Shown piece after piece: positions 1 through 64,000 of a stretch of 64,000 nt of DNA; positions within the stretch are counted from its first letter, which is position 1, and each line of letters starts with the position of its first letter. The stretch is from Mobula hypostoma (taxonomy: Eukaryota), in NCBI RefSeq assembly GCF_963921235.1, contig NC_086107.1:102860001-102924000 (forward strand). The letters run 5' to 3'. The position numbers were made by a program, and so were the translations under genes. Below the pieces are notes generated by a model, which was given only the letters and a program-made list of their open reading frames with translations, was not told the origin of the DNA and did not search any database.

Positions 1-242
1 AAGAAAACAATTAAAAAGAAAGACCAACTCCAGTGTCTACAGAGAAAGAAAAAAAACACAAATCACATAAACAATGGAAGCAACAACAAAAACATTCCGA
101 CCCAGACTGTGTCCTTTGATCCAAATCCCCGGCGTAGACCCAAAGCTAATCTTTTGGGCCGTGGGAGGAAAACCACATCAGAATCGGGTTCATTATCACC
201 AGCATGTGTCATGAAATTTGTTAACTTAGCAGCAGCAGTTCA

Positions 243-868
243 TAGTCATAGTCATACTTTATTGATCCCAGGGGAAATTGGTTTTCGTTACAGTTGCACC
301 ATAAATAATAAATAGTAATAGAACCATGAATAGTTAAATAGTAATACGTAAATTATGCCAGTAAATTATGAAATAGGTCCAGGACCAGCCTATTGGCTCA
401 GGGTGTCTGACCCCCCAAGGGAGGAGTTGTAAAGTTTGATGGCCACAGGCAGGAATGACTTCCTATGACGCTCTGTGCTGCATCTCGGTGGAATGAGTCT
501 CTGGCTGAATGTACTCCTGTGCCCACTCAGTACATTATGTAGTGGATGGGAGACATTGTCCAAGATGGCATGCAACTTGGACAGCATCCTCTTTTCAGAC
601 ACCACCGTCAGAGAGTCCAGTTCCAACCCCACAACATCACTGGCCTTACGAATGAGTTTGTTGATTCTGTTGGTGTCTGCTACCCTCAGCCTGCTGCCCC
701 AGCACACAACAGCAAACATGATCGCACTGGCCACCACAGACTCGTAGAACATCCTCAGCATCGTCCGACAGATGTTAAAGGACCTCAGTCTCCTCAGGAA
801 ATAGAGACGGCTCTGACCCTTCTTGTAGACAGCCTCAGTGTTCTTTGACCAGTCCAGTTTATTGTCAA
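243..868 (-). mobile_element. Rex1/Babar-like LINE 3' fragment nested in another LINE 3' end
   Basis: ORF 390-761 (FYESVVASAIMFAVVCWG..SHPLH..TERHRKSFLPVAIKLYN). AATAAA plus (TATGAC)n tail at 243-263. Host repeat (about 176-1100, similar to 17880-18160) is split here. Confidence 0.8.
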
Positions 869-1094
869 TTCAACACAATACATAACATAGAAGAGAAAAA
901 ATTAAAATAATAATAACAAATAAATAAATAAATAAATTACAGCATACGTACACCAAACAGATTAAAAATTGTGCAAAAACAGAAATAAAACATATTTAAA
1001 AAAGCAAGGTGGTGTTCAAGGATTCAAGGGTTCAAGGGTTCTAGGAATCGGACGGCAGAGGGGAAGAAGCTGTTCCTGAATCGCTGAGTGTGTG

Positions 1095-1198
1095 TATGGG
1101 CACAGGGGGAAGGTACAAATTCCTTACAGACAGCAGTGAAATTGAACCTGGATCACTGGCGCTGTAAAGCATACACTAACTGCTAGGCTACGGTGCCA
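1095..1198 (-). mobile_element. tRNA-derived SINE head (V-SINE/HE1-like)
   Basis: Reverse complement GGCACCGTAGCCTAGCAGTTAG...CCAGGTTCAATTTC (A and B boxes). Related copies at about 25640-25755 (+), 37236-37750 (+, interrupted), 56435-56680 (-) and 8130-8360 (-). Confidence 0.6.
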
Positions 1199-1798
1199 CC
1201 TCACGATGAACTGTGGATCTATCAAGCCAACTCATCAAGGTCCTGTTCACTATATCTGTCGACCTGCACCACACCTTCGCTGACACTACATTCCGTATTC
1301 TTTGCCCCTTTGTAGTAACGCAGCGTAGTTGTGTGTGCAATGATCTGCCCGAAGCAGTCAGGGCAGCGTGTTTGCCAATCGTTGGCTGCGGTCCGAACAA
1401 GGCCCCTATACTCCCTCCCTCTCTCTCTCTGTTTTGATGGAGAGTGACAGCCTGTCGCTCCTCAAGTCGTGGGGCTTGGAGAAGCGACGCGGAAGATTGT
1501 GACATCAGAACAGCGAGGTGCTGGCCTCCGCTCTCGTTGTTGCAGGAGCGACCTCTCTCTCCCTCGCTGGAGATACCAAAGGGCTGGGTTATGGACTGTA
1601 ACTTTTGATGGTCTCTGGATCAAGGTCTCTTTGGGGGGCTGGGGGGCTTCTGCTGTTTCTTGCATGGTGGGGGGGAGGGGGTGATGTTTTTGCTGCTGCT
1701 TGTGCGAACGGGGAGGGGGGCTTCAGCGCTTTGATGTTTCTATCATTCATTCTATGTGGTCTCCTGTTTCGTGGATGTTTGTGACGAGTACGAATTTC

Positions 1799-2064
1799 AT
1801 ATAACCATATAACAATTACAGCACGGAAACAGGCCATCTCAGCCCTTCTAGTCCGTGTCGAACTCTTACTCTCACCTAGTCCCACCGACCTGCACTCAGC
1901 CCATAACCCTCCATTCCTCTCCTGTCCATATAGCTATCCAATTTAACTTTAAACGACAACATCGAACCTGCCTCAACCACTTCTGCTGGAAGCTCGTTCC
2001 ACACAGCTACCACTCTCTGAGTAAAGAAGTTCCCCCTCATGTTACCCCTAAACTTTTGCCCTTT
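1799..2064 (-). mobile_element. CR1 3' fragment, same family as 22290-25025
   Basis: Near-identical to 22290-22555. Flanked by AATTTC at 1793-1798 and 2065-2070; interrupts another repeat (about 1400-2120). Confidence 0.85.
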
Positions 2065-2269
2065 AATTTCGGGTTGTATACTGAAGCATCCTCTGATATT
2101 AAATTAACTTTTGAAACTTTGAACGAAGTTTTTGCACTGTATCTCGGTACTTGGGACAATAATATCAGCCACAAGCAGTTTCTCTCTCTGCCTTTCATTT
2201 TCCTTCACCCCCACCCTGGGGCCAACTGCTCTTATTCACATCCCACTCAGGATTGCCTGTTTAGAACGG

Positions 2270-2830
2270 ATATAAAAGGACACTGGTAAGACCGCATGCA
2301 GTCTTGGGCCCCTTATCCAGGAAAGGATGTGCTGGCATTGGAGAAGGTCCAGATGAGGCTCAGAAGAATGATTTCGGGAATGGAAAGATTAACAGATGAG
2401 GAGCGTTTGATGTTTCTGGACTCGGACTTGCTGGAGTTTAAAAGAATGATGGGGGGCGGTGGGAATCTCATTGAAACCTATCAAATAATGAAAGGCCCAG
2501 ATGAATTAGACATGGAGAGAACGTTTCCTACAGTGGGAGAGTCTAGGACAAGAGGGCACAACCTCCGAATAGAAGGATGTCCCTTTAGAACAGAGATAAG
2601 AAAGACTTCCTTTAACCAGAGGGCGGTGAATCAGTGGAATTCATGACCACAGACAGCTGTGGACGCCAAGCCATCGGGTATACTTAAAGTGGAAGATGAA
2701 AGGTTGTTGATTAGAAAGGGTGTCAAGGGTTACGGGTTGAAAGCAGGAGAGTGGGGTTGAGCTGGGTAATAAATCAGCCATGACTAGGCCAAACAGCCTA
2801 ATTCTGCTCCTATTATGGCCTCATGGTCTA
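2270..2830 (+). mobile_element. CR1 3' fragment
   Basis: ORF 2296-2646 (QSWAPY..LEKVQ..ESRTRGHNLRIEG..FNQRAVNQWNS) is the CR1 ORF2 C-terminus. Confidence 0.85.
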
Positions 2831-3322
2831 ACACACAGGAGTAGGCCTCAGGTCTGACCCCACACTCAACATAACCATGGCTGATCTGCCTGAGGCTTCA
2901 TCTTCTCTGTTGTGGCAGTTCTCTCTTTCCTTCAGTATCTCTGTCCTTCACACCTGTCTGCCTCCACTTTAAATATATCTAAGCACCTGGCCTTCACCAC
3001 CATTCAGGGCAGAGCATTCTGGGGATACGCCACCAGCTGAAAGAGGAAACCTTGACGTGCCTTGGTTTTCGATGACTAGCCGCGCGTGCTGTAACTTCTC
3101 TCTGACGATCACCATCCTTTCGTGGTGAAGAGGCTTGAGAGTTCCTGAGGCCCCGAGGGTGATGCCGTCTGGAGAACAGCCGTTTGGCATGAGGCCCCTG
3201 GTCACGTGAGGCAGTAAGATCAAGGCCAAGGTTCCAGACAAAGAAGATCCAATCAAGGCCTCAGTGGTGGAGCTGGCATAAGATAATGACATGTCACAAT
3301 GGCATTGAAGACAGTACTTATC

Positions 3323-4500
3323 TTCACCACTACCTGTCTGTACCCATCTCCATGTACCTGTGTGTACCCATCTCCATGTACCTGTCTGTATTCATCTCTA
3401 TGTACCTGTCTGTATTCATCCCCACCAGCTACCTGTCTGTACCCATCTCCACGTACCTGTCTGTATTCACCTTCATGTATCTGTCTGTATTCATCTTCAT
3501 GTACCTATCTGTACCCATCTCCATGTACCTGTCTGTACCCATCTCCATGTACCTGTGTGTACCCATCTCCATGAACCTGTGTGTACCCATCTCCATGTAC
3601 CTGTTTGTATTCATCTCCATGTACCTGGCCGTATTCATCTCCATGTACCTGTCTGTATTCATCTCCACCAGCTACCTGTCTGTACCCATCTCTCCATGTA
3701 CCTGTCTGTATTCATCTCCATGTACCTGTCTGTACCCATCTCCATGTACCTGTCTGTATTCATCTCCATGTTCCTGTCTGTATTCATCTCCATGTACCTG
3801 TCTGTATTCATCTCCACCAGCTACCTGTCTGTATTCATCTCCATGTACCTGTCTGTATTCATCTCCATGTACTTGTCTGTATTCATCTCCACCAGCTACC
3901 TGTCTGTACCCATCTCCATGTACCTGTCTGTATTCATCTCCATGTACCTATCTGTACCCATCTCCATGTACCTGTCTGTACCCATCTCCATGTACCTGTG
4001 TGTACCCATCTCCATGAACCTGTGTGTACCCATCTCCATGTACCTGTTTGTATTCATCTCCATGTACCTGGCCGTATTCATCTCCATGTACCTGTCTGTA
4101 TTCATCTCCACCAGCTACCTGTCTGTACCCATCTCTCCATGTACCTGTCTGTATTCATCTCCATGTACCTGTCTGTACCCATCTCCATGTACCTGTCTGT
4201 ATTCATCTCCATGTTCCTGTCTGTATTCATCTCCATGTACCTGTCTGTATTCATCTCCATGTACCTGTCTGTATTCATCTCCATGTACTTGTCTGTATTC
4301 ATCTCCACCAGCTACCTGTCTGTACCCATCTCCATGTACCTGTCTGTATTCATCTTCACCAGCTACCTGTCTGTATTCATCTCCATGTACCTGTCTGTAC
4401 CCATCTCCATGTACCTGTCTGTATTCATCTTCACCAGCTACCTGTCTGTACCCATCTCCATGTACCTTCTGTACCCATCTTCACTACCTATCCGTCAGCT
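3323..4500. repeat. 24-bp minisatellite CATCTCCATGTACCTGTCTGTA(TT/CC), about 48 units, with a 443-bp higher-order duplication
   Basis: Direct reading. Rare variants ATGAACC (3571, 4014) and GGCC (3627, 4070) both recur at 443 bp. Confidence 0.95.
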
Positions 4501-5597
4501 CCATATTGTACTGATCTGTACTGATCTCATTTACCAGCACCGGGCATTAGTGAGGAAGGATTTTAGTTCTGAAAACTAAATAATATCGGCGTGGGTCAAA
4601 GCCAGAGACAGTATGGGCAGAAAATATTGCTGATATTTGCATATACCGACCCCAAAAGATGAAATGTTGGGCAGAGTATAACTCAGGACTTCAGAGGTGA
4701 AAGTAAAAAGGTTAATGAAATAACCATGGGAGATTTTAATCTGAGTAGGGACCAGGAGTCTGAGAATATTAATTCAGTGTGTGTTGAAGAGATAGATCTC
4801 TGGATCATTGTGTTGACAAACCAGTGATGCAAGAGACAATTTTAGATGCAGTCTAATGTTATGAGAAATGATTTATAGATGACCTGCAGCTTAGGGAGCA
4901 GGATTTAATATGATAGCATGTTATTATGAAGATTGAAACTGATCTAGTTCAATCCAACATCAAGGCTGTGAGTTTGCATACATCTAGCAAACTATTAAGG
5001 TATGAGATGCGAAGTTGGTAAGTTGGGAAAATTAATTAATAGGCATTATTGATGCATCTCTCCCCGCTGTTTGTATTCTATATGAGATACCTCAAGAAGC
5101 AACATCCATCATTGAAGATACCCACCATCCAAGCCATGTCATCTTCTCACAGCTACCATGGGGCTGGAGGAGCAGAAGTCCCGAAGACCCATAGCACCAG
5201 GTTTAAAACAGCTACTTCCCTTCAGCCGTCCGCTTCCTGAACCGATCAGCACAGCCCCACCACTACCTCAGTCTAGCAACACTGTCCTGAAGAAGGGTCT
5301 CGGCCCAAAACGCCGACTATCTATACATCTCCATAGATGCTGCCCGACCTGCTGAGTTCCTCTGGCTGTTGCTTTGGATTTCCAGCATCTGCAGAATCTC
5401 TTGTGTTTATAATCAGCAGCAGTATTGACCACTTCGATGTCGTTGCCCTACAATAGATTTTGTTTTTGGTTCTAATTGTATCCCTCCTTGTAAAAACACT
5501 AACAACAGGAATTCTGCAGATGCTGGAAATTCAAGTAACACACATCAAAGTTGCTGGTGAACGCAGCAGGCCAGGCAGCATCTGTAGGAAGAGGCGC

Positions 5598-5633
5598 AGT
5601 CGACGTTTCAGGCCGAGACCCTTCGTCAGGACT
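5598..5633 (-). ncRNA. Minimal hammerhead ribozyme (Penelope-like element terminus)
   Basis: Reverse complement reads AGTC CTGACGA AGGgtctcggCCT GAAA C GTC GACT; core intact. Confidence 0.75.
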
Positions 5634-5696
5634 AACTGAAGGAAGAGTGAGTAAGGGATTTTTACTTGCTCACTCTTACTAACTCTTCCTTCAGTT

Positions 5697-5732
5697 AGTC
5701 CTGACGAAGGGTCTCAGCCTGAAACGTCGACT
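5697..5732 (+). ncRNA. Minimal hammerhead ribozyme
   Basis: AGTC CTGACGA AGGgtctcagCCT GAAA C GTC^GACT; predicted cleavage after 5728. Confidence 0.75.
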
Positions 5733-6846
5733 GCACCTCTTCCTACAGATGTTGCCTGGCCTGCTGCGTTCACCAGCAACTTTGATGTGTGTTGCTTGTA
5801 AAAACGCTGTTTTTTTTTGTGAACACTGCTATGTGTCTGTGGCGCTGCAGCAAGTAAGTTTTTCTTTGAACCTGTGAATGCATGTACCCCAGCACATGAC
5901 CATAATCCTGATTTTGACATAAAGGAATTAACACATAATTTAACCTTAGCTGAATTGAGTACATTACAGACTGGGGGATAGATCTTCAAGTAGGAGTTAA
6001 TCTATTAAAAATGTACAAGTGTCCTGCCGAAGGGTTTCGGCCCAAAACATCGACTGTACTTTTTCCCATAGATGCTGCCTGGCCTGCTGAGTTCCTCCAG
6101 CACTTTGTGTGTGTTGTTTGGATTTCCAGCATCTGCAGATTTTTCTCTTGCTTGTTAAACATTGCTCTTTGGGCTAGACGGATGAAGGAACCTGGGAAAA
6201 AACTGGAACAGGGTACTGAAACTGGATAATTAGCCACGGTTATATACATCTCTCCATTACATTTGCTGTTTACATTTAAACTTTTGGATATATTTTTGCC
6301 ATATACATTTACAAGTTCCTCACATACATTCGCCATACTCGTCTCTGCACATAGTTGGCTCCCCTATACATAGAGTTAAGTGCACCAAGTTTCTGGGAGT
6401 TTACATCATGGATGACCTCATCTGGTTCCTCAATATCACTACCCTGAATAAGAAGGGAGAGCAGTGCCTCCACTTCCTGAGGAGATTGAGGAAAGCAGGC
6501 CCCCCTTCCCACCCCCAACTTAACTAAATTTTACAGGAGCACTGTTGAGAGCATCTTGACAAGTTACATCTCCGTCTGGTATGGAAGCAGCCGACCATCA
6601 GACCGGACATCCTTAAAAGGACTGTGAGAACAGCTGAGAAGATCAGAGCGATCTCCCTACCATCCACTGGGGACATTTATCAGGAGTGCTGTATACACAG
6701 AGCCCTTAGTAATATCAAGGATCCCTCCCACACATCCAGAATCCTCTTTGACTTTCTACCATCAGGCAGGAGACTCCAATGCATAAAGACAAGAACGGTC
6801 AGTATGGGAAACTATTTCCACCCTCAGGCCATTAGGCTTCTGAACT

Positions 6847-7483
6847 AGGCTCTGTCCGCCAGAGAAAGCAGGATCTCCCAGTGGCCACACATTTTAATTC
6901 CACATCCCATTCCCATTCTGATATGTCTATCCACGGCCTCCTCTACTGTAAAGATGAAGCCACACTCAGGTTGGAGGAACAACGCCTTATATTCCGTCTG
7001 GGTAGCCTCCAACCTGATGGCATGAACATCGACTTCTCTAACTTCCGCTAATGCCCACCTCCCCCTCGTACCCCATCCGTTATTTATTTATATACACACA
7101 TTCTTTCTCTCTCTCTCCTTTTTCTCCCTCTGTCCCTCTGACTATACCCCTTGCCCATCCTCTGGGCTTCCCCCCTCCCTCTTTGTCTTTCTCCCTGGGC
7201 CTCCCATCCCATGATCCTCTCATATCCCTTTTGCCTATCACCTGTCCAGCTCTTGGCTCCATCCCTCCCCCTCTTGTCTTCTCCTATCATTTTGGATCTC
7301 CCCCTCCCCCTTCCACTTTCAAATCTCTTACTATCTCTTCTTTCAGTTAGTCCTGACGAAGGGTCTCGGCCTGAAACGTCGACTGTACCTCTTCCTAGAG
7401 ATGCTGCCTGGCCTGCTGCGTTCACCAGCAACGTTTACGTGTGTTGTTTGAATTTCCAGCATCTGCAGATCTCCTCGTGTTTG
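6847..7483 (+). mobile_element. 5'-truncated Penelope-like retroelement (GIY-YIG C-terminus, 3' UTR, hammerhead terminus)
   Basis: 6851-7051 translates SVRQRKQDLPVATHFNSTSHSHSDMSIHGLLYCKDEATLRLEEQRLIFRLGSLQPDGMNIDFSNFR*. 13-bp TSD AGGCTTCTGAACT at 6834-6846 and 7484-7496. Confidence 0.85.
7349..7384 (+). ncRNA. Minimal hammerhead ribozyme
   Basis: AGTC CTGACGA AGGgtctcggCCT GAAA C GTC^GACT, about 300 nt downstream of the GIY-YIG ORF stop; predicted cleavage after 7380. Confidence 0.78.
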
Positions 7484-9213
7484 AGGCTTCTGAACTCTCT
7501 GCCGCATCACATTCAAAGTGTCATCGGATAACTTGTACTGTACCCTACAATATTTAATTTATCCACTTTACTTTGTTTATCTATGCACAATTCATTTATA
7601 GATGTAATTCTTACTTTCCTAAGTTGTTATGTGTTACATGTGTGTTATATATGTGTACTACCGTGCTTCACACCTTGGTCCGGAGAAAAATTGTCTCATT
7701 TGATGGTTTACATGTATATAGTTAAGTGACAATAAACTTGACTTGACTTGACATGTACATTTACAAATTCCTTATGCATTTAAATGTGTAAGGTGAGTAC
7801 AGTTGATGCCTGATGGTGAGACAGACTCAAAGGAGCAAAATGTCTACTCCTTCTATTTTCCACATTTCTGTGGGACTGAATTTATTTTGGACTAAGGAAA
7901 TGGAAGAAAAATCAAATAAGTCAGTTGCATCTGTTTTAATGGGGGGGGGGAAGCAGACAGAAAACCTCTCGAAAAAAGCACAGAACAATAGGCGGAGAGC
8001 GAGTGAGGAGTCAGAGGCTTGCGGCTAGGAACATGTCCTTTGGTCTCTCAGTACAAATACACATCTACATTTATCCCGAGCTAATCCCGCTTTACTTTCT
8101 CCACTTTCCCATCAACTCCGCACAAGTTCCATCACTTTCCTACGCACTAGGGAGATTTACTGTTAGCAATTAATCTCCTAACCTCGAGCAACACACAAAC
8201 ACACACACAGTGCTGAAGGAACTCAACAGGCCAGTCAGCATCTATGAGGAGACATTTCAGGCTAAGACCCTTCTTGTGTTTATAATCTACTAACCTGTTG
8301 AGTTTGGGATGTGGAGGAAACTAGAGCAACTGGGGGAAACCCAAGTAGTCACAGGAGGAGGCTTCGTCAATGGTGCCACACAAATAAATTTAACATTACT
8401 ATTCTTTATACTTTATACTTTATTGTCGCCAAACAATTGATACTAGAACGTACAATCATCACAGCGATATTTGATTCTGCGCTTCCCGCTCCCTGGATTA
8501 CAAAAACATAATTTAGGAGAAATTAATGGAGTTAAATAGGGAGAAGTCCTCACTATCAAATGACCTGCATCCTAATGTTTTGCAGTAAATGGCTATGAAG
8601 ATAACAGATGCTCTGGAATTGGAATTGGTTTACTATTGCCACATGTATGAGATACAGTGTAAAGCTTGCCCTGAATATGGTTCATACTGATCAAATCTTT
8701 ACACGGTGCATTGAGGTAGAACAAGGTAAGCAATAACAGAACGCAGAATAAAGTGTAACAGCTTCAGGGAAAGGGCAGTGGGGGCGGACAGTAAGGTGCA
8801 AGACAACAAGGTAGATTGTGAGCTCAAGAGCCCCACCTTGTACAAAGGAACCATCCAGAAGGCTTACACAGTGAGGAAGAAGATGTCCTTGAGCCCAGCT
8901 TCAGGCTTTTGTATCTTCTGCCAGATGGGAGAGGGGAGAAGGGAGAAAGTCTAGGGTATGAGGGATCTCTGATAATGCTGGCTGCTTTGGTTCAAGTTAG
9001 TCTCTTTCAGTTCCATGTTTTTTTTTCACATTCTGTGGTTTGGCCCATTCTTTTTTGTTGCTATTTGGTGTTATTCGTTAGTTTTTTTTTGGTGTGGGGG
9101 GATTGGGGTTTGGAGTTTAATGTTCTTGCCATTTGCACGATTTGTTTTTTTGCATGGGGGAGGGGGTTTGATGTTCTTGTTGCCGTTTGCATGATTTTTT
9201 TGTGTGGGGGGGT

Positions 9214-9440
9214 TAGTGTTGATGATCATATTGCCTTTTGTGAGATTTGTTTTTTTTAGTGGGGGGGTTAGTGTTGATGATCATATTGCCTTTTGTGAGA
9301 TTTGTTTTTTTTAGTGGGGGGGTAGTGTTGATGATCATATTGCCTTTTGTGAGATTTGTTTTTTTAGTGGGGGGGTAGTGTTGATGATCATATTGCCTTT
9401 TGTGAGATTTGTTTTTTTTAGTGGGGGGGTAGTGTTGATG
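9214..9440. repeat. About 54-bp tandem repeat, 4+ copies
   Basis: TAGTGTTGATGATCATATTGCCTTTTGTGAGATTTG(T)nAGT(G)n starting at 9214, 9269, 9323, 9376 and partially 9430. Confidence 0.9.
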
Positions 9441-9672
9441 TTTTTCTTTGGATGGCTTTCATGGTTTCCTTTGTTCCGTGGCTATCTGGAGAAGATAAAT
9501 CTCCGAGTTGTATACCACAGACATACTTTGATAATAAATGAACATTTGAACATTTATTAAAGCAGTGAGAAATGTAGGCAGAGTACATGGACGGGAGGCG
9601 AGTAGCCATAACTTTCTGCAGTTTCTTGTGTCATGTGCAGAGCAGTTGCCATACCAGGATGCTTTTTATAAT

Positions 9673-10580
9673 TGTTACGAGAATACACATAAAATTAAGA
9701 TGTTTGCTGGCCTGGGCTAGCATCAGTGGCATCAGCAGTTGGTCTGCCACCTGCCCTCAGGGGAAGGAGAGATAAGGAACAATGGAGCAGCGTCTGGAGA
9801 TGTGTAATGAAGGGATGTGGGAGAGAGAGCTGTCTGGAGCGGCTCCCCCCTTTGAACCCTGAACTGTTTGAAGTGATGGACAGGCGATACCCCAGCAGGG
9901 GGATAAAAAGGGACAGGTTCGCTAAGACAGACACACACGCCACCCGAGGTAACGAGACCCTGGAAGCGGTGTGCCTCTCACGAGTGGGTGAGAAGTGCCA
10001 GACAACGACAAGGGTGGAAAGGTACGATCAGCGGGAACCCGGTGTGTGTCCGCCCTTGCCTGGGTGCCGGGTTCACTGCAGAGGATCGACCGCATCTGGA
10101 GGAGGGGTCACAGTCGGTGACCTCAGGTGACATCACCAAGGACCCGCCCAAAAGCTGTTTGTGAGCCATCTCGCTGGTCTGTGAGTGAAGCAGTGTTCTG
10201 AATGATCAGTTGTTCCTATTCTATCTCTCTCTCCCCCCACGTTATCCCTCGCCATGGCAACGATTACTGCTTCTATCTCTCTCTCCCCCCACGTTATCCC
10301 TCGCCATGGCAACGATTACTGCGAACTGAACTGGACTGAACTTTGAGTCATTTTGAAATTTGGTCATTTACCCCCTAGACAACGATAGAGCTTGATTGAT
10401 GCTGTTATCTTAATTCTGTGCACATGTGTGGTTATCATTGTTGAATTGTTGCATTTATTATCCTTTCGATTACTGTGTTGCTTGTTTCTTTAATAAAACT
10501 TTCTTAGTTCTAGTACTCCAGACTCCAACTGAGTGATCCATTTCTGCTGGTTTGGCAACCCAGTTACGGGGTACGTAACA
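9673..10580 (+). mobile_element. Solo LTR (908 bp, probably Gypsy-type)
   Basis: Termini TGTTACG...CGTAACA (7-bp inverted repeat, TG..CA). Flanks TAAT/TAAG are a 4-bp TSD with one mismatch. AATAAA at about 10492. Interrupts a LINE. Confidence 0.8.
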
Positions 10581-11429
10581 TAAGGCATCAATAAAAGTTT
10601 GTAAGAATCAGCAAGGGCACGCTAAGTTTTAGCCTGTTCAGGAACTGGAGGCGTGGGTGAGCTTTCTTGGCCATGGTGTCTACATGGCTGGACCAGGACA
10701 GGCTATGGTTATTAGTAATGATCCCTCCTATGGACTTAAAGCTCTCAGTCCTCTTGATGTCAGACCATTGATGGAGCATGTGAACCCCCGCCCCCCGACC
10801 TTCCTAAGGTCTATGGCCAGCTCTTTGGTTTTGCTGACATTGAGGGAAAGGTTGTTATCATGACACCATGTTCCCAAGCTCTCTATCTCCTTCCTGTACT
10901 CTGACTCATCGTTATTTGAGATGCGCCCCACTACGGTCATATTATCTGCAAACTCGTAGGTGGAGTGAGAGCAGAATCTGTTCCCTCAGATATGAACGTT
11001 CAGGGAACAGGGTAGGAGGCTGAGTATGCAGCCTTGATGAGACGGTTTCCAAAATTCCAGGGATTCTGCAACGAATCCCACAGATTGAAATGCTCACTAC
11101 TTAAAGGAGGAAGAGAGAAAATGGGGAATGATAGACTAGAGAGTAACAAATTTGCAGTTGATATGTCCTGATGAAGGGTCTCGGCCGGAAACACCAACTC
11201 CTTATTCCTCTCCATAGATGCTGCCCGACCTGCTGAGTTCCTCCATCATTTTGGAATTCTAATATCTACAGAATCTCTTGTGCTTATGAACCTTACATCA
11301 ATGGTAGGAGAAATGTTGGAACCTATGAAGGAAATAGTAATAGAGGCCTTCGGAAATCAATAGGATTGGGTAAAATCATCATGATTATGTCTTGGCTGTA
11401 AAACCTATTGACGTTACTAAGGATATAAT

Positions 11430-11830
11430 GAGCCCAGCAGGTAAAAGTGTGGGTGGCGAGGTGGAGATACGTCTCTACCAAAGGAGGTGGAAGGTGCTCC
11501 TTCCCTTCGCTAGCCTGCAGGTCACCCTTGGGCAAAGTGTAGCACTTGCTTAACCCCTGCCCACTCAATCAGGATCACATGAAGCCATTGAAGCAGGTAG
11601 TGGGGTGGTCGTATGAGTAGCTGGTGCAGATCACAAGCCTTGGCTATGCGACCACTGACACCAGGCAGACAATCTCCGAAGAGTATTGGTAACGGCTGGG
11701 GTCACCCGTCTTGTAACAACTCTGCCCAGAAGAAGGCGATGGCAAACCACTTCTGTAAACAAAATTGCCAAGAACAATTATGGGAGACCATGATCGCCTA
11801 CGTCATACGACACGGCGCGTAATAATGATG
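11430..11830 (+). mobile_element. RTE-related non-autonomous element or SINE
   Basis: GAAGGCGATGGCAAACCACTTC resembles the RTE/BovA-type motif; (ATG/TAA)n-like tail. Confidence 0.45.
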
Positions 11831-13258
11831 GTGAGGATAAAATAAGGGTGAAGCAGATGATGAAGGCTATGTGGATGTGTAGATGATGTGTATTTACAGA
11901 AGTTCTTTGATGAAGCAACACAAAAGAGATATTAAACACAAGGTACAATGTTGGGAATACTAGTGCAAATCAAGGAGTGAGGTATGGACGAAGAGCAGGA
12001 GTGGATTATCTGTAGATCGAAGACTGTGACCAGACTGATTCCAGGTGGATCAGTGCTAATCCCCAGCCCAGTCACTCACAAGCACCATAAATGGTTTGGA
12101 TGAGGAAACCTATTTGAAGGCTGCTGATGATACAAAAGTCAGGTGGCAATGGGAATGCAGAGAGTCTTTGCGGGCAGGGGTATATAGACAAGATTGTGGA
12201 TGGGCAAGGACACAGAAGATAGAATATAATGTGGGAAAATGTGAGATCATCCACCACAGCTTGAAAAAATGGAAAGCAGAGTATCTTTGAAATGGTTAGA
12301 CACGGAAAGGTTCAGTGTCAGAAGAACCTGGGTTTACAAATCACTCATAATAGTTCAGAAGTGATTAGGAAGGTAACAGAATAGTCTGTTGACTATTAAT
12401 ATGGTGGGGGGGGAGTTGATTACAGAGTACAAGCACAGAGAAGTCTTCCTCCTGTTTGTTATAGAGTCCTGGTGAGGCACAACATCACAACATGGAATAT
12501 TGCATACAGTCTGATTGTTCTAATTAACAAAGGACGTTTTCTGAACGTGAGATTGCAACGTGAGCTGCCAGAGCAAGTGGTGCATGCAAGCTCAATCTCA
12601 TCGTTTCAGCGAAGTTTGGATAGGTTCATGATGGGAGGAGTATTGAGGGCTATGGTCTGGGTGAAGGTTGATGGGAGTAGGCAGATTAAATGGTTTGGCA
12701 CAGACTAGATGGGCCAAAGGGCCTGTTTATGTGCTGTACTTTCCTATGACTCTATGACTCGAGAAGGTTTCCCAGATTAATTCCTCAAGGGCTGGCTCTG
12801 TCATGAGGAAAGATTTAAATATTGGGATCTCCTCGGTTTCTAGAATTTAGAACCTAGAACAGTACAGCACATGAATAGGTCCTCTGGCCCACAATGTCTG
12901 TGCCAAATTATATTAAACCCTTCTGTCTGCACAAAATCCACAGCCCACCCCTACCCCTGCACATTCACGTGCCGATCTGAAAACCTGTTAAACTTCACTA
13001 ACATACCTGCCACTCCTGGCAGTGACTTTGTGACAGCTTCCATTCCCCGTCTCAACAAAACCTTGCTCAGCACAGCTTCTTTAAATTTCCCCCTCTGACC
13101 TTGAAGCCATGAAGAATGAGATGTGATGTCAATGGAACGTGCAGAACTCTTAAAGGTTCATGGCAGCAGATGCAGAGTTGATGTTAACCTTTTTGTAGTA
13201 CTTAGGGGTCGTTCCTTAAGATTGTTATAGCCGGGGGTGGTAATGGGGACAAGCTTCT

Positions 13259-14075
13259 AACAACAACTCCTTTACTTGCATGTTTGGAAACTGCTCTATT
13301 TCCATCTTTAATATTTCTATTCTTCCATCTTTAATATCTCTATTTTTCCCTTTCAGGGTTCTTTTGAAGACCCTGACCTGGAGTTACACACTGACCACGG
13401 TTCTTTGTGGGAATGGGACCTGCTCTCGGGGTTTCACGACTGGCTGTTATTCGATATGCCGAGGATGCGGACTAAGAGCTTCGCTTGCCTTCGGGGGTCC
13501 GGGATCTCGTGGCTCTGGAGATGGGCGGACCAAAGGTTGGTGCCTCTGCAGGAATCCGGTGTGTCGTGGGAGACGGAAGATCAAAAGCAGCGAGCTGGCT
13601 GCTGGCTTTATGCCCAGAGACCCGAGTTCTTTGGGCACAGAGCTCGGAAAAAGTGATGCAACGGACTTTTAACATCGTAAATCAGCAAGTTGTTTGTTAT
13701 GCCTCCCCTCTCGCTGTGAAACGGGGACACCTCTTTTTCCCTTATTAGGGAGAGAGAGAGCCTGTGGTATGGAATACCGGGTGAACGAGCAGTCTTTGGG
13801 GTACTGCAAGTCTGTGTCTTTGCCGATGTTCGGCTGCACGCTTGAGTGCTCAGTGGTGGGTGCTGATGCTTTTTTTTGCCGGTGGTAGGGTGGGTTCGTT
13901 GCTTTGCTGCCGCTCACGAGTGGGAGGGAGGAGCTGGGGGGGGGGCTTTGGGGTTCTAACATTTAACTGTCATTCATTCTTTGGGGCACTCCTCTGTTTT
14001 TGTGGATGTTTGTGAAGAAAAGGTATTTCAGGATGTATATTGTATACATTTCTCTGACATTAAATGTACCTATGA
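13259..14075 (+). mobile_element. Non-coding interspersed repeat, copy 1, inserted into an RTE-related element (about 13220-14610)
   Basis: Collinear with 39330-40135; shared 3' end TTTCAGGATGTATATTGTATACATTTCTCTGACATTAAAT. Confidence 0.7.
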
Positions 14076-14709
14076 AGGCTTTTAAATGCCTCCAATGGTG
14101 TGAGACTCAAGTACCCTCTGACAGCCAAGTCCAGCTCCTGGCCTTCGCATGTGGCAGAGCTACAAAGCCCAGTGGAACCGTTTCTACTGACAGGAGAAGG
14201 GGCAAAGGTGGGTTACTGGCGCCTTAGAACCAGTCGCTTCGGGCAGATGGGGCTCGTCAGCCATGGTTGGCAGCTCATCTCGGAGAAGGAAAACTCTGAT
14301 CTCAAACCTCTGCTGCCTTGTGGCCATACCCACTCATGGGGAAAGCTTTGGGGGTGAACCCTGAGGTAAAATCCGGAGCTGGGGTCCCTAAGGCAGTCCT
14401 ATGGTGAGTTCAATGCTGATTAGCAGCTCCTGCGACGCCGCTGGTGCCAAACTGTATGGGTCTCTGCCGTTCCTCTGGGTTCATCAGATGTCTGGAGAGG
14501 GGGAGCTTGCTACATGGGCAACAGCTTTCTCTCGATATTGAACTGCCCAGGCTTGTGTATCTAGACCACTAGGACACAACATCCATGGTCACCTCTGACC
14601 GATGGAGGCCCTCACCTCAGCTCAGGGGTGAAAAACTCTAAATAAGGGAATGCCCAGTCAGAACGGAGATTACACCCACAGATCAGTGATTCCTTGGAAT
14701 TTTCTACTC

Positions 14710-15135
14710 AGGAGTGTCATGGAGGCTCAATCATGGATTACGTTCTGAAGACAACACGTCTCCCCAAACAGACCCTTCCCTCCCAGCTGAAGGAAGGTCA
14801 GCAAGCCTCTGGTGGGCAAATGAAATGCTTCAAAATCACCTGAATAAATTCAGCATTACATCTAAAAGCTGGGAGGACCTCACACTCAACAATTAGGCAA
14901 TCTGTTCAAGAGGGAACTGCATGAGAACGACCTCCGCTGTGTCACGGGGAACAAGTGGCAGCTGCGAAAGGGAGGTTGGGAAACCAGAAGACCTGACCGT
15001 TAACCACAGCCGCACTAACTCTGGCCCACACTGCACCAGAATATGTGGGTCCCAGATCAGCCTCTACAGCCCCCTGAAGATCCGCCAATGCAGAACCCCT
15101 TCAGAGAACGTCATACCCGACTTGAGTGATCACAC
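14710..15135 (+). mobile_element. RTE-type LINE 3' relic
   Basis: LKITLNKFSI..SWEDL-like segment and PHCTRICGSQISLYS (decayed C-terminal C2H2-like motif). Confidence 0.45.
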
Positions 15136-17249
15136 TACATTCAAGGCAGGGATCAATAGTTTAGACCTGGGGTACCCCACCTTTCATATGCCACGGACCC
15201 CCTACCATGAACGGGGTGGGGGTCCATGGAGCCCCAGGTGGGAAACCAGTAAAGGGATCGAGTGGAATGGAGTCAAACACAGGAATTGAGGTACAAGATC
15301 AGCCAGGGTCTCATTGAAGGGAAGAATAGACAAGAGGGGCTGAACAGCCTTCCTCCTGCCCTGATCTGTCGGAATTGCAGGTTGATCATCTGGACACAAT
15401 CCATGAGACAAATGACACTGGAGCCATCAATAATCTGCTTCACAGAAAAGGTTTTTTTGAGCATCTTCAGTTACAAACCTGAATATTACAAAAGAATGTA
15501 ATATTCATGAATGATCTGGATGCCAATGTGGGAGGGAAGATCAATAAAATTCTTGTGGGGCACATTGGCAGAATAGTTGATAATGTGGAAGATCATCTTC
15601 AGCTGCAGAGAGACTTGATTTTTGGTGAAATAAACTGAAAAATAGCAGATACAGATTAATCCAGACAAATGTGACATTGTGCATCCTGAGGCCATTACTG
15701 AGGTAAGGTATTAAGGGGAACAAGACCCTAAACCCCTGAAGGTGGCAACACAGGAGGGCAACATGTTTGGGAAGGCTTACAGGATGTTGCCTTTTATTAG
15801 GGTAATGCGATCACGTGGGTCGGGTACGGTGTTCTCCTCAGGGGTTCTCTACTGGTGGGTCTTCAGGAGGCTGTAGAGGTCAATCCAGGATTCACGTCTT
15901 CCAGACCTCACAATCCTGCCCCCTTTGCCACTTGCTGATCACTGTGAGAGTTATTCCGGGATGTTAGGCTGGAACACCCGTACGTGACTTTGTCTGACGT
16001 GGGGAGGTAGATGCATGGGCAGCCACCACACAGTTCTAGACAGATTGAAGTCAGGGTCCAGTGACATGGAATGAAAGAAGCCTGGGAGCCCTTTGCTGCT
16101 GCATCCTTCCTCCTCCTTCACTGCCGTTGGTGATGGGTCATCATCTTCTGTCAGCTCCACCCACGAGGTTTCGGTTGGATCGCTCTTTGCCTGGATCCTC
16201 CCCCTTGATCTTCTCGCCATGGATGACCACACTAGGAGCTAAACGCCAACTCCAGACTACAATATTCTTGGGATCTCAGGGATTCAAAAGCCTCTCTAAC
16301 ACAACTTGGAGAAGTTTATTAAGGTATTGAATACAGAGATAAGGAAATTATGCTCCCACTTTGTGAAACCTTGGGCAGACCTCAACTAGAGAACTGTTTT
16401 CAATTCTGGTCACCAAGATATGGGAAAGATGTGACAATGCTGAAGAAGAGTATATTAACTGTTTGCATCATGGCCTGGTATGGAAATGCAAATACCCTTA
16501 ATAGAAAAGCCTATAGATTCTATAGAATTGATTCTATTGTGTTTCTTGTACTTACTGTGAATGCCCACCTGAAAATGAATCTCAGGGTTGTATATGGTGA
16601 CATGTATGTACTTTGAGAGTAAATTTACTTTGAACTTTCAATTCAGATAGCTAAGGACAATATGGTTGATGCTGTGTGCTTACTTTTTGGGTAGCCTCTC
16701 CTATCAAAGTAATTGCTATCTTTTCTTTAAAAAACCATCTTGAAAGAGAAAATTTGGCTTCATCAATGAGGCTGAATTGCCCAAACGTCCTTCATGGGTC
16801 ACACCAGTTCAGGCTACCTCCAGCCAAGTTAGATATAGCTAGTGATGACATTGGGGTGGATATCATGAAAATAGAGTTGGCAGTGAAAAATGCTCGAGGA
16901 GAGTTTGGTCCTGGTACACAAGTCACGATGACATCGTTAATGGAATGCACTGTGGATATGGTGTGAGTGTCAGCAACTTCTAGTACCGTGCTCAATTATC
17001 TTTTATGCTCCGTTGAGTAGATAGACAGTCTTGATTTAATATCCTGGCTGAAAACTGATACCTCTAGCAATATATATACACTGAGGTGAAGTGAAATAGC
17101 GGCCTACTCTGATACTGGAGTGAGAATTGAACCCATTAGTGTTCTTCCCCGTTTACCTTAAGCAGCTGAAACACCGAGACTCAGAACTTCTTTGAAGAAG
17201 ATCGAACTCCAGTTCTGGCAGGAGGTGTAAATGGACAAGAGTGAACCAA

Positions 17250-18290
17250 TGCAGTGGCCACTTTACTAGGTCCACCTTCTCATTAATGTAAATATCTAAT
17301 CAGCTAATCATGTGGCTGTAACTCAATGCAGACATGGTCAAGAGGTCCAGTTGTTGTTCAGACCAAATATCAGAACGGGGAAGAAAAAAAATGCAATCTA
17401 AGTGACTTTGACTGTGGAATTTTTTGTTGGTGCCAGATGGGGTGGTTTGAGTATCTCAGAAACTGCTGAACTCCAGGGGTTTTCACACACAATAGGCTCT
17501 AGCGTTTATAGGGAATGGTGTGAAAAACAAAAAACATCCAGTAAGTGGCAGTTCCGAGGGTGAAAATGCCTTGTTAGTGAGAGAGGTCAGAGGAGAATAG
17601 CCAGACCGGTAAAAGCTGATGGGAAGGTGACAGTAACTCAGATAACCATACTTTATGGGGGGGGGGGGGCGGGTGGTGCACTACTTCACAGGACCAAAAG
17701 CTGCATATGGTTGTAAATTTAGTCGGCTCCATCTTGGGTACTAGCCTACAAGGTACCCGGGACGTCTTCAAGGAGCAGTGTCTCAGAAAGGCAGCATCCA
17801 TTATTAAGGACCTCCAGCACACAGGACATGCCCTTTTCTCACTGTTACCATCAGGTAGGAGATACAGAAGCCTGAAGGCACACACTCAGTGATTCAGGAA
17901 CAGCTTCTTCCCCTCTGCTGTCCGATTCCTAAATGGACATTGAACCCTTGGACACCACCTCACCTTTTTTTAAATATATAGGATTTCTATTTTTTTGCGC
18001 CATTTTTAATCTATTCAATATACATATACTGTATAAAGCATACTGAATAAGATTTACTTATTTAATATTTTTTCTTCTTCTATATTATGTATTGCATTGA
18101 ACTGCTGCTGCTAAGTTAACAAATTTCACGTCTCATGCCGGTGATAATGAACCTGATTCTGATTACAATGGTAGTGTGCAGAAGAACATCTCTGAACACA
18201 TGGCACATCGAACCTTCAAGTGGATCAACTTTAGTACCAGTGCATAAATTCTCTACCTTATCAGGTACAGAAAGTATATCTCACAGTACA
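17250..18290 (+). mobile_element. Tc1-like transposon relic, interrupted by a Rex1/L2-like LINE 3' fragment (about 17655-18163)
   Basis: About 17390-17650 encodes frameshifted LSDFDCG..VGARWGGLSISETAEL..GFS..VYREWCEKQKTSS (Tc1 HTH region). The insert encodes KAASIIKDLQHTGHALFSLLPSGRRYRSLK. Confidence 0.7.
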
Positions 18291-19629
18291 TCCATACAGT
18301 ACGAGTGCAGAAGAGAATGCTTAGGATGGTGAGCAGTCGCTATTTAAACAGTCTGATTTGTTCGGGTCAAGGGTCAGATGTTTTTCAGGCTGTCGCCATC
18401 AATGCAAGTGGGGATTATTCCATCACAGTCCTGCCTAGTGCCCTGATTACTTAGAGTCTGAAGCAACTCATCACAGGGTACCCACTATCTGACCTGCAGA
18501 GGTTACACGACTGATCCAGTTAAGTTTTTAGCTAATGGTCAACCCCACGACATCGACGGTCAGGGACTCAAATGGCAAAGTCGTTAAATATCAAGGGTAG
18601 GGGATTAGATGGTGAGGTGAAGAAAGGTCACCTACCAAAACGTTAGCTGTTTTCCCCTCATAGCCTGATCTGAACCCTGTTCCTGTTCCGGGTTTACGAC
18701 TATTCACAGTTTTGCTTTCAATTGGGTTTGCAGTTGGTCAACCTGACTCTGGCGCCGGATTATCTGCCACATCCCAGGCAGACATGGGCTGCTCCATTTT
18801 CTGCAGAGCTGCAAACACTGGACTTCTATGAAGGAACATCCCCACCCACATCAGACCTTATGACGGAAGGGAGGTCATTGATGAAGTAAATATTTGGGGA
18901 CCAGATGGACCTATGATATTACCCGGAGGAACTCTTGCAAACTCTTCCAAAAATATGATTGTTTAGATCTGCTGTAAGCATTTATTTACCTTTACCCTTC
19001 AGCGTGCACCACCAAGAATTCTCAGTGCTATTGCAAACCAGAATGTTTGCTTTAGAATTATTGTACTGGGTATAGTTTCAAGGAGACTGATCAAACCAAA
19101 ATCCTCCCGGTCTCTTCCTTATTACTGCAGTTTCTGCAGGGCAGAAAACTACAGATGATGAAATTCTGAAATAGCAAAGCTGGAAATATTCAGGTCAGGC
19201 AACATCTGTGGCTCTGAGGCATTAACCCTCTCACTCAACATCTTCAAACTTTTAATATTTATCACTTCATTTCAGGGTCATTCTATTTTTTAAAATGAAT
19301 TCAACACCTACCCCTCCCTCTCTCTAAACCTTCACCTGATTCAGAAATACCACATCTTGTTCATCTTTCATTAACTGCCCCATCTTTGCTGCGATTTGCC
19401 CTGCTGTGTGATGAACTGAGACTGGGCTACGGGCTTTGCGTCGATGGACTCACTTTTCATTCTCAATGCTGTGGTTTCCTTTTATTGTTTGCACGATTTG
19501 TGCATTCTTCTCTCTCTCTCTCTCTGCGCACTGGGAATTTGTCCTTTTTTTGATTGGGTTTGTTCAGGTTTCTTGTTTTATGACTGCCTGTAAGCAGACG
19601 AATCTCAAGGTTGTATAATTTATACATAC

Positions 19630-20083
19630 ATAGAAGCATAGAAAACCTGCAGCACAACACAGGCCCTTTGGCCCACAAAGCTGTGCTGAACATGTCCTTA
19701 CCTTAGAAATTACCTAGAGTTACCCATAACCCCCTCTATTTTTCTGAGCTCCATGTACTTGTCCAGGAGTCTCTTAAAAGACCCTATCGTATCCGCCTCC
19801 GCCACCGTCGCTGGCAGCCCATTCCACACACTCATCACTCTCTGCATAAAAAAACTTACCCCTGACTTCTCCTCTGTATCTACTTCCAAGCACTTTAAAA
19901 CTGTGTCCGCTCGTGCTAGCCATTTCAGCCCTGGGAAAAAGCGTCTGACTATCCACATGATCAATGCCCCTCATCATCTTATACACCTCTATCAGGTCAC
20001 CTCTCATCCTCCGTCGCTCCAAGGAGAAAAGGCCGAGTCCACTTATCTTATTCTCATAGAGCATGCTCCCCAATCCAGGCAAC
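19630..20083 (-). mobile_element. CR1 3' fragment
   Basis: ORF 19774-20085 LFSLERRRMRGDLIEVYKMMRGID; same family as 59100-59720. Confidence 0.88.
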
Positions 20084-20144
20084 ATTTAATAATAAATGTG
20101 GTTTGAACTTTGAAGCTGTCTTTGTTGAAAATGCAATGCAATAC

Positions 20145-20299
20145 CAGACATCCCACCTCTCCCGGAAGTTCCGGGAGTCTCCCGCATATTAATAGTGACT
20201 CCCTGATGCCCGCAAACTATACACAATATTCCGGAAGTCATTTTTTTGAGAGAGAGAGAGAGCGCGAGAGCGACCACGAGAGGGGAGGGAGGGAGGGAA

Positions 20300-20332
<33 letters not shown>

Positions 20333-20725
20333 CAGAGAGAGACAGAGAGAGAGAGAGACAGAGAGAGAGCACGCACGCGCCATGGCAGAGTTTTCCAAAA
20401 AAAGAAAATATAAAACGTACGTCACCCCAGACTACCCTAAAGTGTACCCCTGCCTAATAGGGGTCAAAAATAATGACTGTGTTGCTGGCTGCACTGTTTG
20501 CAACAGTGACTTTTCTATTGTCCATGGTGGGTTAAGACTGTAAAAGACATGTTGAGGTGAGTTTAACAGGTGCCATTCATTCATTAGCGTAGCTAAAGTT
20601 ATTTAGACTAGCTGGCTAGCTGCTAAGGAGCTACTCTATTGCAGACATCCCACCTCTCACGGAAGTCTCCCGCAAATTGATGGTGCTACCTCCCCGAAAT
20701 GAGTTTTTGTAGGGTGGAATGTCTG
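20145..20725. mobile_element. Non-autonomous DNA transposon (MITE) with 6-bp TSD, internal (GA)n tract and internal extra TIR
   Basis: TIR CAGACATCCCACC / GGTGGAATGTCTG. TSD CAATAC at 20139-20144 and 20726-20731. Second left-TIR copy at 20642. Confidence 0.8.
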
Positions 20726-20975
20726 CAATACAGTACATTTCCCCCATATCTCAGCATTGTCCTCTCCAGCCTCTGCTTCCATGTCCAAGTCAGTAATTTT
20801 CACCAATCCCATCCCAAAATCCACTACTTGTGATTGGCTGTTCATCTTTTGCTCTGGGGATACAGGGATCTGATGACACTGGAACCTGGAGGAACGATAT
20901 GCTGGAGGACTCTGACATAGAGGTCCGACCCAAAACATAGACAATTTCTTTCCTCCCACAGATGCCGCTTGACCT

Positions 20976-21337
20976 CCCCTTCATACCCCATCCATTATTC
21001 ATTTATTATATATATATATTCTCTCTCTCCTTTTTCTCTCTCTCCTTTTTCTCTCTCTGTCCCTCTCACTATACTCCTTGCCCATCCTCTGGGATTCCCC
21101 CCTCTCCCTTTTCTTTCTCCCTGGGCCTCCTGTCCCATGATCCTCTCATATCCCTTTTGCCAATCACCTGTCCAGCTCTTGGCTCCATCCCTCCCCCTCG
21201 CCATCCCACTTTCAAATCTCTTACTAACTCTTCCTTCAGTTAGTCCTGACGAAGGTTGTCGGCCCAAAATGTCAACCGTACCTCTTCCTAGAGATGCTGC
21301 CTGGCCTGCTGCGTTCACCAGCAATTTTTATGGGTGT
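20976..21337 (+). mobile_element. Penelope-like 3' fragment nested in an older Penelope-like terminus
   Basis: Highly similar to 7060-7445, with a decayed hammerhead at 21242-21277. TSD TGCCGCTTGACCT (20963-20975) / TGCTGCTTGACCT (21338-21350). Confidence 0.75.
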
Positions 21338-22289
21338 TGCTGCTTGACCTGCTGAGTTCTTCCAGCAAATTGGTTGTTGTACCCTTCCTTCTGTTGCTGT
21401 CCCACAAGCCACTTCCCTGTACTAGACTTTCAGGTCTTCCTAAACTCTCCTTTAGTCACTGTTTTAAGTCCTCTTTGACCCTCTCATTCTTGCTCTAACT
21501 CACCAACAGAAACCACAAACATTTTCCATAGCACATTATAGTTGTTACAAATATCTCAAAATATAATCTACAGCACACTTATTATTACTTCGATATTATT
21601 GGTTTCTTTTGTAATCCTATGTATTTAATTTTAGATATTTAAACACATGATTGTGGGTAGGGGTCCCTGGGCTTCACCAGACTGCTAAAGAGGTCCATGG
21701 CATAAAAAAGGTTAAGAACTCTTGCTCTAACATCACTCCTCTCAATTCCCCTTAGCTTTAAAACTCTGCACCAAATTTTCAGTAGCAGCCTTTGGAATGG
21801 AATCCCCTGTCCTCAGCATCCAACCTTTACGACTGTGATACGTGGACAACCCCAGCCTAGAGCACCGTGCACCTACTCTTTCTCAAGAGCAGAGTACTCA
21901 TGTTCTGTACTCAACAGCCATCTTGAGATTCTGATTGCGTAATTTTAACTCTGCTTCCCACTCTCATGTGTCTTCACCTTCACCATTGCTAAAGGTCAAA
22001 TGTAAATTGAAAAAAATAAACATCTCAGATCCATTAGGTGGTTTACAATCGAATGAATGGTATGAGCATCAAATTCTACTATTACAAGTAAACCATTCCC
22101 CTGGTGCTCTCCCCCAATAAATTAATGTCCATCTAGATTTCTTCCTCCTTTGTTCACTTTTCCCATCACCCCTTTACCCAGTTGCATCTACCCACCCACC
22201 GCCTGTTCCACGCATTACCTACCAATCTGCGTCTCAGCACCTCCCTCATAGTGCTGTTCCTCTTCCCTCATTCCTGCTGCAGGGCCTCA

Positions 22290-25025
22290 ATAACCATATA
22301 ACCATTACAGCACAGAAACAGGCCATTTCGGCCCTTCTAGTCCGTGATGAACTCTTACTCACACCTAGTCCCACTGACCTGCACTCAGCCCATAACCCTC
22401 CATTCATTTCCTGTCCATATATCTATCCAATTTAACTTTAAATGACAACATCGAACCTGCCTCAGCCACTTCTGCTGGAAGCTCGTTCCACACAGCTACC
22501 ACTCTCTGAGTAAAGAAGTTCCCCCTCATGTTACCCCTAAACTTCTGCCCTTTAACTCTCAACTGATGTCCTCTTGTTTGAATCTCCCCTACTCCCAATG
22601 GAAAAAGCCTATCCGCGTCAACTCTATCTATCCCCCTCATAACTTTAAATACCTCTAACAAGTCCCCCCTCAACCTTCTACGTTCCAAAGAATAAAGGCC
22701 CAACTTGTTCAACCTTTCTCTGTAACTTAGGTGATGAAACCCAGGTAACATTCTAGCAAATCTTCTCTGTACTCTCTCAATTTTGTTGACATCTTTCCTA
22801 TAATTCAGTGACCAAAACTGTACACAATACTTCAAACTTGGCCTCACCAATGCCTTGTACAATTTCAACATTACATCCCAACTCCTATACTCAATGCTCT
22901 GATTTATAAAGGTCAGCATACCAAAAGCTTTCTTCACCACCCTATCCACATGAGATTCCACCTTCAGGGAACTATGCACCATTATTCCTAGATCCCTTTG
23001 TTCTACCACATTCTTCGATGCCCTACCATTTACCATGTATGTCCTATTTTGATTAGTCTTACCAAAATGTAGCATCTTGCATTTATCAGCATTAAACTCC
23101 ATCTGCCATCTTTCAGCCCACTCTTCTAACTGGCCTATATCTCTCTGCAAGGTTGAAAACCTACTTCATTATCCACAACTCCACCTATCTTAGTATCATC
23201 TACATACTTACTCATCCAATTTACCACCCCATCATCCAGATCATTAATGTATATGGCAAATAACATTGGACCCCTTACAGATCCCTGAGGCACACCACTA
23301 GTCACCGGCCTCCAATCTGACAGTTATCCACCACTACTCTCTGGAGTCTCCCACCCAGCCACTGCTGAATCCATTTTACTACTTCAATATTAATACTTAA
23401 CGATTGAACCTTCCTAACCAACCTTCCCTGTGGGACCTTGTCAAAGGCCTTACTGAAGTCCATACAGACAATATCCACCACTTTACTCTCGTCAACTTTC
23501 CTAGTAACCTCTTCAAAAAATTCAATAAGATTTGTCAAACATGACCTTCCACGCACAAATCCATATTGACCCTAATCAGACCCTGTCTATCCAGATAATT
23601 ATATATACCATCTCTAAGAATACTTTCCATCAATTTACCCACCACTGACGTCAAACTCACAGGCCGATAATTGCTAGGTTTACTCTTAGAACCCTTTTTA
23701 AACAATGGATCAACATGAGCAATACGCCAATCCTCCGGCACCATCCCCGTTTCTAATGACATTTGAAATATTTCTGTCAGAGCCCCTGCTATTTCCACAC
23801 TAACTTCCCTCAAGGTCCTAAGGAATATCCTGTCAGGACCCGGAGACTTATCCACTTTTATATTCCTTAAAAGCTCCAGTACTTCCTCTTCTTTAATCAT
23901 CATAGTTTCCATAACTTCCCTACCTGTTTCCCTTATCTTACACAATTCAATATCCTTCTCCTTAGTGAATATCGAAGAAAAGAAATTGTTCAGAATTTCC
24001 CCCATCTCTTTTGGCTCCACACATAGCTGTCCACTCTGATTCTCTAAGGGACCAATTTTATCCCTCACTATCCTTTTGCTATTAATATAACAGTAGAAAC
24101 CCTTGGGATTTATTTTCATCTTGCTTGCCAAAGCAACCTCATATCTTCTTTTAGCTTTTCTAATTCCTTTCTAAAGATTCTTTTTACTTTCTTTATATTC
24201 TTTGAGCACCTCATTTACTCCATACTGCCTATATTTATTGTAGATATCTCTCTTTTTCTGAACCAAGTTTCCAATATACCTTGAAAAACCATGGATCTCT
24301 CAAACTTTTAACCTTTCCTTTCAACCTAACAGGAACATAAAGATTCTGTACTCTCAAAATTTCACCTTTAAATGACCTCCATTTCTCTGTTGCATTCTTC
24401 CCATAAAACAAATTCTCCCAATCCACTCCTTCTAAATCCTTTCACATCTCCTCAAAGTTAGCCCTTCTCCAATCAAAAATCTCAACCCTGGGTCCAGACC
24501 TATCCTTCTCCATAATTATATTGAAACTAATAGCATTGTGATCACTGGACCCGAAGTGCTCCCCAACACAAACCTCCGTCACCTGACCTATCTCATTCCC
24601 TAACAGGAGATCTAACCCTGCCCCTTCTCTAGTTGGTACCTCTATGTATTGCTGCAAAAAACTACCCTGCACACATTTTACAAACTCCAAACCACCCAGG
24701 CCTTTTACAGTATGGGCTTCCCAGTCTATGTGTGGAAAATTAAAATCTCCCACAATCACAACCTTGTGCTTACTACAAATATCTGCTATCTCCTTACAAA
24801 TTTGCTCCTCCAATTCTTGCTCCCCATTTGGTGGTCTATAATACACCCCCATAAGAGTTACTACACCTTTCCCATTCCTCAATTCCACCCAAATAGCCTC
24901 CCTAGACGAGCCCTCTAATCTATCCTGCCAGAGCATCGCTGTAATATTTTCTCTGACAAGCAATGCAACACCTTCCCCTCTTGTCCCTCCGATTCTATCA
25001 CACCTGAAGCAATTAAATCCAGGAA
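22290..25025 (-). mobile_element. CR1 LINE, 5'-truncated, ORF2 (APE endonuclease + RT) broken by frameshifts and stops
   Basis: ORF pieces: GVYYRPP/VIVGDFNFP/FGSSDHNAI (24442-25050), KSPGPD/NYRPVSLTSVVGK (23535-24131), SCLTNLIEFFE/DFSKAFDKV (23302-23556), RRRLRGDL/NFFTQRVV (22404-23150). Short TATGGTTA-type tail at about 22290-22305. Confidence 0.93.
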
Positions 25026-28000
25026 TAGAACCAAAAACGTTGACATGCATTTTCTGCCTCCACTGCTGTTGCTCAACCTACTGAGGACTCCTGGCAGGTT
25101 TTTTTAAAAGTAAGATTTATGTTGTAATGTGATTACTTTTATTTCTTTCTGGAGATTCTAGGTGTTGTTTCAATTCAGCAGAATTCTTACATTTTCCCCA
25201 ATTAGTCTGGTTTCTTTTTAGCAAAATGAACCTTTTTCTTTTTATTCAGTACCTTTGGACTTAATAGCAAAGGTGTTCCAGTTGTAAAGTTTTTGTAGCA
25301 CAAAGGAAAATGTACTTAGGAATTTCAACTAATGCCTCATACCTTTTATGTACTTTGTTCCTTCGTCACCAGTGAATAAAAAGGAATTCCACAGTACATA
25401 TCATGGAACGTTGGTCATCTGCTCTGTATCAATTTGCAACTGTATCTGACAGAGCAGTCACATGGAAAGATATGTAGACATTACTGCCTTGGCAACATCA
25501 AGTATTCCATAACTCCATGTTAACTAGATTCGCTGTATGGCTGTATGTAGATTGACCAGGGGTTCCCAACCTTTCTTTACACCATGGACCGGTGCCATTA
25601 ATCAAGGGGGCAGTGGATCCCAGGTTGGAAACCCTCACAGTTAAGAGTAACTCTATTACAGCGCCAGAGACCCGGGTTCAATTTCAACATTGTAAGGAGT
25701 TTGTACATTCTCCCTGTGACCTCCGAGTGCTCTGCTTTCCTCCCACATTCCTAAGCTGGATTGGTGGCATGGACTCATTAGGCTGTTAGGGTCTGTTACA
25801 ATGCTAATTTTAAAAAAACACACTGGAATGAAATATCTTTATTATATGGAGGTTGGCTTTGCAAATTGCAATGTCTCTAAGACTTGAGAAATGGGCAGCT
25901 GTAGTTGAAATTCTGCATAATCAATAGATCACCACCTAAAATAACAGAATTAAAATGAAAGCCTACTTTCCCAACCACCCCCAACCCGGCCTTTAAAGAA
26001 AGATGTGTCGTTTGTATAATGTCCCCACTGCTGCTCAGGCCGATGTTTATTGTTCACTGCCGAATCTAATGATCCAGTGAGGGGTAGGGAACTGATGTGG
26101 GGTCTTGCGTGTGCAAGTTAATTATTGTATTTCCTATGTTACCACAGTAACTGTAGCTCAAAATAAAGGCACTTCATAGTAAAAACACATTGGATGTCCA
26201 GAGGTTGGGAAGCAAACTAAAATGTCAGCCTTCCTATCTTGCCAACTGCAGCCTCATGGGTCTAGAGTGTTAGGCCTGGTATAGGAATGCCAGTGCTCAG
26301 GAACAGAAAAAGTCTACAGGAAGTGGTAGACACAGCTCAGTCCAACACAGCCCCACCCTTGAGTATATTTACATGGAGCACTGGCACTAGAAAACAGCGT
26401 CCATCACAGACCACCCATCTGTCCTCTTTTCACTACTGCCAGTGAGCAGGAGGTACGGAAGCCCAAGGTACCATACCACTAGGTTCAGGAAGTTATTACT
26501 CTCCAGCTGTCAGGGTCCTGAACCAGCATGGATACCTTCACTCACCAGTGCTCTGAACTGATTCTACAACCTGCAGCCTCACTTTCAAGAACTCTTTTCT
26601 ATTTCATATTTATTTTATTTGCACATTGTCTTCTTTGACACATTGGCTGCTTGTTAGTGTTTGTTCATACATAATTTTTCAGAAATTGCCCTGTATTTTT
26701 TTTCTTGGAAATGCCTGCAAGAAATTAAATCTCAAGGTGGTATACACTACATGTACGTACTTTGTTAAAGATACTTTGAGAACCTCAGTCTGGAGTAGCA
26801 TTACCAAGATATCTGCGACAGTGTTTAGCACGTGCTGTGTCTATTCTAGTCAAATGATGAGGTTTTTCCACCACCTCTTATATGATGAGTAACGCACCTG
26901 CAATTAACCTGTCAGTACAAGCTGGAATGTTGAAAGATTATGCCATGCTTTCCCCTCAGGTTGAAGCAATAGGGAGCAAGATGTTAGGATCTAACATGAA
27001 ACCAATCTGCTTATTCAGCCCAGGTTCTATCCAAACCCTCAGTCATTGTGCTTACTGTTTCGGAAATATTACACGAATATTGATGCAAATTTTACCAAGA
27101 TTTTCTGTGATTTAGTCCATTAGGAACCAGGTAGCACCAAAATTGGCCTACTTTCTTCAGCAGTTGTAGCATTCTATTTGGTATTAGCAACCGTTAAGGC
27201 TGCACTTACCATCAGAAAATGGTCTTCCATTGTTACAAGAAGCAGGACTTTAGCCCTACATTTATGCTTGTAAAGCTCCCTGCAAATTGCTAATTCCTGA
27301 AGAATGATTTGCAGTGGAATACTTGTCAACCAAAACAGGGTGAAGTGCAATATTATCAGAGGCACATTTTATAGCCATTTATTAACCCTCTGTATCTTGT
27401 AGGATATGATATGCCTGATAATGAAAGAATCTCTTTGAGATTCATCCTATTTGAATCTTGGTCTCAGGATGTGTAACTACAGCCTATCAAGATTACAGAC
27501 TTGAGGTGTGGCAACTCAAATTAATTAATTAAGCATGTGATACTTTCCATAAGACACAGGAGTAGAATTAAGCCATTTGATCATGGCTGCTATTATCCCC
27601 CTCAACCTCATTCACCTGCATTCTCCTCAATCTGTCATCCACCTCCTCCACAAGGCAGTTAAATCGGTTTATTTGTGAAAGCTGGCAAATCATTTTTGTA
27701 TTTGCTATTTAATTCTTTCCCCATCCACCCTCATGAAGCTAATGCCTCTCTACAAATAGTCCCATGATAAAAATCCCTGTCTCTCATCAAATATCAAATG
27801 AGCTAGTTTCACAGTGAGGATTTCCAATCCCACAAGTTGAAGCCTTATTCACCTTGATTAACTTCAGAACAGCTTGCTATGGAAACACCAATGCCCTAGA
27901 ATGGAAAATCCTACAAAAAAAACAGTAGATACAGCTGTCCATCACAGATAAAGCCCTCCCCATCGAGTACATCTACACAGAGCAGTGTTGCAGAAAAGCA

Positions 28001-28429
28001 GCATCCATCAACAGAGACCCCCACCACACAGGACATACTTTCTTCTCACTGCTGCCATCCAAGAAGGTGGTATAGGAGCCTTGAGACTCACAGTTATTAC
28101 CTCACAACCATCGGGCTCTTGAACCAAAGGGCATTAACTTCACTCGCTCCATCACTGAACTGTTCCCACAACCCATGGACTGACTTTCAAGGACTCATCT
28201 CATTTTCTTGATACTTATTGTTTATTTGGTTTTTTTTTTGTGTTGGCACAGTTTGTCGTCTTTTGCTCAATGGTTGAACATCCAAAGTGGTGTGGTCTTT
28301 CATTGATTCTATTATGGTTGTAATTCTATTATGGATATATTGAGTATGCCCACAAGAAAATGAATCTAAGGGTTATGTATGTGTCCCCATATATACTTGC
28401 ATAATAAATCTACTTTGAACTCACCTTAT

Positions 28430-28750
28430 AATGAAGTGCTTTTAAGCATAGTTACTGTTGCAAGTGTTAAGAAATCAACCACATTACACAAAGCAAGCTT
28501 GCACAAACAAGGCAAATTATTTTGATTAAGGATTAACATTAAACAGGACATTAGTCATGCTTTAAACTTTGATGGGTTATTTTGGCAACTCGTGCATCTG
28601 AGAAAGCAAAAGTGCAGACTTAAATCTCACTGACTGCAGCATTTCTAATGTGAAGATTCTTTCTACAGAAGACACTAAAGTCGGACTACAGATCACAACA
28701 CAGCTTGTGAGTGGTATCTGACCGTGACAGAAAACTGACCCATGAGCAGA
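28430..28750 (-). mobile_element. Old Deu-domain SINE-like relic (AmnSINE1/SacSINE1-like)
   Basis: Weak by-eye similarity to the Deu-SINE body and 3' part; similar relics at about 26100-26230 (+) and 16930-17150 (-). Confidence 0.35.
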
Positions 28751-29386
28751 ACAAGCACTTCTCAGTGTGACACCTTAACCTTGAACTATCTATGCTTAGA
28801 ACATACTGCACTTTGAACATCAGAAGCAGTAACTGCAATTGCATTTAGCCCATATTGTTTAGCTTAGTAAGCTTTCTTTGGGAGTTAAGTGAGATACAGC
28901 TGTCAGAAACAGTTAATGTTTCCCAAGTTGATCTTTTAAATGTTCCAACTCCGTTGTGAGAATGCCAGAGTTTTAAGTCAAATATAGCAACAGGATTAAA
29001 ATATTACCCTTTCTCTTGACTGTAGAAGGGAGATGAGTGTTCAAGTGTGTTATTACCCATTAAATGGTCTACAAACAACAGCTAGCTAGCAGCCACCTAG
29101 CTACAGGGCACAAGGGAAGGAAAGTGAAAATGTTTTGACTCTTCTGGTAGGGAGCTGCTCGTAACAGCACTGTGGTTAAGAATGGGCAAGGATTAGAGTG
29201 TTTACTACTTCTCCATAGGATAACATAGCAGCACTCCAGACACAGAACAGAATTTTAAGTTTTGTTGAAAAGTTGCACAGGAGCAAGCGGGCACATAGTA
29301 CTCAAAGTTAATTGCTATAAAGTACAGAATTAATCGTTTTTTAAAAAATAAAGGTACTACACACAAACAGCTCCAATTTTCATGCT

Positions 29387-29392
29387 TTTAAT
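29387..29392 (-). terminator. TOB2: Distal polyadenylation signal ATTAAA
   Basis: Minus strand: gtATTAAAagcatgaaaattggagCTGTTTGTGTGTagt, a signal followed about 17 nt later by a GU-rich element. Confidence 0.6.
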
Positions 29393-32300
29393 ACAAACTT
29401 AAAAAAGATCCGGAACATTATAAACTATACAGCTCTGACCTCACCTACAACAAATCTGCAAAAACATCTTAGCGTCAAGCAAGTATTGCACAATGTTCCA
29501 AAGTAGAAAATTGGGATATTTTTCAGTCTACAATAAAAGGAATTATTTGCATCCGCTTTCCTTAACAGAAAATAACCATTCCTTTCAAAAAAGTAAAATG
29601 TACATAATTTGAAAAAATCCTGCCATCGTTTTTACTTTTTCTGAAGCATACAATGTCAATATCTGTTTTCAATTTTTTTTGAAAAAATAATTTGTTGCAT
29701 ATGAAATCTGAAATGAAATTACAATAATGTACATTAGAAATATATACTCTTAACCTTTACAAACATAGTAAATTATCAAGCAAAGGAAACCAAAGAAACT
29801 TAAGATTCCGATCAGTTAGTGCCAATTTTTTTAAAAATAAAAAATAAAACCAAGCAGTGTTTTTTTTTAATGTTCAAGTAAAGAAAGGCTAACATCTGCA
29901 TAATACATCACATCACCTCAATGAAGAACACTTGGGGTGGGGGTGAGAGGGGAGGGTCAGGGAAGGAAGAAAGAAAAGGAATAGAAAGTCCTCAAAAGGC
30001 AATAATTTTAACAAAAAAATGACCAGTTTCTTTACCCTCAACAGCACATCTAAAAAGCTTATGAAACAGGGATGCCATTAAATCATCCAGGAACTGAGAC
30101 TAATTGTACCTCATAAACAGATTTCTTATTGTGTTTCCATCCTTTTGCTGACAGGCAGAACTTTGTTATGGTCACCAAGGCTGCCCCAGAAGCACCAATC
30201 CCAATGTCTGGCGCAGACAGACTGATCCATTGCATGCCAGGAAGATCAGATCCCTGACACTAAATGAGCCTCTGCTTGGGCAAGTTTTTACTGCCTCATT
30301 AACAAATACTAGAAGGCCCACATATCTGCTGAATGACTTTTAAGGTCACAAGTCTTGAGGATGAGGGTTGGGCTGAAGAAAGAGGGCCAGGTGTCAAAGC
30401 CAAGGCTACTCATTGATGTTAAGTTGCTATTTTGGCCTCAAGATTAGAGGTCAATTCTGCCTTCTGTTGATCAAAAGTTGTTGTTCTGCATTGCCTTATT
30501 GTTGGCTGCATATTCTCCCATTATAATTCATGAGGCAAAGTGTACCTTTTTCAGCCTTTGTTCAAACTTTCTCACCAATACTCAACTGGCAATTTGAAAA
30601 AAAACTTTCCCAATAGCAGGATACTAATCTTCAAACCTTGGAAGAACACAGTGAATGTTAAATGGTCACTGGACACAAGCGGGGAATGTAGGCATTGTTC
30701 TTACTTTAAGTCAAAAAGCTTGAAAAGGTGTCCCTAGAACATGAACAGAACAAAATTTACAATGATCTTTTAGCCACCACCATTTCCTCCATATTCCTTT
30801 CTATACCACAAAAGTGCACATTTTCTGCCGTGCTCTTTTTTAAAAAAATATATTAAAAGCAACTCAACTAAATCCCGGCAAGCCAGAGAAAAGCTTTAAA
30901 ATGCAGATTTTCAATTGTGTTTAAATGCAAACTTTGTTTGTAAACGTACAATTTGGGTGACCACTTTCAATTTCAGAAATACTAGTTGAAAATTATAGGC
31001 AGTTGTGGCATTTGCATTTTCGGGGTGCATGTATGTTAATTCCAAACAGTTCAGAATAACAAACAGCATGCTATTTTGACATGGGCCAGGGAGCAGCGGG
31101 ACATCAGTCAGGGTACATACACCAACTTCAACTCTAAAATGATCAAATCATCTGTTTCAGCAGTCCAAGTCTTAGTACAGTGTGTGGGATGTTGGGATAA
31201 CAGCACAAGTCACACAATAGCTCAAAAAAATCAATAGTTCCAGCATTGTATATTGGATTCTGGGTTACTGATTAGACAAGGTTGAGATGGCAGTGGGGCT
31301 TAATTGCAGTATAGGTGCACTGAACAATAATGACTCAGCCAAAAGTGTTATGATAATCTGGATTTGCTGAATCACTAGCCAAGCAGATTATACAGCAGTT
31401 GCAACTTGAATGTATGGCTAGTCCTCAGTCCCTTACTCAAGCTCAGGACTTACACTCCATTAATTGCTTAAGGCCTAATAACTTCAGGACTCCCACAACA
31501 ATTCAAGATAAATACTAAAGCAGATAGCTGTACTCATCTGGTCCTTTAGGACTTCTTAATATTACCCTTGATCGTTATATTTGGTTCTTTAACTAGTTGT
31601 GTTCAGATTGTGTTCTTAGAGGTTTAAAGCCACAGCACTAACGAGGCTGAGCCGTAACATTAATCTAGTAATTCAGAAACATTTTAATGCCAGAACCATG
31701 TACAAATATAGGACTTGCTCTTTAAAATCAGAAAAAAAACCATAAGGTATAATGAGCTTTCACCCTTTAATCTGGGTCAACTTTTACTGTGAATACTGTT
31801 AGTCGTTGGTGCTGATCACCAGCATTGTCCCAAAATAGCTGCGCTGGGCCCACAGCTCAGTGATTGCACATGATCCAGGGGAGGATAAAAGCTGAACAAT
31901 CAAATCTATCAGGGATACTTCCAGGAAACTCTTAGTGCTCGGTTCAAGTAGACCATTATCAAACTTCAGAGGTCATCAGCTACTTAGTATATTAGGGGGA
32001 GTGTCATAAATATTATAAATATTGGAAGGATAGTGTTCCTATCTGAAGCATGTACTTGCGCAGATTGTAAGCTTTATTAACTGATAGTCTGAACCCAGCT
32101 TTTTTTTCTCCCACTTGGCTGCACTGTTTGGGTAGGACACAAAGGAAACCTGCACCTTTACCACAGTAAAACAGAGAATAAATCAGAGGAGATGCTCGCA
32201 TTGTCTAACAGAAAGCTACAGAGCAACGTTGGAAGAGGTCTAAATGCATTCTGCCTCCTTTGCTTGTGAGAGAAAAGAATTGGTTTTTAAACAACCAAAT

Positions 32301-34734
32301 TGATCAAACATAGCTCTAACTCCTGGGTCCCTATCCCAACTTTCAGTACCAGTAATACATTAGACCAGTACAAACAACTCACATCTGGCAAATCCCAAAA
32401 TCAAATAAAGAGCTTTGGTCACCCACCTTTCCTGCTGAATCACCAGCTTAGTTATTCTAGGCAGGGTTTTGGAATAAATTAAAATTACTTCTCTTCAGGG
32501 GTGGCTTGGAATTAGCTGCTTAATAGTTTGATCAGTGGGTAAGATGGAAAATGCAAGGAGCAGAAGAGAGCTAGTATGAGGTCAAGAATACCTTCGGGGT
32601 GAATAGAGGATGCCCTAATCTTGTGGGTTATAAACAGCACAAGTCCTCTTGCATATATTCATAATATGTATAACAAGTGCTTCCTTTGATATGCAAACCC
32701 CACTTTATTCTTTTTTTTCTACGATTCTAAACCTAATTAACTGTTCTAACAAACCTTTTAATTTGGTCAACTATTGCAATAAAAAGGAACTCTGAAATAT
32801 TAGGATAAAATATTTATCAAATTGATAATCACATCACCAACACCCCCTGTTCATCTCTGAGACCGAAATAACCAGCCTGGTCATCTAAGACAGGTTGGAA
32901 ATGCATCAAATTAAATACTGCTCTCCTATCCGAGGATAATGCTTAAAGACTTTTTTTTGTAATTGGAAAGTAAACACTGCTGCACATGTCCTTGTGACTC
33001 GATGTGAACTGATCAAGCATGTTTTACAGTAACTTCAAACTATTTTGTCAAATCCCTTTTAAGATGACTGCAACTCCTTCCAAACAAGTTTTAATACAAA
33101 ATTACTAGATGTGTCAAGGTCAAGCCTGTATTGCCACTTACAATGGGTCTGGTTACTCATTACAGTATAGCTGCTAACAACAGGCTTCATGAAATCCTGA
33201 CTGTGGCATTGATAAGTTCAATAAAAGGGTAATTTTCTGTTGAGATGAAATTGCTGGAGCATCATTTGACTGTAGCTCATGCCAAGTAGAATGATTCTGT
33301 TAACTAAAAGCAGTTCAGCAAAGAGAGCTGAAGCACTTACTGCAAGAGTCAACCTCAGAACACACTGCACTACACAATGGAAAGGAAGAGCGGAGCTGTA
33401 TAGGCAACAGCATAGATCTATTCAAATACAGAGTTATTTGGGCATTACAGATTGATTACTTCACTGTCAAGAACCTGAAAACCAAAGAAAGACAAAATAA
33501 CCCTTCTCAGTGACTGACAGGATACAGCATTTACTACCAAGTCCTGACTGGTATGATAGCCATATATTATTTCAACTATAATTTAGTCACTTACATCTTT
33601 CCTGTTGTATCAGATTCCACCAGCCTATTCATGGACCTGGTATGTTACTCTACAGCTAACAGCTGGACCACCGCAAGGACACAATGTGCAGCAGAGTTTA
33701 ACAGATAATTGGCCTCATGCGCTTTTAAATGCCTGGGTTCATGGTTACTCAAAGCCCCCCACCCCAACATACGATCAGCTCAAGTATCATTTCAGCTACG
33801 TCTGGCATCAGAGGTGAATATCGCGCAGCTCCCATGACAGAACATGGGCTATCCCAAGTGTGATGCATCCCTTCCATCAGTAAAAACTTGATGTCACTTA
33901 TAGCAGGCCTACGGCCGCATTACAGGAAGAGGAGAAAAGAGCTTGGCTCAAAAGAACCCAACTGAAAAAACAGACGTATCCCGGAACTCCAAGGTTCGAA
34001 TTCAATAAAGGTATCACAGAAGGATCTTACACTGGAATGCAAATGCCTATCCATCACATCCGATACCGCACAAACTGCTGCTGAGATCATTCACCAACTT
34101 CATAGCAATCTGGGAAAGTAGGAGGCTCTCTAAGATGCAAGGTACTGTAGATCTTCAATGTAGAGCTTGTTACTTAGTACAACCAAATGTTATTAAGTCC
34201 TTAGAGCATGATGCACAGCTTCACAGGATTGTTTTTTTTTGCTAGTTGCCACAATACAGTAGTAGTTTGAATTAGGAGATCAACATGGATGAAGACCTTC
34301 AAAGCCCTTTAACCATGATGGCAGATTCTGTTGCAGCGCAGAGTGAGGTGTTCTCGTTGACAAGACTTGCTGAGTTTTAAGGAGGGGAGCGAGAGCGAAC
34401 AGAACAAATGCCGTAACTCCACAGACAGCCAGCATGGACTGGATAAGACCAGGCACTCCCACTGCTTCAAGATGTTTGTTTTTTTTTGGCAGAATTCTGC
34501 TTCACTACGAACCTGCCAAACTTATTCACCAGTAATGGCTTCTCATCCCACAGTACTATAGCAACTCTTAAAAAATAGTGGGAAATGTGTTCTCCTAGCA
34601 ACCCCGATCCAGCTCCTACATAACAATTACAGTGCAAAATTAAACACAGATAGATACTGGCACAGGTGTGAGGTAATGCCCCAAATCTAACTGCTGTGAA
34701 AAACTGATAACACTACCAGTTATATATTGTGACC

Positions 34735-34740
34735 TTTATT
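34735..34740 (-). terminator. TOB2: Candidate proximal polyadenylation signal AATAAA
   Basis: tttatt on the + strand about 320 nt after the stop codon; downstream element is weak. Confidence 0.35.
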
Positions 34741-35057
34741 TTACTCAAATTTAGAGTATTCTAATATTTCAGTATTCCACTTTTAAGATGGACTTTTGGT
34801 GCCATGTTTCTCCAAGGGAGGAATATAGAATTTTCAACAAAAAAAGTTTCATTAACTCTGGAAAAATCCTACAACCTACCAAGGGATTGCAGTATGCGAC
34901 TTGAACGAATCCAAAGAAAATTTTGAAAACTTGGGAGATGATTAAAGTTGGAGTGGAGGCTTAACTTTAAACTGTTCCCAAAGTGCTCTTCAACACGATA
35001 TATTAGTGTTGGCCTTCTTTGAGTTCTACATATAGAAAGAGTTCTTCACTAAATATT

Positions 35058-35972
35058 TTAGTTTGCCAAGACAACTGGCTGAAATGGCTGGTTAGGATAC
35101 TGCATGGTATTCAAGTTGAAGTCAAGTCCTTCCACAAACGGGGCTTTCTCGCCCAGGTTGTTGTTATTGTAGATTGGTGGCACCTCAAAGGCATTAGGGA
35201 ATGGCGCCGGGCCAGATGATGACTGATTTTCATTCCCGAAGTACAAGCTCAGGGAACCGGGGTACACAAACTCCTTGGCATTGGGAGAAAGGGAGGATGG
35301 TGGAATCTGGTTGCTGCTGAGGACTAGCGAATGCATTGATGTAGACAAACCTTTCTGCTTAATCAAGCCATTGGTCGGAGAGCGAGCCATTCTGCGGCCT
35401 CCAGTTTTCATCTTGGTGGACCCAAATTTGGTGGCAGCAAAGGCTGCAGTGGTAAATGTGATTGGCTGAGTAGACCTCGGGATGAAGGTGGGGCTCACTG
35501 AATTTCCAAAGGATGGTGACGGAGAATTAGACAAAGAGTTGCCCTGGTCAGTGATGGGTGTGAAGACCTGGGCCTCTGGGTTAAAGCTGCTCTTTATCTC
35601 CTTGTCCAATTCTGCACTCTCATTGTCGTCCATGTAGAGGACCTTCACAGCCCCTTTCTCACCAATCTGATAGGACACCTCAAACGGATCAATCCAGAGG
35701 CTCAATTCTTGCGGAACATTGGCCCGAATATCTTCTATATCTAAACCACTCCTCCTTGCAGCTTGCTCTATGATGGGGTCCACAGTTTCTCCGATATGGA
35801 CACACCTGTACCCAGATCCTTTCAGGGGCTTTTCTAGGTACCAATGGCCCTCATATTTCTGTTTCAGCAACCGCTCCAGCTCCTCGCCGAAGAGGTCTGC
35901 ACGTCGCCGTGGTAATTTGTTGTACAGATAGGAGATTATGAAATTTAAAGCCACTTTGATCTCCAAATGCAT
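35058..35972 (-). CDS. TOB2: Transducer of ERBB2 2 (BTG/Tob antiproliferative family, CAF1/PABP adaptor), 304 aa, single coding exon
   Basis: Translation [61 protein letters not shown]...[18 protein letters not shown] is a BTG domain (boxes A/B). PAM2 motifs SFNPEAQVF and [11 protein letters not shown] are present. [17 protein letters not shown] and C-terminal FQPVVLAN match TOB2 rather than TOB1. ATG at 35972 has A at -3; the ORF-track extension to 36098 crosses a splice acceptor. Confidence 0.96.
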
Positions 35973-36032
35973 GCTGGATATGGTGACTGGGGCAAGGCAG
36001 TGTAGAAAGAGCTTCAGATCTTCAAACAATTC

Positions 36033-36060
36033 CTTAAAAAGGAGAAATGGAAAAGTTAGT
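36033..36060 (-). promoter_or_regulatory. TOB2: 3' splice acceptor of the TOB2 coding exon (exon begins 36032)
   Basis: Minus strand reads ACTAAC (branch point, 36060-36055), then ttttccatttctccttttt, then aAG|GAATTG, 60 nt upstream of the ATG. Confidence 0.88.
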
Positions 36061-37964
36061 TTACACATACATTTTCTGAGTGCAACTATAAAATACATTT
36101 AAAACAATTATTGGGGCATAAATTCAAACATTATTTCGAGTTTCAGTCATAACACCTAAAGGGAGCAAAAGTGAAGAGATAACCTGCATTGAGGGGTAGT
36201 CAGAAATAAATTAAGCTACTTTAGCTGCTAAATTACTCAAAAAGTGACAAAGTCTAGGAAGCAAAGTTAACCTGGCTTTGTCACTGCAGCCATGCATCGC
36301 TTTCCTAAAAATGACAAAATAAAAGGAATTTAAAAACCATCGACGATCCCCTAATATACTACAGGAAAAGCTTCACTTCAGCAATTATGTGTTCAAAAGT
36401 TTTGACGGGAATAAACTAAATTCATTCTAGTAGCAAAGTACCATCAGAAGGCAGATTTAAAATCCTCAGACAATGAACTTAAAAAATATATTTTTTCTGG
36501 TATAATCTGGGACCCACTGCCAAATAGGTTAAAAGCTTGAACAACAAAAAAAAAGGTTCTGGTAAAAGGGCAGGGGAGTGGGAGTAATTGAAGAGAACAT
36601 GCAGAGAGCTGGCAGTCACAATTGGCAGGCTATACTCCTGTGCTGTACCATAATGGAATTCCATTTCTGAATCTGCACAATATTTTCACCACACTAATCC
36701 CCAGTTTCCCCAGTAACAGGCTTGTAGGCTTGCCAGTACTTCACCTCTCTATACATATCAAAGTGTTCTTTCTAGAAATAGTCTCAGTTTGAATATACAA
36801 GTTATACTGCTAACCAGTAAAATTCAGAATGTGCAAATATACATACTTGTGTGATTACCCTCAGCAATCCCTGTAACTCTGTCTACTTACGAGGTGGTAA
36901 GATCAACACCTACAAAATACACCATGGCTTCGCTTCTTGTCTGGCAATGTCTCCCAAATCCAGGGCCTTTGCCACTGGGAAGAAAGATAACAGGTGCACG
37001 GAAATGCTACCACTTGCAGTATCCAAATCCCGCACTATCCCAAATATTCCTTCAGCTTTGGAATAGGCCACCAAAACAAACCATGGGAGTGCCTCTGCAG
37101 CGCTTAAAGCAGCAGTCACAAGCTCAGGGAAAAGGATGGCCAATAAACACTGGTCTTGCCAGCACCCACACTCTGAAAAATGAAATAAAAGAAATTACAC
37201 TCTCTTTGGCTGAATTTCAGAAGAACCTAGCAGAAGGCGCCACTGTACGTGGTTAACACAACGCTATCACACCTCAGGTCAGAGCTCAAAGTTCAATTCC
37301 GGCATTGCAAGGTTCAAAGATTCATTTTGCCAAAGTATGCATGTACAATACTACTGATGTTCACCTTCTTCAGATAGCCATGAAATACAGGAAGACCATG
37401 GGAGTTGTTGAAAAAGCATTAACCTCTCCCGCCCTCCCTCAATGGTACAAAAAGAGCAATAGCATCAAATCCCCACCACCTCCTCACAGAAAAACAACAA
37501 CAATAGCATCAAATCCCCAACCCCCTTCCCTGCAGAAAAGAGCAGAGCTCTTCTGTGACCTTGTGGGTATCCTCCAGGTGCTCTGGTTTCCTCCGATAGT
37601 CCAGACATATTGGTTAGTAGGTTAACTGGTTAATTGTACACTGCCCTGTGTTTAGGGCAGCGTTAAATAAGTGGGTTGCCAGGCAGCATGGCGTGGCTTG
37701 ATGTGCTGGAAGGGATTGTTCCAGGCTGGAAAGGCTTGTTCTGCACTATATCTCAAATAAGTGTAAAAAGCTGGGTGCTTTGATTATAGGGAAGCAAAAT
37801 GTGTCCAGAGGCACTAAAAAACTTATACCATCATACATTAGTAAATAAACATCCCAAGGATTACAACTCAAGCTCCAATCTGATAATGACATGCTACATG
37901 TAAAATCTACCGACAGTCACTGGATGCCAGTGGATGCTAGATCACTTTCCCCATTCACCATTGG

Positions 37965-38310
37965 GTGCCCCAGACAGAGTAGATGGGAGAAGGATGTTTC
38001 CCATGGCGGGAGAGTCTAGGACAAGAGGGCACAGCCTCAGGATAGAGGGGCACCCTTTCAAAACAGAGATGCAGAGAAATTTCTTTAGCCAAGGGGTGGT
38101 GAATTTGTGGAATTTGTTGCTACATGCAGCTGTGGAGGCCAGGTCGTTGGGTGTACTTAAGGCAGAGATTGATAGGTTCTCGATTGGACATGGCATCAAA
38201 AGTTACGGGGAGAAGGCTGGGAACTAGGGTTGAGGAGGAGGCAAAAAAAAAAGGATCAGCCATGATTGAATGGCAGAGCAGACTCAATGAGACAGGTGGC
38301 CTAATTCCGC
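37965..38310 (+). mobile_element. CR1 3' fragment (TOB2 intron)
   Basis: ESRTRGHSLRIEGHPFKTEMQRNFFSQGVVNLWN. Confidence 0.85.
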
Positions 38311-39329
38311 TCGTATCTCAAATGGCTGAGTTTCACATAACCACTATCACGAGGAGAGCTTCTGCCTCATCTGCTTGCATCTACATACATCCAGTTAACG
38401 TGTTCTTTAGCAGGAGCACCCAATTCCATTAAACACTGTTTCTTTGCCAAGAAATACAATCAGTCCCCAAATCAGAATTTATTTATTTATAAAAGGTCAG
38501 ACCAAGGAAACTAGGCACTGCAGTTGATTTTGATCAGAGGTTCCTGGTACTAGACAAAGAGCTGGTAACAAATCATCTGACAGTGTTCAAAAAATAGAAC
38601 ATGGAATGACTGGTTGCCCAGGACACTGGATTGTGTTACAGAGCCTTTGAAATCAATGACTAGAACTTGGAAACAGAGAAAATAGGGAATCTTGCTGTGG
38701 AGTTGTGTTTTGGATTGTAAATGCCACCTTAAGAGCACACGAAACAGACCAGCAGCTCAAATTTTAAATCTATGATAATAATGACTCTTTTTATATCTCA
38801 TTTATTGGAGCAGTCAGCTGTGAATGTATGGCAACATTACCAAATGTTTTAATATGCTTGAGATGTCACTGCTGCATGACAGAGCAGCCTCCGTGGACAC
38901 TAAACAGAAGCACACACTTTCCTAAAGCCAAGGCTATTCCAGGCAACCAGCGGCAAATCATAGAACTGGACAAAGGAAGAGTCCTTCAGGTAGAGCCCTG
39001 TAGCATCAGCAATACAAGACAGCACAAAGTTCAATAGCTCAAACTTATTAGCACAACAAAACAAGCTACCGTTACAACAAATAGTGGACAAATCGCAACA
39101 AAGGAACTTCAAAAATCAGTTTTTACGTATTGCATGGAATGAAGTGCTCTATAAAACAATAGCAGGGCCAGTATTTTTGTTTGTAAATTGACAGTGAAGG
39201 ACAGAGCAAATCTGAAAGACCTGTCAACTTCACATGTCATGACTATCTAACAATAAAAATGCAACTGATTATACAATGGTGATTCAAGAACCAGGAATAA
39301 AAATATACTGGCAGAATTCTACAAGGTAG

Positions 39330-40135
39330 GAGAGGTGGAGCTAAGTAGTTATGGCACCCAACAGTGACTCCTTTGTTTGCACCTTCAAAAACAGTCCTAT
39401 TTCCATCTTTAATATCTCTATTTTTCCTTTTCAGGGTTCTTTTGAAGACCCTGACCTGGAGTTACACGCTGACTATGGATCTTTGCAGGAATGGGACCCA
39501 CTGCAGGGGTTCCACAATCGGCTGCTATTCAGCATGCCAAAGACTCGGTCTAAGATTTCGGCACAGTTTCAGAAGCCTAAGATCGAGTAACTGGAGATGG
39601 GTGAATCGAGGGTCGGTGTCGCCACAGGAGATCCGTGTGTCATTGGGGGAGTTGGAACATCTGCTATGTGCCCAGGATCCTTGCGATCTCCAGGCACAGA
39701 GCTTGAGAAAAGCGACATAACGGACTTTTAATATCATAAACCAGCGAGTTGTTTGTTATCTCTCCTGCTTGTTGGCAAATGGAACGGAGTCACCTCTTTC
39801 TCCCTTATTAGGGGAGAGAGCCTGAAGCACGTCGAATTATCGGGTGAACAACGTAGTCTTTGGGGTAACTGCAAGTCTGTGTCTTTGCTATTGCTTTGCT
39901 CACACTGAGTGCCAGTAGCGGGTGCACTTTATTTTTGCCGGTGGGGGGAGGGGTATTGTTGCTTGCTGCCGCTTACGCGCGGGAGGGAGAGGAGCTGGGG
40001 GGGCACTTTGGGGTTCTAACATTTAACTGTCATTCATTCTTTGGGGCGCTCCTCTGTTTTCGTAGATGGTTGGGAAGAAAAAGCATTTCAGGATGTATAT
40101 TGTATACATTTCTCTGACATTAAATATACTTTTGA
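39330..40135 (+). mobile_element. Non-coding interspersed repeat, copy 2
   Basis: Collinear with 13259-14075; a related 3' part is at about 1400-2120. Confidence 0.7.
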
Positions 40136-40155
40136 ATACAGAGTCAATGCAAGTA

Positions 40156-41054
40156 CAGTGGATTCTGGTTAACTGGCCCATTGGTTAACTGGGACGATGC
40201 TTATTTGGGACAACTTTTAAAGAAAAGAAAAACTAAATAGGAAAAATAGTCCAGATTCCCTTAATCTATTTGGGACACTGCCACTTAATTGGGACAGGAG
40301 ACTGTTGCTGAACAATTTCTAACTAGCATCAGTCTTACGCAGTACACTGTGCTTAAAAGGGAACAGTTTTTAAATAGCATCAGTTGTGTATGCTTTATGT
40401 TCAAAAAGCAGTGATTTCTGTCAGAGTTGGCTAGAAATAAGCAGCAAGACAATTCAGAACTGTTTTGCTCTCTACGGTTTCAAGCATTCAGGTTTGGAAG
40501 GTCAGAAACAACCAGAAGTGAAAAAGAATCAATTTTACTATTTCAAGTTAGGAACTACAAAGAATTTGAAGGTACTGACAATCATTTTGAATACAGACAT
40601 CCCACCTCTCCCGGGAGTCTTCCGCAAATTGATGGTGCTACCTCCTTGAAATGAGTTTTTGCAGGGTGGGATGCCCGTGAAAGTTACAATGAAAGTGAAG
40701 ATTTGGAGAACATAATCCTCAAAAGCATTGCACACAGTCCATGATCTGCACTAGGTTCTTGGACTGATTTTGTTCATTTACAGTCTATCAAAAGAATAAG
40801 ACAGCATACACTGAATAAATTCCTGTCCACAACTATTAGGAACTAAGACAGCTTTTTAGTACAGTAGCAGATTTCAAAGTGTTACAATTTGTTCTGTATT
40901 TCATTTAAAAACATAATTTGTTACTCAGATAAACAGTACTGTGTTCTTTATACCTTTTAAATTATTTCCATAAAACTTCAGCTAATTGGGGCAGCTGCTT
41001 AACTGGGCCAAAATGTACAGATCCCAAAGTGTCCCAATTAACCAGAATCCACTG
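40156..41054 (+). mobile_element. Tigger/pogo-like deletion derivative
   Basis: TIR CAGTGGATTCTGGTTAA / TTAACCAGAATCCACTG with TA TSD on both sides. Residual WLEISSKTIQNCFALYGFK resembles a pogo transposase C-terminus. Confidence 0.8.
40594..40677. mobile_element. 84-bp mini-MITE equal to the right-hand module of 20145-20725
   Basis: CAGACATCCCACC...GGTGGGATGCCCG matches 20642-20725; flanks TGAATA/TGAAAG. Confidence 0.75.
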
Positions 41055-41274
41055 TATTTTCAGAAGTTGAATGTAATTTGAACACAACACCATTAACTTT
41101 GAAGGTTCATTTGTGGCAGTCATTTACTACGTATCCGTGGGATGGTGCACCACTCCAATGTACCATCCTATAGAACAACACAATTAGACGGCACCTTACT
41201 TTAACCATTACTAACATTCTCACAATTCAAATCTTAGATAATTTGATATATTTAAATGCCTTGAGTATCTAAAC

Positions 41275-41363
41275 CAGGGATTGCCAACTTTTTTTTAAAA
41301 AATGCCATGGACCACTAATATTCATTAACATTTTGTTTGTGGACCACAGGTTGGGAATAAATG
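41275..41363. mobile_element. Short hAT/Charlie-type MITE
   Basis: CAGGGATTGCCAAC...GTTGGGAATAAATG with perfect 8-bp TSD ATCTAAAC (41267-41274, 41364-41371). A related copy lies at about 25557-25635. Confidence 0.7.
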
Positions 41364-42755
41364 ATCTAAACCAAGCTCTACAGCTTCACTTTCATTGAAT
41401 ATTTTTGCTTTTATTAGCATTTAAATTAATTAGTATTAACTAAAATTCAGCAATATCCCAGCATAATGCTAATTTAACTCAAATTTGAACTGTGCAAACT
41501 ATTCGAACTATTTCAAGACCCAAAATGTCAACCATCCGTTTACTTCTACAGATAGTGTTCTATCCGTTTGTTATACATTAACGAATTTCTCTCCTTCCAC
41601 TGGTGATACCCGACCCACTGAGCATTTCTCCTATTTTCTGTTTTCACTTCATTGCATATTGAGCATTTCATAGAATATTTATTAGTGTGCCAGCAAGAAC
41701 AGAAGGTTGAAGTTACCCAGCATAGCCAAGATGAAAACAACAAAACCCACTGCCTGTCACTCTAGGCAGTGATCATTATTATTTAAGTACAGAGTGGGCT
41801 GCCTCAGTATTCAGGTTGAGCATTTCAAAAAGCCAATTTTCTCAAAATCAATTGAAACTGAGAAATCACAAGCCACTTTTGGTGTAACCCAAAGGAGGAT
41901 ACACATTTTACTGAAGTAATTTCCACCATCAACTCTCTACATGAATTCGGAGAATAAATCGATGCAGCAACAGCATCCTGTACACCACTGCTGCCACTGG
42001 AGGAAGGTGCCTGCATGTGGCAGTCTCTTCTCTTCACCCCCCTCCACCCCAAATTTGCTTGATGCTCCCAAAGGAAGGTCCCTCCCTGCATCTGAATGAT
42101 CTCCCTCTCAATGGTGCTGGAGCCCTGGGTCTTGAGCAAGGTTTAATCAAGGCTATTTTTGGATTGGACTCTGTAGTTCACATTGTGATATGTTTCTGGT
42201 TCCTGGTTGGTTGCTCCTTTTTTTGTTGCTATTTTGGGCAAATTGACAAAGTGGCTGTGGGAAGACAGAATCTCAGGGTTGTGTACTGTATACGTACTTT
42301 GAGCCACTGGTTTGCGATTCTACCAGTTTTTTGTTTGGGTTGTTAAAGGCAAAATTGTGCATAACGTGGCAATTAGACTCAACGGACAACACGATCAAAT
42401 ATGGTTGTTTGTCTGAACTGTGATCAAAAATGAAAATTTAACTACTTAATTTCCACCTTTTGAAAGGGGTGACTTGAGTTGGAATTTCCTTTATCAGAAC
42501 CTGGAATCCTTAGCACAGCCCTCAGTAGATCCTAAATGCAAAGCCCAACACAGCAAGTAACAGAAGGTAGCTGGATGGTAAGGGAGTAACAGGATAGGCC
42601 AACCCAATACATAACAGTCACTAACATATGTTTCCCAGTAGGGTTCACAGGATGCTCATCAGGAGTAGAAGCCCTACCTGACTGGGTTGAAACAGCAGAA
42701 CAATGTCAACACAAATTCTATCGACATTTGAGTACGATCAGTAATCAAATTAGAT

Positions 42756-43823
42756 CACAAACAAGAGGAAATCTGCAGATGCTGGAAATCCAAGCAACAC
42801 ACGCAAAATGCTGGAGGAACTCAGCAAGCCAAACAACTACTATGGAAAACAGTACAAATGACATTTCGGGACAAGACCCTTCAGCAGGACTGGAGAAAAA
42901 AAATGACTCAGAGTTACAAGGTGGAGGGAAGAATTTCTCTTCTGTTTTGCACACGTCTGCCCTCACCCCACCAGGGACAGGATTTGTCTTGTCCTCACCT
43001 ACCACCCCATCAGCCTCCACGTCCAGTACATAATTTTCCACCTGTCCCTCCCCACTAATCTCCCTCCTGGCACTTATCCTTGTAAGCTGAACAAGTGCTA
43101 CACCTGCCCCTACACCACCTCCCTCACTACCAATCAGGGCCGCAAACAGTCCTTCCAGGTGAGGTGACACTTCACCTGAGAGTCTGTTGGGGTCATCTAC
43201 TCTATCTGGTGCTCCTGATGTGGCATCCTGTGTACTGGTGAGACCTGATGTAGATTGGGAGACCACTTTGTCAAGGACCTATGCACCGTCCGCCAGAAAA
43301 AGTGGATCTCCCAGTGGCCAACCATTTTAGTTCCACTTCCCATTCTGACATGTCAGTCCACGGCCTCCTCTAATGTCGCGATTAGGCCACACTCAGGTTG
43401 GAGGAGTAACACTTTATATTCCATCTTGGTAGCCTGATGGCATGAACATCTATTTCTTGAGCTTCCAGCAATGCCCAACCCCACCTTTACCATTCTCTTT
43501 TCCCTCTCACCTCATCTCCTTACCTGCCCATCACCTCCTTCTGGTGCCCGCCTTTTCTTTCTTCCATAACCTTCTGTCTTCTATCAGATTCCTCCTTCTC
43601 CAGCCCTATATCTCTTTCACCAATCAACTTCCCAGCTCTTTACTTCATCCCACCCCCTCCCAGTTTCACCTTGTGTTTCTTCCTCCCCTCTCCCTACCTT
43701 CTAACTCTGACTCTTCATCGTTTTTTCCTCCAGTCCTGATGAAGGTTCTTGGCCTGAAACGTCGACTGTACTCTTTTCCATAGATGCTGCCTGGCCTGCT
43801 GAGTTCCTCCAGCATTTTGTGTG
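42756..43823 (+). mobile_element. Degenerate Penelope-like element (Neptune-like) with inverted 5' terminal segment
   Basis: About 43065-43440 translates PPGTYPCKLNKCYTCPY...HFT*ESVGVIYSIWCS*CGILCTGET*CRLGDHF, a Cys-rich linker plus decayed VIY/YIGET GIY-YIG. 42756-42930 is an inverted copy of the terminus. Possible decayed TSD TCAAATTAGAT / TCAAACTAGTT. Confidence 0.8.
43732..43767 (+). ncRNA. Minimal hammerhead ribozyme
   Basis: AGTC CTGATGA AGGttcttggCCT GAAA C GTC^GACT. Changes versus other copies fall only at N7 and in loop II. Confidence 0.75.
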
Positions 43824-46800
43824 TCAAACTAGTTGGTTTAGTTTAGCCACATTTTCTTCCAACTGAAGAACAGTACTGGCCCTGTCAGAATTAAGCAGAT
43901 CCAGCACCCTGCTGAGCTCCAATTTACTGTCAAATTTCTCCCTTAGGACAGTGAAGGCTACTCCTTGTGCTTGGGTACAGAAGGTTTCAAGTATCTTTTT
44001 CTGCAATGCCATCCTGTCCCGTTTTCTCTCTCCATGTGTCTGTCAGAAGGTTGACAATAAACTATTCTCATTACTCTGCCAAGCATTTGCAAAAGCTGCA
44101 TGTGGGTGACCCAGATTACATCACCTGCTATTTTCTCTTCCTGTAACAACTTCAGCTTTTACAAAGATAGAAAGTTGATCAGCTGAGAAACTTGGAAGTG
44201 CAAATTCACAGCCCATTAACAAGCAATGCAGAGGTGCAGCTTCAGATTAACTCTTCAATTCTAGTGCAGCATCAGAGGAAATGCTCATGTTTTGCAACAA
44301 GACAAAATCACTGATATAAAAACCGAAAGAAAAATGGGTAATCTTTCACCTCGTGATGATCTATTACATCTTGCTTAATTGCATAAGAATTGAGGCTTAA
44401 AACACACAGATAGAAACACATTGAACATACGACTAAAGGGTACAGAAAGGCCATTGCTGTAAACTGGAATCACTATTTGTAACACTAGTATCCAAATGGT
44501 AGACCAGTAACAAAAGTACTTCACTTGCAGAGTAAAATCTTGTCAATGGCTGCAAGAGTCCAAAATTTTAAAGCCCACCTGCCAACTTCAACAAATTCTC
44601 CCCCACCACTTCCCCAATAAGCCCCAAATTCCTCAAAATTCACTTCATAGCTTTCTGCAGATGCTGTGCTGAAAATGATACACAATTCCTAGAATGTCCC
44701 AGCCTGTACATCACCAGGACATCAACAAGAGTAGTGTGGTCCGGAGAAAAGGCTTTTAGTCCTGGTGACTAAGCGTTTGAGAAAAAAAGGGGGTGGGGAG
44801 AGTAGAAAACAATTCCACTTTCCACACCACTTCTCTCACTAGATAAATGCTGTCCTCATTTTCAGAATCTGATTACAGTACGTCACTCTGACACAGCAAA
44901 TGGACACCTATGCTTACTGAATTACACTAGCTCCTGAAATGGTAAATACTTCAAACTTAAATATTTGCCTTGCTTTTTCAGTGCTTCCAGCTCAATCTCT
45001 AAGATTATTTTCACTAATACAACCCACAAATTTGTGCATCTCCAATTTAGCATCTTACAGCCTGATCCAGCCATCTGGCCTCAGAAAATAGTATTCACCC
45101 ACTAAGCTTCAAGATTTTCTTCAAAGCTTTACTGCTGTGCCCTAGGCCTCTAATCATCAGCTCAAGTATCTCCTTATGCAGTTATATGTCAAATTTTGCT
45201 GTGAAATGCCTTGGGGTATTTTGGCAAATTAAGGAGTTCGGATACGTGGCACGGTGGGGGTAGTTGGGTAGAGATCTAAGAGGCAAGAGATAATTTTATC
45301 AGACTTATGAAACTATGTTCCTCAATAAGAACTTGCATACTTTAAAATCATTTTGTATGACTTCTCCATGGCTCCTCTATTTCATTCTCACTCAGTCTAA
45401 TGCCATTTAACCTGGAGCTGTGCTAGTCTAAACGTATATTACATTTCATCTGGAAAATATACGTACCTACATTCTTACCTCTTTCACAGAAATATAAATT
45501 CTATGAATAGCTTAGGCAGCAATATCTTCAATAATCTGAATGACCACCACCCCCCATGAGCAAACTCAGTACTTAAATTGCCACCAGCCACCATATGTAC
45601 CTTCAACACAAGAATACGCTCCAAAACAGCACAACTAACCAAGTCCCACATACAAACAGGTGACCTCAGCTTCATAAATCCACCAGACCAAAGCAATTTA
45701 TCTCAAGCCATTCAATGACTTGAGCTACTCAGTTGCATGGGGTAGAAAATAACAAAGATTCTTAACTGATCTATTTTAATTGTATTTTTATTTTGAAATT
45801 ATGTAGCCCATTTCCACCTTTCCAGTTTCCCCTCAATAGCCCTCAAGGGAATACTCCTTTAGAACTTACCTTGCTTAATGTATAGAAGTTCACCCATTTC
45901 TTCCAATGTTCAAACAAGCACAGGCCAAACAGCTCAACCTGTCCTAAACAATCCCTTTAACCCCAGAATCAAACAAATGAACAAGTCTTAATTACCCCTA
46001 ATGCCAACAAGGAAATATCTATATGCATGACACAATATGGACTCAGTTGTAATGAAACCTTCCTACTTTTATGAACTACCCTTTACGCCACATTGATCAA
46101 CATTCCATAGAGTTCCACACAATATTCTGCTTTCTTATCTTCCCAGCAGACCGGATAGTGTCAGGTGTTCAGGGTCAGATATGTATCCACACAGCTTTGT
46201 AGGCCAAATCTGCTTCAACTTGTTTTCTCCTTTTATCTTTGCACTGTCAGCAAACTTGATAACAATGGCTTCACCCAAGCCACATCCCACTCATTATAAT
46301 TTAGTCATCTGGAAAAGAACTTGTTTACCCAACATAATTTCTCACAGAATATATTAGCCCCAACATCATGATCCATTAGCCCACCCAATAATCTTGTGAA
46401 ATCCATTCAGGTGCCCATGATTCATCCTCAAAGCTGTAAAGTTGATTCACTTTTCATAAAACCATATCAACACTGCTTGATTGTATGAGGATTTTTAAAA
46501 TATCTTGATACTACTCCCTCAATAATTAATTCATATTCTAAATTCCTTTCTCAGAGAGGCATGACATCTGTCATTTCTAATGTGGGACCTTTTAAGAATG
46601 AAGTTAAGGAAGATCTTGACATTGCATCCCCATTAGTAGCCCTGTTTTCCAAATGCTAGGGTGCATTGCATTGGATCCAGAGAATGTGTCAGCTATTAAT
46701 CTTATTTTAGTTTCTTTGCTTCTTTTCTATAGTAACTTTGGTTTGAATACTTCCCTCTACCTTGCTGTGGATTTTTTTTTACTGAAATGTACCAAATGTG

Positions 46801-49800
46801 TCTCTGCAGTGTCCTTGCTTCCTATTATTAATTCTGCAGTCTCATCGTCCCAGGGATCAACATTTACACAAGCTATTTACTCTTTCATACATTAGAATCT
46901 GCTTTTATTTTGCTGGCTAGCTAATCCTCCATCCATTTCTCTTGTTTTTGATTTGATCACTTCTTCAGACCTTTTTCATTATACTTTTACTTTTAACTTT
47001 AGTTAACTGAAGATGGATCATTTTTTGCCTCTATTCCTCAAGGAAATATCCTTGTCGAGAATCCAAAATGTCTATCATTTTTCATCTATTAGCTCACCTT
47101 ATCTAGTTGTCCAACCCACTTCAGCCATTTCAGTCTTCAAACCTTAGAAACTACCTTTAAGGCATTAATTTCCAACTGCCACTTCCCAAACAATGTGAAA
47201 TTCTACAAATACTTTCCCAAGGATCTTCATTACAAATTCATTAATACACAAACATATTTAACAGTCTATTCCATGGTTTATGTCACATTTTATAAAAACT
47301 CAAAAAAACTGACCTCATCCTTAGATCAATTTTTGCCAATTTCCTTAACTCATACTCCACCTTACATTATAACTAATGCTTGTAGACTGTTCCTACCAAT
47401 TACCCCTCCCCCATCATCTCCACTGACTGATTCTAAATGTTGATTTTGAAAAGTCATTTCTCACTACAAAACCGATCTTAGCTTCTGATACAACTACCTC
47501 ATGTATTTTGAAATGTCAGGCAAACCAACATATTCAGCTCCCAAAGCTGGCCACCTTGCCATCACATTTCAGTAACAGCAGTTTTATTGATTCCATTAGT
47601 GCCATCAATTAATTTAACTTGTTACAAAACGTGTGCATTTTTGAGCTTATAATGTATTTTTTTGGACTCTTCGGTTTATGACGTGTTCTAGTTCCGGCTG
47701 CTCCTTTTTGTTACTACTTTTGGGCAACTTTTGAATCGGGGTGGCCTGCTGGTAATGAACACCGAGCTGAACTGTACTGAAAAATGCGTTTTGATTTTTA
47801 TTCTGTGATTTTGCTCGATTTTTTGCTCCAATTTGTGCAATTATTTTTGTGCGGGGAGGGGGAGAGAGGAAGATTTGATATTTTTCTTTGAATGGGTTGG
47901 TTCCGTGGTTGTTCTTTGTTTCATGACCATCTGTGGGAAGATGAATTTCAGGATTGTATACTGCATACATACTTGATAATAAATGTACTTTAAACTTGGA
48001 TTTTTCGCTATTCCCCCCAGACTTTATTTGCAGGTGCACTCAAGTTTGTAGACATCACCTCCTGTTAACACTCCACTATCATAACCCATTTTAGTACCCT
48101 CATTATTCCCTTTGCCCTTTGTCTAAAATACTCCCTCAATTGAACCATTCCTCTCAAACCCCACCCAACCTATCAATTTAAAACCTTATCTATAGATCTA
48201 ATTATTCAGTTCACCAGGTCATTACTCCTGCAAAATTCAAGCCCCCACTGTCCTAGTACCATAACTCCTTTTGCAGTACTGGGGGCAAAGCAGTACGAAT
48301 TACCAGAGATCTCAGAATTAAGGCAGACATTCAATACACTAATCTTTTATCAATCTAAGAAAATTTTGGACAGGGCTCCAGGATGATCACCTTTGAGATT
48401 TTGCTTTATTCCCTTGGATTCCAGTGTTCGTACTTAATTAATGAACAGTGTTCATTAAAGGGATTGCGCACCACAATTAATATTTTTCCCCATGTACCTC
48501 GTTCTTCTGCAGCTCAACGTCTCTAAACTAGGCAACAAAGCATTTGGGATTCATGCCCCTTTATGCAGACAGTTACCTATGCCACCCACTTCCCTCACCC
48601 CTGCCAATTATATTGCCCTCTATTATTACTGGAAAGCTAGTGAGGACTGCCAATATTCAATCAAGTAACTTGCTGGGGCAGGAAAACCTCTGGTTGAAGG
48701 GCAGCCTACCCTCACTGCCTTATCTCACATTAGCATGGACACAGAATGAGGTATTGAAAGTACTTATGAAATTGGAGGAATCAAGCAAAACTGCCTTGCA
48801 AAAGAAAATTAATGCACTAATCATAGGCAATGATTGATTCTTTTCAGAAAGTCAGACCAAGGAAATGCAATAAACTCAAATAATTATATAGAGTATTAAT
48901 GCATTTTTTTTAGAAATAAAATCTGTTCTCAGATAATGCACCTCCAGATTGGGATTTTGCTTGCAAAAAATGCTAGAAATCCATATAAAATGTACAGGCC
49001 AATGTTTAGATTTATAATATTCCAAATGTACATAGTTGGGCAAAACAAAACAGCTTCTGTCAATGTACTCTGAAATCATTTAATTTCATTGATCTACTAT
49101 GAAAAATTATAGCGAGAGGCTTTCCCAAAAAACTGAATATACTCAGTTAATACATTACCCAAGATGAGCTATGGTACATTGCAAATTGAACAATTAAGAA
49201 CATTTTCATGGCAAACTCCATCCAGAATTATGTTTAAAGAAATCACAGCATAAGTTTGGCTATGAAAATATGTTTGCCCGTTGAGCATCAGGTGATTAGC
49301 AACCATATGGCTATTGAACAGCCACTGCTGCATTGTCAATACACCATTTTGTATCAGCGAATGGGATCATCACCACAGCAAACTGATTACTGACTGGACA
49401 CAATACTGTGACACGAGAAGCAAACGCATTCAGAAATATAACAGGCTAACTAAAAATATGACAGGAAATGATTCTAAAGGATTTGGGTTGTTTATAAGTA
49501 GAAGAGTTACCTGCTGGAATTAGGGGCCATAATCTGACTAAGGGATTTAGATATATAATCATAAGAGCACTGCTAGGTCACTTTATACCCATTGTTCAAA
49601 CACCACAATTACCGAGTTATCAGCTTACAACATGCAATTACAATTTCAGTGGTCTCTATTATTCTGCATTAAGACCTTTTCTGTGCCAGCTAGCATACAA
49701 ACAGACACCGGCTGCCAGTGTTCTGGCTGTGACGCCACAGTCACGAGTGGAGTTACAATGTCATGAATGAAGGTTCCACCAGTAGACAATGTCAGTAAGT

Positions 49801-52800
49801 GAAACGCTATTTTGTGTTATAACAGTGTTAAATGCTGCTTTGCTCCCTGCTTTAGAGCAGAGGTAGTCAATCTCTGTGCACACACACAATTATCTTCAGC
49901 ACACTGACTTAGCAACAGATACACAAGGTTTTGATTAGTACTGCCAAATGGTCAATAAAGCCATTGGCATAAAGTCAGAGTTGAAATTTAAAATATTGTA
50001 TACAGGGAAAAAAATTGCATTTCACCACCTATCCACCCCCATTACATCCCCTCCAAGAACACTATGGAAAAGAGCCAGGGATTGAAATAAAGGCTTGCTC
50101 TTACAAACGCCAGCAGTAATAACCTCCCTTCAATGCTTCACAGTTTAGGGTTCCATAGTAATAGGCGGAAACAAGACCTGCTTCTCATTGCACTCTGATG
50201 ACTTCTAAATCAAGACTGCTTACGTTGGGTTGTTGGATAAAAAACAACCTTGCCTGTAATGTCCCCCAACTGAATTTGCTGACATTTGCCAACTCAACAT
50301 CCATACATGCTCTGCTGATCCCAAGAGAAAACGGTCTAATACGGAAGTCAACATTACCAATTTAGTTTTAAATACTTAATAAATTTCAATCTTCCCACCC
50401 TTTAGTAATTATTTGAACCAGAACCCTGGTTTCCCAAAGGAAATTTCTTGTTTTTTCTCACCAATGTTTATCTCTCAGTCCTCAGCTTAACATCACTTTT
50501 CCTCAAAATAAACTTTGCTTTTTTTTTTAAGCTCCTTTTAAAAGGTACAGATGTGAAAAAATTGTAAAGATAAGCACAAAGCTTTGGGAAAATTTCACCT
50601 CATATAAACAGTGTATCATGAATGAACTCTTGTTACATGATTGACATAATATTGTTTTAATTACACAGTTACACCTGCTGTGAAAAGTATACACTGGAAA
50701 AATCATCCCCACCTAGAATTTACTGCCAATTTTGTTCTACTTACACACATTAAACCTGAAGACCCTACACAACAATCAGTAAAAGCAGTTCACACACTTC
50801 TTTGCTTCCACGTTTGAGATCCCTCGCTCTCTTAACATTAACTGACAATCACATGACTGGACATGTCAGTCAGAAGAGTCTGAGATCCCTGCCCCACACC
50901 GGCTACACAAGTAGATTGGACACATGTGACACAAGTGCTCAAAATAGAACTCCTAACAGATATGGAGATCTGGCGAGTAGTTGCAGAACAGGGTCCAGCT
51001 GGTTCATGGAACAGCACAATTGCTGCTCGAGTCTCTAGCAATGGTACCGGTGGTATTTTTGCCCCATATTTATCACGCATTGCAATGTAGTGCTGCCGCT
51101 AAGTTACCAAATTTTACGGCATATGCCAGTGATAGTAAACCAGATTCTGATTCTAATATCATTTGACCTATACTCTACAACATAACCTGTCCATCGTGAG
51201 CAGGCTGAGAAAATAGCCCACCAAGATGTCAGTAATGAAGTTTTGACTGCAAGGGAATCCAAAACTGGGTGGACAAGTAAAAAACGAATAGTAAATCCAC
51301 CAATGCACACAGGAGAAAGCTTGCCTAGAATGCAGAACCAGTCATTGGATGGAGTAATGAGAACCTTAACAGATATTTAAGAGTAAAGCAAAATAGTCTT
51401 TAAGAAATAGAAGGGTGAGAAGGTGGGTGGAGTACAAGCAGCAGGTGGGCTGAGTAATTGGTATCAGTGCTACAGACTAAACAACTATGGAGAGCAGGGA
51501 AAGCAGTTTTTGAACCGGCACACAGTCTTTCATCTGGTGTAACATATTACACCAAAACACTGGCGTTTCTCAACACTCCTGACAAGCTAGGTTGATAGCT
51601 GATGATTTTCAAGGCAAAATCTCCAAAACCAAAGCTGTGGAACTCAAGCCTGCTCTGAAAAATCCAGGGCTGCAGAATGAATAAAGGTGAAGGCAACAGT
51701 CAGTGCTGCAGTACAGCAGCGAGACTAAACAATTGGCAGGACTGATCTCCACCTTTGTTTAGAGTTGATCTCATCAGTGATAATAATGGGGACTGTTGAT
51801 GGCCGAGGTTAGGGAGAAAGTTCTGCTCCTGATAAGCATCTAGCACTTTCTGCTGAAAAGTGCACGTATGTACAACAGATAAGAGCAGGATCAGTTTCTA
51901 CTGCAATGCCCTCTGCTATCAGCTTACCAATATTTACTGCCTAGGCACTTGGGTTTAAAAAAATCCTTTAAAAATTGCAGCTAAACAGTTAGGCAAGGGA
52001 AGGAAAGTGGAATTAAAATCTCTTGACTTTACATACTGAAAAGCCTCCAAGATGAACTAAACACCAAAATGGCAAGATATAGATGAGGAAAGTCTGCAGA
52101 TGCTGGAAATCCAGAGCAACACACAAAATGCTAGAGGAACTCACGCAGCTTCTATGGAAATGAATAGATAGTCAATGTTTCAGGCCAAGTTAGTGATTAT
52201 TCCCTCTAATTGTCATGGGGTGGGGGTAATATTCTGCAAGTCAAAGTCAAATACCTTAATAACAAGCCTCAGACCAGCTCCTAACAATGAAAAATGACCA
52301 GCATCAAGGAGACTATAAGCACTGCAAACTCTGGCAAGCTTAAACAGAATAGCTTACTCTTACTTAGCAGACTGAAACACACCATTAAATGTATCATGTC
52401 ACAACATTTCAGATCTTTAACACAAGTCAGAAGAAAGGAAAACATTTAACTTTCCCCAAGATGCATTTTTACCCCAATTGTGGCTTTTCCTTTCTTTCAG
52501 AGCAGGTTATACAAGCAGTGGAAGAATGAACAATTTACCGAATTTCAATCCATTGGTTTTAAGCAAGCTTCACATTCTTGACAATGTGAAGGACAATGCT
52601 CTCATTACGTCATTCAGTCCCACTCAAAATTCTTCACCCACCATGACCATGATCAACATATGGAAAAGACATCCAGAAAGAGCTCCAAAAATGCAGTCAG
52701 GAGGACACTGTATCTGTGCTGACTCTGCAAGAGACATCTTGTTTGCTCTCCATTGCCCTACCATTTTTCCCTTTATAATATGTATTTAATAGGTATGACT

Positions 52801-54339
52801 AAATCTTCACCCGCCTTTCTGGCACTGTATTTCAGAGTGTGACATTTAAAACTAAAAAGCTCCTCCTATTTGCATATTTTACAATATTGGTGTCCCTGAT
52901 GATTAAATCTGTTAGTGAAAACCGTTTCTCCTCAACAAGAATGGAAATTTTTCAAGTTATAAAACTCCCGTTAACCAAATTCAATGAGAAGGATGCGTCT
53001 TAGTCGAAGGCCCAATGCCTGTGATTCCACTGGAAACTAGAGATAGCTTGAATTGGTGTTAGTGTGCGCGCGCAGGTGGACAGGAAAAAGGGAAGGGACT
53101 TGTTTTGCTGATCGTCTGTTGCATGTTCTGCGAACATGGTGGACAATCTGTGTTGGTGTCGGAACATGTGGCAACACTTGCAGGATGCGCCATCACATCC
53201 TTAGATTGTGATGTTTGCTAACACAAACACTGCATTTCACTGAATGTTTCGATGTTCATGTGATAGATAAATGAATAAGAATGATCCACCATCACAGAAA
53301 CACAGGCACAGATGTGTTATGATATTACTCAAATCCAAAACCATTCTAGTAGATATCCTCCTACAGCCTTCAAGACTTTTCTTAAAATCTTGTATCCCAT
53401 ACTCCAAATTACAGGCATAATTCCTTTGATTTGGCAATTTATGAAGCTAATGGTTGGCATGTTCCTTAAGGGAATAAAAAAATGCCCGTCATGGATGCTC
53501 ATCTCCTGATTCTGCCCCAGCATATCCTTCAATTTCTATTGTTGATCCTCCTCCTTTCTTCACACTTCAGATCTAGTCTGACACTTTCATTCTGCCCATC
53601 CCAGTAGTCTGTTGATATAATTAGTCATTTTTGTTAGGTTAATTAAAATGTGCCAAAGCATATTCAAAATTAGCTTGTGGTCCAACGCAAAGATCAGCTG
53701 CTCACGACAATATAAGGAGACAGGAAAGGACCATTTGAAATTGGACTTTCTTTAGTACAGACAAATATCCCAAGGTATCAACACCAAAATACATTAGAAG
53801 AGGCAAGATTTCTGCAGTTAGAAAGGGAAAGAAATATGTTTGGGTTAGATCTCTGGAGGTTCAGACTTTAGAACGATAACAATGCCAACGACTAATTTAT
53901 TTTCTGAATAATTGCAGAAATATGCAGTACTTTATTATCACCATATGCAAAAGTCAAAAGGATGTAATGAATTCTGCTCGGGTTTCTGAAATCCGAAACG
54001 CCAAGTCTTATTCCCATAACAAAAATCTAACATCTGCAGTTTGATGACGATTCCGCCTTGAGGTAAACTCGAAAGATCTACAGTAACAATCACCAATTTA
54101 TTTTATCCGATAATAAAAATATGCACTTGAGCAGCTCAAAGTCGCTGCATGAAAATTATGATACGGCAAACATTCGATGCGAATGAGAGTCTCAGGGTTG
54201 ACCCAATTTTCCTAGCACTTTTTTTTTGGTCAACACAAACATTTTGCTATCCAGCTGTGTTGGGCGTCTCTTTAAAAATACTAAATAGCCAAGCATGCCA
54301 AATAAGGAGTCCTCAAGGCTTAGAACAACACTGCAAGGC

Positions 54340-54500
54340 TGGTCCCCCGTTCGCGCTGCAACATCGGATCTGTAGTTCCATTGACTGCGTCCGCGCTGGC
54401 GCCACCAGTACGGCAGAACTACAGTTCCCAGAGCGCACCAGGCGCGGCGAGCATGCGCACTACCCAACCCGAAAGACTGCAGCGCAGGCGCCCTCGAACT
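54340..54500. promoter_or_regulatory. Second CpG-rich promoter-like cluster with ZNF143/THAP11-type and NRF1-like motifs
   Basis: AACTACAGTTCCCAGAGCGCA at about 54417-54437 fits ACTACAnnTCCCAG. An inverted GGATCTGTAGTT lies at about 54366-54377 and GCATGCGCA at about 54451-54459. CpG density is high. Confidence 0.65.
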
Positions 54501-55459
54501 CCCTCCTCCCTCTCTTGCTCAATATTAAATGTCCCTGAGCCCATCCCCCTCTTTTCACAAATTCCATTAAAACCAAACCGGACCGAAAGGGGCAAAATAC
54601 TCAGGTCGTCTCTCCGTGGCGAATATATTTTTTACTTTCACCAATCGATCACCAAGGTTATTACTATAATATAAAAAGGTACAGTTACTAAGACAGGGGA
54701 AAAAAAGGCTCAACTTAAGAGGTTCCAGCCCAAGGACTTTAACCTTCCGAATCCCCCCAAACCTGATCTTATTCCAGGACTAGCAGCATATCATTTAAAG
54801 AAAAAAACATCCCAGCAATTAGATGCAACATTTACAACCTTCAGCACTACTCCCTTTATTTTAGTAAATAAAACGCACGATCCACGAGAGAGATGAGGGC
54901 TTTTTTTTTAATCCACGATCTGAAAAAAAATCGACATCTCGACTTGGCAGTGAAATTAGTGACTGAACACGTCAACAACCGACTGTCTGCAGGCTTTAAA
55001 AGAAAAAAAAGTACATTATTTCATAAACACCCTCACACACAAAAAAATCGATAGATCTTTATACAGCACGGCCTATTTTCTTTAACTTGAAAGATTAGAT
55101 GCAAACGTACCTCAGAAATCCGAACCCATTTGGTTATTATGGAAATCTATGGATGGAAAATGGAGTTTATGCTGAAGCAGAGAGGGGAAAAACTACAGTT
55201 TAGGCTCGAAATTTCTCCTCAATCGTTGAAAAAAAATACAAAGCCTATCTTTTTTATATAAAACGTAAAGAAAAAAGCCAGAAATGATGCAGGTGATTTA
55301 AAGTGGAGGAGTTGGAAATTGACAATAGAGGAGGGGGGGTTAAAAGAGGGATTAATGGAGGGAGTGAGACTGTGTCCCCACTTGGGCTGAATTCAGGTAT
55401 TATAATATTAGAGACACGGGCTTTCGATAGGCTGACGTATGGAAGTGGAGAAGGCTTAC

Positions 55460-55880
55460 TTGTGGTGCCGGGAGCGGGCTGGCCTCGGGTCGGTCCGGGT
55501 CCGGGTCCGGGTGCAGGTCCGGTTCCGCCGCCGCCTCTCAGCCCGAGCTGCCGCTGCCCAAACTTTAGCCCCAGCTCCCGGCGCACTTATATCACTTCAC
55601 ATCCCCACGGTCAGCTGCCCCGCCGGATCTACTTTCCCAATATAAGGAAAACACACGGCGTGTCGTTTACCACTCAGCCCCTCATTGGACTCCTCTCCCG
55701 TGTCTCGTTATATCGCAAGCGTCGCACCGCTTCGTTTTTTTCCTGCGTTTTCCAAATTTTCTTTGTCAGAATGGTGAGGTTTTTCTCCCGTCTTATTTTT
55801 TTCACGTCGGAAGGAGGCGTACGCAGAACGTCAGGGGCGCGACGCGGCTGCCGTCCTTCTCGATACTAAAAATAAAGCGG
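55460..55880 (-). other. TOB2: Probable non-coding exon 1 of TOB2 (5' boundary uncertain, could be as short as about 55560-55460)
   Basis: CpG-rich segment ending in a strong donor CAA|GTAAGC (intron starts 55459). Mammalian TOB2 has a non-coding first exon plus one coding exon. Implied intron is 36033-55459. Confidence 0.65.
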
Positions 55881-55894
55881 CGTGCTAGCAACTC

Positions 55895-55995
55895 GGCTCT
55901 GATTGGTTGCTGCCTGAGAAATGACTACTTCTGATTGGTAGGATGCATTGACCAATTGGTTACCGCGTAACTGACGTCACAATCACGTCAGCAAG
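55895..55995 (-). promoter_or_regulatory. TOB2: TOB2 proximal promoter cluster: CCAAT boxes and CRE sites at the CpG-island edge
   Basis: ATTGG at 55902-55906 and 55934-55938 (32 bp apart), palindromic CCAATTGG 55952-55959, perfect CRE TGACGTCA 55972-55979, CRE-like TCACGTCA 55983-55990. Confidence 0.75.
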
Positions 55996-56157
55996 AAAGC
56001 CTTGCATTTATATATCACCTTCCACATCCTTGGGACATTCAAAGTAACTTGCATTTACATATCAACAGGAATTCTGCAGATGCTGGAAATTCAAGCAACA
56101 TACATCAAAGTTGCTGGTGAACGCAGCAGGCCAAGCAGCATCTATAGGAAGAGGTAC

Positions 56158-56193
56158 AGTCGACGTTTCAGGCCGAGACCCTTCGTCAGGACT
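56158..56193 (-). ncRNA. Minimal hammerhead ribozyme
   Basis: Reverse complement is identical to the 7349-7384 motif. Confidence 0.75.
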
Positions 56194-56211
56194 AACTGAA
56201 GGAAATTAGTT

Positions 56212-56247
56212 AGTCCTGACGAAGGGTCTCGGCCTGAAACGTCGACT
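56212..56247 (+). ncRNA. Minimal hammerhead ribozyme
   Basis: Identical to the 7349-7384 motif; predicted cleavage after 56243. Confidence 0.75.
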
Positions 56248-57929
56248 GTACCTCTTCATATAGATGCTGCTTGGCCTGCTGCGTTCACCAGCAACTTTGA
56301 TGTATGTTGCTTGCATTTACATATCATGTTTTGCATCTTCACAGTATCGCACACACTCTAATCAGAAACTAGAATAGAAATAAGCTGCCTGGGCCTACTC
56401 TGCCAATCCACATGTGCAGTCAGTTTTCTTTTACTTATTTGGAGATTTATAAGGCATAAGCCCTTCCAAGCCATGCCCCCCAGCAACCCATCGATGTTAA
56501 CCCTAGCCTAATCACAGGACAATTTACAATGACCAATTAAACTACTAACTGGAGCTTCTGTAGGAAACCCACGTGGACACGGGAAGGACATACAAACTTG
56601 CTTACAGAGGACGTCAGAATTGAACTCTGAACTCTGACATCCTGAATTGTAATAGCGGTTGCTAAACACTGCACTACCCTGATCTGTAAACTGCAAACAC
56701 TACTTTTAAGTCATAGCCTCACATTTATTGATACCATTAATATCCAGATATCTATCAAGTTCGGTTCTGAATGAAACCAATAACTGACCCTTCACAACCC
56801 TCAAGGTAGAGGATTCCAAAGGTACATTACTTGAGTGAAGAATTTTTTTCACATGACATTACCACATATTCTGAGGCTGTCTCTTCCTTGTTCTAAATTC
56901 CTTAACCAAGTGAAAGACCTAACTTGTCAAGCCATATAAGAATGTTGTCTATTTGAGAGAAGTCACATCTCATTCTTCTAAATGCTGAAGATTAAGGGGC
57001 CTGGCCAATCTTGCCTTCATGGGAACCATTTTAATGAAACTTTACTGCTCTTAAATAATTCAAAGTACATTTATTATCAAATAATGTGTAAATTATACAA
57101 CCTTGAGATTTGTCTGCTAACAGGCAGCCACAAAGCAAGAAACCCGAGAGAACCCAATTTAAAAAAGACCAACCCCCCAATTTGCAAAGAGAAACAGAAA
57201 AAAACACAAATCATGCAAACAATAAAAACAAGCAAAAGCATTCCGAGCTAAATTGAGACCATAAACCAGGAACAGCTGGAGCTGGCCCATAGCCTCGGTC
57301 TCACTCTGTTTATAGCAAAAAAGGAGATCAGAATTGTTTAACTAAGGGCCTTTGTAATTGCAATTAGACTTCCTGACTCTCATACTCAAATCCTCTTACA
57401 ATGAAGTGCCATCTGTGATTTACCTTCCTCATTTCCTGCTTCACCTGCAAGTCACCCTTTCAGTAAATTGTGTACAAGAATGTCCGGGTTGCTTTGAACA
57501 TCTCCATTTCTCAGCCTTTTGCCATCTAAAAAAAATACCCAGCTTTTAAGTTTTTCTACCAAGTGGGGCATAATTTCAATGTTGTGTTCCACGTGTCATG
57601 CACTCAACTGATGCCTCTTTCCTTTCTTATCATCTGCTCATATTATCTAATTCACTCATAGTTTTATGTCATAGGTTGCATTGATATCCTTTGGCCTCCA
57701 ACTTAGGAATGAACTCTTTCTAGTCTATCAGATGACAATACTCACAATTCCACATCTTCTAACCTTTTCTCGCCAACCTCCTGGGAGGACCATTGTTGAA
57801 AGTCTCCTGAAAATCCAAACACCTCACATGGATGGCCTCTCTCAAAAATCTCTTCAGAGGGAATAGTGGGAGACTTTCAAAGAGATGCTTTCGCGCTGCC
57901 CAACAGAGTATACTCCAGCTAAAGACTAG

Positions 57930-60680
57930 GACAGTGAGGGTAGAGAGTCAGCCTCAGGGGTTTGTATTGGGCCTGCAACCGTTCACGATTTACATGGATG
58001 ATTTGGAAGGAGGCACTGGATGTGGTGCATCTACTGTGGTTTTGCTGAGGATGTGGAGAATCTGCAGAGAGATATAGATGGGTTAAGTGAGTGCACAGAG
58101 GAATAAAGGAAGGTATCAAACGAAAAGCCCATGCATACTATGTCATCAAGAGTAATGGGAAACTGAAAGATTTGAAGACTTTTAAAGGCAACAAAGAACC
58201 ACAAAACAATAAAGAGAGGGAAGATGGATTAATAAAGTAAGCTAGCACAAAATATAAAAATAGATAAGAAAGGTTTTAATAATTGTATGAAGCAGAAGGT
58301 GGTGCCTCGAGTGAACAAAGATCCTTTGGAGGATGATAAGGCAGAATTAATATTGGGCAATATGAAAACAGCCAAGAATTTGAATGATTATTTTCTGTTT
58401 GTCTTCATGGTGAAGGAGATGCCTAATGTGCTGAAGACAGATGTTATGGAAGTGATGGTGTCCTTGATACAACTGCTGTCACTGAAGTGTTAGTACTGAG
58501 CAAAACAGCAGTCCTGATGGAATGCTTCCCAGCGATTTGAAAGTGATGGCAGAAGTTAAAGTTGCCAACATTCTCAGGATTCTGGTCAGGCCCTGGCAGA
58601 TTGGAAGACAATGAAAGTCACATCACGCTTAGAAAAAGGATGCAGGCAAAATGTAGGTAACTACAGGCCAGTTAGCTTAACGTCTGAAGTTGGGAAAGTG
58701 CCTGAAGCGATCATTAAGGAAGAAATAATGAAACATCAGGATGGAAGTCATTCAAACAGGCAGGTGCAGTGTGAATTCAGGAAGAGCAGGTCCTGTTTGC
58801 TAAATTTACGTAGTTCTTTGAAGATGTACTGAGCAGAGTGGATAGAGAGAAACAGGTGGATATTGTATACTTGGATCTTCAGAAAGCGTTTGATAAGGTG
58901 CCACATAAAAGATTTATCCATAAGACTGGGATGCATGGAATTCTGGGTAATGTATTAGCATGGACAGAGAATTGGTTAACTAATAGAAGGCAGAGAGTTG
59001 GGATAAATGTTCCTCCTGTTGGCAATCAGTGGAGAGTGGGATGCCTCAGGGGTTGGTATTGGACCCACAACAATTTACAATATTAATGATTTGGAAGAAT
59101 AGAAACAGAAAACCTACAGCACAATACAAGCTCTTTGGCCCACAATGCTGTGCCGAACGCATACTTACTTTAGAAATTACCTAGGGTTATCCATAGCCCT
59201 CTATTTTTCTGAGCTCCATGTACTTGTCCAGGAGTCTCTTAAAAGAACCTATTGTATCCGCCTCCATCACAGTCACCGGCAGCCGATTCCACGCACTCAC
59301 CACTCTCTGCGTAAAAAACTTACCCCTGACATCTCCTCTGTACCTACTTCCAAGCACCTTAAAACTGTGCCCTCTCGTGTTAGCCATTCCAGCCCTGGGA
59401 AAAAGCCTCTGACTATCCACACGATCAATGCTTCTCATCATCTTATACACCTCTATCAGGTCACCTCTCATCCTCCATTGCTCCAAGGAGAAAAGGCCGA
59501 GTTCACTCAACCTATTCTTGTAGGCATGCTCCCCAGTCCAGGCAACATCCTTGTAAATCTCCTCTGCACCCTTTCTATAGTTTCCACATTCTTCCTGTGG
59601 TGAGGTGACCAGAACTGAGCACAGTACTCCAAGTGGGATCTGACCAGGGTCCTATATAGCAATATAGCTGTAACATTACCAGAGGGGTCTGACCAGGGTC
59701 CTATATAGCTGTAACATTACCATGTATGTGTAGTGTATCTTCTGTAAGTTTGCTCATGAAGCTAAGTTGAATGGAAAAAAAAATTGTGCAGAGGATGAGG
59801 AGAACCTGCAGAGAGATATAGATAGGTTAAGTGAGTGGACAAGGGTCTGGCAGATGAAATACAAAGTTGGTAAATGCAAAGTCATCCACTTTGGAAGGAA
59901 AAATAGAAAGTCAGACTATTATTTAAATTATGAAAGATTGCAGCATGATATTATGCAGAGGGACTTGGGAATGCTAGTACATGAATTGCAAAAGGTTGGT
60001 TTGCACGTACAACAGGCTATCAAAAGGGCCAATGGAATGTTGGCTTTCATTGCTAGAGGGATTAAATTTTAGAGCAGGGAGGTTATGCTGCGACTGTACA
60101 AGATCCTGATAGGGCCACACCTGGAGTACTGTGCGCAGTTCTGATTTCCTTACTTGGGAAAAGATATACTAACTTTGAAGGCAGTGCAGAGGAGGTTCAC
60201 CAGATTGATTCTGGATATGAAGGGGTTAGCCTATGAGGGCAGGGTGAGTCATCTGGGAATATAATCATGGGAATTCAGAATAATAAGAGAGGACCTTACA
60301 GAAATAGATACAATTAACAAAAGGATAGATAAGATGGAGCAGGAAAGTTTATCCGTTGGTAGATAAGACTGGAACTATGGATCATAACCTAAAAATCCGG
60401 GGGGGGCGGTTAGATTTAGGATGGAGGTGAGGAGCTTTTCAGAAAGAGCATCTAATCTGTGGAATTCACTGCCCAGGGGAGCAGTAGAGTCTCCCCCACA
60501 CCCCCCCAAATATAATTAAGATGCAGTTAAATAGATTTTTACATAGCAGAGGAACTAATGGGTGATTGGGGAAAAGGCAGGTAGGTAGAGTTGAGTCCAC
60601 AGTCCATCAGCCAAGATCTTATTAAATGGTGGAGCAGACCAACTCAAGATAGCCGTCTCCTGCTCCTGTTTCTTATGTTC
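57930..60680 (+). mobile_element. Degenerate CR1 LINE(s), interrupted by a younger CR1
   Basis: GNYRPVSLTSEVGK (58611-58832), VDIVYLDLQKAFDKVPH (58838-59086), LQRDIDRLSEW...HFGRKN (59767-60072). Confidence 0.85.
59100..59722 (-). mobile_element. CR1 3' fragment nested in opposite orientation
   Basis: ORF 59187-59510 (MRGDLIEVYKMM..TRGHSFKV..FFTQRVV); local duplication at its 5' junction (about 59640-59722). Confidence 0.88.
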
Positions 60681-60814
60681 TCAACTTCACTACTGGATAA
60701 AGCATCAAAGAACTCCAATAGATGAGTCAAAAACAATTTCCCTTCCATGTTGAATCTGCTCAATCATGCTAACATTTTCTAAGTGTTTTGATGGCTCAGC
60801 TTTAATTATAGATA

Positions 60815-61220
60815 CCTTACTCGCTTCTGCCTGTTATGCCACTGGCGTTTAGGGCAGCAATGAAGATCTCCATCTCTGGTGGTGCTCAGGGTTTTCTCTG
60901 GGTTTTCACTACTGTCAGTCATGCAGGTCCCGGGTGGAGACTCAGGAATACCGTCGCACTCAGATGTAGAAGGATTCTTCATTGCTGTTCCCTAACAATT
61001 CTGTTTGACCAGTCAGGCTTGTCAGCCCTGAGCTGAACCCCCAAACCTGGAGGACTGGTGGGCCACTCTTAGTCTGGCCTCTGACCTTTGACCTATTGGG
61101 CATGGATGACCCTACCAAGGGCAAAAGCATAAAGCCCGGATTCCAGCCGACATAGCTCTCTGGGTCATTGAGAATCGCAAGTTTCCAAACCACAACAAGG
61201 TTGTGGTCCTCTTGGAGGGA
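60815..61220 (-). mobile_element. RTE-related non-autonomous element, copy 1
   Basis: Reverse complement matches 62563-62945. The 5' part (CCACAACCTTGTTGTGG..CAATGACCC..CTTGGTAGGGTCA) resembles fish RTE/Expander 5' UTRs. Confidence 0.6.
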
Positions 61221-62562
61221 TTATGGATACCAGCACATTGAAAACAGGAGCAGGGGTAGGCCACAAGGCCCCTGCTCCACCATAATATGATCATGGCTGA
61301 TCAATGCTGGCCTCACCTCCTCTTCTGTATCCATTCCCTACAGACCTCGATCTTTCAAATATTTATCTCTCTCCACTCTAAATCTATCCAAGGGCAGAGA
61401 ATTCCAGAGATTCACCCTCTTTTCAGAGAATAAATGTCTCAATTTTAAATGACCAGCTCCTTATCTAGCAATTGAGCCCGTTTGTTTGCGGCGCTCCCTG
61501 CTTTGGATATCAGGCCACAAGATCAATAGTTTCTTTTTCAGCAGATCGAACACAGGAGCAATAGCAGGCCACAAAGCCTGTCAGGCCTGCCCAGCCTTTC
61601 AATATGATTAGGTCAGATCAGTGCTGGTCTCAGCTCCCCTTCTCTATCAGATCACCATAACCTTCAATTCCTCAATCTTTCAAATATTTACCTTTCTCCA
61701 CTTTTATTCTATCCAAGGGCAGATTTTTCTCTCTCTCTCTCTCCTTTTTAAATAGTGGGGTCATATTTACTACCCCCCAATCTGCAGGAACCATATCAGA
61801 ATTCTGGAATGAGATAGATAAAATACTTATAACTTAACCTAGCCATTTGTTTTAAAAAAAACTACTGGGATATAGATAGTAATACCTTTGTGATTTATTG
61901 GCTTACAGACTTGCAAGTAGTGGGTACAGGCCAGTCCATCATGGGTAAAGCAACACCCCCACCATTGAGCACATCTACATGAAACATTGTCACAGGAAAG
62001 CAGGGACCCCCACGACCCAGGACATGCTCTCTTCTCACTCCTGTCATCAACAGCCTGAGGGCTCACCCCACCAGGTTCATGAACAGTTACTACCCATCAG
62101 CCACCAGGCTCTTGAACAAAGGAGATAACTTCACTCAACTTCCCTTGCCCCACCGTTGAAATGTTCTCACAACCAATGGACTCACTTTCAAAGACTCGTC
62201 ATCTCATGCTCTCAATATTTATTGCTTATTTATTTATATTGTTGTTTCTTCTTTTTGCATTTGCTCAATTTTGTTGTCTTCTGTATTCTGGTTGAACGCC
62301 TTAGTTGGACGGTTTTTCATTGAATCTGTTATAGTTACTATTCTATAGATGTGTCAAGTACATCCACAGGAAAATTAATTTCAGGGTTGTATATGTCACA
62401 TATATGCACTTTGATAATAAATTTACTTTGTACTTTGAACTTCATTAGTTTCTCTCACAATATTCCTTTAGTGGTGCTAATTTCTTTTACTTTCTTCTTT
62501 ACCCTGAACCATTGGTCCTTCTGTACTTCTGGGACTATGTTATGACTTCCGTGAATACAGTC

Positions 62563-62945
62563 CTCCAAGAGGACCTCAATGACCCGGAGAGCTGTTGGCT
62601 GGAGTCAGGGCCTTGTGCTTTGGCTCTTGGTAGGGTCACCCATGCCAAACAAGTCAAAGGGTGACAGACTGACAGTAGTCCACTGGTCATCCGGGTTCGG
62701 AGGTCCAACTCAGGGCTACCAACCCCAACTGCTCAAACAAAATTGTTCTGGGAACAGTAATGGGGAATTGTTCTGCATCTGAGTGTGACGGTATTCCTGA
62801 GTCTCCACCTGGGACTTGCATGACTGACAGTAGTGAAAACCGAGATGAAGCTGACACAATGAAGGAAGCCCTGAATACTGCCAGAGATGGACGATCTTCA
62901 CTGCTGCCTGAAACGCCAGCAGTGTAACAGGCAGCAGAGTGAGTA
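62563..62945 (+). mobile_element. RTE-related non-autonomous element, copy 2
   Basis: Inverted homologue of 60815-61220. Confidence 0.6.
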
Positions 62946-63229
62946 CAGTAACAAAGTGTGAGCTTAGCCCCTCACTCACTCACTTCCCATTATAAATTCT
63001 CCAGTCTCTGCCTGCAAGAAGCCCACATTTACCCTGCATTTTCTTCTCCCCCTTTTTACTTAACTATAGGAGCCCCAATAAACTTTTTTATGTTTCTCAT
63101 TAATTGTATTGTAATACAACGCTTGTTAAATTATGGACTATCTGTCCGATTTCTGGACCATTTATTCAAAGAGTTGAGATTGAATCCCACTCTGGCAGTT
63201 GGGGAGTCTCAATTCAAGTAATTAATTTA

Positions 63230-63575
63230 AACCAACTTTCATTTATATATCAACTTCCACATCCTCGGGGCATCCCAAGCAATTGCATTTCTCTATAACC
63301 TTCCACATCCTCAGGATATCCCAAGTACTCTGCATTTATATATCTCCTTTCTCAGCCTCGGGATGTTTCAAGCAACTTGGATTTACAGTACATATCCTCT
63401 ATCACTTCATCAGGGTGTCCCAAATAACTTGCATTTATTTATCACCTTTCACAACCTTAGGATTGCCCAGCAACTTACTTTTATACGTCACCTTTTTTAA
63501 CATGAGGATTGTAACACCTTGCATTCATATATCACCTTCCACATCCTTGGGCTATCCCAGGCAACTTGTATTTAA
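63230..63575. repeat. Degenerate about 43-bp tandem array resembling an L2/Deu-SINE 3' tail (reverse strand)
   Basis: About 8 copies of ACTTGCATTTATATATCACCTTCCACATCCTCGGG..CCCAAG; the same unit occurs at 56000-56064 and 56310-56345. Confidence 0.65.
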
Positions 63576-64000
63576 TCCATGGCTTTCACACACTCAAACC
63601 AAGCAAAGCATTTTACATTGCTGTAGAAAGAAAGTGTTACATTTTCAGGACACTCAATGGAATTCACTTTTCTTGTTTCGTAAGAAAGCAAAGAAGTCAG
63701 TTTGCACAGGGAAGTTTCCATGGGCAAAAAAAATGGAGCATTTCCACAAAGAGTGTGAAGTTTATGGGCATTGAGAACTTTTATTTGGTATTCCAATTAA
63801 GTTTCTTTCTTGGCTCATTTAAAAGGGAAAAACAAGAGACTGCAGACATTGGAATTTACTTCTTTTTCTTCCTCCACCCATTCTATCCGCCCTCAATCTC
63901 TGACTGGGTCCCCTCCCCCACTGCCCCCACCTGCCCTCTCCCACTTGATTCCTCTCTCCACCTTCCTTCCCTATCAGATCCCGTCACCTTCGGCCTTTTA

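What the first reader, a model, noticed from the sequence alone, without database searches (positions are those of the whole stretch)
5283..56247. Dispersed family of minimal hammerhead ribozymes in Penelope-like termini, predicted to cleave as dimers
Seen: a 36-nt motif AGTC-CTGA(C/T)GA-AGG(7 nt)CCT-GAAA-C-GTC-GACT with an intact core at 5598-5633(-), 5697-5732, 7349-7384, 43732-43767, 56158-56193(-) and 56212-56247. Decayed versions lie at 5283, 6020, 11164, 21242 and about 42855-42890(-). AGTC/GACT is stem I, CUGANGA and GAAA are the catalytic core, AGG/CCT is stem II and GUC is the cleavage triplet. Stem III is reduced to the palindrome ACGT with no room for a loop. Two copies sit downstream of a GIY-YIG endonuclease remnant. 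Established: Penelope-like elements carry such minimal hammerheads, and palindromic stem III forms cleave as dimers. Inference: this is an abundant, recently mobile ribozyme-bearing family (at least 11 motifs in 64 kb) that ordinary annotation would label only as repeat.
Basis: partly seen in the sequence, partly recalled or inferred. Interest (0 to 1): 0.85.

Follow-up and report, generated by a model that had tools for sequence, protein, structure and literature searches.

The report
Penelope-like retrotransposon ends with minimal hammerheads
The repeated 36-base motif is real and is the known minimal hammerhead ribozyme motif carried near the ends of Penelope-like retrotransposons, here in a family with tens of thousands of copies; it is an ordinary, already described kind of element, and its self-cleavage was not tested.

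Summary
Six exact motifs lie at the stated coordinates, against 0 in 100 shuffles, and the five decayed copies are also there.

All belong to 5'-truncated insertions of a Penelope-like element (PLE). [quoted passage not shown] The motif sits about 300 nt after the stop codon and 70-100 nt before the insertion end.

The genome holds 57,484 exact CCTG-type and 19,667 CCCG-type motifs, with 0 reversed-pattern controls.

Three window insertions are head-to-head inverted pairs. Target-site duplications and an arm with or without a roughly 30-nt tail match published PLE anatomy.

Between two diverged subfamilies the hammerhead block is 33/36 identical, against 10/40 upstream.

No covariation, no Rfam hit and no footprint of cleavage was found. 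Energy models favour an inactive fold. Minimal hammerheads in PLEs have been described since 2014, so interest is low.

The parts
6847..7483 (+). 5'-truncated PLE insertion (subfamily A): endonuclease C-terminus, about 300-nt 3'UTR, hammerhead, then about 100 nt of leader/tail. It is flanked by a 13-bp TSD, AGGCTTCTGAACT, at 6834-6846 and 7484-7496.
   Evidence: It inserted just after the stop codon of an L2-like LINE ORF.
6836..7048 (+). Open 71-aa remnant of the GIY-YIG endonuclease C-terminus.
   Evidence: translation. In one search, 149 other genome places match it at 94-97% identity. It aligns to residues 972-1042 of the 1042-aa ORF printed. No Pfam hit on its own.
7349..7384 (+). Intact minimal hammerhead motif. 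Helix I is AGUC/GACU. The core is CUGACGA and GAAA. Helix II is GGGU/GCCU with an unpaired A and a CUCG loop. ACGU is a palindrome that replaces helix III. The predicted cleavage site lies between C7380 and G7381.
7385..7483 (+). Post-hammerhead region: the 5' leader of the next unit in tandem copies. It holds a conserved box, AGATGCTGCC..CTGCTG, and a stem-loop, and ends at the long-form ('tail') end of insertions.
   Evidence: box 21/23 identical between subfamilies. MFE -26.4 kcal/mol, z -2.05, 5 of 200 shuffles as good..
5501..5795 (.). Head-to-head inverted pair of two short 5'-truncated ends (subfamily A). Hammerheads lie at 5598-5633(-) and 5697-5732(+). The left arm has the long tail and the right arm the short end. 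TSD TTGTAAAAAC(A/G)CT at 5488-5500 and 5796-5808.
   Evidence: arms 95.97% identical over 124 nt; sub-threshold matches of miRNA models to the hairpin.
56065..56310 (.). Head-to-head inverted pair (subfamily A). Hammerheads lie at 56158-56193(-) and 56212-56247(+). The left arm has the long tail and the right arm the short end. 16-bp TSD TTGCATTTACATATCA at 56049-56064 and 56311-56326.
   Evidence: arms 97.37% identical over 114 nt; the transcript folds into one hairpin of -226 kcal/mol.
42761..43830 (.). Older head-to-head pair with unequal arms (subfamily B). The short (-) arm is 42761-42929 with a decayed motif at 42855-42890. The long (+) arm, from about 42935 to 43830, has a frameshifted endonuclease remnant (about 42940-43434, including PCKLNKCYTCP) and an intact motif at 43732-43767.
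20972..21339 (+). 5'-truncated end (subfamily A, CCC-type): 3'UTR, a decayed motif at 21242-21277 (GAAA to AAAA; CpG transitions) and the tail.
   Evidence: 80% identical to 7057-7446..
5283..5405 (+). Short unit of an older subfamily that begins at the first bases of the motif. The core is decayed (CCCAAAAC, GCC in place of GUC). It lies inside the 3'UTR of an L2-like LINE.
6020..6145 (+). Short unit (subfamily B) that begins at the first bases of the motif. The core is decayed.
11164..11287 (+). Short unit (older subfamily) that begins at the first bases of the motif. The core is decayed.
8198..8273 (-). Fragment holding the 3' half of the motif and the conserved box.
52089..52189 (-). Fragment holding the 3' half of the motif and the tail.

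Best explanation
The motifs are the terminal parts of insertions of one Penelope-like retroelement family with a Neptune/Nematis-type endonuclease linker.

Shown here:
[quoted passage not shown] In tandem or partial-tandem copies the hammerhead therefore lies in the pseudo-LTR between ORFs.
- Insertions end 70 nt (short form) or about 100 nt (long form with 'tail') after the predicted cleavage site. Every 5'-truncated copy longer than about 130 nt therefore carries the motif, which explains its tens of thousands of copies.
- Insertions have TSDs of 9-16 bp. They are often head-to-head inverted pairs with the tail on one arm only.

Inferred from published in-vitro work on another PLE:
- Reverse transcription starts at two adjacent internal sites in the leader and can be primed on both cleaved DNA strands. 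This would produce the two kinds of end and the inverted pairs.

Inferred from anatomy and analogy:
- In source elements the RNA motif acts as a type-I hammerhead without helix III. It can assemble its core only by pairing the ACGU palindrome and helix I with a second copy (a double hammerhead), probably helped by the element's protein. It would cut after GUC and so process multimeric transcripts.
- Most genomic copies, including those in this window, are dead products that decay neutrally, mainly at CpG sites.
For: Motif and abundance:
- 6 matches in the window, 0 in shuffles.
- 57,484 CCTG-type and 19,667 CCCG-type matches in the genome, 0 for the reversed controls.

Link to the PLE:
- The window remnant 6836-7048 matches 149 other genome places at 94-97% identity. 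Open frames there reach 1042 aa.
- The 1042-aa frame has RVT_1 followed by GIY-YIG in that order (both below Pfam cut-offs). It shows YIDD, PCKRNKCYTCP and GVIYCVQCSRCGLLYIGET.
- It has 1270 relatives at E<=0.001. The 120 listed nearly all carry PF26215, and most also PF00078 and PF28514.
- In L021, L022 and L023 the hammerhead lies about 300 nt after the stop codon.
- 13 of 18 copies that hold the 5' leader have the hammerhead just upstream.

Insertion signatures:
- TSDs are seen.
- Both short inverted pairs in the window have one long-tailed and one short arm.
- L022 shows an inverted pair at kilobase scale.
- These match published PLE anatomy (passages of PMC8557442) and the internal, two-site, two-strand priming reported in PMC11167929 (section 3).

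Conservation:
- Majority sequences of two subfamilies (18 and 19 copies) agree at 33/36 hammerhead positions. They agree at 10/40 upstream, 8/15 in the spacer, 21/23 in the box and 24/37 in the rest.
- The three hammerhead differences fall at N7, at 11.1 (C/U opposite G) and at the outermost helix I base.
- Contigs of four runs labelled as four organisms show variants at >=10% inside the motif at N7, the stem II loop/closing position (7368), 11.1, the CpG positions of ACGTCG, and in one run the last helix I base (7384). None falls in CUGA, GA or GAAA. Loose ends pile up at 7349/7350 and 7386, the edges of the motif.

Architecture:
- The unpaired A after A9, the G10.1:C/U11.1 pair and the palindromic 15.2-16.2 equal the features listed for metazoan PLE min-HHRs in PMC4209133 (main text read).
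Against: - No hammerhead model of Rfam matches: not at gathering scores over the window, nor at E<=10 over 2.4 kb, nor over 66 nt.
- No covariation. 2 cells change on both sides against 3.8 in shuffles, and the covariation score is 0.142 against 0.145.
- Energy models do not favour the active fold. The monomer MFE (-12.2 kcal/mol, z -0.59) pairs GACG of the core with CGUC. The double-hammerhead fold scores -11.1 against -32.7 for the dimer MFE and -24.4 for two monomers.
- There is no genomic footprint of cleavage. 0 of 18 leader-bearing copies start at the cleavage site. No loose-end pile at 7381 is among those listed, though 437 were not shown.
- In the inverted pairs a transcript holds one sense and one antisense motif and folds into a single long hairpin.
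- The conserved box after the motif is as conserved as the motif itself. Conservation alone therefore does not single out catalysis.
- Published activity of such motifs is low, even as dimers (PMC4209133). In the anole element it needs protein and is dispensable for insertion in vitro (PMC11167929).
- The Pfam RVT_1 and GIY-YIG scores of the ORF are below the curated cut-offs.
Confidence: 0.88

Rival explanations
1. The 36-nt block is conserved in source elements for a role other than self-cleavage. It could be part of an internal core promoter or mark the 5' end of the transcript. It could also be a binding site for the element's protein. The hammerhead resemblance would then be vestigial or secondary.
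For: - 5' ends and inversion junctions cluster just upstream of the motif. Of 17 ends within 66 nt upstream in 40 core-intact copies, 8 lie within 9 nt and 4 within 1 nt of its first base.
- Three short window copies (5283, 6020, 11164) and loci L014 and L016 start at its first bases.
- The first bases read TTAGTCC or TCAGTCC, which looks initiator-like. That label is my recollection and comes from no call.
- D. virilis Penelope has an Inr/DPE-type internal promoter in its pseudo-LTR (passages of PMC2377424).
- The active fold is disfavoured. Published activity is low and dispensable for insertion in vitro (PMC11167929).
Against: - Every invariant hammerhead core base is kept in two diverged subfamilies, and all three changes fall at positions the ribozyme tolerates. 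A promoter or protein site does not predict this.
- The same core recurs in PLEs of many phyla, and canonical active forms occur in fungi (PMC4209133).
- In D. virilis the mapped start site lies upstream of an intron that ends at helix I, not at the motif (PMC2377424; PMC4209133).
- The distribution of ends looks more like a gradient than a single spike.
Confidence: 0.15
2. Many of the short units of about 120 nt, and the tandem arrays, are a non-autonomous, retrozyme-like family. The PLE would mobilise it in trans, so these units would not be truncated copies of the autonomous element.
For: - A tandem array of 4.1 units of 310 bp at 99% identity has one hammerhead per unit and lacks almost all of the ORF. 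A second array has 2.0 units of 262 bp (L042 and L043).
- A 2026 preprint argues that animal retrozymes derive from PLE pseudo-LTRs and finds them in its one chondrichthyan species (abstract and passages of 10.64898/2026.07.22.740005).
- Short units with a recurring 5' end were seen.
Against: - The window holds no tandem sense array.
- The short units are collinear with the autonomous element's end and share its two alternative 3' ends.
- 5' ends form a continuum from 0 to more than 900 nt, as expected for truncation.
- The 310-nt unit is an internal deletion of the autonomous element, not a separate lineage.
Confidence: 0.1
3. The motif belongs to the 3' tail of the L2-like LINE whose ORF ends just before the copy at 5283.
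For: The LINE ORF C-terminus at about 5040-5240 is followed within about 40 nt by the motif-like sequence at 5283.
Against: - The genome matches to 5040-5400 listed break at 5283-5285, except one.
- In 9 of 10 other copies of this LINE that were fetched, the 3'UTR continues with unrelated sequence. That sequence resumes in the window at about 5406 and again after 5808.
- The LINE was therefore hit by two separate insertions.
Confidence: 0.01

Closest known systems
Minimal hammerhead motifs (min-HHR) of metazoan Penelope-like elements (Cervera & de la Pena 2014, PMC4209133; the dimer cleavage study of Lunse, Weinberg & Breaker 2017 was seen only as a citation and a one-sentence summary in PMC6765202)
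   Same: - Type-I topology with a 4-bp helix I and the conserved CUGANGA and GAAA boxes.
- An extra unpaired base between A9 and 10.1, and a G10.1:C11.1 pair (here C or U).
- No helix III hairpin, with a palindromic 15.2-16.2.
- Location in the pseudo-LTR.
- Dispersed, mostly single, truncated copies, plus pairs on opposite strands 100-700 bp apart.
   Different: - Helix II is short: 4 pairs including two wobbles plus a tetraloop, against 7-8 bp in the Schistosoma families.
- Copy number is about tenfold higher than the roughly 4,000 (coelacanth) and 9,000 (Xenopus) reported there.
- The dominant young subfamily has U at 11.1.
- Activity was not tested.
Poseidon element PAc of Anolis carolinensis (Frangieh et al. 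2024, PMC11167929)
   Same: - RT plus GIY-YIG ORF, tandem pseudo-LTR layout, and a hammerhead in the pseudo-LTR.
- Insertions end at two neighbouring internal sites about 30 nt apart downstream of the hammerhead (the 'tail').
- Both DNA strands are used, which fits the inverted pairs.
   Different: - In PAc the ORF starts inside the hammerhead and the cut site is 26 nt after the start codon. Here the first Met lies roughly 200 nt after the cut site.
- The linker here has the CX4CxxC motif, which Penelope/Poseidon lack according to PMC8557442.
- No biochemistry was done here.
Neptune/Nematis clades of EN+ PLEs (Arkhipova 2006, as summarised in PMC8557442)
   Same: - C-terminal GIY-YIG with two Cys between GIY and YIG.
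- A CX2-5CxxC zinc-finger-like linker.
- Partial tandems, inverted 5'-truncated copies, a 30-40 bp tail and variable TSDs.
   Different: Clade assignment rests only on motifs read by eye. No phylogeny with reference elements was made, and Repbase and Dfam were not available.
Animal non-LTR retrozymes (Cervera & de la Pena 2020, PMC7229834, search listing only; Li, Clavereau & Pollet 2026 preprint, abstract and passages)
   Same: Tandem arrays of short units, each with one type-I hammerhead, derived from PLE pseudo-LTR sequence. Such arrays are present elsewhere in this genome.
   Different: The window copies are dispersed singles or inverted pairs, not sense tandems. No circular RNA evidence was obtained.

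Membership tests
Hammerhead ribozyme (general definition) | Conserved core: C3 U4 G5 A6 N7 G8 A9, G12 A13 A14, A15.1-U16.1, H17 | tested here: met
   All are present in the six intact window copies. In the wider sample, 10 of 25 copies from arbitrary genome regions and 6 of 12 window copies keep the core.
Hammerhead ribozyme (general definition) | Three helices around the core, including an intramolecular helix III | tested here: not met
   Helices I (4 bp) and II (4 pairs) can form. Helix III cannot, because ACGU has no loop. It is possible only between two copies.
Hammerhead ribozyme (Rfam covariance models) | Match to an Rfam hammerhead model | tested here: not met
   No hammerhead match at gathering scores or at E<=10 over 2.4 kb or 66 nt.
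Hammerhead ribozyme (general definition) | Site-specific self-cleavage after H17 | not testable with these tools
   No raw RNA reads were available. There is no genomic footprint: 0 of 18 copies start at the site.
PLE minimal hammerhead (Cervera & de la Pena 2014) | No helix III or loop 3, with a palindromic 15.2-16.2 that allows a dimeric extended helix III | tested here: met
   ACGU. Across 36 distinct copies, A:U forms in 32 cells and C:G or U:G in 28.
PLE minimal hammerhead (Cervera & de la Pena 2014) | Unpaired nucleotide between A9 and 10.1, and a G10.1-C11.1 pair | tested here: met
With the A unpaired, the closing pair is G:U in 18, G:C in 13 and A:U in 1 of 36 copies, and helix II is paired in 88.2% of cells. 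Genome-wide there are 19,667 C-type and 57,484 U-type motifs.
PLE minimal hammerhead (Cervera & de la Pena 2014) | Covariation or compensatory changes within consensus families | tested here: not met
   No excess over shuffles among 36 distinct copies of this genome. Copies are too alike and differ mostly by CpG decay.
PLE minimal hammerhead (Cervera & de la Pena 2014) | Location in the pseudo-LTR of a PLE | tested here: met
   The motif lies about 300 nt after the ORF stop in L021-L023. It lies directly upstream of the 5' leader in 13 of 18 leader-bearing copies.
Penelope-like elements (EN+) | Single ORF with an RT followed by a C-terminal GIY-YIG endonuclease | tested here: met
   The 1042-aa open frame has RVT_1 at residues 534-696 (24 bits, cut-off 29.6) and GIY-YIG at 945-1019 (18.4 bits, cut-off 22.6). 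Motifs were read. It has 1270 relatives at E<=0.001. The Pfam scores are below the curated cut-offs.
Penelope-like elements (EN+) | CCHH motif with two Cys between GIY and YIG, and a CX2-5CxxC linker (Neptune/Nematis) | tested here: met
   Read by eye: VIYCVQCSRCGLLYIG and PCKRNKCYTCP. The window remnant has PCKLNKCYTCP. No profile or tree was used.
Penelope-like elements (EN+) | Partial tandems (pseudo-LTRs), an adjacent inverted 5'-truncated copy, a 30-40 bp tail at one end, and a variable TSD | tested here: met
   TSDs are 9, 13, 13 and 16 bp. The long and short arms differ by about 30 nt.
Non-LTR retrozymes | Sense tandem arrays of short hammerhead-bearing units | tested here: not met
   None in the window. 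Present elsewhere in the genome: 4.1 x 310 bp and 2.0 x 262 bp.

The most novel reading that the evidence does not exclude
Many of the short motif-bearing units and of the palindromic pairs may not be 3' ends of the element. They may instead be run-off copies of its 5' leader. In this reading, reverse transcription starts at the internal sites in the leader, on one or both cleaved DNA strands. It then runs about 100-130 nt to an RNA 5' end lying at or within about 20 nt upstream of the first hammerhead base.

This would place the transcript start, or another RNA-end-forming event, at the edge of the ribozyme. It would also make these elements a genome-wide source of near-perfect 250-300-bp hairpins.
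Probability: 0.2. Interest if true: 0.5.

Novelty: new member of a known kind. Interest (0 to 1): 0.25.

Why it matters
It matters little beyond annotation. The finding shows that one PLE family contributes tens of thousands of intact minimal hammerhead motifs to this 3.5-Gb genome, invisible to Rfam-based annotation. That is about ten times the counts first reported for coelacanth and Xenopus.

The family offers clean natural material for open questions about PLEs:
- young inverted pairs with one tailed arm;
- tandem 310-nt arrays;
- open 1042-aa ORFs.

With these one could ask whether the hammerhead cleaves in vivo, whether both DNA strands prime reverse transcription, and where the transcript starts. 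None of this overturns current views.

Tried and rejected
- **LINE-tail idea.** I considered that the motif is part of the 3'UTR of the L2-like LINE at 5040-5283. Rejected: other copies of that LINE continue with unrelated sequence.
- **Rfam.** No hammerhead hit at any threshold. The only matches were sub-threshold miRNA-family models on the 5616-5714 palindrome, best 48.5 bits against a gathering score of 91.
- **Covariation across 37 copies.** None above shuffles.
- **Cleavage footprint at 5' ends of leader-bearing copies.** 0 of 18 start at the site. One full-length copy (L021) starts 7-8 nt after it.
- **Expression.** No RNA holder listed. All runs offered were contigs of unrecorded library type, so starts, ends and expression could not be read.
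- **Solved structures.** No match to the ORF.
- **Earlier notes of this scan.** None.
- **Genome-wide count of head-to-head pairs.** The only figure is from the first 100 places listed: six (-)/(+) pairs less than 100 nt apart, read by eye.
- **Lunse et al. 2017.** Not held.
- **Supplements of PMC4209133.** The motif strings and 'shark' were not found in the 2 text files held. File 1 could not be searched, so related fish or shark motifs may be shown there.
- **Literature on PLE hammerheads in cartilaginous fish.** The listings showed none, apart from the 2026 preprint's single chondrichthyan species. PMC8455134 lists Penelope among whale-shark repeats.

Full report
**1. The observation**

It occurred in none of 100 dinucleotide-preserving shuffles. 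Reading the DNA shows the flanking AGTC and GACT in all six.

A blastn of the unit 7300-7470 against the window finds 13 places, the query itself among them.

Rfam reports nothing at gathering scores for the whole window. It reports no hammerhead model even at E<=10, for 5200-7600 or for the 66 nt around one motif.

**2. What the copies belong to**

Upstream of the motif at 7349 lies an open 71-aa frame (6836-7048) that ends in ...LGSLQPDGMNIDFSNFR. Upstream of the motif at 43732 lie frameshifted pieces that include PCKLNKCYTCP. The two regions are 69% identical over about 600 nt.

The window's own assembly is held (3.48 Gb; the window is C45:102860001-102924000). Searching it with the 71-aa piece gave 150 scored matches out of 158,830 first-look candidates. 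Apart from the window's own place, these are 94-97% identical, some within open frames of up to 1042 aa.

I fetched three of the longer copies. L021 has a 1042-aa open frame. RVT_1 covers residues 534-696 and GIY-YIG covers 945-1019. Both score below Pfam's curated cut-offs, at 24.0 against 29.6 bits and 18.4 against 22.6 bits.

Its translation shows YIDD, a CX4CxxC linker and VIYCVQCSRCGLLYIG, that is, two cysteines between GIY and YIG. According to passages of PMC8557442, this combination marks canonical EN+ PLEs of the Neptune/Nematis type.

A database search with residues 420-1042 found 1270 proteins at E<=0.001 among 8000 scored. The 120 listed nearly all carry PF26215, and most also PF00078 and PF28514; some have PF01541 as well. 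The best named ones are shark proteins at 69-72% identity. No solved structure matches.

**3. Anatomy of the element**

In L021, L022 and L023 the hammerhead lies about 300 nt after the stop codon. L021 is bounded by a 9-bp TSD. About 70 nt that follow the motif at its 3' end are repeated at its 5' end, before the leader and the ORF.

A 27-nt stretch of the leader occurs 529 times in the genome with at most one mismatch, with 0 in the reversed control. I fetched 18 of these places.
- 11 continue upstream through a sense hammerhead into 3'UTR-like sequence.
- One sits in an inverted pair and one in a complex duplication. In all, 13 of 18 have the motif upstream.
- The remaining five are truncated downstream of it.

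The motif therefore sits in the pseudo-LTR between the ORFs of tandem or partial-tandem copies, as published for PLEs (PMC4209133; PMC6765202).

**4. Why the motif is so abundant**

Insertions end either about 70 nt after the predicted cleavage site (...GTGTGTTGC) or about 100 nt after it (...CAGAATTCCTGTT). This is seen. Any 5'-truncated copy longer than about 130 nt therefore contains the motif.

The genome has 57,484 exact CCTG-type and 19,667 CCCG-type motifs, with 0 for both reversed controls.

In 200 kb taken at round-number coordinates I found 36 family fragments.
- 25 cover the motif.
- 10 keep the core.
- 5 match the exact pattern.

The window has 14 fragments in 64 kb, an ordinary density. 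Its six exact motifs compare with about one expected.

**5. Insertion signatures in the window**

- The copy with the motif at 7349 spans 6847-7483 and has a 13-bp TSD. It sits just after the stop codon of an L2-like LINE ORF.
- Two insertions, 5501-5795 and 56065-56310, are head-to-head inverted pairs of short ends. Their TSDs are 13 bp (12 of 13 identical) and 16 bp.
- In both pairs the left arm carries the long end and the right arm the short end. The arms are 95.97% (124 nt) and 97.37% (114 nt) identical.
- A third, older pair with unequal arms spans 42761-43830.
- L022 shows the same inverted layout at kilobase scale.
- Among the first 100 places listed, I count by eye six (-)/(+) pairs less than 100 nt apart.

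Published PLE anatomy reads the same way: an inverted 5'-truncated copy next to the element and a 30-40-bp tail at one end only (PMC8557442). The anole element starts reverse transcription at two adjacent internal sites, and it cleaves and extends both DNA strands in vitro (PMC11167929). That this family works the same way is an inference.

**6. A lead that failed**

The copy at 5283 follows a LINE ORF C-terminus by about 40 nt, which suggested a LINE tail. The genome matches to 5040-5400 listed break at 5283-5285, except one. In 9 of 10 other copies of the LINE that I fetched, the 3'UTR continues with unrelated sequence, and that sequence resumes in the window after the insertion. The LINE's 3'UTR simply received two PLE insertions.

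**7. Subfamilies and conservation**

The copies fall into at least two groups with different tails. Relatives of that group elsewhere in the genome share CUGAAGA, CCC(G/A)AAAC and often GCC in place of GUC.

I compared majority sequences of 18 subfamily-A and 19 other copies.

| Region | Identical positions |
|---|---|
| Upstream of the motif | 10 of 40 |
| Hammerhead motif | 33 of 36 |
| Spacer | 8 of 15 |
| Box AGATGCTGCC..CTGCTG | 21 of 23 |
| Rest of the tail | 24 of 37 |

The three differences inside the motif are at N7, at 11.1 (C or U) and at the outermost base of helix I.

Contigs of four public runs, labelled as four organisms with library type unrecorded, hold 106 to 6182 matching pieces each. 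Variants seen in at least 10% of depth inside the motif lie at:
- N7;
- position 7368 (stem II loop/closing position);
- 11.1;
- the CpG positions of ACGTCG;
- in one run, the last helix I base (7384).

None lies in CUGA, GA or GAAA. Loose ends pile up at 7349/7350 and at 7386, the two edges of the motif.

It also shows that the box after the motif is equally conserved. Within subfamily A the copies look neutral: mean match to the majority is 0.95 in the motif, 0.98 in the box and 0.90 in the spacer.

**8. Structure**

On 36 distinct copies there is no covariation beyond shuffles. Two cells change on both sides against 3.8 in shuffles, and the covariation score is 0.142 against 0.145.

The C/U variation before GAAA discriminates between the two registers of helix II.

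| Register of helix II | Closing pair, of 36 copies | Helix II cells paired |
|---|---|---|
| A after A9 unpaired | G:U 18, G:C 13, A:U 1 | 88.2% |

ViennaRNA also chooses the first register. That register equals the published PLE min-HHR features: an extra base between 9 and 10.1, a G10.1-C11.1 pair and a palindromic 15.2-16.2 (PMC4209133).

Energetically the active fold is not favoured.
- The monomer MFE (-12.2 kcal/mol; z -0.59; 52 of 200 shuffles as good) pairs GACG of the core with CGUC.
- A correctly nested double hammerhead scores -11.1 kcal/mol. The dimer MFE is -32.7 and two monomers give -24.4.
- A transcript of an inverted pair folds into one hairpin of -226 kcal/mol.

This agrees with published results. 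Activity in vitro is low even for dimers (PMC4209133). Cleavage is protein-assisted and dispensable for insertion in the anole element, and no RNA-seq ends were found at the site there (PMC11167929).

**9. Cleavage evidence**

There is none. No copy of the 18 begins at the cleavage site. L021 begins 7-8 nt after it.

**10. Seen on the way**

- A tandem array of 4.1 units of 310 bp (99% identical), each with one hammerhead and lacking nearly all of the ORF, and a 2.0 x 262-bp array, exist elsewhere in the genome. They resemble animal non-LTR retrozymes, which a 2026 preprint derives from PLE pseudo-LTRs. They would supply the sense-sense arrangement that dimer cleavage needs.
- In 40 core-intact copies taken in listing order, 22 read through for at least 60 nt upstream. 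One further copy (L078) served as the reference and also reads through by eye. The other 17 end or invert within 66 nt: 8 within 9 nt, and 4 within 1 nt, of the first motif base. Two of the computed values are doubtful by eye.
- Three short window copies, and L014 and L016, start at the first bases of the motif.
- This clustering is unexplained. It may mark an RNA 5' end near the motif, or it may only reflect a steep truncation gradient.

**11. Verdict**

The phenomenon was described in 2014 for PLEs of many animals, including fishes. This family is a very abundant new example. The helix II register needs a small correction, and catalysis is unproven.

Noticed in passing
L042 (G000:C2:157816300-157818300) and L043 (G000:C2:122542400-122543500): Sense tandem arrays: 4.1 units of 310 bp (99% identical) and 2.0 units of 262 bp. 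Each unit holds one hammerhead, the leader and the first part of the ORF. They resemble animal non-LTR retrozymes.
   Followed up: partly
Window 5283, 6020, 11164; loci L014, L016, L064-L103: 5' ends and inversion junctions cluster within about 20 nt upstream of the first hammerhead base, several exactly at it. Of 17 ends within 66 nt upstream, 8 lie within 9 nt. The cause is unknown; it could be a transcript start, run-off of leader copies, or a truncation gradient.
   Followed up: partly
Window 5616-5714: The apex of the inverted pair gives sub-threshold matches to several miRNA-precursor models (best 48.5 bits, gathering 91). This is a palindrome artefact, but such pairs could yield small RNAs.
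   Followed up: no
Window 35058-36098 (-): A 346-aa open frame with a BTG domain (E 7.6e-39) and a PAM2 motif (E 2.8e-08): a TOB-like gene in one exon.
   Followed up: no
Window 5040-5283, about 5406-5500 and 5809-5920; also 6234-6845, 390-869(-), 24442-25077(-): Fragments of L2/CR1-like LINEs, with an ALKBH8_N-type hit at 390-869(-) and an AP endonuclease at 24442-25077(-). One LINE 3'UTR was hit by two separate PLE insertions, and another PLE inserted right after a LINE stop codon.
   Followed up: partly
Window 7385-7483 and the same region of other copies: The leader after the hammerhead folds into a stem-loop (AGATGCTG...CAGCATCT enclosing CAGCAAC...GTTG). MFE is -26.4 kcal/mol, z -2.05. 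The short insertion end falls inside it and the long end just after it, so it is a candidate site for the start of reverse transcription.
   Followed up: partly
Window 3193-4579 (+) and 20000-24000: Three overlapping open frames of 274-401 aa have only weak DUF3432 hits. A GA/CT-rich low-complexity tract lies near 20100-20450, and GC skew reaches -0.33 in 20001-24000.
   Followed up: no

Follow-up and report, generated by a model that had tools for sequence, protein, structure and literature searches.

Short head-to-head insertions of a Penelope-like element in a window of the Mobula hypostoma genome

Introduction

A hairpin-shaped insert of 294 nt with two arms, termed unit A, is located in a window of the Mobula hypostoma contig NC_086107.1, where it extends from 5487 to 5808 including both copies of the target duplication (TSD). 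The window is the whole stretch of 64,000 nt (64 kb) that was analysed, and all positions are counted from its first letter. The locus raises the question of what kind of element leaves such a short insert, and how the two arms came to lie head to head. A preliminary description, made from the sequence alone, regarded unit A and a second unit as Penelope-derived fold-backs that form anew at each insertion.

Anatomy of unit A and its sister insertion

The inverted-repeat scan of the window placed the arms of unit A at 5532-5655 and 5675-5798. The arms are 124 nt long, 96% complementary and 19 nt apart, and differ from each other at 5 of 124 positions. The TSD copies (5487-5500 and 5795-5808) are 14 nt long and identical at 13 positions; a match as good was obtained in 0.045% of 20,000 random flank pairs. 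The arms, the TSD and the variants shared by the arms are thus as the preliminary description gave them. The features of unit A are as follows:

5487-5500, no strand assigned: left TSD copy, 13/14 identical to 5795-5808
5501-5531, minus strand: PLE 'tail' of 31 nt, absent from the right arm; its outermost 2 nt may be filler
5532-5661, minus strand: left (inverted) arm, a 5'-truncated pLTR that ends 28 nt upstream of hammerhead stem I
5598-5633, minus strand: predicted minimal type-I hammerhead motif in the left arm (descriptor scan)
5662-5677, plus strand: centre junction; left-arm 5643-5655 recurs here as a 13-nt inverted copy (5665-5677), next to a few filler bases
5673-5798, plus strand: right (forward) arm, a 5'-truncated, tail-less pLTR; its final 4 nt are common to the TSD
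5697-5732, plus strand: predicted minimal hammerhead motif in the right arm, with one stem II/loop change (descriptor scan)
5795-5808, no strand assigned: right TSD copy

Near-perfect palindromes can arise in library preparation. A fold-back artefact of sequencing or assembly was rejected as a negligible possibility in view of the TSDs, the 5 differences between the arms of unit A, the one-sided tail and the complex centre.

The sister insertion, termed unit B, is found at the other end of the window:

56048-56326, no strand assigned: unit B, 245 nt, with a 17-nt TSD, a 27-nt tail (27-29) and arms at 56092-56204 and 56208-56313

The arms of unit B differ at 1 of 106 positions (56092-56197 against 56208-56313), and its TSD copies (56048-56064 and 56310-56326) are identical at 17 of 17. 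The right arms of both units stop at GTTGCTTG, and both TSDs begin with CTTG, so that 4 nt are common to element and target. The equal end points claimed earlier for the two units are thereby confirmed. The left arms also start alike, as had been noticed, but the common start is CAACAGG (5503 and 56063) and not the sequence first proposed; in unit B the first 2 nt of this start overlap the TSD. The outer end of the left arm exceeds the right arm by 31 nt in unit A and by 27 nt in unit B. The left arms continue to 5661 (A) and 56204 (B). The spacers of 19 and 10 nt were correctly sized in the preliminary description; however, these are loop sizes rather than filler, and the true remainder of the centre is 11 nt in unit A and 3 nt in unit B.

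In a 104-nt core, the arm-to-arm distance is 4 in unit A and 1 in unit B, and the distance between the units is 6-7. Two private changes in this core are common to the arms of unit A and absent in the other 4 of 4 arms compared, and the arms of unit B likewise have 2 of their own. These shared variants suggest that the two arms of a unit have a common source, be it one lineage or one molecule. Conversion can act on close inverted repeats, and the variants might instead have been equalised by later hairpin-mediated gene conversion rather than taken from a shared template. Such conversion seems quite unlikely: unit B is young by its TSD and its single arm difference, yet it has 2 private changes common to its arms, and the arms of unit A still differ at 5 sites.

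The parent element

Each arm of units A and B represents the terminal repeat (pLTR), with its hammerhead, of a Penelope-like element (PLE), which bears out the proposed Penelope origin. The tail segment of unit A also terminates the left arm of unit E and the copies C, F, G and H described below. An open 67-aa piece of copy C had 8 matches among 36 candidates, all of them myliobatiform ray proteins by source name (best identity 93%), and 4 of the 6 matches scanned resemble the Pfam GIY-YIG domain weakly (E 5e-4 to 2e-3, below the curated cut-off). The sequence P0002 contains the YIDD motif of RT, a CX4CxxC linker and a CxxC inside GIY-YIG (Pfam GIY-YIG E 4.6e-4, below the gathering score); the linker and cysteine motif definitions applied to it are those in the relevant passages of PMC8557442. 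Copies C and E align to P0002 by tblastn (E 1e-34 and 9e-54). The CX4CxxC linker precedes GIY-YIG in both P0001 (unit E) and P0002, and agrees with the CX2-5CxxC pattern of Neptune/Nematis. The RT core is absent from the 64-kb window, and no full-length copy in partial tandem (pLTR-ORF-pLTR) is present there. Pfam returned nothing relevant for the window's own fragments (the 67-aa piece of copy C and P0001), which counts against our best explanation.

The hammerhead descriptor scan found 6 intact motifs in the window, 4 of them in units A and B. The motif has a 4-bp stem I, CUGANGA, a bulged A, stem II, GAAA, and a palindromic ACGU replacing stem III. As predicted from the sequence, the motif of the unit A arms matches the minimal hammerhead architecture of PLEs in the passages on it in PMC4209133. 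The Rfam search of 5200-7700 at E<=5 gave no hammerhead among its 11 matches, all of which are below the gathering score; the sub-threshold microRNA matches on the centre of unit A reflect the hairpin only. Monomer RNA folds had no excess stability over shuffles (z -0.96 to 0.47), and the monomer folds into an alternative rod.

The features expected of insertions of an endonuclease-bearing (EN+) PLE are found together, namely a parent encoding RT with a C-terminal GIY-YIG, a pLTR with a minimal hammerhead, an adjacent inverted 5'-truncated copy, a one-sided tail and a TSD. The tails of 31 nt (A) and 27-29 nt (B) are at or slightly under the stated range of 30-40 nt. Unit A is almost certainly one dead-on-arrival insertion of an endonuclease-bearing PLE of the Neptune/Nematis linker type.

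Insertions of the family in the window

The profile search of the 64-kb window gave 13 arms at E<=1.7e-14 among 23 matches at E<=10, which form 10 insertions: four are two-armed (A, B, E and I), five are single copies with a tail (C, F, G, H and J), and one is a single tail-less copy (D). A TSD could be called in 6 insertions (A, B, C, D and I, and weakly in E); F, G, H and J, with no confident TSD by eye, were left out of the overlap counts. Besides units A and B, the insertions with a TSD are:

6847-7483, plus strand: copy C, single forward copy with the GIY-YIG C-terminus, a pyrimidine tract, the pLTR and the tail; 13-nt TSD (6834-6846 / 7484-7496)
8171-8296, minus strand: unit I, two-armed insertion of 98 nt (8185-8282); 14-nt TSD with 1 mismatch
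20976-21341, plus strand: copy D, single forward tail-less copy; 13-nt TSD with 1 mismatch; overlap of 3-4 nt at the 3' end
42745-43834, no strand assigned: unit E, long and older two-armed version; weak 11-nt TSD with 2 mismatches

The host sequence of copy C reads as an older LINE. In 4 of the 4 two-armed units there is exactly one tailed and one tail-less arm. Unit E consists of an inverted pLTR plus tail of ~175 nt, followed by ~890 nt in forward orientation (thumb end, CX4CxxC linker, GIY-YIG and tail-less pLTR); a TSD match like that of unit E is expected by chance at 0.6%. In unit I, the inverted arm of 11 nt is all tail, and a 2-nt overlap joins it to a tail-less forward arm of about 89 nt. 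Neither arm of units E and I can be a copy of the other, and these units need two separately primed cDNAs. The constant pairing of a tailed with a tail-less arm, over arm lengths from E to I, indicates that units A and B occupy the short middle part of a continuous series.

These units do not agree with the term 'fold-back' in the sense of one arm copied from the other, since the tail is one-sided, the forward arm of unit E is ~700 nt longer, and the inverted arm of unit I contains only tail. Formation de novo, rather than from a fixed MITE, is supported: A is unlike B in its centre, in the lengths of its arms and in its private variants, and the architecture recurs in E and I at very different arm lengths.

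Unit I is also the clearest sign within the window of separate priming of two arms. The older single pLTR copies G (5286), F (6021) and H (11165) all start close to where hammerhead stem I begins, and most arms have their 5' end no more than about 30 nt from this stem. This clustering may be due to stalling at the pyrimidine tract, or to a short subfamily that is non-autonomous.

Copies in public runs

The PLE family is very abundant. The contigs aligned to copy C, which are contigs and not copy numbers, amount to 219,479 of 29.4 million in run X1 and 129,778 of 22.2 million in run X5; these runs contain 0.70 and 0.46 of the window's sampled words, respectively. The tail end of the element is stereotyped: at 7483, contigs pass from copy C into long, dissimilar flanks in 394 (X1), 389 (X5) and 77 (X13) cases, and in run X9 the exit at 7483 is not among the six listed. 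Among the 24 of 2,918 loose ends listed, those before 7349 were not taken as 5' truncations because other subfamilies diverge there; copy C also has private bases near its tail-less site. Scans with the DNA pattern gave 0 matches in metagenome contigs, viral contigs and prokaryote genome contigs.

Run X9 also showed five well-supported joints on 6834-7500, which lead from 7474 back to about 7398-7401. These suggest a high-copy unit of ~75 nt from the pLTR end, possibly a tandem repeat.

The two units might also be copies of a single palindromic non-autonomous master, or of a few, that would be MITE-like or retrozyme-like. The outer ends of A and B are the same and their cores are ~94% identical, as expected of such copies; whereas the centres and lengths differ (294 nt in A, 245 nt in B and 98 nt in I), the tail is one-sided, private variants are shared only within units, and the TSDs are 14-17 nt. 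Among the 15 of 340 joints listed from the public runs, 2 change strand (6953/7362 in X13 and 7368/7400 in X5) and none lies at the centre of A or B, which is weak counter-evidence as palindromes assemble badly. Descent from such masters is highly improbable. A MITE was rejected, since lengths and centres differ and the ends are asymmetric. A non-LTR retrozyme was also rejected, because the arrangement is head to head with two arms only and not a head-to-tail tandem of hammerhead repeats.

Centre junctions

The centres of the two units are different. In unit B the turn is at a 7-bp inverted repeat already present in the parent, and this repeat is the longest exact stem with a loop of <=40 nt that copy D has in its 366 nt; at the centre of unit B, 3 bases replace one at the loop end of the repeat. 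The left arm of unit A has a base change in the 7-bp repeat and extends ~17 nt further than the turn of unit B. The patch at 5665-5677 in unit A carries the changed base of the left arm; whereas the right arm resumes with the parental base and starts with a 10-nt direct duplication. The DNA fold of this centre is a 13-bp hairpin (z -5.07). The centre of unit A looks like a snap-back patch that joins the ends of two cDNAs, a reading that depends on one base.

A turn at the hammerhead cut site was rejected: the centres lie 4-28 nt upstream of stem I, and the cut site is ~32 nt downstream of the start of this stem. A perfect 12-bp inverted repeat (6966-7017) in the GIY-YIG coding end of copy C is a candidate turning point for longer two-armed units.

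A single cDNA could in principle produce both arms. One tail-primed cDNA would stall, fold and copy itself back, and would then be captured by the other target end at the CTTG microhomology. In A and B, this accounts for the near-equal arms, for the variants that these share and for the 4 nt of overlap; the turn of unit B on the longest exact stem of copy D and the hairpin patch of unit A also fit, and self-priming is proposed for inverted PLE junctions in the passages of PMC3846280 on them. However, it cannot make unit E with its much longer forward arm, unit I with an inverted arm of tail only, or copy D, which is tail-less and has no inverted arm, and the right arm of unit A lacks the left-arm base that the patch carries. 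On balance, self-copying of one cDNA appears somewhat unlikely.

Overlap between element and target

Element and target share 4 nt (A), 4 nt (B), 3-4 nt (D), 1 nt (E) and 0 nt (I) at the five tail-less ends. Unit E ends about 8 nt earlier than A and B. At the tail end the overlap is 0 nt in A and C, 2 nt in B and 5 nt in I; the value for unit I was judged from a 16-nt exact match to the end of copy G and assumes that the last bases of G are element. Overlaps of 3-5 nt at one priming end are thus found in 4 of 6 TSD-bounded insertions.

Priming by CTTG, as first proposed, is dispensable: unit I, with no CTTG in its TSD, has the end base of A and B, and D and E end elsewhere. Since unit I stops at the base used by A and B without this word in the target, the end point is set by the element. 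The fixed tail-less end is best read as an internal RT start site of the element, with short pairing helping. The CTTG overlap could also be a sequence preference of the endonuclease or chance, and not primer-template pairing. The 0-nt and 1-nt overlaps of I and E point in this direction, and A and B were singled out for their likeness; whereas copy D overlaps on a different word (TGCT) with its end shifted 2 nt earlier to fit, unit I has its 5-nt tail-end overlap with respect to copy G, none of the TSDs of C, D, E and I opens with CTTG, and a 4-nt overlap is available at 0.4% of random sites for a fixed end, or 3-6% if the end moves over 7-13 nt. Preference or chance is therefore judged unlikely. 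Short primer-template pairing looks favoured and optional, in a small sample in which A and B were chosen for likeness.

Several probable nick positions, at TSD ends of A, C, D and I, fall after CT (5 of 12 ends by eye), which are too few for a nuclease preference. The literature search, with most subscription papers outside it, returned none on the overlap of primer and template in vivo where PLEs start RT, nor on the ray family.

Proposed route of insertion

The anatomy of the units, their PLE identity, the asymmetry of the tail and the different centres are matters of observation. For the route that made them, the best explanation is that both nicked target strands primed RT and that the truncated cDNAs were joined head to head; we infer every enzymatic step, and the probability of this reading is about 0.6-0.65. 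The GIY-YIG nuclease of the element would nick both target strands 13-17 nt apart. Each target 3' end would then prime RT on the element RNA, one at the outer tail end and the other at an internal start ~30 nt upstream. Primer-template pairing over a few bases (CTTG in A and B) may favour priming and would not be needed. Both cDNAs would stop early and be joined head to head, via the element's own short inverted repeat in unit B or a short snap-back patch in unit A, and fill-in would leave the TSD.

Priming of two cDNAs is favoured because units E and I are inexplicable by one arm copying the other, and because the patch of unit A has the base of the left arm while the right arm keeps the parental base. 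It also gains support from PMC11167929, whose passages on the PAc protein describe nicking and extension of both strands, two start sites bounding the tail, and a predicted dimer. Several points count against it. Only 4 two-armed units were examined, and the TSD of E is weak. A single snap-back cDNA also fits A and B, as their arm ends differ by 4 and 7 nt and the variants are common. The argument from the centre of unit A is one base, which could be a later conversion. PAc belongs to another clade, and its reported starts are not homologous to the target.

A more specific version is that a single RNP dimer makes each two-armed insertion by copying the same RNA two times, once starting at the tail end and once at the internal start; pairing of 3-5 nt would usually guide one of the two primers, and snap-back or inverted microhomology would seal the cDNA ends. 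This is a tentative proposal that we consider possible and more doubtful than the general route. If true, it would qualify the in vitro claim of homology-independent initiation.

Comparison with known systems

Twin priming of L1 inverts non-overlapping parts of one RNA; whereas both arms of the units described here carry the same sequence. The units are otherwise like L1 twin priming and 5' inversion as outlined in the portions consulted of 10.1101/2024.12.14.628481, in that both target ends are extended by RT and joined, and an inverted segment lies within one TSD. They resemble MITEs, in the features treated in passages of PMC8969392, in being short and non-coding with a fold-back shape and a TSD; however, they originate from a retroelement end, have asymmetric ends and a centre that differs per copy, and no shared master was seen.

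The closest published counterparts are PLEs. The passages of PMC3846280 on Pen2a_Av (Adineta vaga) describe adjacent inverted pLTRs, a TSD, and a tail of 31 bp that one inverted pLTR may carry, and an inverted truncated copy with a one-sided tail of 30-40 bp is given as typical of PLEs in the Fig. 2 scheme of PMC8557442. The units here likewise have an inverted 5'-truncated pLTR beside a forward copy, one TSD, and an extension of ~30 nt on one arm (27-31 nt, against 31 bp). The palindromic junctions of Pen2a_Av, comparable to those of the present units, are ascribed to self-priming where PMC3846280 discusses them. Unlike in the described Pen2a_Av insertions, units A and B are cut inside the pLTR on both arms and have no ORF left. 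The TSDs here are 13-17 nt, against the 8-10 given for A. vaga in that part of PMC3846280, and the host is a ray-like vertebrate with very many copies, which differs from the A. vaga case as described there. The remark that the units contain nothing else is overstated: with both arms cut inside the pLTR and no ORF left, the units are only an extreme 5' truncation of the inverted-copy-plus-tail pattern in the cited passages of PMC3846280 and PMC8557442.

The protein PAc of Poseidon from Anolis carolinensis nicks and extends both strands, uses two RT starts bounding the tail, and is a predicted dimer, according to the sections of PMC11167929 that deal with it. Two fixed 3' ends bounding the tail, possible extension of both target strands, and copying of the uncleaved hammerhead are likenesses between those sections and the insertions here; whereas the clade is different (CX4CxxC linker here), and initiation by PAc is given there as not homologous to the target, against the 3-5 nt overlaps in the window. 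Copy D sits inside an older pLTR of the same family (20920-21372), which is consistent with the liking for its own repeats reported for PAc.

The hammerheads share with the minimal hammerheads of metazoan PLEs the core motif, a bulged base before stem II, and palindromic bases for stem III, as laid out in the passages of PMC4209133 on this class; its passages on hosts do not name cartilaginous fishes, and the motif here is known from sequence alone. Paired hammerhead motifs 100-700 bp apart on opposite strands are mentioned for Schistosoma mansoni in the part of PMC4209133 on that species. The literature search on shark and skate gave only unrelated papers among the matches listed. Unit A is a short instance of the published head-to-head, one-tailed PLE insertion pattern, real and mostly ordinary.

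Surroundings and significance

A CpG-rich stretch (55600-56050), in which several CCAAT boxes and CRE-like words can be read by eye, is no more than about 100 nt away from unit B. This stretch is probably a promoter, and may perhaps serve a Tob-type gene on the minus strand. A single-frame coding region with BTG and PAM2, which is a Tob-family gene, is located at 35058-36098 on the minus strand. Two other repeats were observed in the window: an inverted pair of ~350 nt (60824-61172 / 62575-62937), 77% alike and 1.4 kb apart, that is not of the PLE family, and a long tandem minisatellite (3193-4579) giving several open frames.

As an element, unit A matters little, being a dead truncated PLE copy of published shape. 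The origin of the inverted repeats and tails of PLEs is called unresolved in the passages on this point in PMC8557442 and PMC11167929. Such short units pack the two priming sites, the TSD and the centre junction into 300 nt, and are raw material for tests of the PLE integration route. Annotators may mis-call them as MITEs or microRNA hairpins. If the proposed reading is true, very many short and fully readable insertions would be a direct record of the integration pathway of PLEs.

Follow-up and report, generated by a model that had tools for sequence, protein, structure and literature searches.

A recent inverted insertion of a Penelope-like element, very probably dead on arrival, upstream of a putative TOB2 first exon

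Penelope-like elements (PLEs) frequently leave inverted copies. In the portions of the literature consulted here, an inverted 5'-truncated copy with a one-sided tail of 30-40 bp is described as typical of PLEs (Craig et al. 2021, PMC8557442), and the formation of such inverted insertions is called undefined in the consulted text of the same paper. Inverted pseudo-LTRs with a 31-bp tail and target-site duplications of 8-10 bp have also been reported, for which self-priming was proposed (Arkhipova et al. 2013, PMC3846280). The Poseidon element of Anolis carolinensis cuts and extends both target strands in vitro, with two reverse transcription start sites flanking the tail, and the consulted part of that study describes initiation that involves no homology with the cleaved DNA (Frangieh et al. 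2024, PMC11167929). Minimal hammerhead motifs occur as opposite-strand pairs 100-700 bp apart; the consulted text reports no cleavage by single motifs and little by dimers, and this motif type requires a same-sense partner (Cervera and De la Pena 2014, PMC4209133). The zinc-finger-like motif between the reverse transcriptase (RT) and endonuclease (EN) domains marks the Neptune clade in the consulted text of PMC8557442.

An insert of this general appearance is located approximately 490 bp upstream of a putative TOB2 first exon in the window, which denotes the whole 64-kb stretch of DNA analyzed. It very probably represents a recent, dead-on-arrival insertion of an endonuclease-positive (EN+) PLE. 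Contigs of four public runs (X1 of organism A, X5 of organism B, X9 of organism C, and the probable RNA run X15) were aligned to positions 54800-57300.

Architecture of the insert and its parent element

The insert and its target-site duplication consisted of the following features:

56048..56064, unstranded: left copy of the 17-bp target-site duplication; exact repeat, single copy at the empty site in organisms B and C
56065..56091, minus: one-sided element tail of 27 nt (27-33 nt by assignment of the junction overlap), shared with solo copies, where it forms the 3' end, and with the 5.5-kb fold-back, where the left arm alone carries it
56092..56204, minus (element sense): left arm, a 5'-truncated Penelope-like pseudo-LTR end, by alignment to the other copies in the window
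56158..56193, minus: left minimal type I hammerhead motif, by pattern match, folding, and copy alignment
56205..56207, unstranded: 3-nt filler at the head-to-head junction, unlike the native continuation of either arm
56208..56313, plus: right arm, a 5'-truncated pseudo-LTR end, tail-less; its final 4 nt (CTTG) are common to the target duplication
56212..56247, plus: right minimal type I hammerhead motif, with no difference from its left counterpart, by pattern match, folding, and copy alignment
56310..56326, unstranded: right copy of the target-site duplication; exact repeat, supported by the empty-site contigs

Repeat searches confirmed the palindrome claimed by an earlier sequence-only reading. 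The fold-back arms (56092-56197 and 56208-56313) were 106 nt long each with a single mismatch (56147/56258), the spacer was 10 nt long (GAAGGAAATT), and the fold-back was flanked by an exact 17-nt direct repeat (56048-56064 and 56310-56326). The right arm ended in 4 nt (CTTG) that also open this repeat. The extra tail of 27-33 nt was present on the left arm, while the right arm was without a tail. The native element diverged from the insert sequence past 56204, and no ORF could be found in the insert itself. What had been described as a special mini-element is rather the standard inverted-copy-plus-tail stub of a PLE. A third copy of the target 17-mer, matching at 16/17 positions, could be observed in the host sequence at 56001-56017, 47 bp upstream of the repeat, suggesting that the site already held a short direct repeat, one unit of which received the element.

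Three further copies in the window were informative about the family:

5487..5808, unstranded: second fold-back of the same family, with 124-nt arms (4-5 differences), a 19-nt spacer, and a left-arm-only tail
6834..7496, plus: non-inverted 5'-truncated copy of the same element (element portion 6842-7483), with an ORF C-terminus, tail, and 13-bp duplication
42762..43824, unstranded: older inverted insertion, consisting of an inverted pseudo-LTR with tail, approximately 800 bp of decayed sequence (linker, GIY-YIG, and 3' region), and a pseudo-LTR lacking the tail

Judging from sequence homology, the parent of the arms is an EN+ Penelope-like retroelement with RT, Cys linker, and GIY-YIG endonuclease. 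The copy at 6834-7496 contained the last 67 codons of the ORF (ORF end 6848-7051) upstream of the arm-homologous sequence; this ORF end was 94% identical to protein P0001, and its best relatives were proteins from myliobatiform rays. P0001 revealed a YIDD RT motif, a CxxxxCxxC linker, and a GIY-YIG match with an E-value of 4.6e-4, which is below the Pfam gathering score. GIY-YIG matches, all likewise below the gathering score, were obtained in 4/6 relatives, and the Pfam search of two ORF fragments in the window returned no GIY-YIG domain, the link coming only through the longer relatives. The linker and endonuclease could also be aligned with the decayed body at 43 kb (E 6e-40). The CxxxxCxxC motif preceded GIY-YIG in P0001, P0002, P0004, P0007, and the 43-kb copy, and also occurs in Nematis; by its Cys linker, the parent element appears to be Neptune-like. 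No full-length element was seen in the 64-kb window.

Between 56,597 and 89,307 contigs could be aligned per DNA run, with the depth lying mostly on repeats. Depth was near a million on the arms compared to 5-12 on the unique flank, values that do not represent copy number. Two more high-copy repeats were located distal to the insert (56480-56650 and 57058-57250) with very high depth in all four runs. Four ray proteins annotated as host genes (P0003, P0006, P0008, and P0009) contained the endonuclease end of the element, and these are probably exonised repeats or annotation errors. The 6834-7496 copy sits within a decayed LINE-like ORF. The minus-strand segments at 22407-25077 and 59190-59651 are presumably LINE-like endonuclease and reverse transcriptase fragments, judging from their motifs, and a long minisatellite array with spurious open frames on both strands occupies 3200-4570.

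Hammerhead motifs and the TOB2 context

The two diverging hammerheads proposed on the arms could be recovered as pattern matches. The hammerhead-like pattern matched the window at eight positions, two of which were on the arms in diverging orientation, compared to none in 100 shuffles. The motif was built of stem I AGUC/GACU, CUGACGA, an unpaired A, a 4-bp stem II, and GAAACGUC without a stem III loop; it was placed in the pseudo-LTR, and its core was intact in both arms. At the Rfam gathering score, the window gave no matches, and the right arm region folded with a z-score of -1.0, which is not significant. Across 11 copies, 86% of cells in the hammerhead helices were paired compared to 11-56% when the helices were slid along the alignment, a value not above that of shuffles. 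Covariation analysis of 8 pairs in the same 11 copies, a small and closely related sample, revealed no two-sided changes.

Stems I and II had a pairing probability of approximately 0.5 in the predicted fold of a lone arm. In the predicted fold of the fold-back RNA, the pairing probability of the hammerhead helices was 0 on either strand because each motif pairs with its own antisense. The predicted energy was approximately -226 kcal/mol for the fold-back RNA and -142 for single-strand DNA. Based on this folding model, any transcript through both arms would form a 106-bp duplex in which the ribozymes are buried as passengers. The proposal of a hairpin RNA containing a ribozyme is thereby disfavoured in its active sense, since the helices had no pairing probability in the fold-back RNA and the motif type is dimer-dependent.

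The gene context of the insert was composed of three features:

35061..35972, minus: TOB2-like coding exon of 304 aa, with BTG and PAM2 domains and an acceptor-like sequence 60 nt upstream of the ATG
55460..55579, minus: putative non-coding TOB2 first exon, from a contig of the probable RNA run (55459-55579), with donor AA/GTAAG at 55460/55459
55902..55990, unstranded: host CCAAT/CRE cluster at the edge of a CpG island, by motif scan

Assignment of the minus-strand ORF at 35972-35061 to TOB2 was upheld by its BTG and PAM2 domains and by its 90% cluster, in which 12/15 members were named Tob2 or Tob2-like. We infer that the exon at 55460-55579 is spliced to this coding exon. A short GGTCCG-type tandem run could be observed at 55480-55520 within the putative first exon. 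The host cluster comprised a CRE (TGACGTCA) at 55972, CACGTCA at 55984-55990, and CCAAT/ATTGG boxes at 55902, 55934, and 55952, and the CpG observed/expected ratio over 55400-56000 was 1.14. Contigs ran unbroken through the cluster in organisms A and B and were present as pieces in organism C. The distance of approximately 75 bp given earlier holds between the end of the cluster at 55990 and the first inserted base at 56065.

This proximity raises the possibility of a regulatory insert, in which a 106-bp hairpin, made by antisense transcription running upstream from the CpG-island promoter of TOB2, is edited or diced, or a DNA cruciform or methylation acts at the site, changing TOB2 expression in the lineage. 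Along with the position 75 bp from the CRE/CCAAT cluster at the CpG-island edge, the high predicted stability of the hairpin is in line with such a role, as is the lineage-restricted presence of the insert, which also duplicated ATTTACAT in the target copy, a sequence we take to be octamer-like. However, with a family of such extreme abundance and two short fold-backs within the 64 kb, proximity to a promoter needs no selection; the insert is absent from both relatives and thus not conserved, and the ribozyme is predicted to be unable to fold in the hairpin. Contigs of X15 were absent over 55640-55975, and contigs show presence only, giving no evidence on antisense transcription. A regulatory role is considered improbable, and the insertion most likely has little or no effect on fitness, neutrality being assumed here. 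The locus itself matters little beyond being a clean and recent case of a published insertion pattern, and only a proven influence of the insert on TOB2 expression would raise its importance.

Related units, the empty site, and the likeness of the arms

Three inverted units were present in the 64-kb window, namely the two short fold-backs and the older 42.7-kb unit. The fold-back at 5487-5808 was enclosed by a 14-bp duplication (13/14) which also begins with CTTG, and its right arm ended at the same element position as the right arm at 56 kb. The unit at 42762-43824 showed only a weak candidate duplication (9/11). For the solo copies at 5.3 kb, 6 kb, and 11 kb, exact target duplications were not found, the best candidates being 4-6 nt long. 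The arms of the 5487-5808 unit, which is of the same subfamily, have two different variants in common that none of the remaining copies carries, and a short segment in the centre of this unit looks like a back-copy of the left arm. A tail-less copy at 20967-21350 apparently lies within an older family member; its duplication, which spans at least 9 bp, again begins near GCTTG.

A fold-back mini-element or MITE with shared structure and centre was considered as a candidate, and the two short units differed from each other. Such a non-autonomous MITE- or SINE-like element would move as a palindromic unit, and the compact form, the target duplication at the bounds, and the two similar units in the window are what it would produce. 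The units nevertheless differed in their centres (10-nt versus 19-nt spacer) and in their arms (106 versus 124 nt), and other contig joints occurred at varied positions. Moreover, arm-to-arm differences were 1 and 4 within the two short units compared to 6-7 between units, so that each unit looks newly made at insertion; this reading is very unlikely. The smaller within-unit distance fits a single RNA, or two RNAs of a subfamily active at that time. Among the 15 joints listed, with 1130 beyond the listing, further ones that skip from the left arm to where the right arm begins were found in contigs of all four runs, as expected from other inverted junctions. An exact-pattern scan of metagenome contigs returned 0 loci.

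The empty site predicted from the sequence, with one repeat copy, was found in both of the related organisms compared (2/2, one contig each). In organism B (X5 record 17), positions 54801-56047 and then 56310-56523 were aligned on consecutive record letters (3894/3895), and in organism C (X9 record 25), the same join of 56047 to 56310 occurred at record letters 133/134. Both contigs contained one copy of the 17-mer at the site. Over the 1247 bp of left flank, 10 letters and 6 gaps set organism B apart from the window; this divergence together with the empty site indicates that the insertion is recent or still polymorphic. One duplication enclosing both arms, together with the empty site in the relatives, confirmed one young insertion event with target-site duplication, which was also the single young event originally proposed. 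The insert can thus be used as a presence/absence marker.

In organism A, X1 record 3 covered 55279-56088 with 0 differences, running through the left repeat into the element. X1 matched every unique flank exactly and may be the source sample, in which case it speaks against an assembly error and not about other individuals. The centre and the right junction were not seen among the organism A contig pieces listed, which is compatible with an assembly or chimeric-read artefact, as is the statement in the consulted text of PMC8557442 that palindromes are error-prone in assemblies. A fold-back chimera would, however, mirror the unique flank as well, while the mirror here is confined between the 17-mer copies, which are single in the relatives; the asymmetry also matches the published pattern, and the left junction is present in X1. 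An artefact is about as improbable as a mobile palindromic unit.

The sequence-only reading had derived both arms from one template on account of private variants. T56101 and A56134 were present on both arms, and within the window only these arms carried these letters; that part of the observation stands, while the letters are not private genome-wide. The consensus letter held 79%/70% of the summed contig depth at the two sites in organism A, 97%/87% in organism B, and 97%/98% in organism C. The letters of the window accounted for at most 21% and at most 30% of the depth in organism A compared to 2-13% in the relatives, these shares being upper bounds from summed contig depth with X5 counted in part. 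T56101 and A56134 are probably, on this sequence comparison, the letters of a subfamily expanded in the lineage of organism A. The argument for one template from private variants is accordingly weakened, as the letters look subfamily-wide, the circumstance which the earlier reading had itself named as contrary to its claim. A second insertion landing independently in or beside the first, or a later gene conversion evening the arms, would agree with shared letters that are probably subfamily-wide, where likeness alone is no proof of one event, and with the 21-kb copy that seems to lie inside an older copy of the family, but a single duplication holds both arms, a second one is missing, and the 5.5-kb unit has the same layout, leaving this the least credible explanation of all.

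Formation and comparison with known systems

The single PLE insertion with target-site duplication may have formed as follows. The GIY-YIG endonuclease of the element would have nicked both target strands 11-17 nt apart, and the top-strand end would have primed cDNA at the tail end, giving rise to the left arm. The other target end may have been joined at a tail-proximal start site through the 4-nt CTTG overlap, giving rise to the right arm. Synthesis of both arms would have halted just past the hammerhead, and the centre would have been sealed by the 3-nt filler.

The CTTG overlap between target and element could be observed in 2/2 young fold-backs (chance of about 0.017 each and 3e-4 for both), which suggests base-pairing at the second end. 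The older 42.7-kb inverted unit had an overlap of 1 nt only, and the 4-nt overlap was thus present in 2/3 units. The main alternative is snap-back of the first cDNA, which is favoured by a native 7-bp inverted repeat (21223-21229 and 21238-21244) located at the fold-back junction. In the native cDNA stretch, the fold of lowest energy was another weak hairpin (-4.7 kcal/mol) rather than this 7-bp one, and snap-back through the 7-bp repeat predicts an 8-nt centre compared to the 10 nt observed. Priming from both target ends is slightly favoured over snap-back, which keeps a substantial though smaller share of the probability.

It is further conceivable, though doubtful, that the inverted copy is a programmed product, in which CTTG is captured at a fixed tail-proximal site and a stem-loop upstream of the hammerhead sets the point where the cDNAs meet. 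If true, this would represent twin priming at a fixed site, unlike the homology-free initiation of Poseidon in vitro. No literature on twin priming in inverted Penelope-like insertions was found by titles and the beginnings of abstracts; most subscription papers were outside this scope, and the idea is not claimed to be unpublished. The exact empty site makes both junctions readable base by base and provides a data point on Penelope-like integration. Given the abundance of the family and the empty sites of its young copies, genome-wide junctions could be used to test how inverted PLE insertions form.

In LINE-1 twin priming, both target ends prime cDNA, and the result is an inversion inside one duplication with microhomology at the second primer. 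The insert at 56 kb likewise carries its inversion within one target duplication. The LINE-1 pieces, however, are derived from different parts of the RNA, whereas both pieces here cover the same stretch and yield a palindrome.

Poseidon resembles the present case in that its tail lies between two preferred 3' ends, and the cutting and extending of both strands, as given in the consulted part of that study, would yield a fold-back product (PMC11167929). Poseidon belongs to its own clade and is described there as initiating without homology, in contrast to the 4-nt overlap found here at the tail-less end in 2/2 young fold-backs. The hammerhead motifs share with the minimal type I hammerheads of metazoan PLEs the CUGANGA/GAAA core, the unpaired base 5' of stem II, the 4-bp stem I, and the palindromic ACGU replacing stem III, as far as the consulted texts describe them (PMC4209133; review PMC6765202). 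Stem II was 4 bp long here compared to 7-8 bp in the Schistosoma families, and the motifs are so close that each pairs with its own antisense, unlike the minimal hammerhead pairs in the consulted text (PMC4209133).

The closest likeness is to the inverted insertions of EN+ PLEs, with which, in the consulted descriptions, the insert shares head-to-head pseudo-LTR ends, a tail of approximately 30 nt on one arm, an enclosing duplication, and a parent ORF with RT followed by a C-terminal GIY-YIG. It differs from the insertions described there in that truncation has left about 105-140 nt of either copy and no ORF, and in its duplication of 17 bp compared to the 8-10 bp given in the consulted part of PMC3846280. 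The insert is of a known kind, the shortest form of the Penelope-like inverted insertion.
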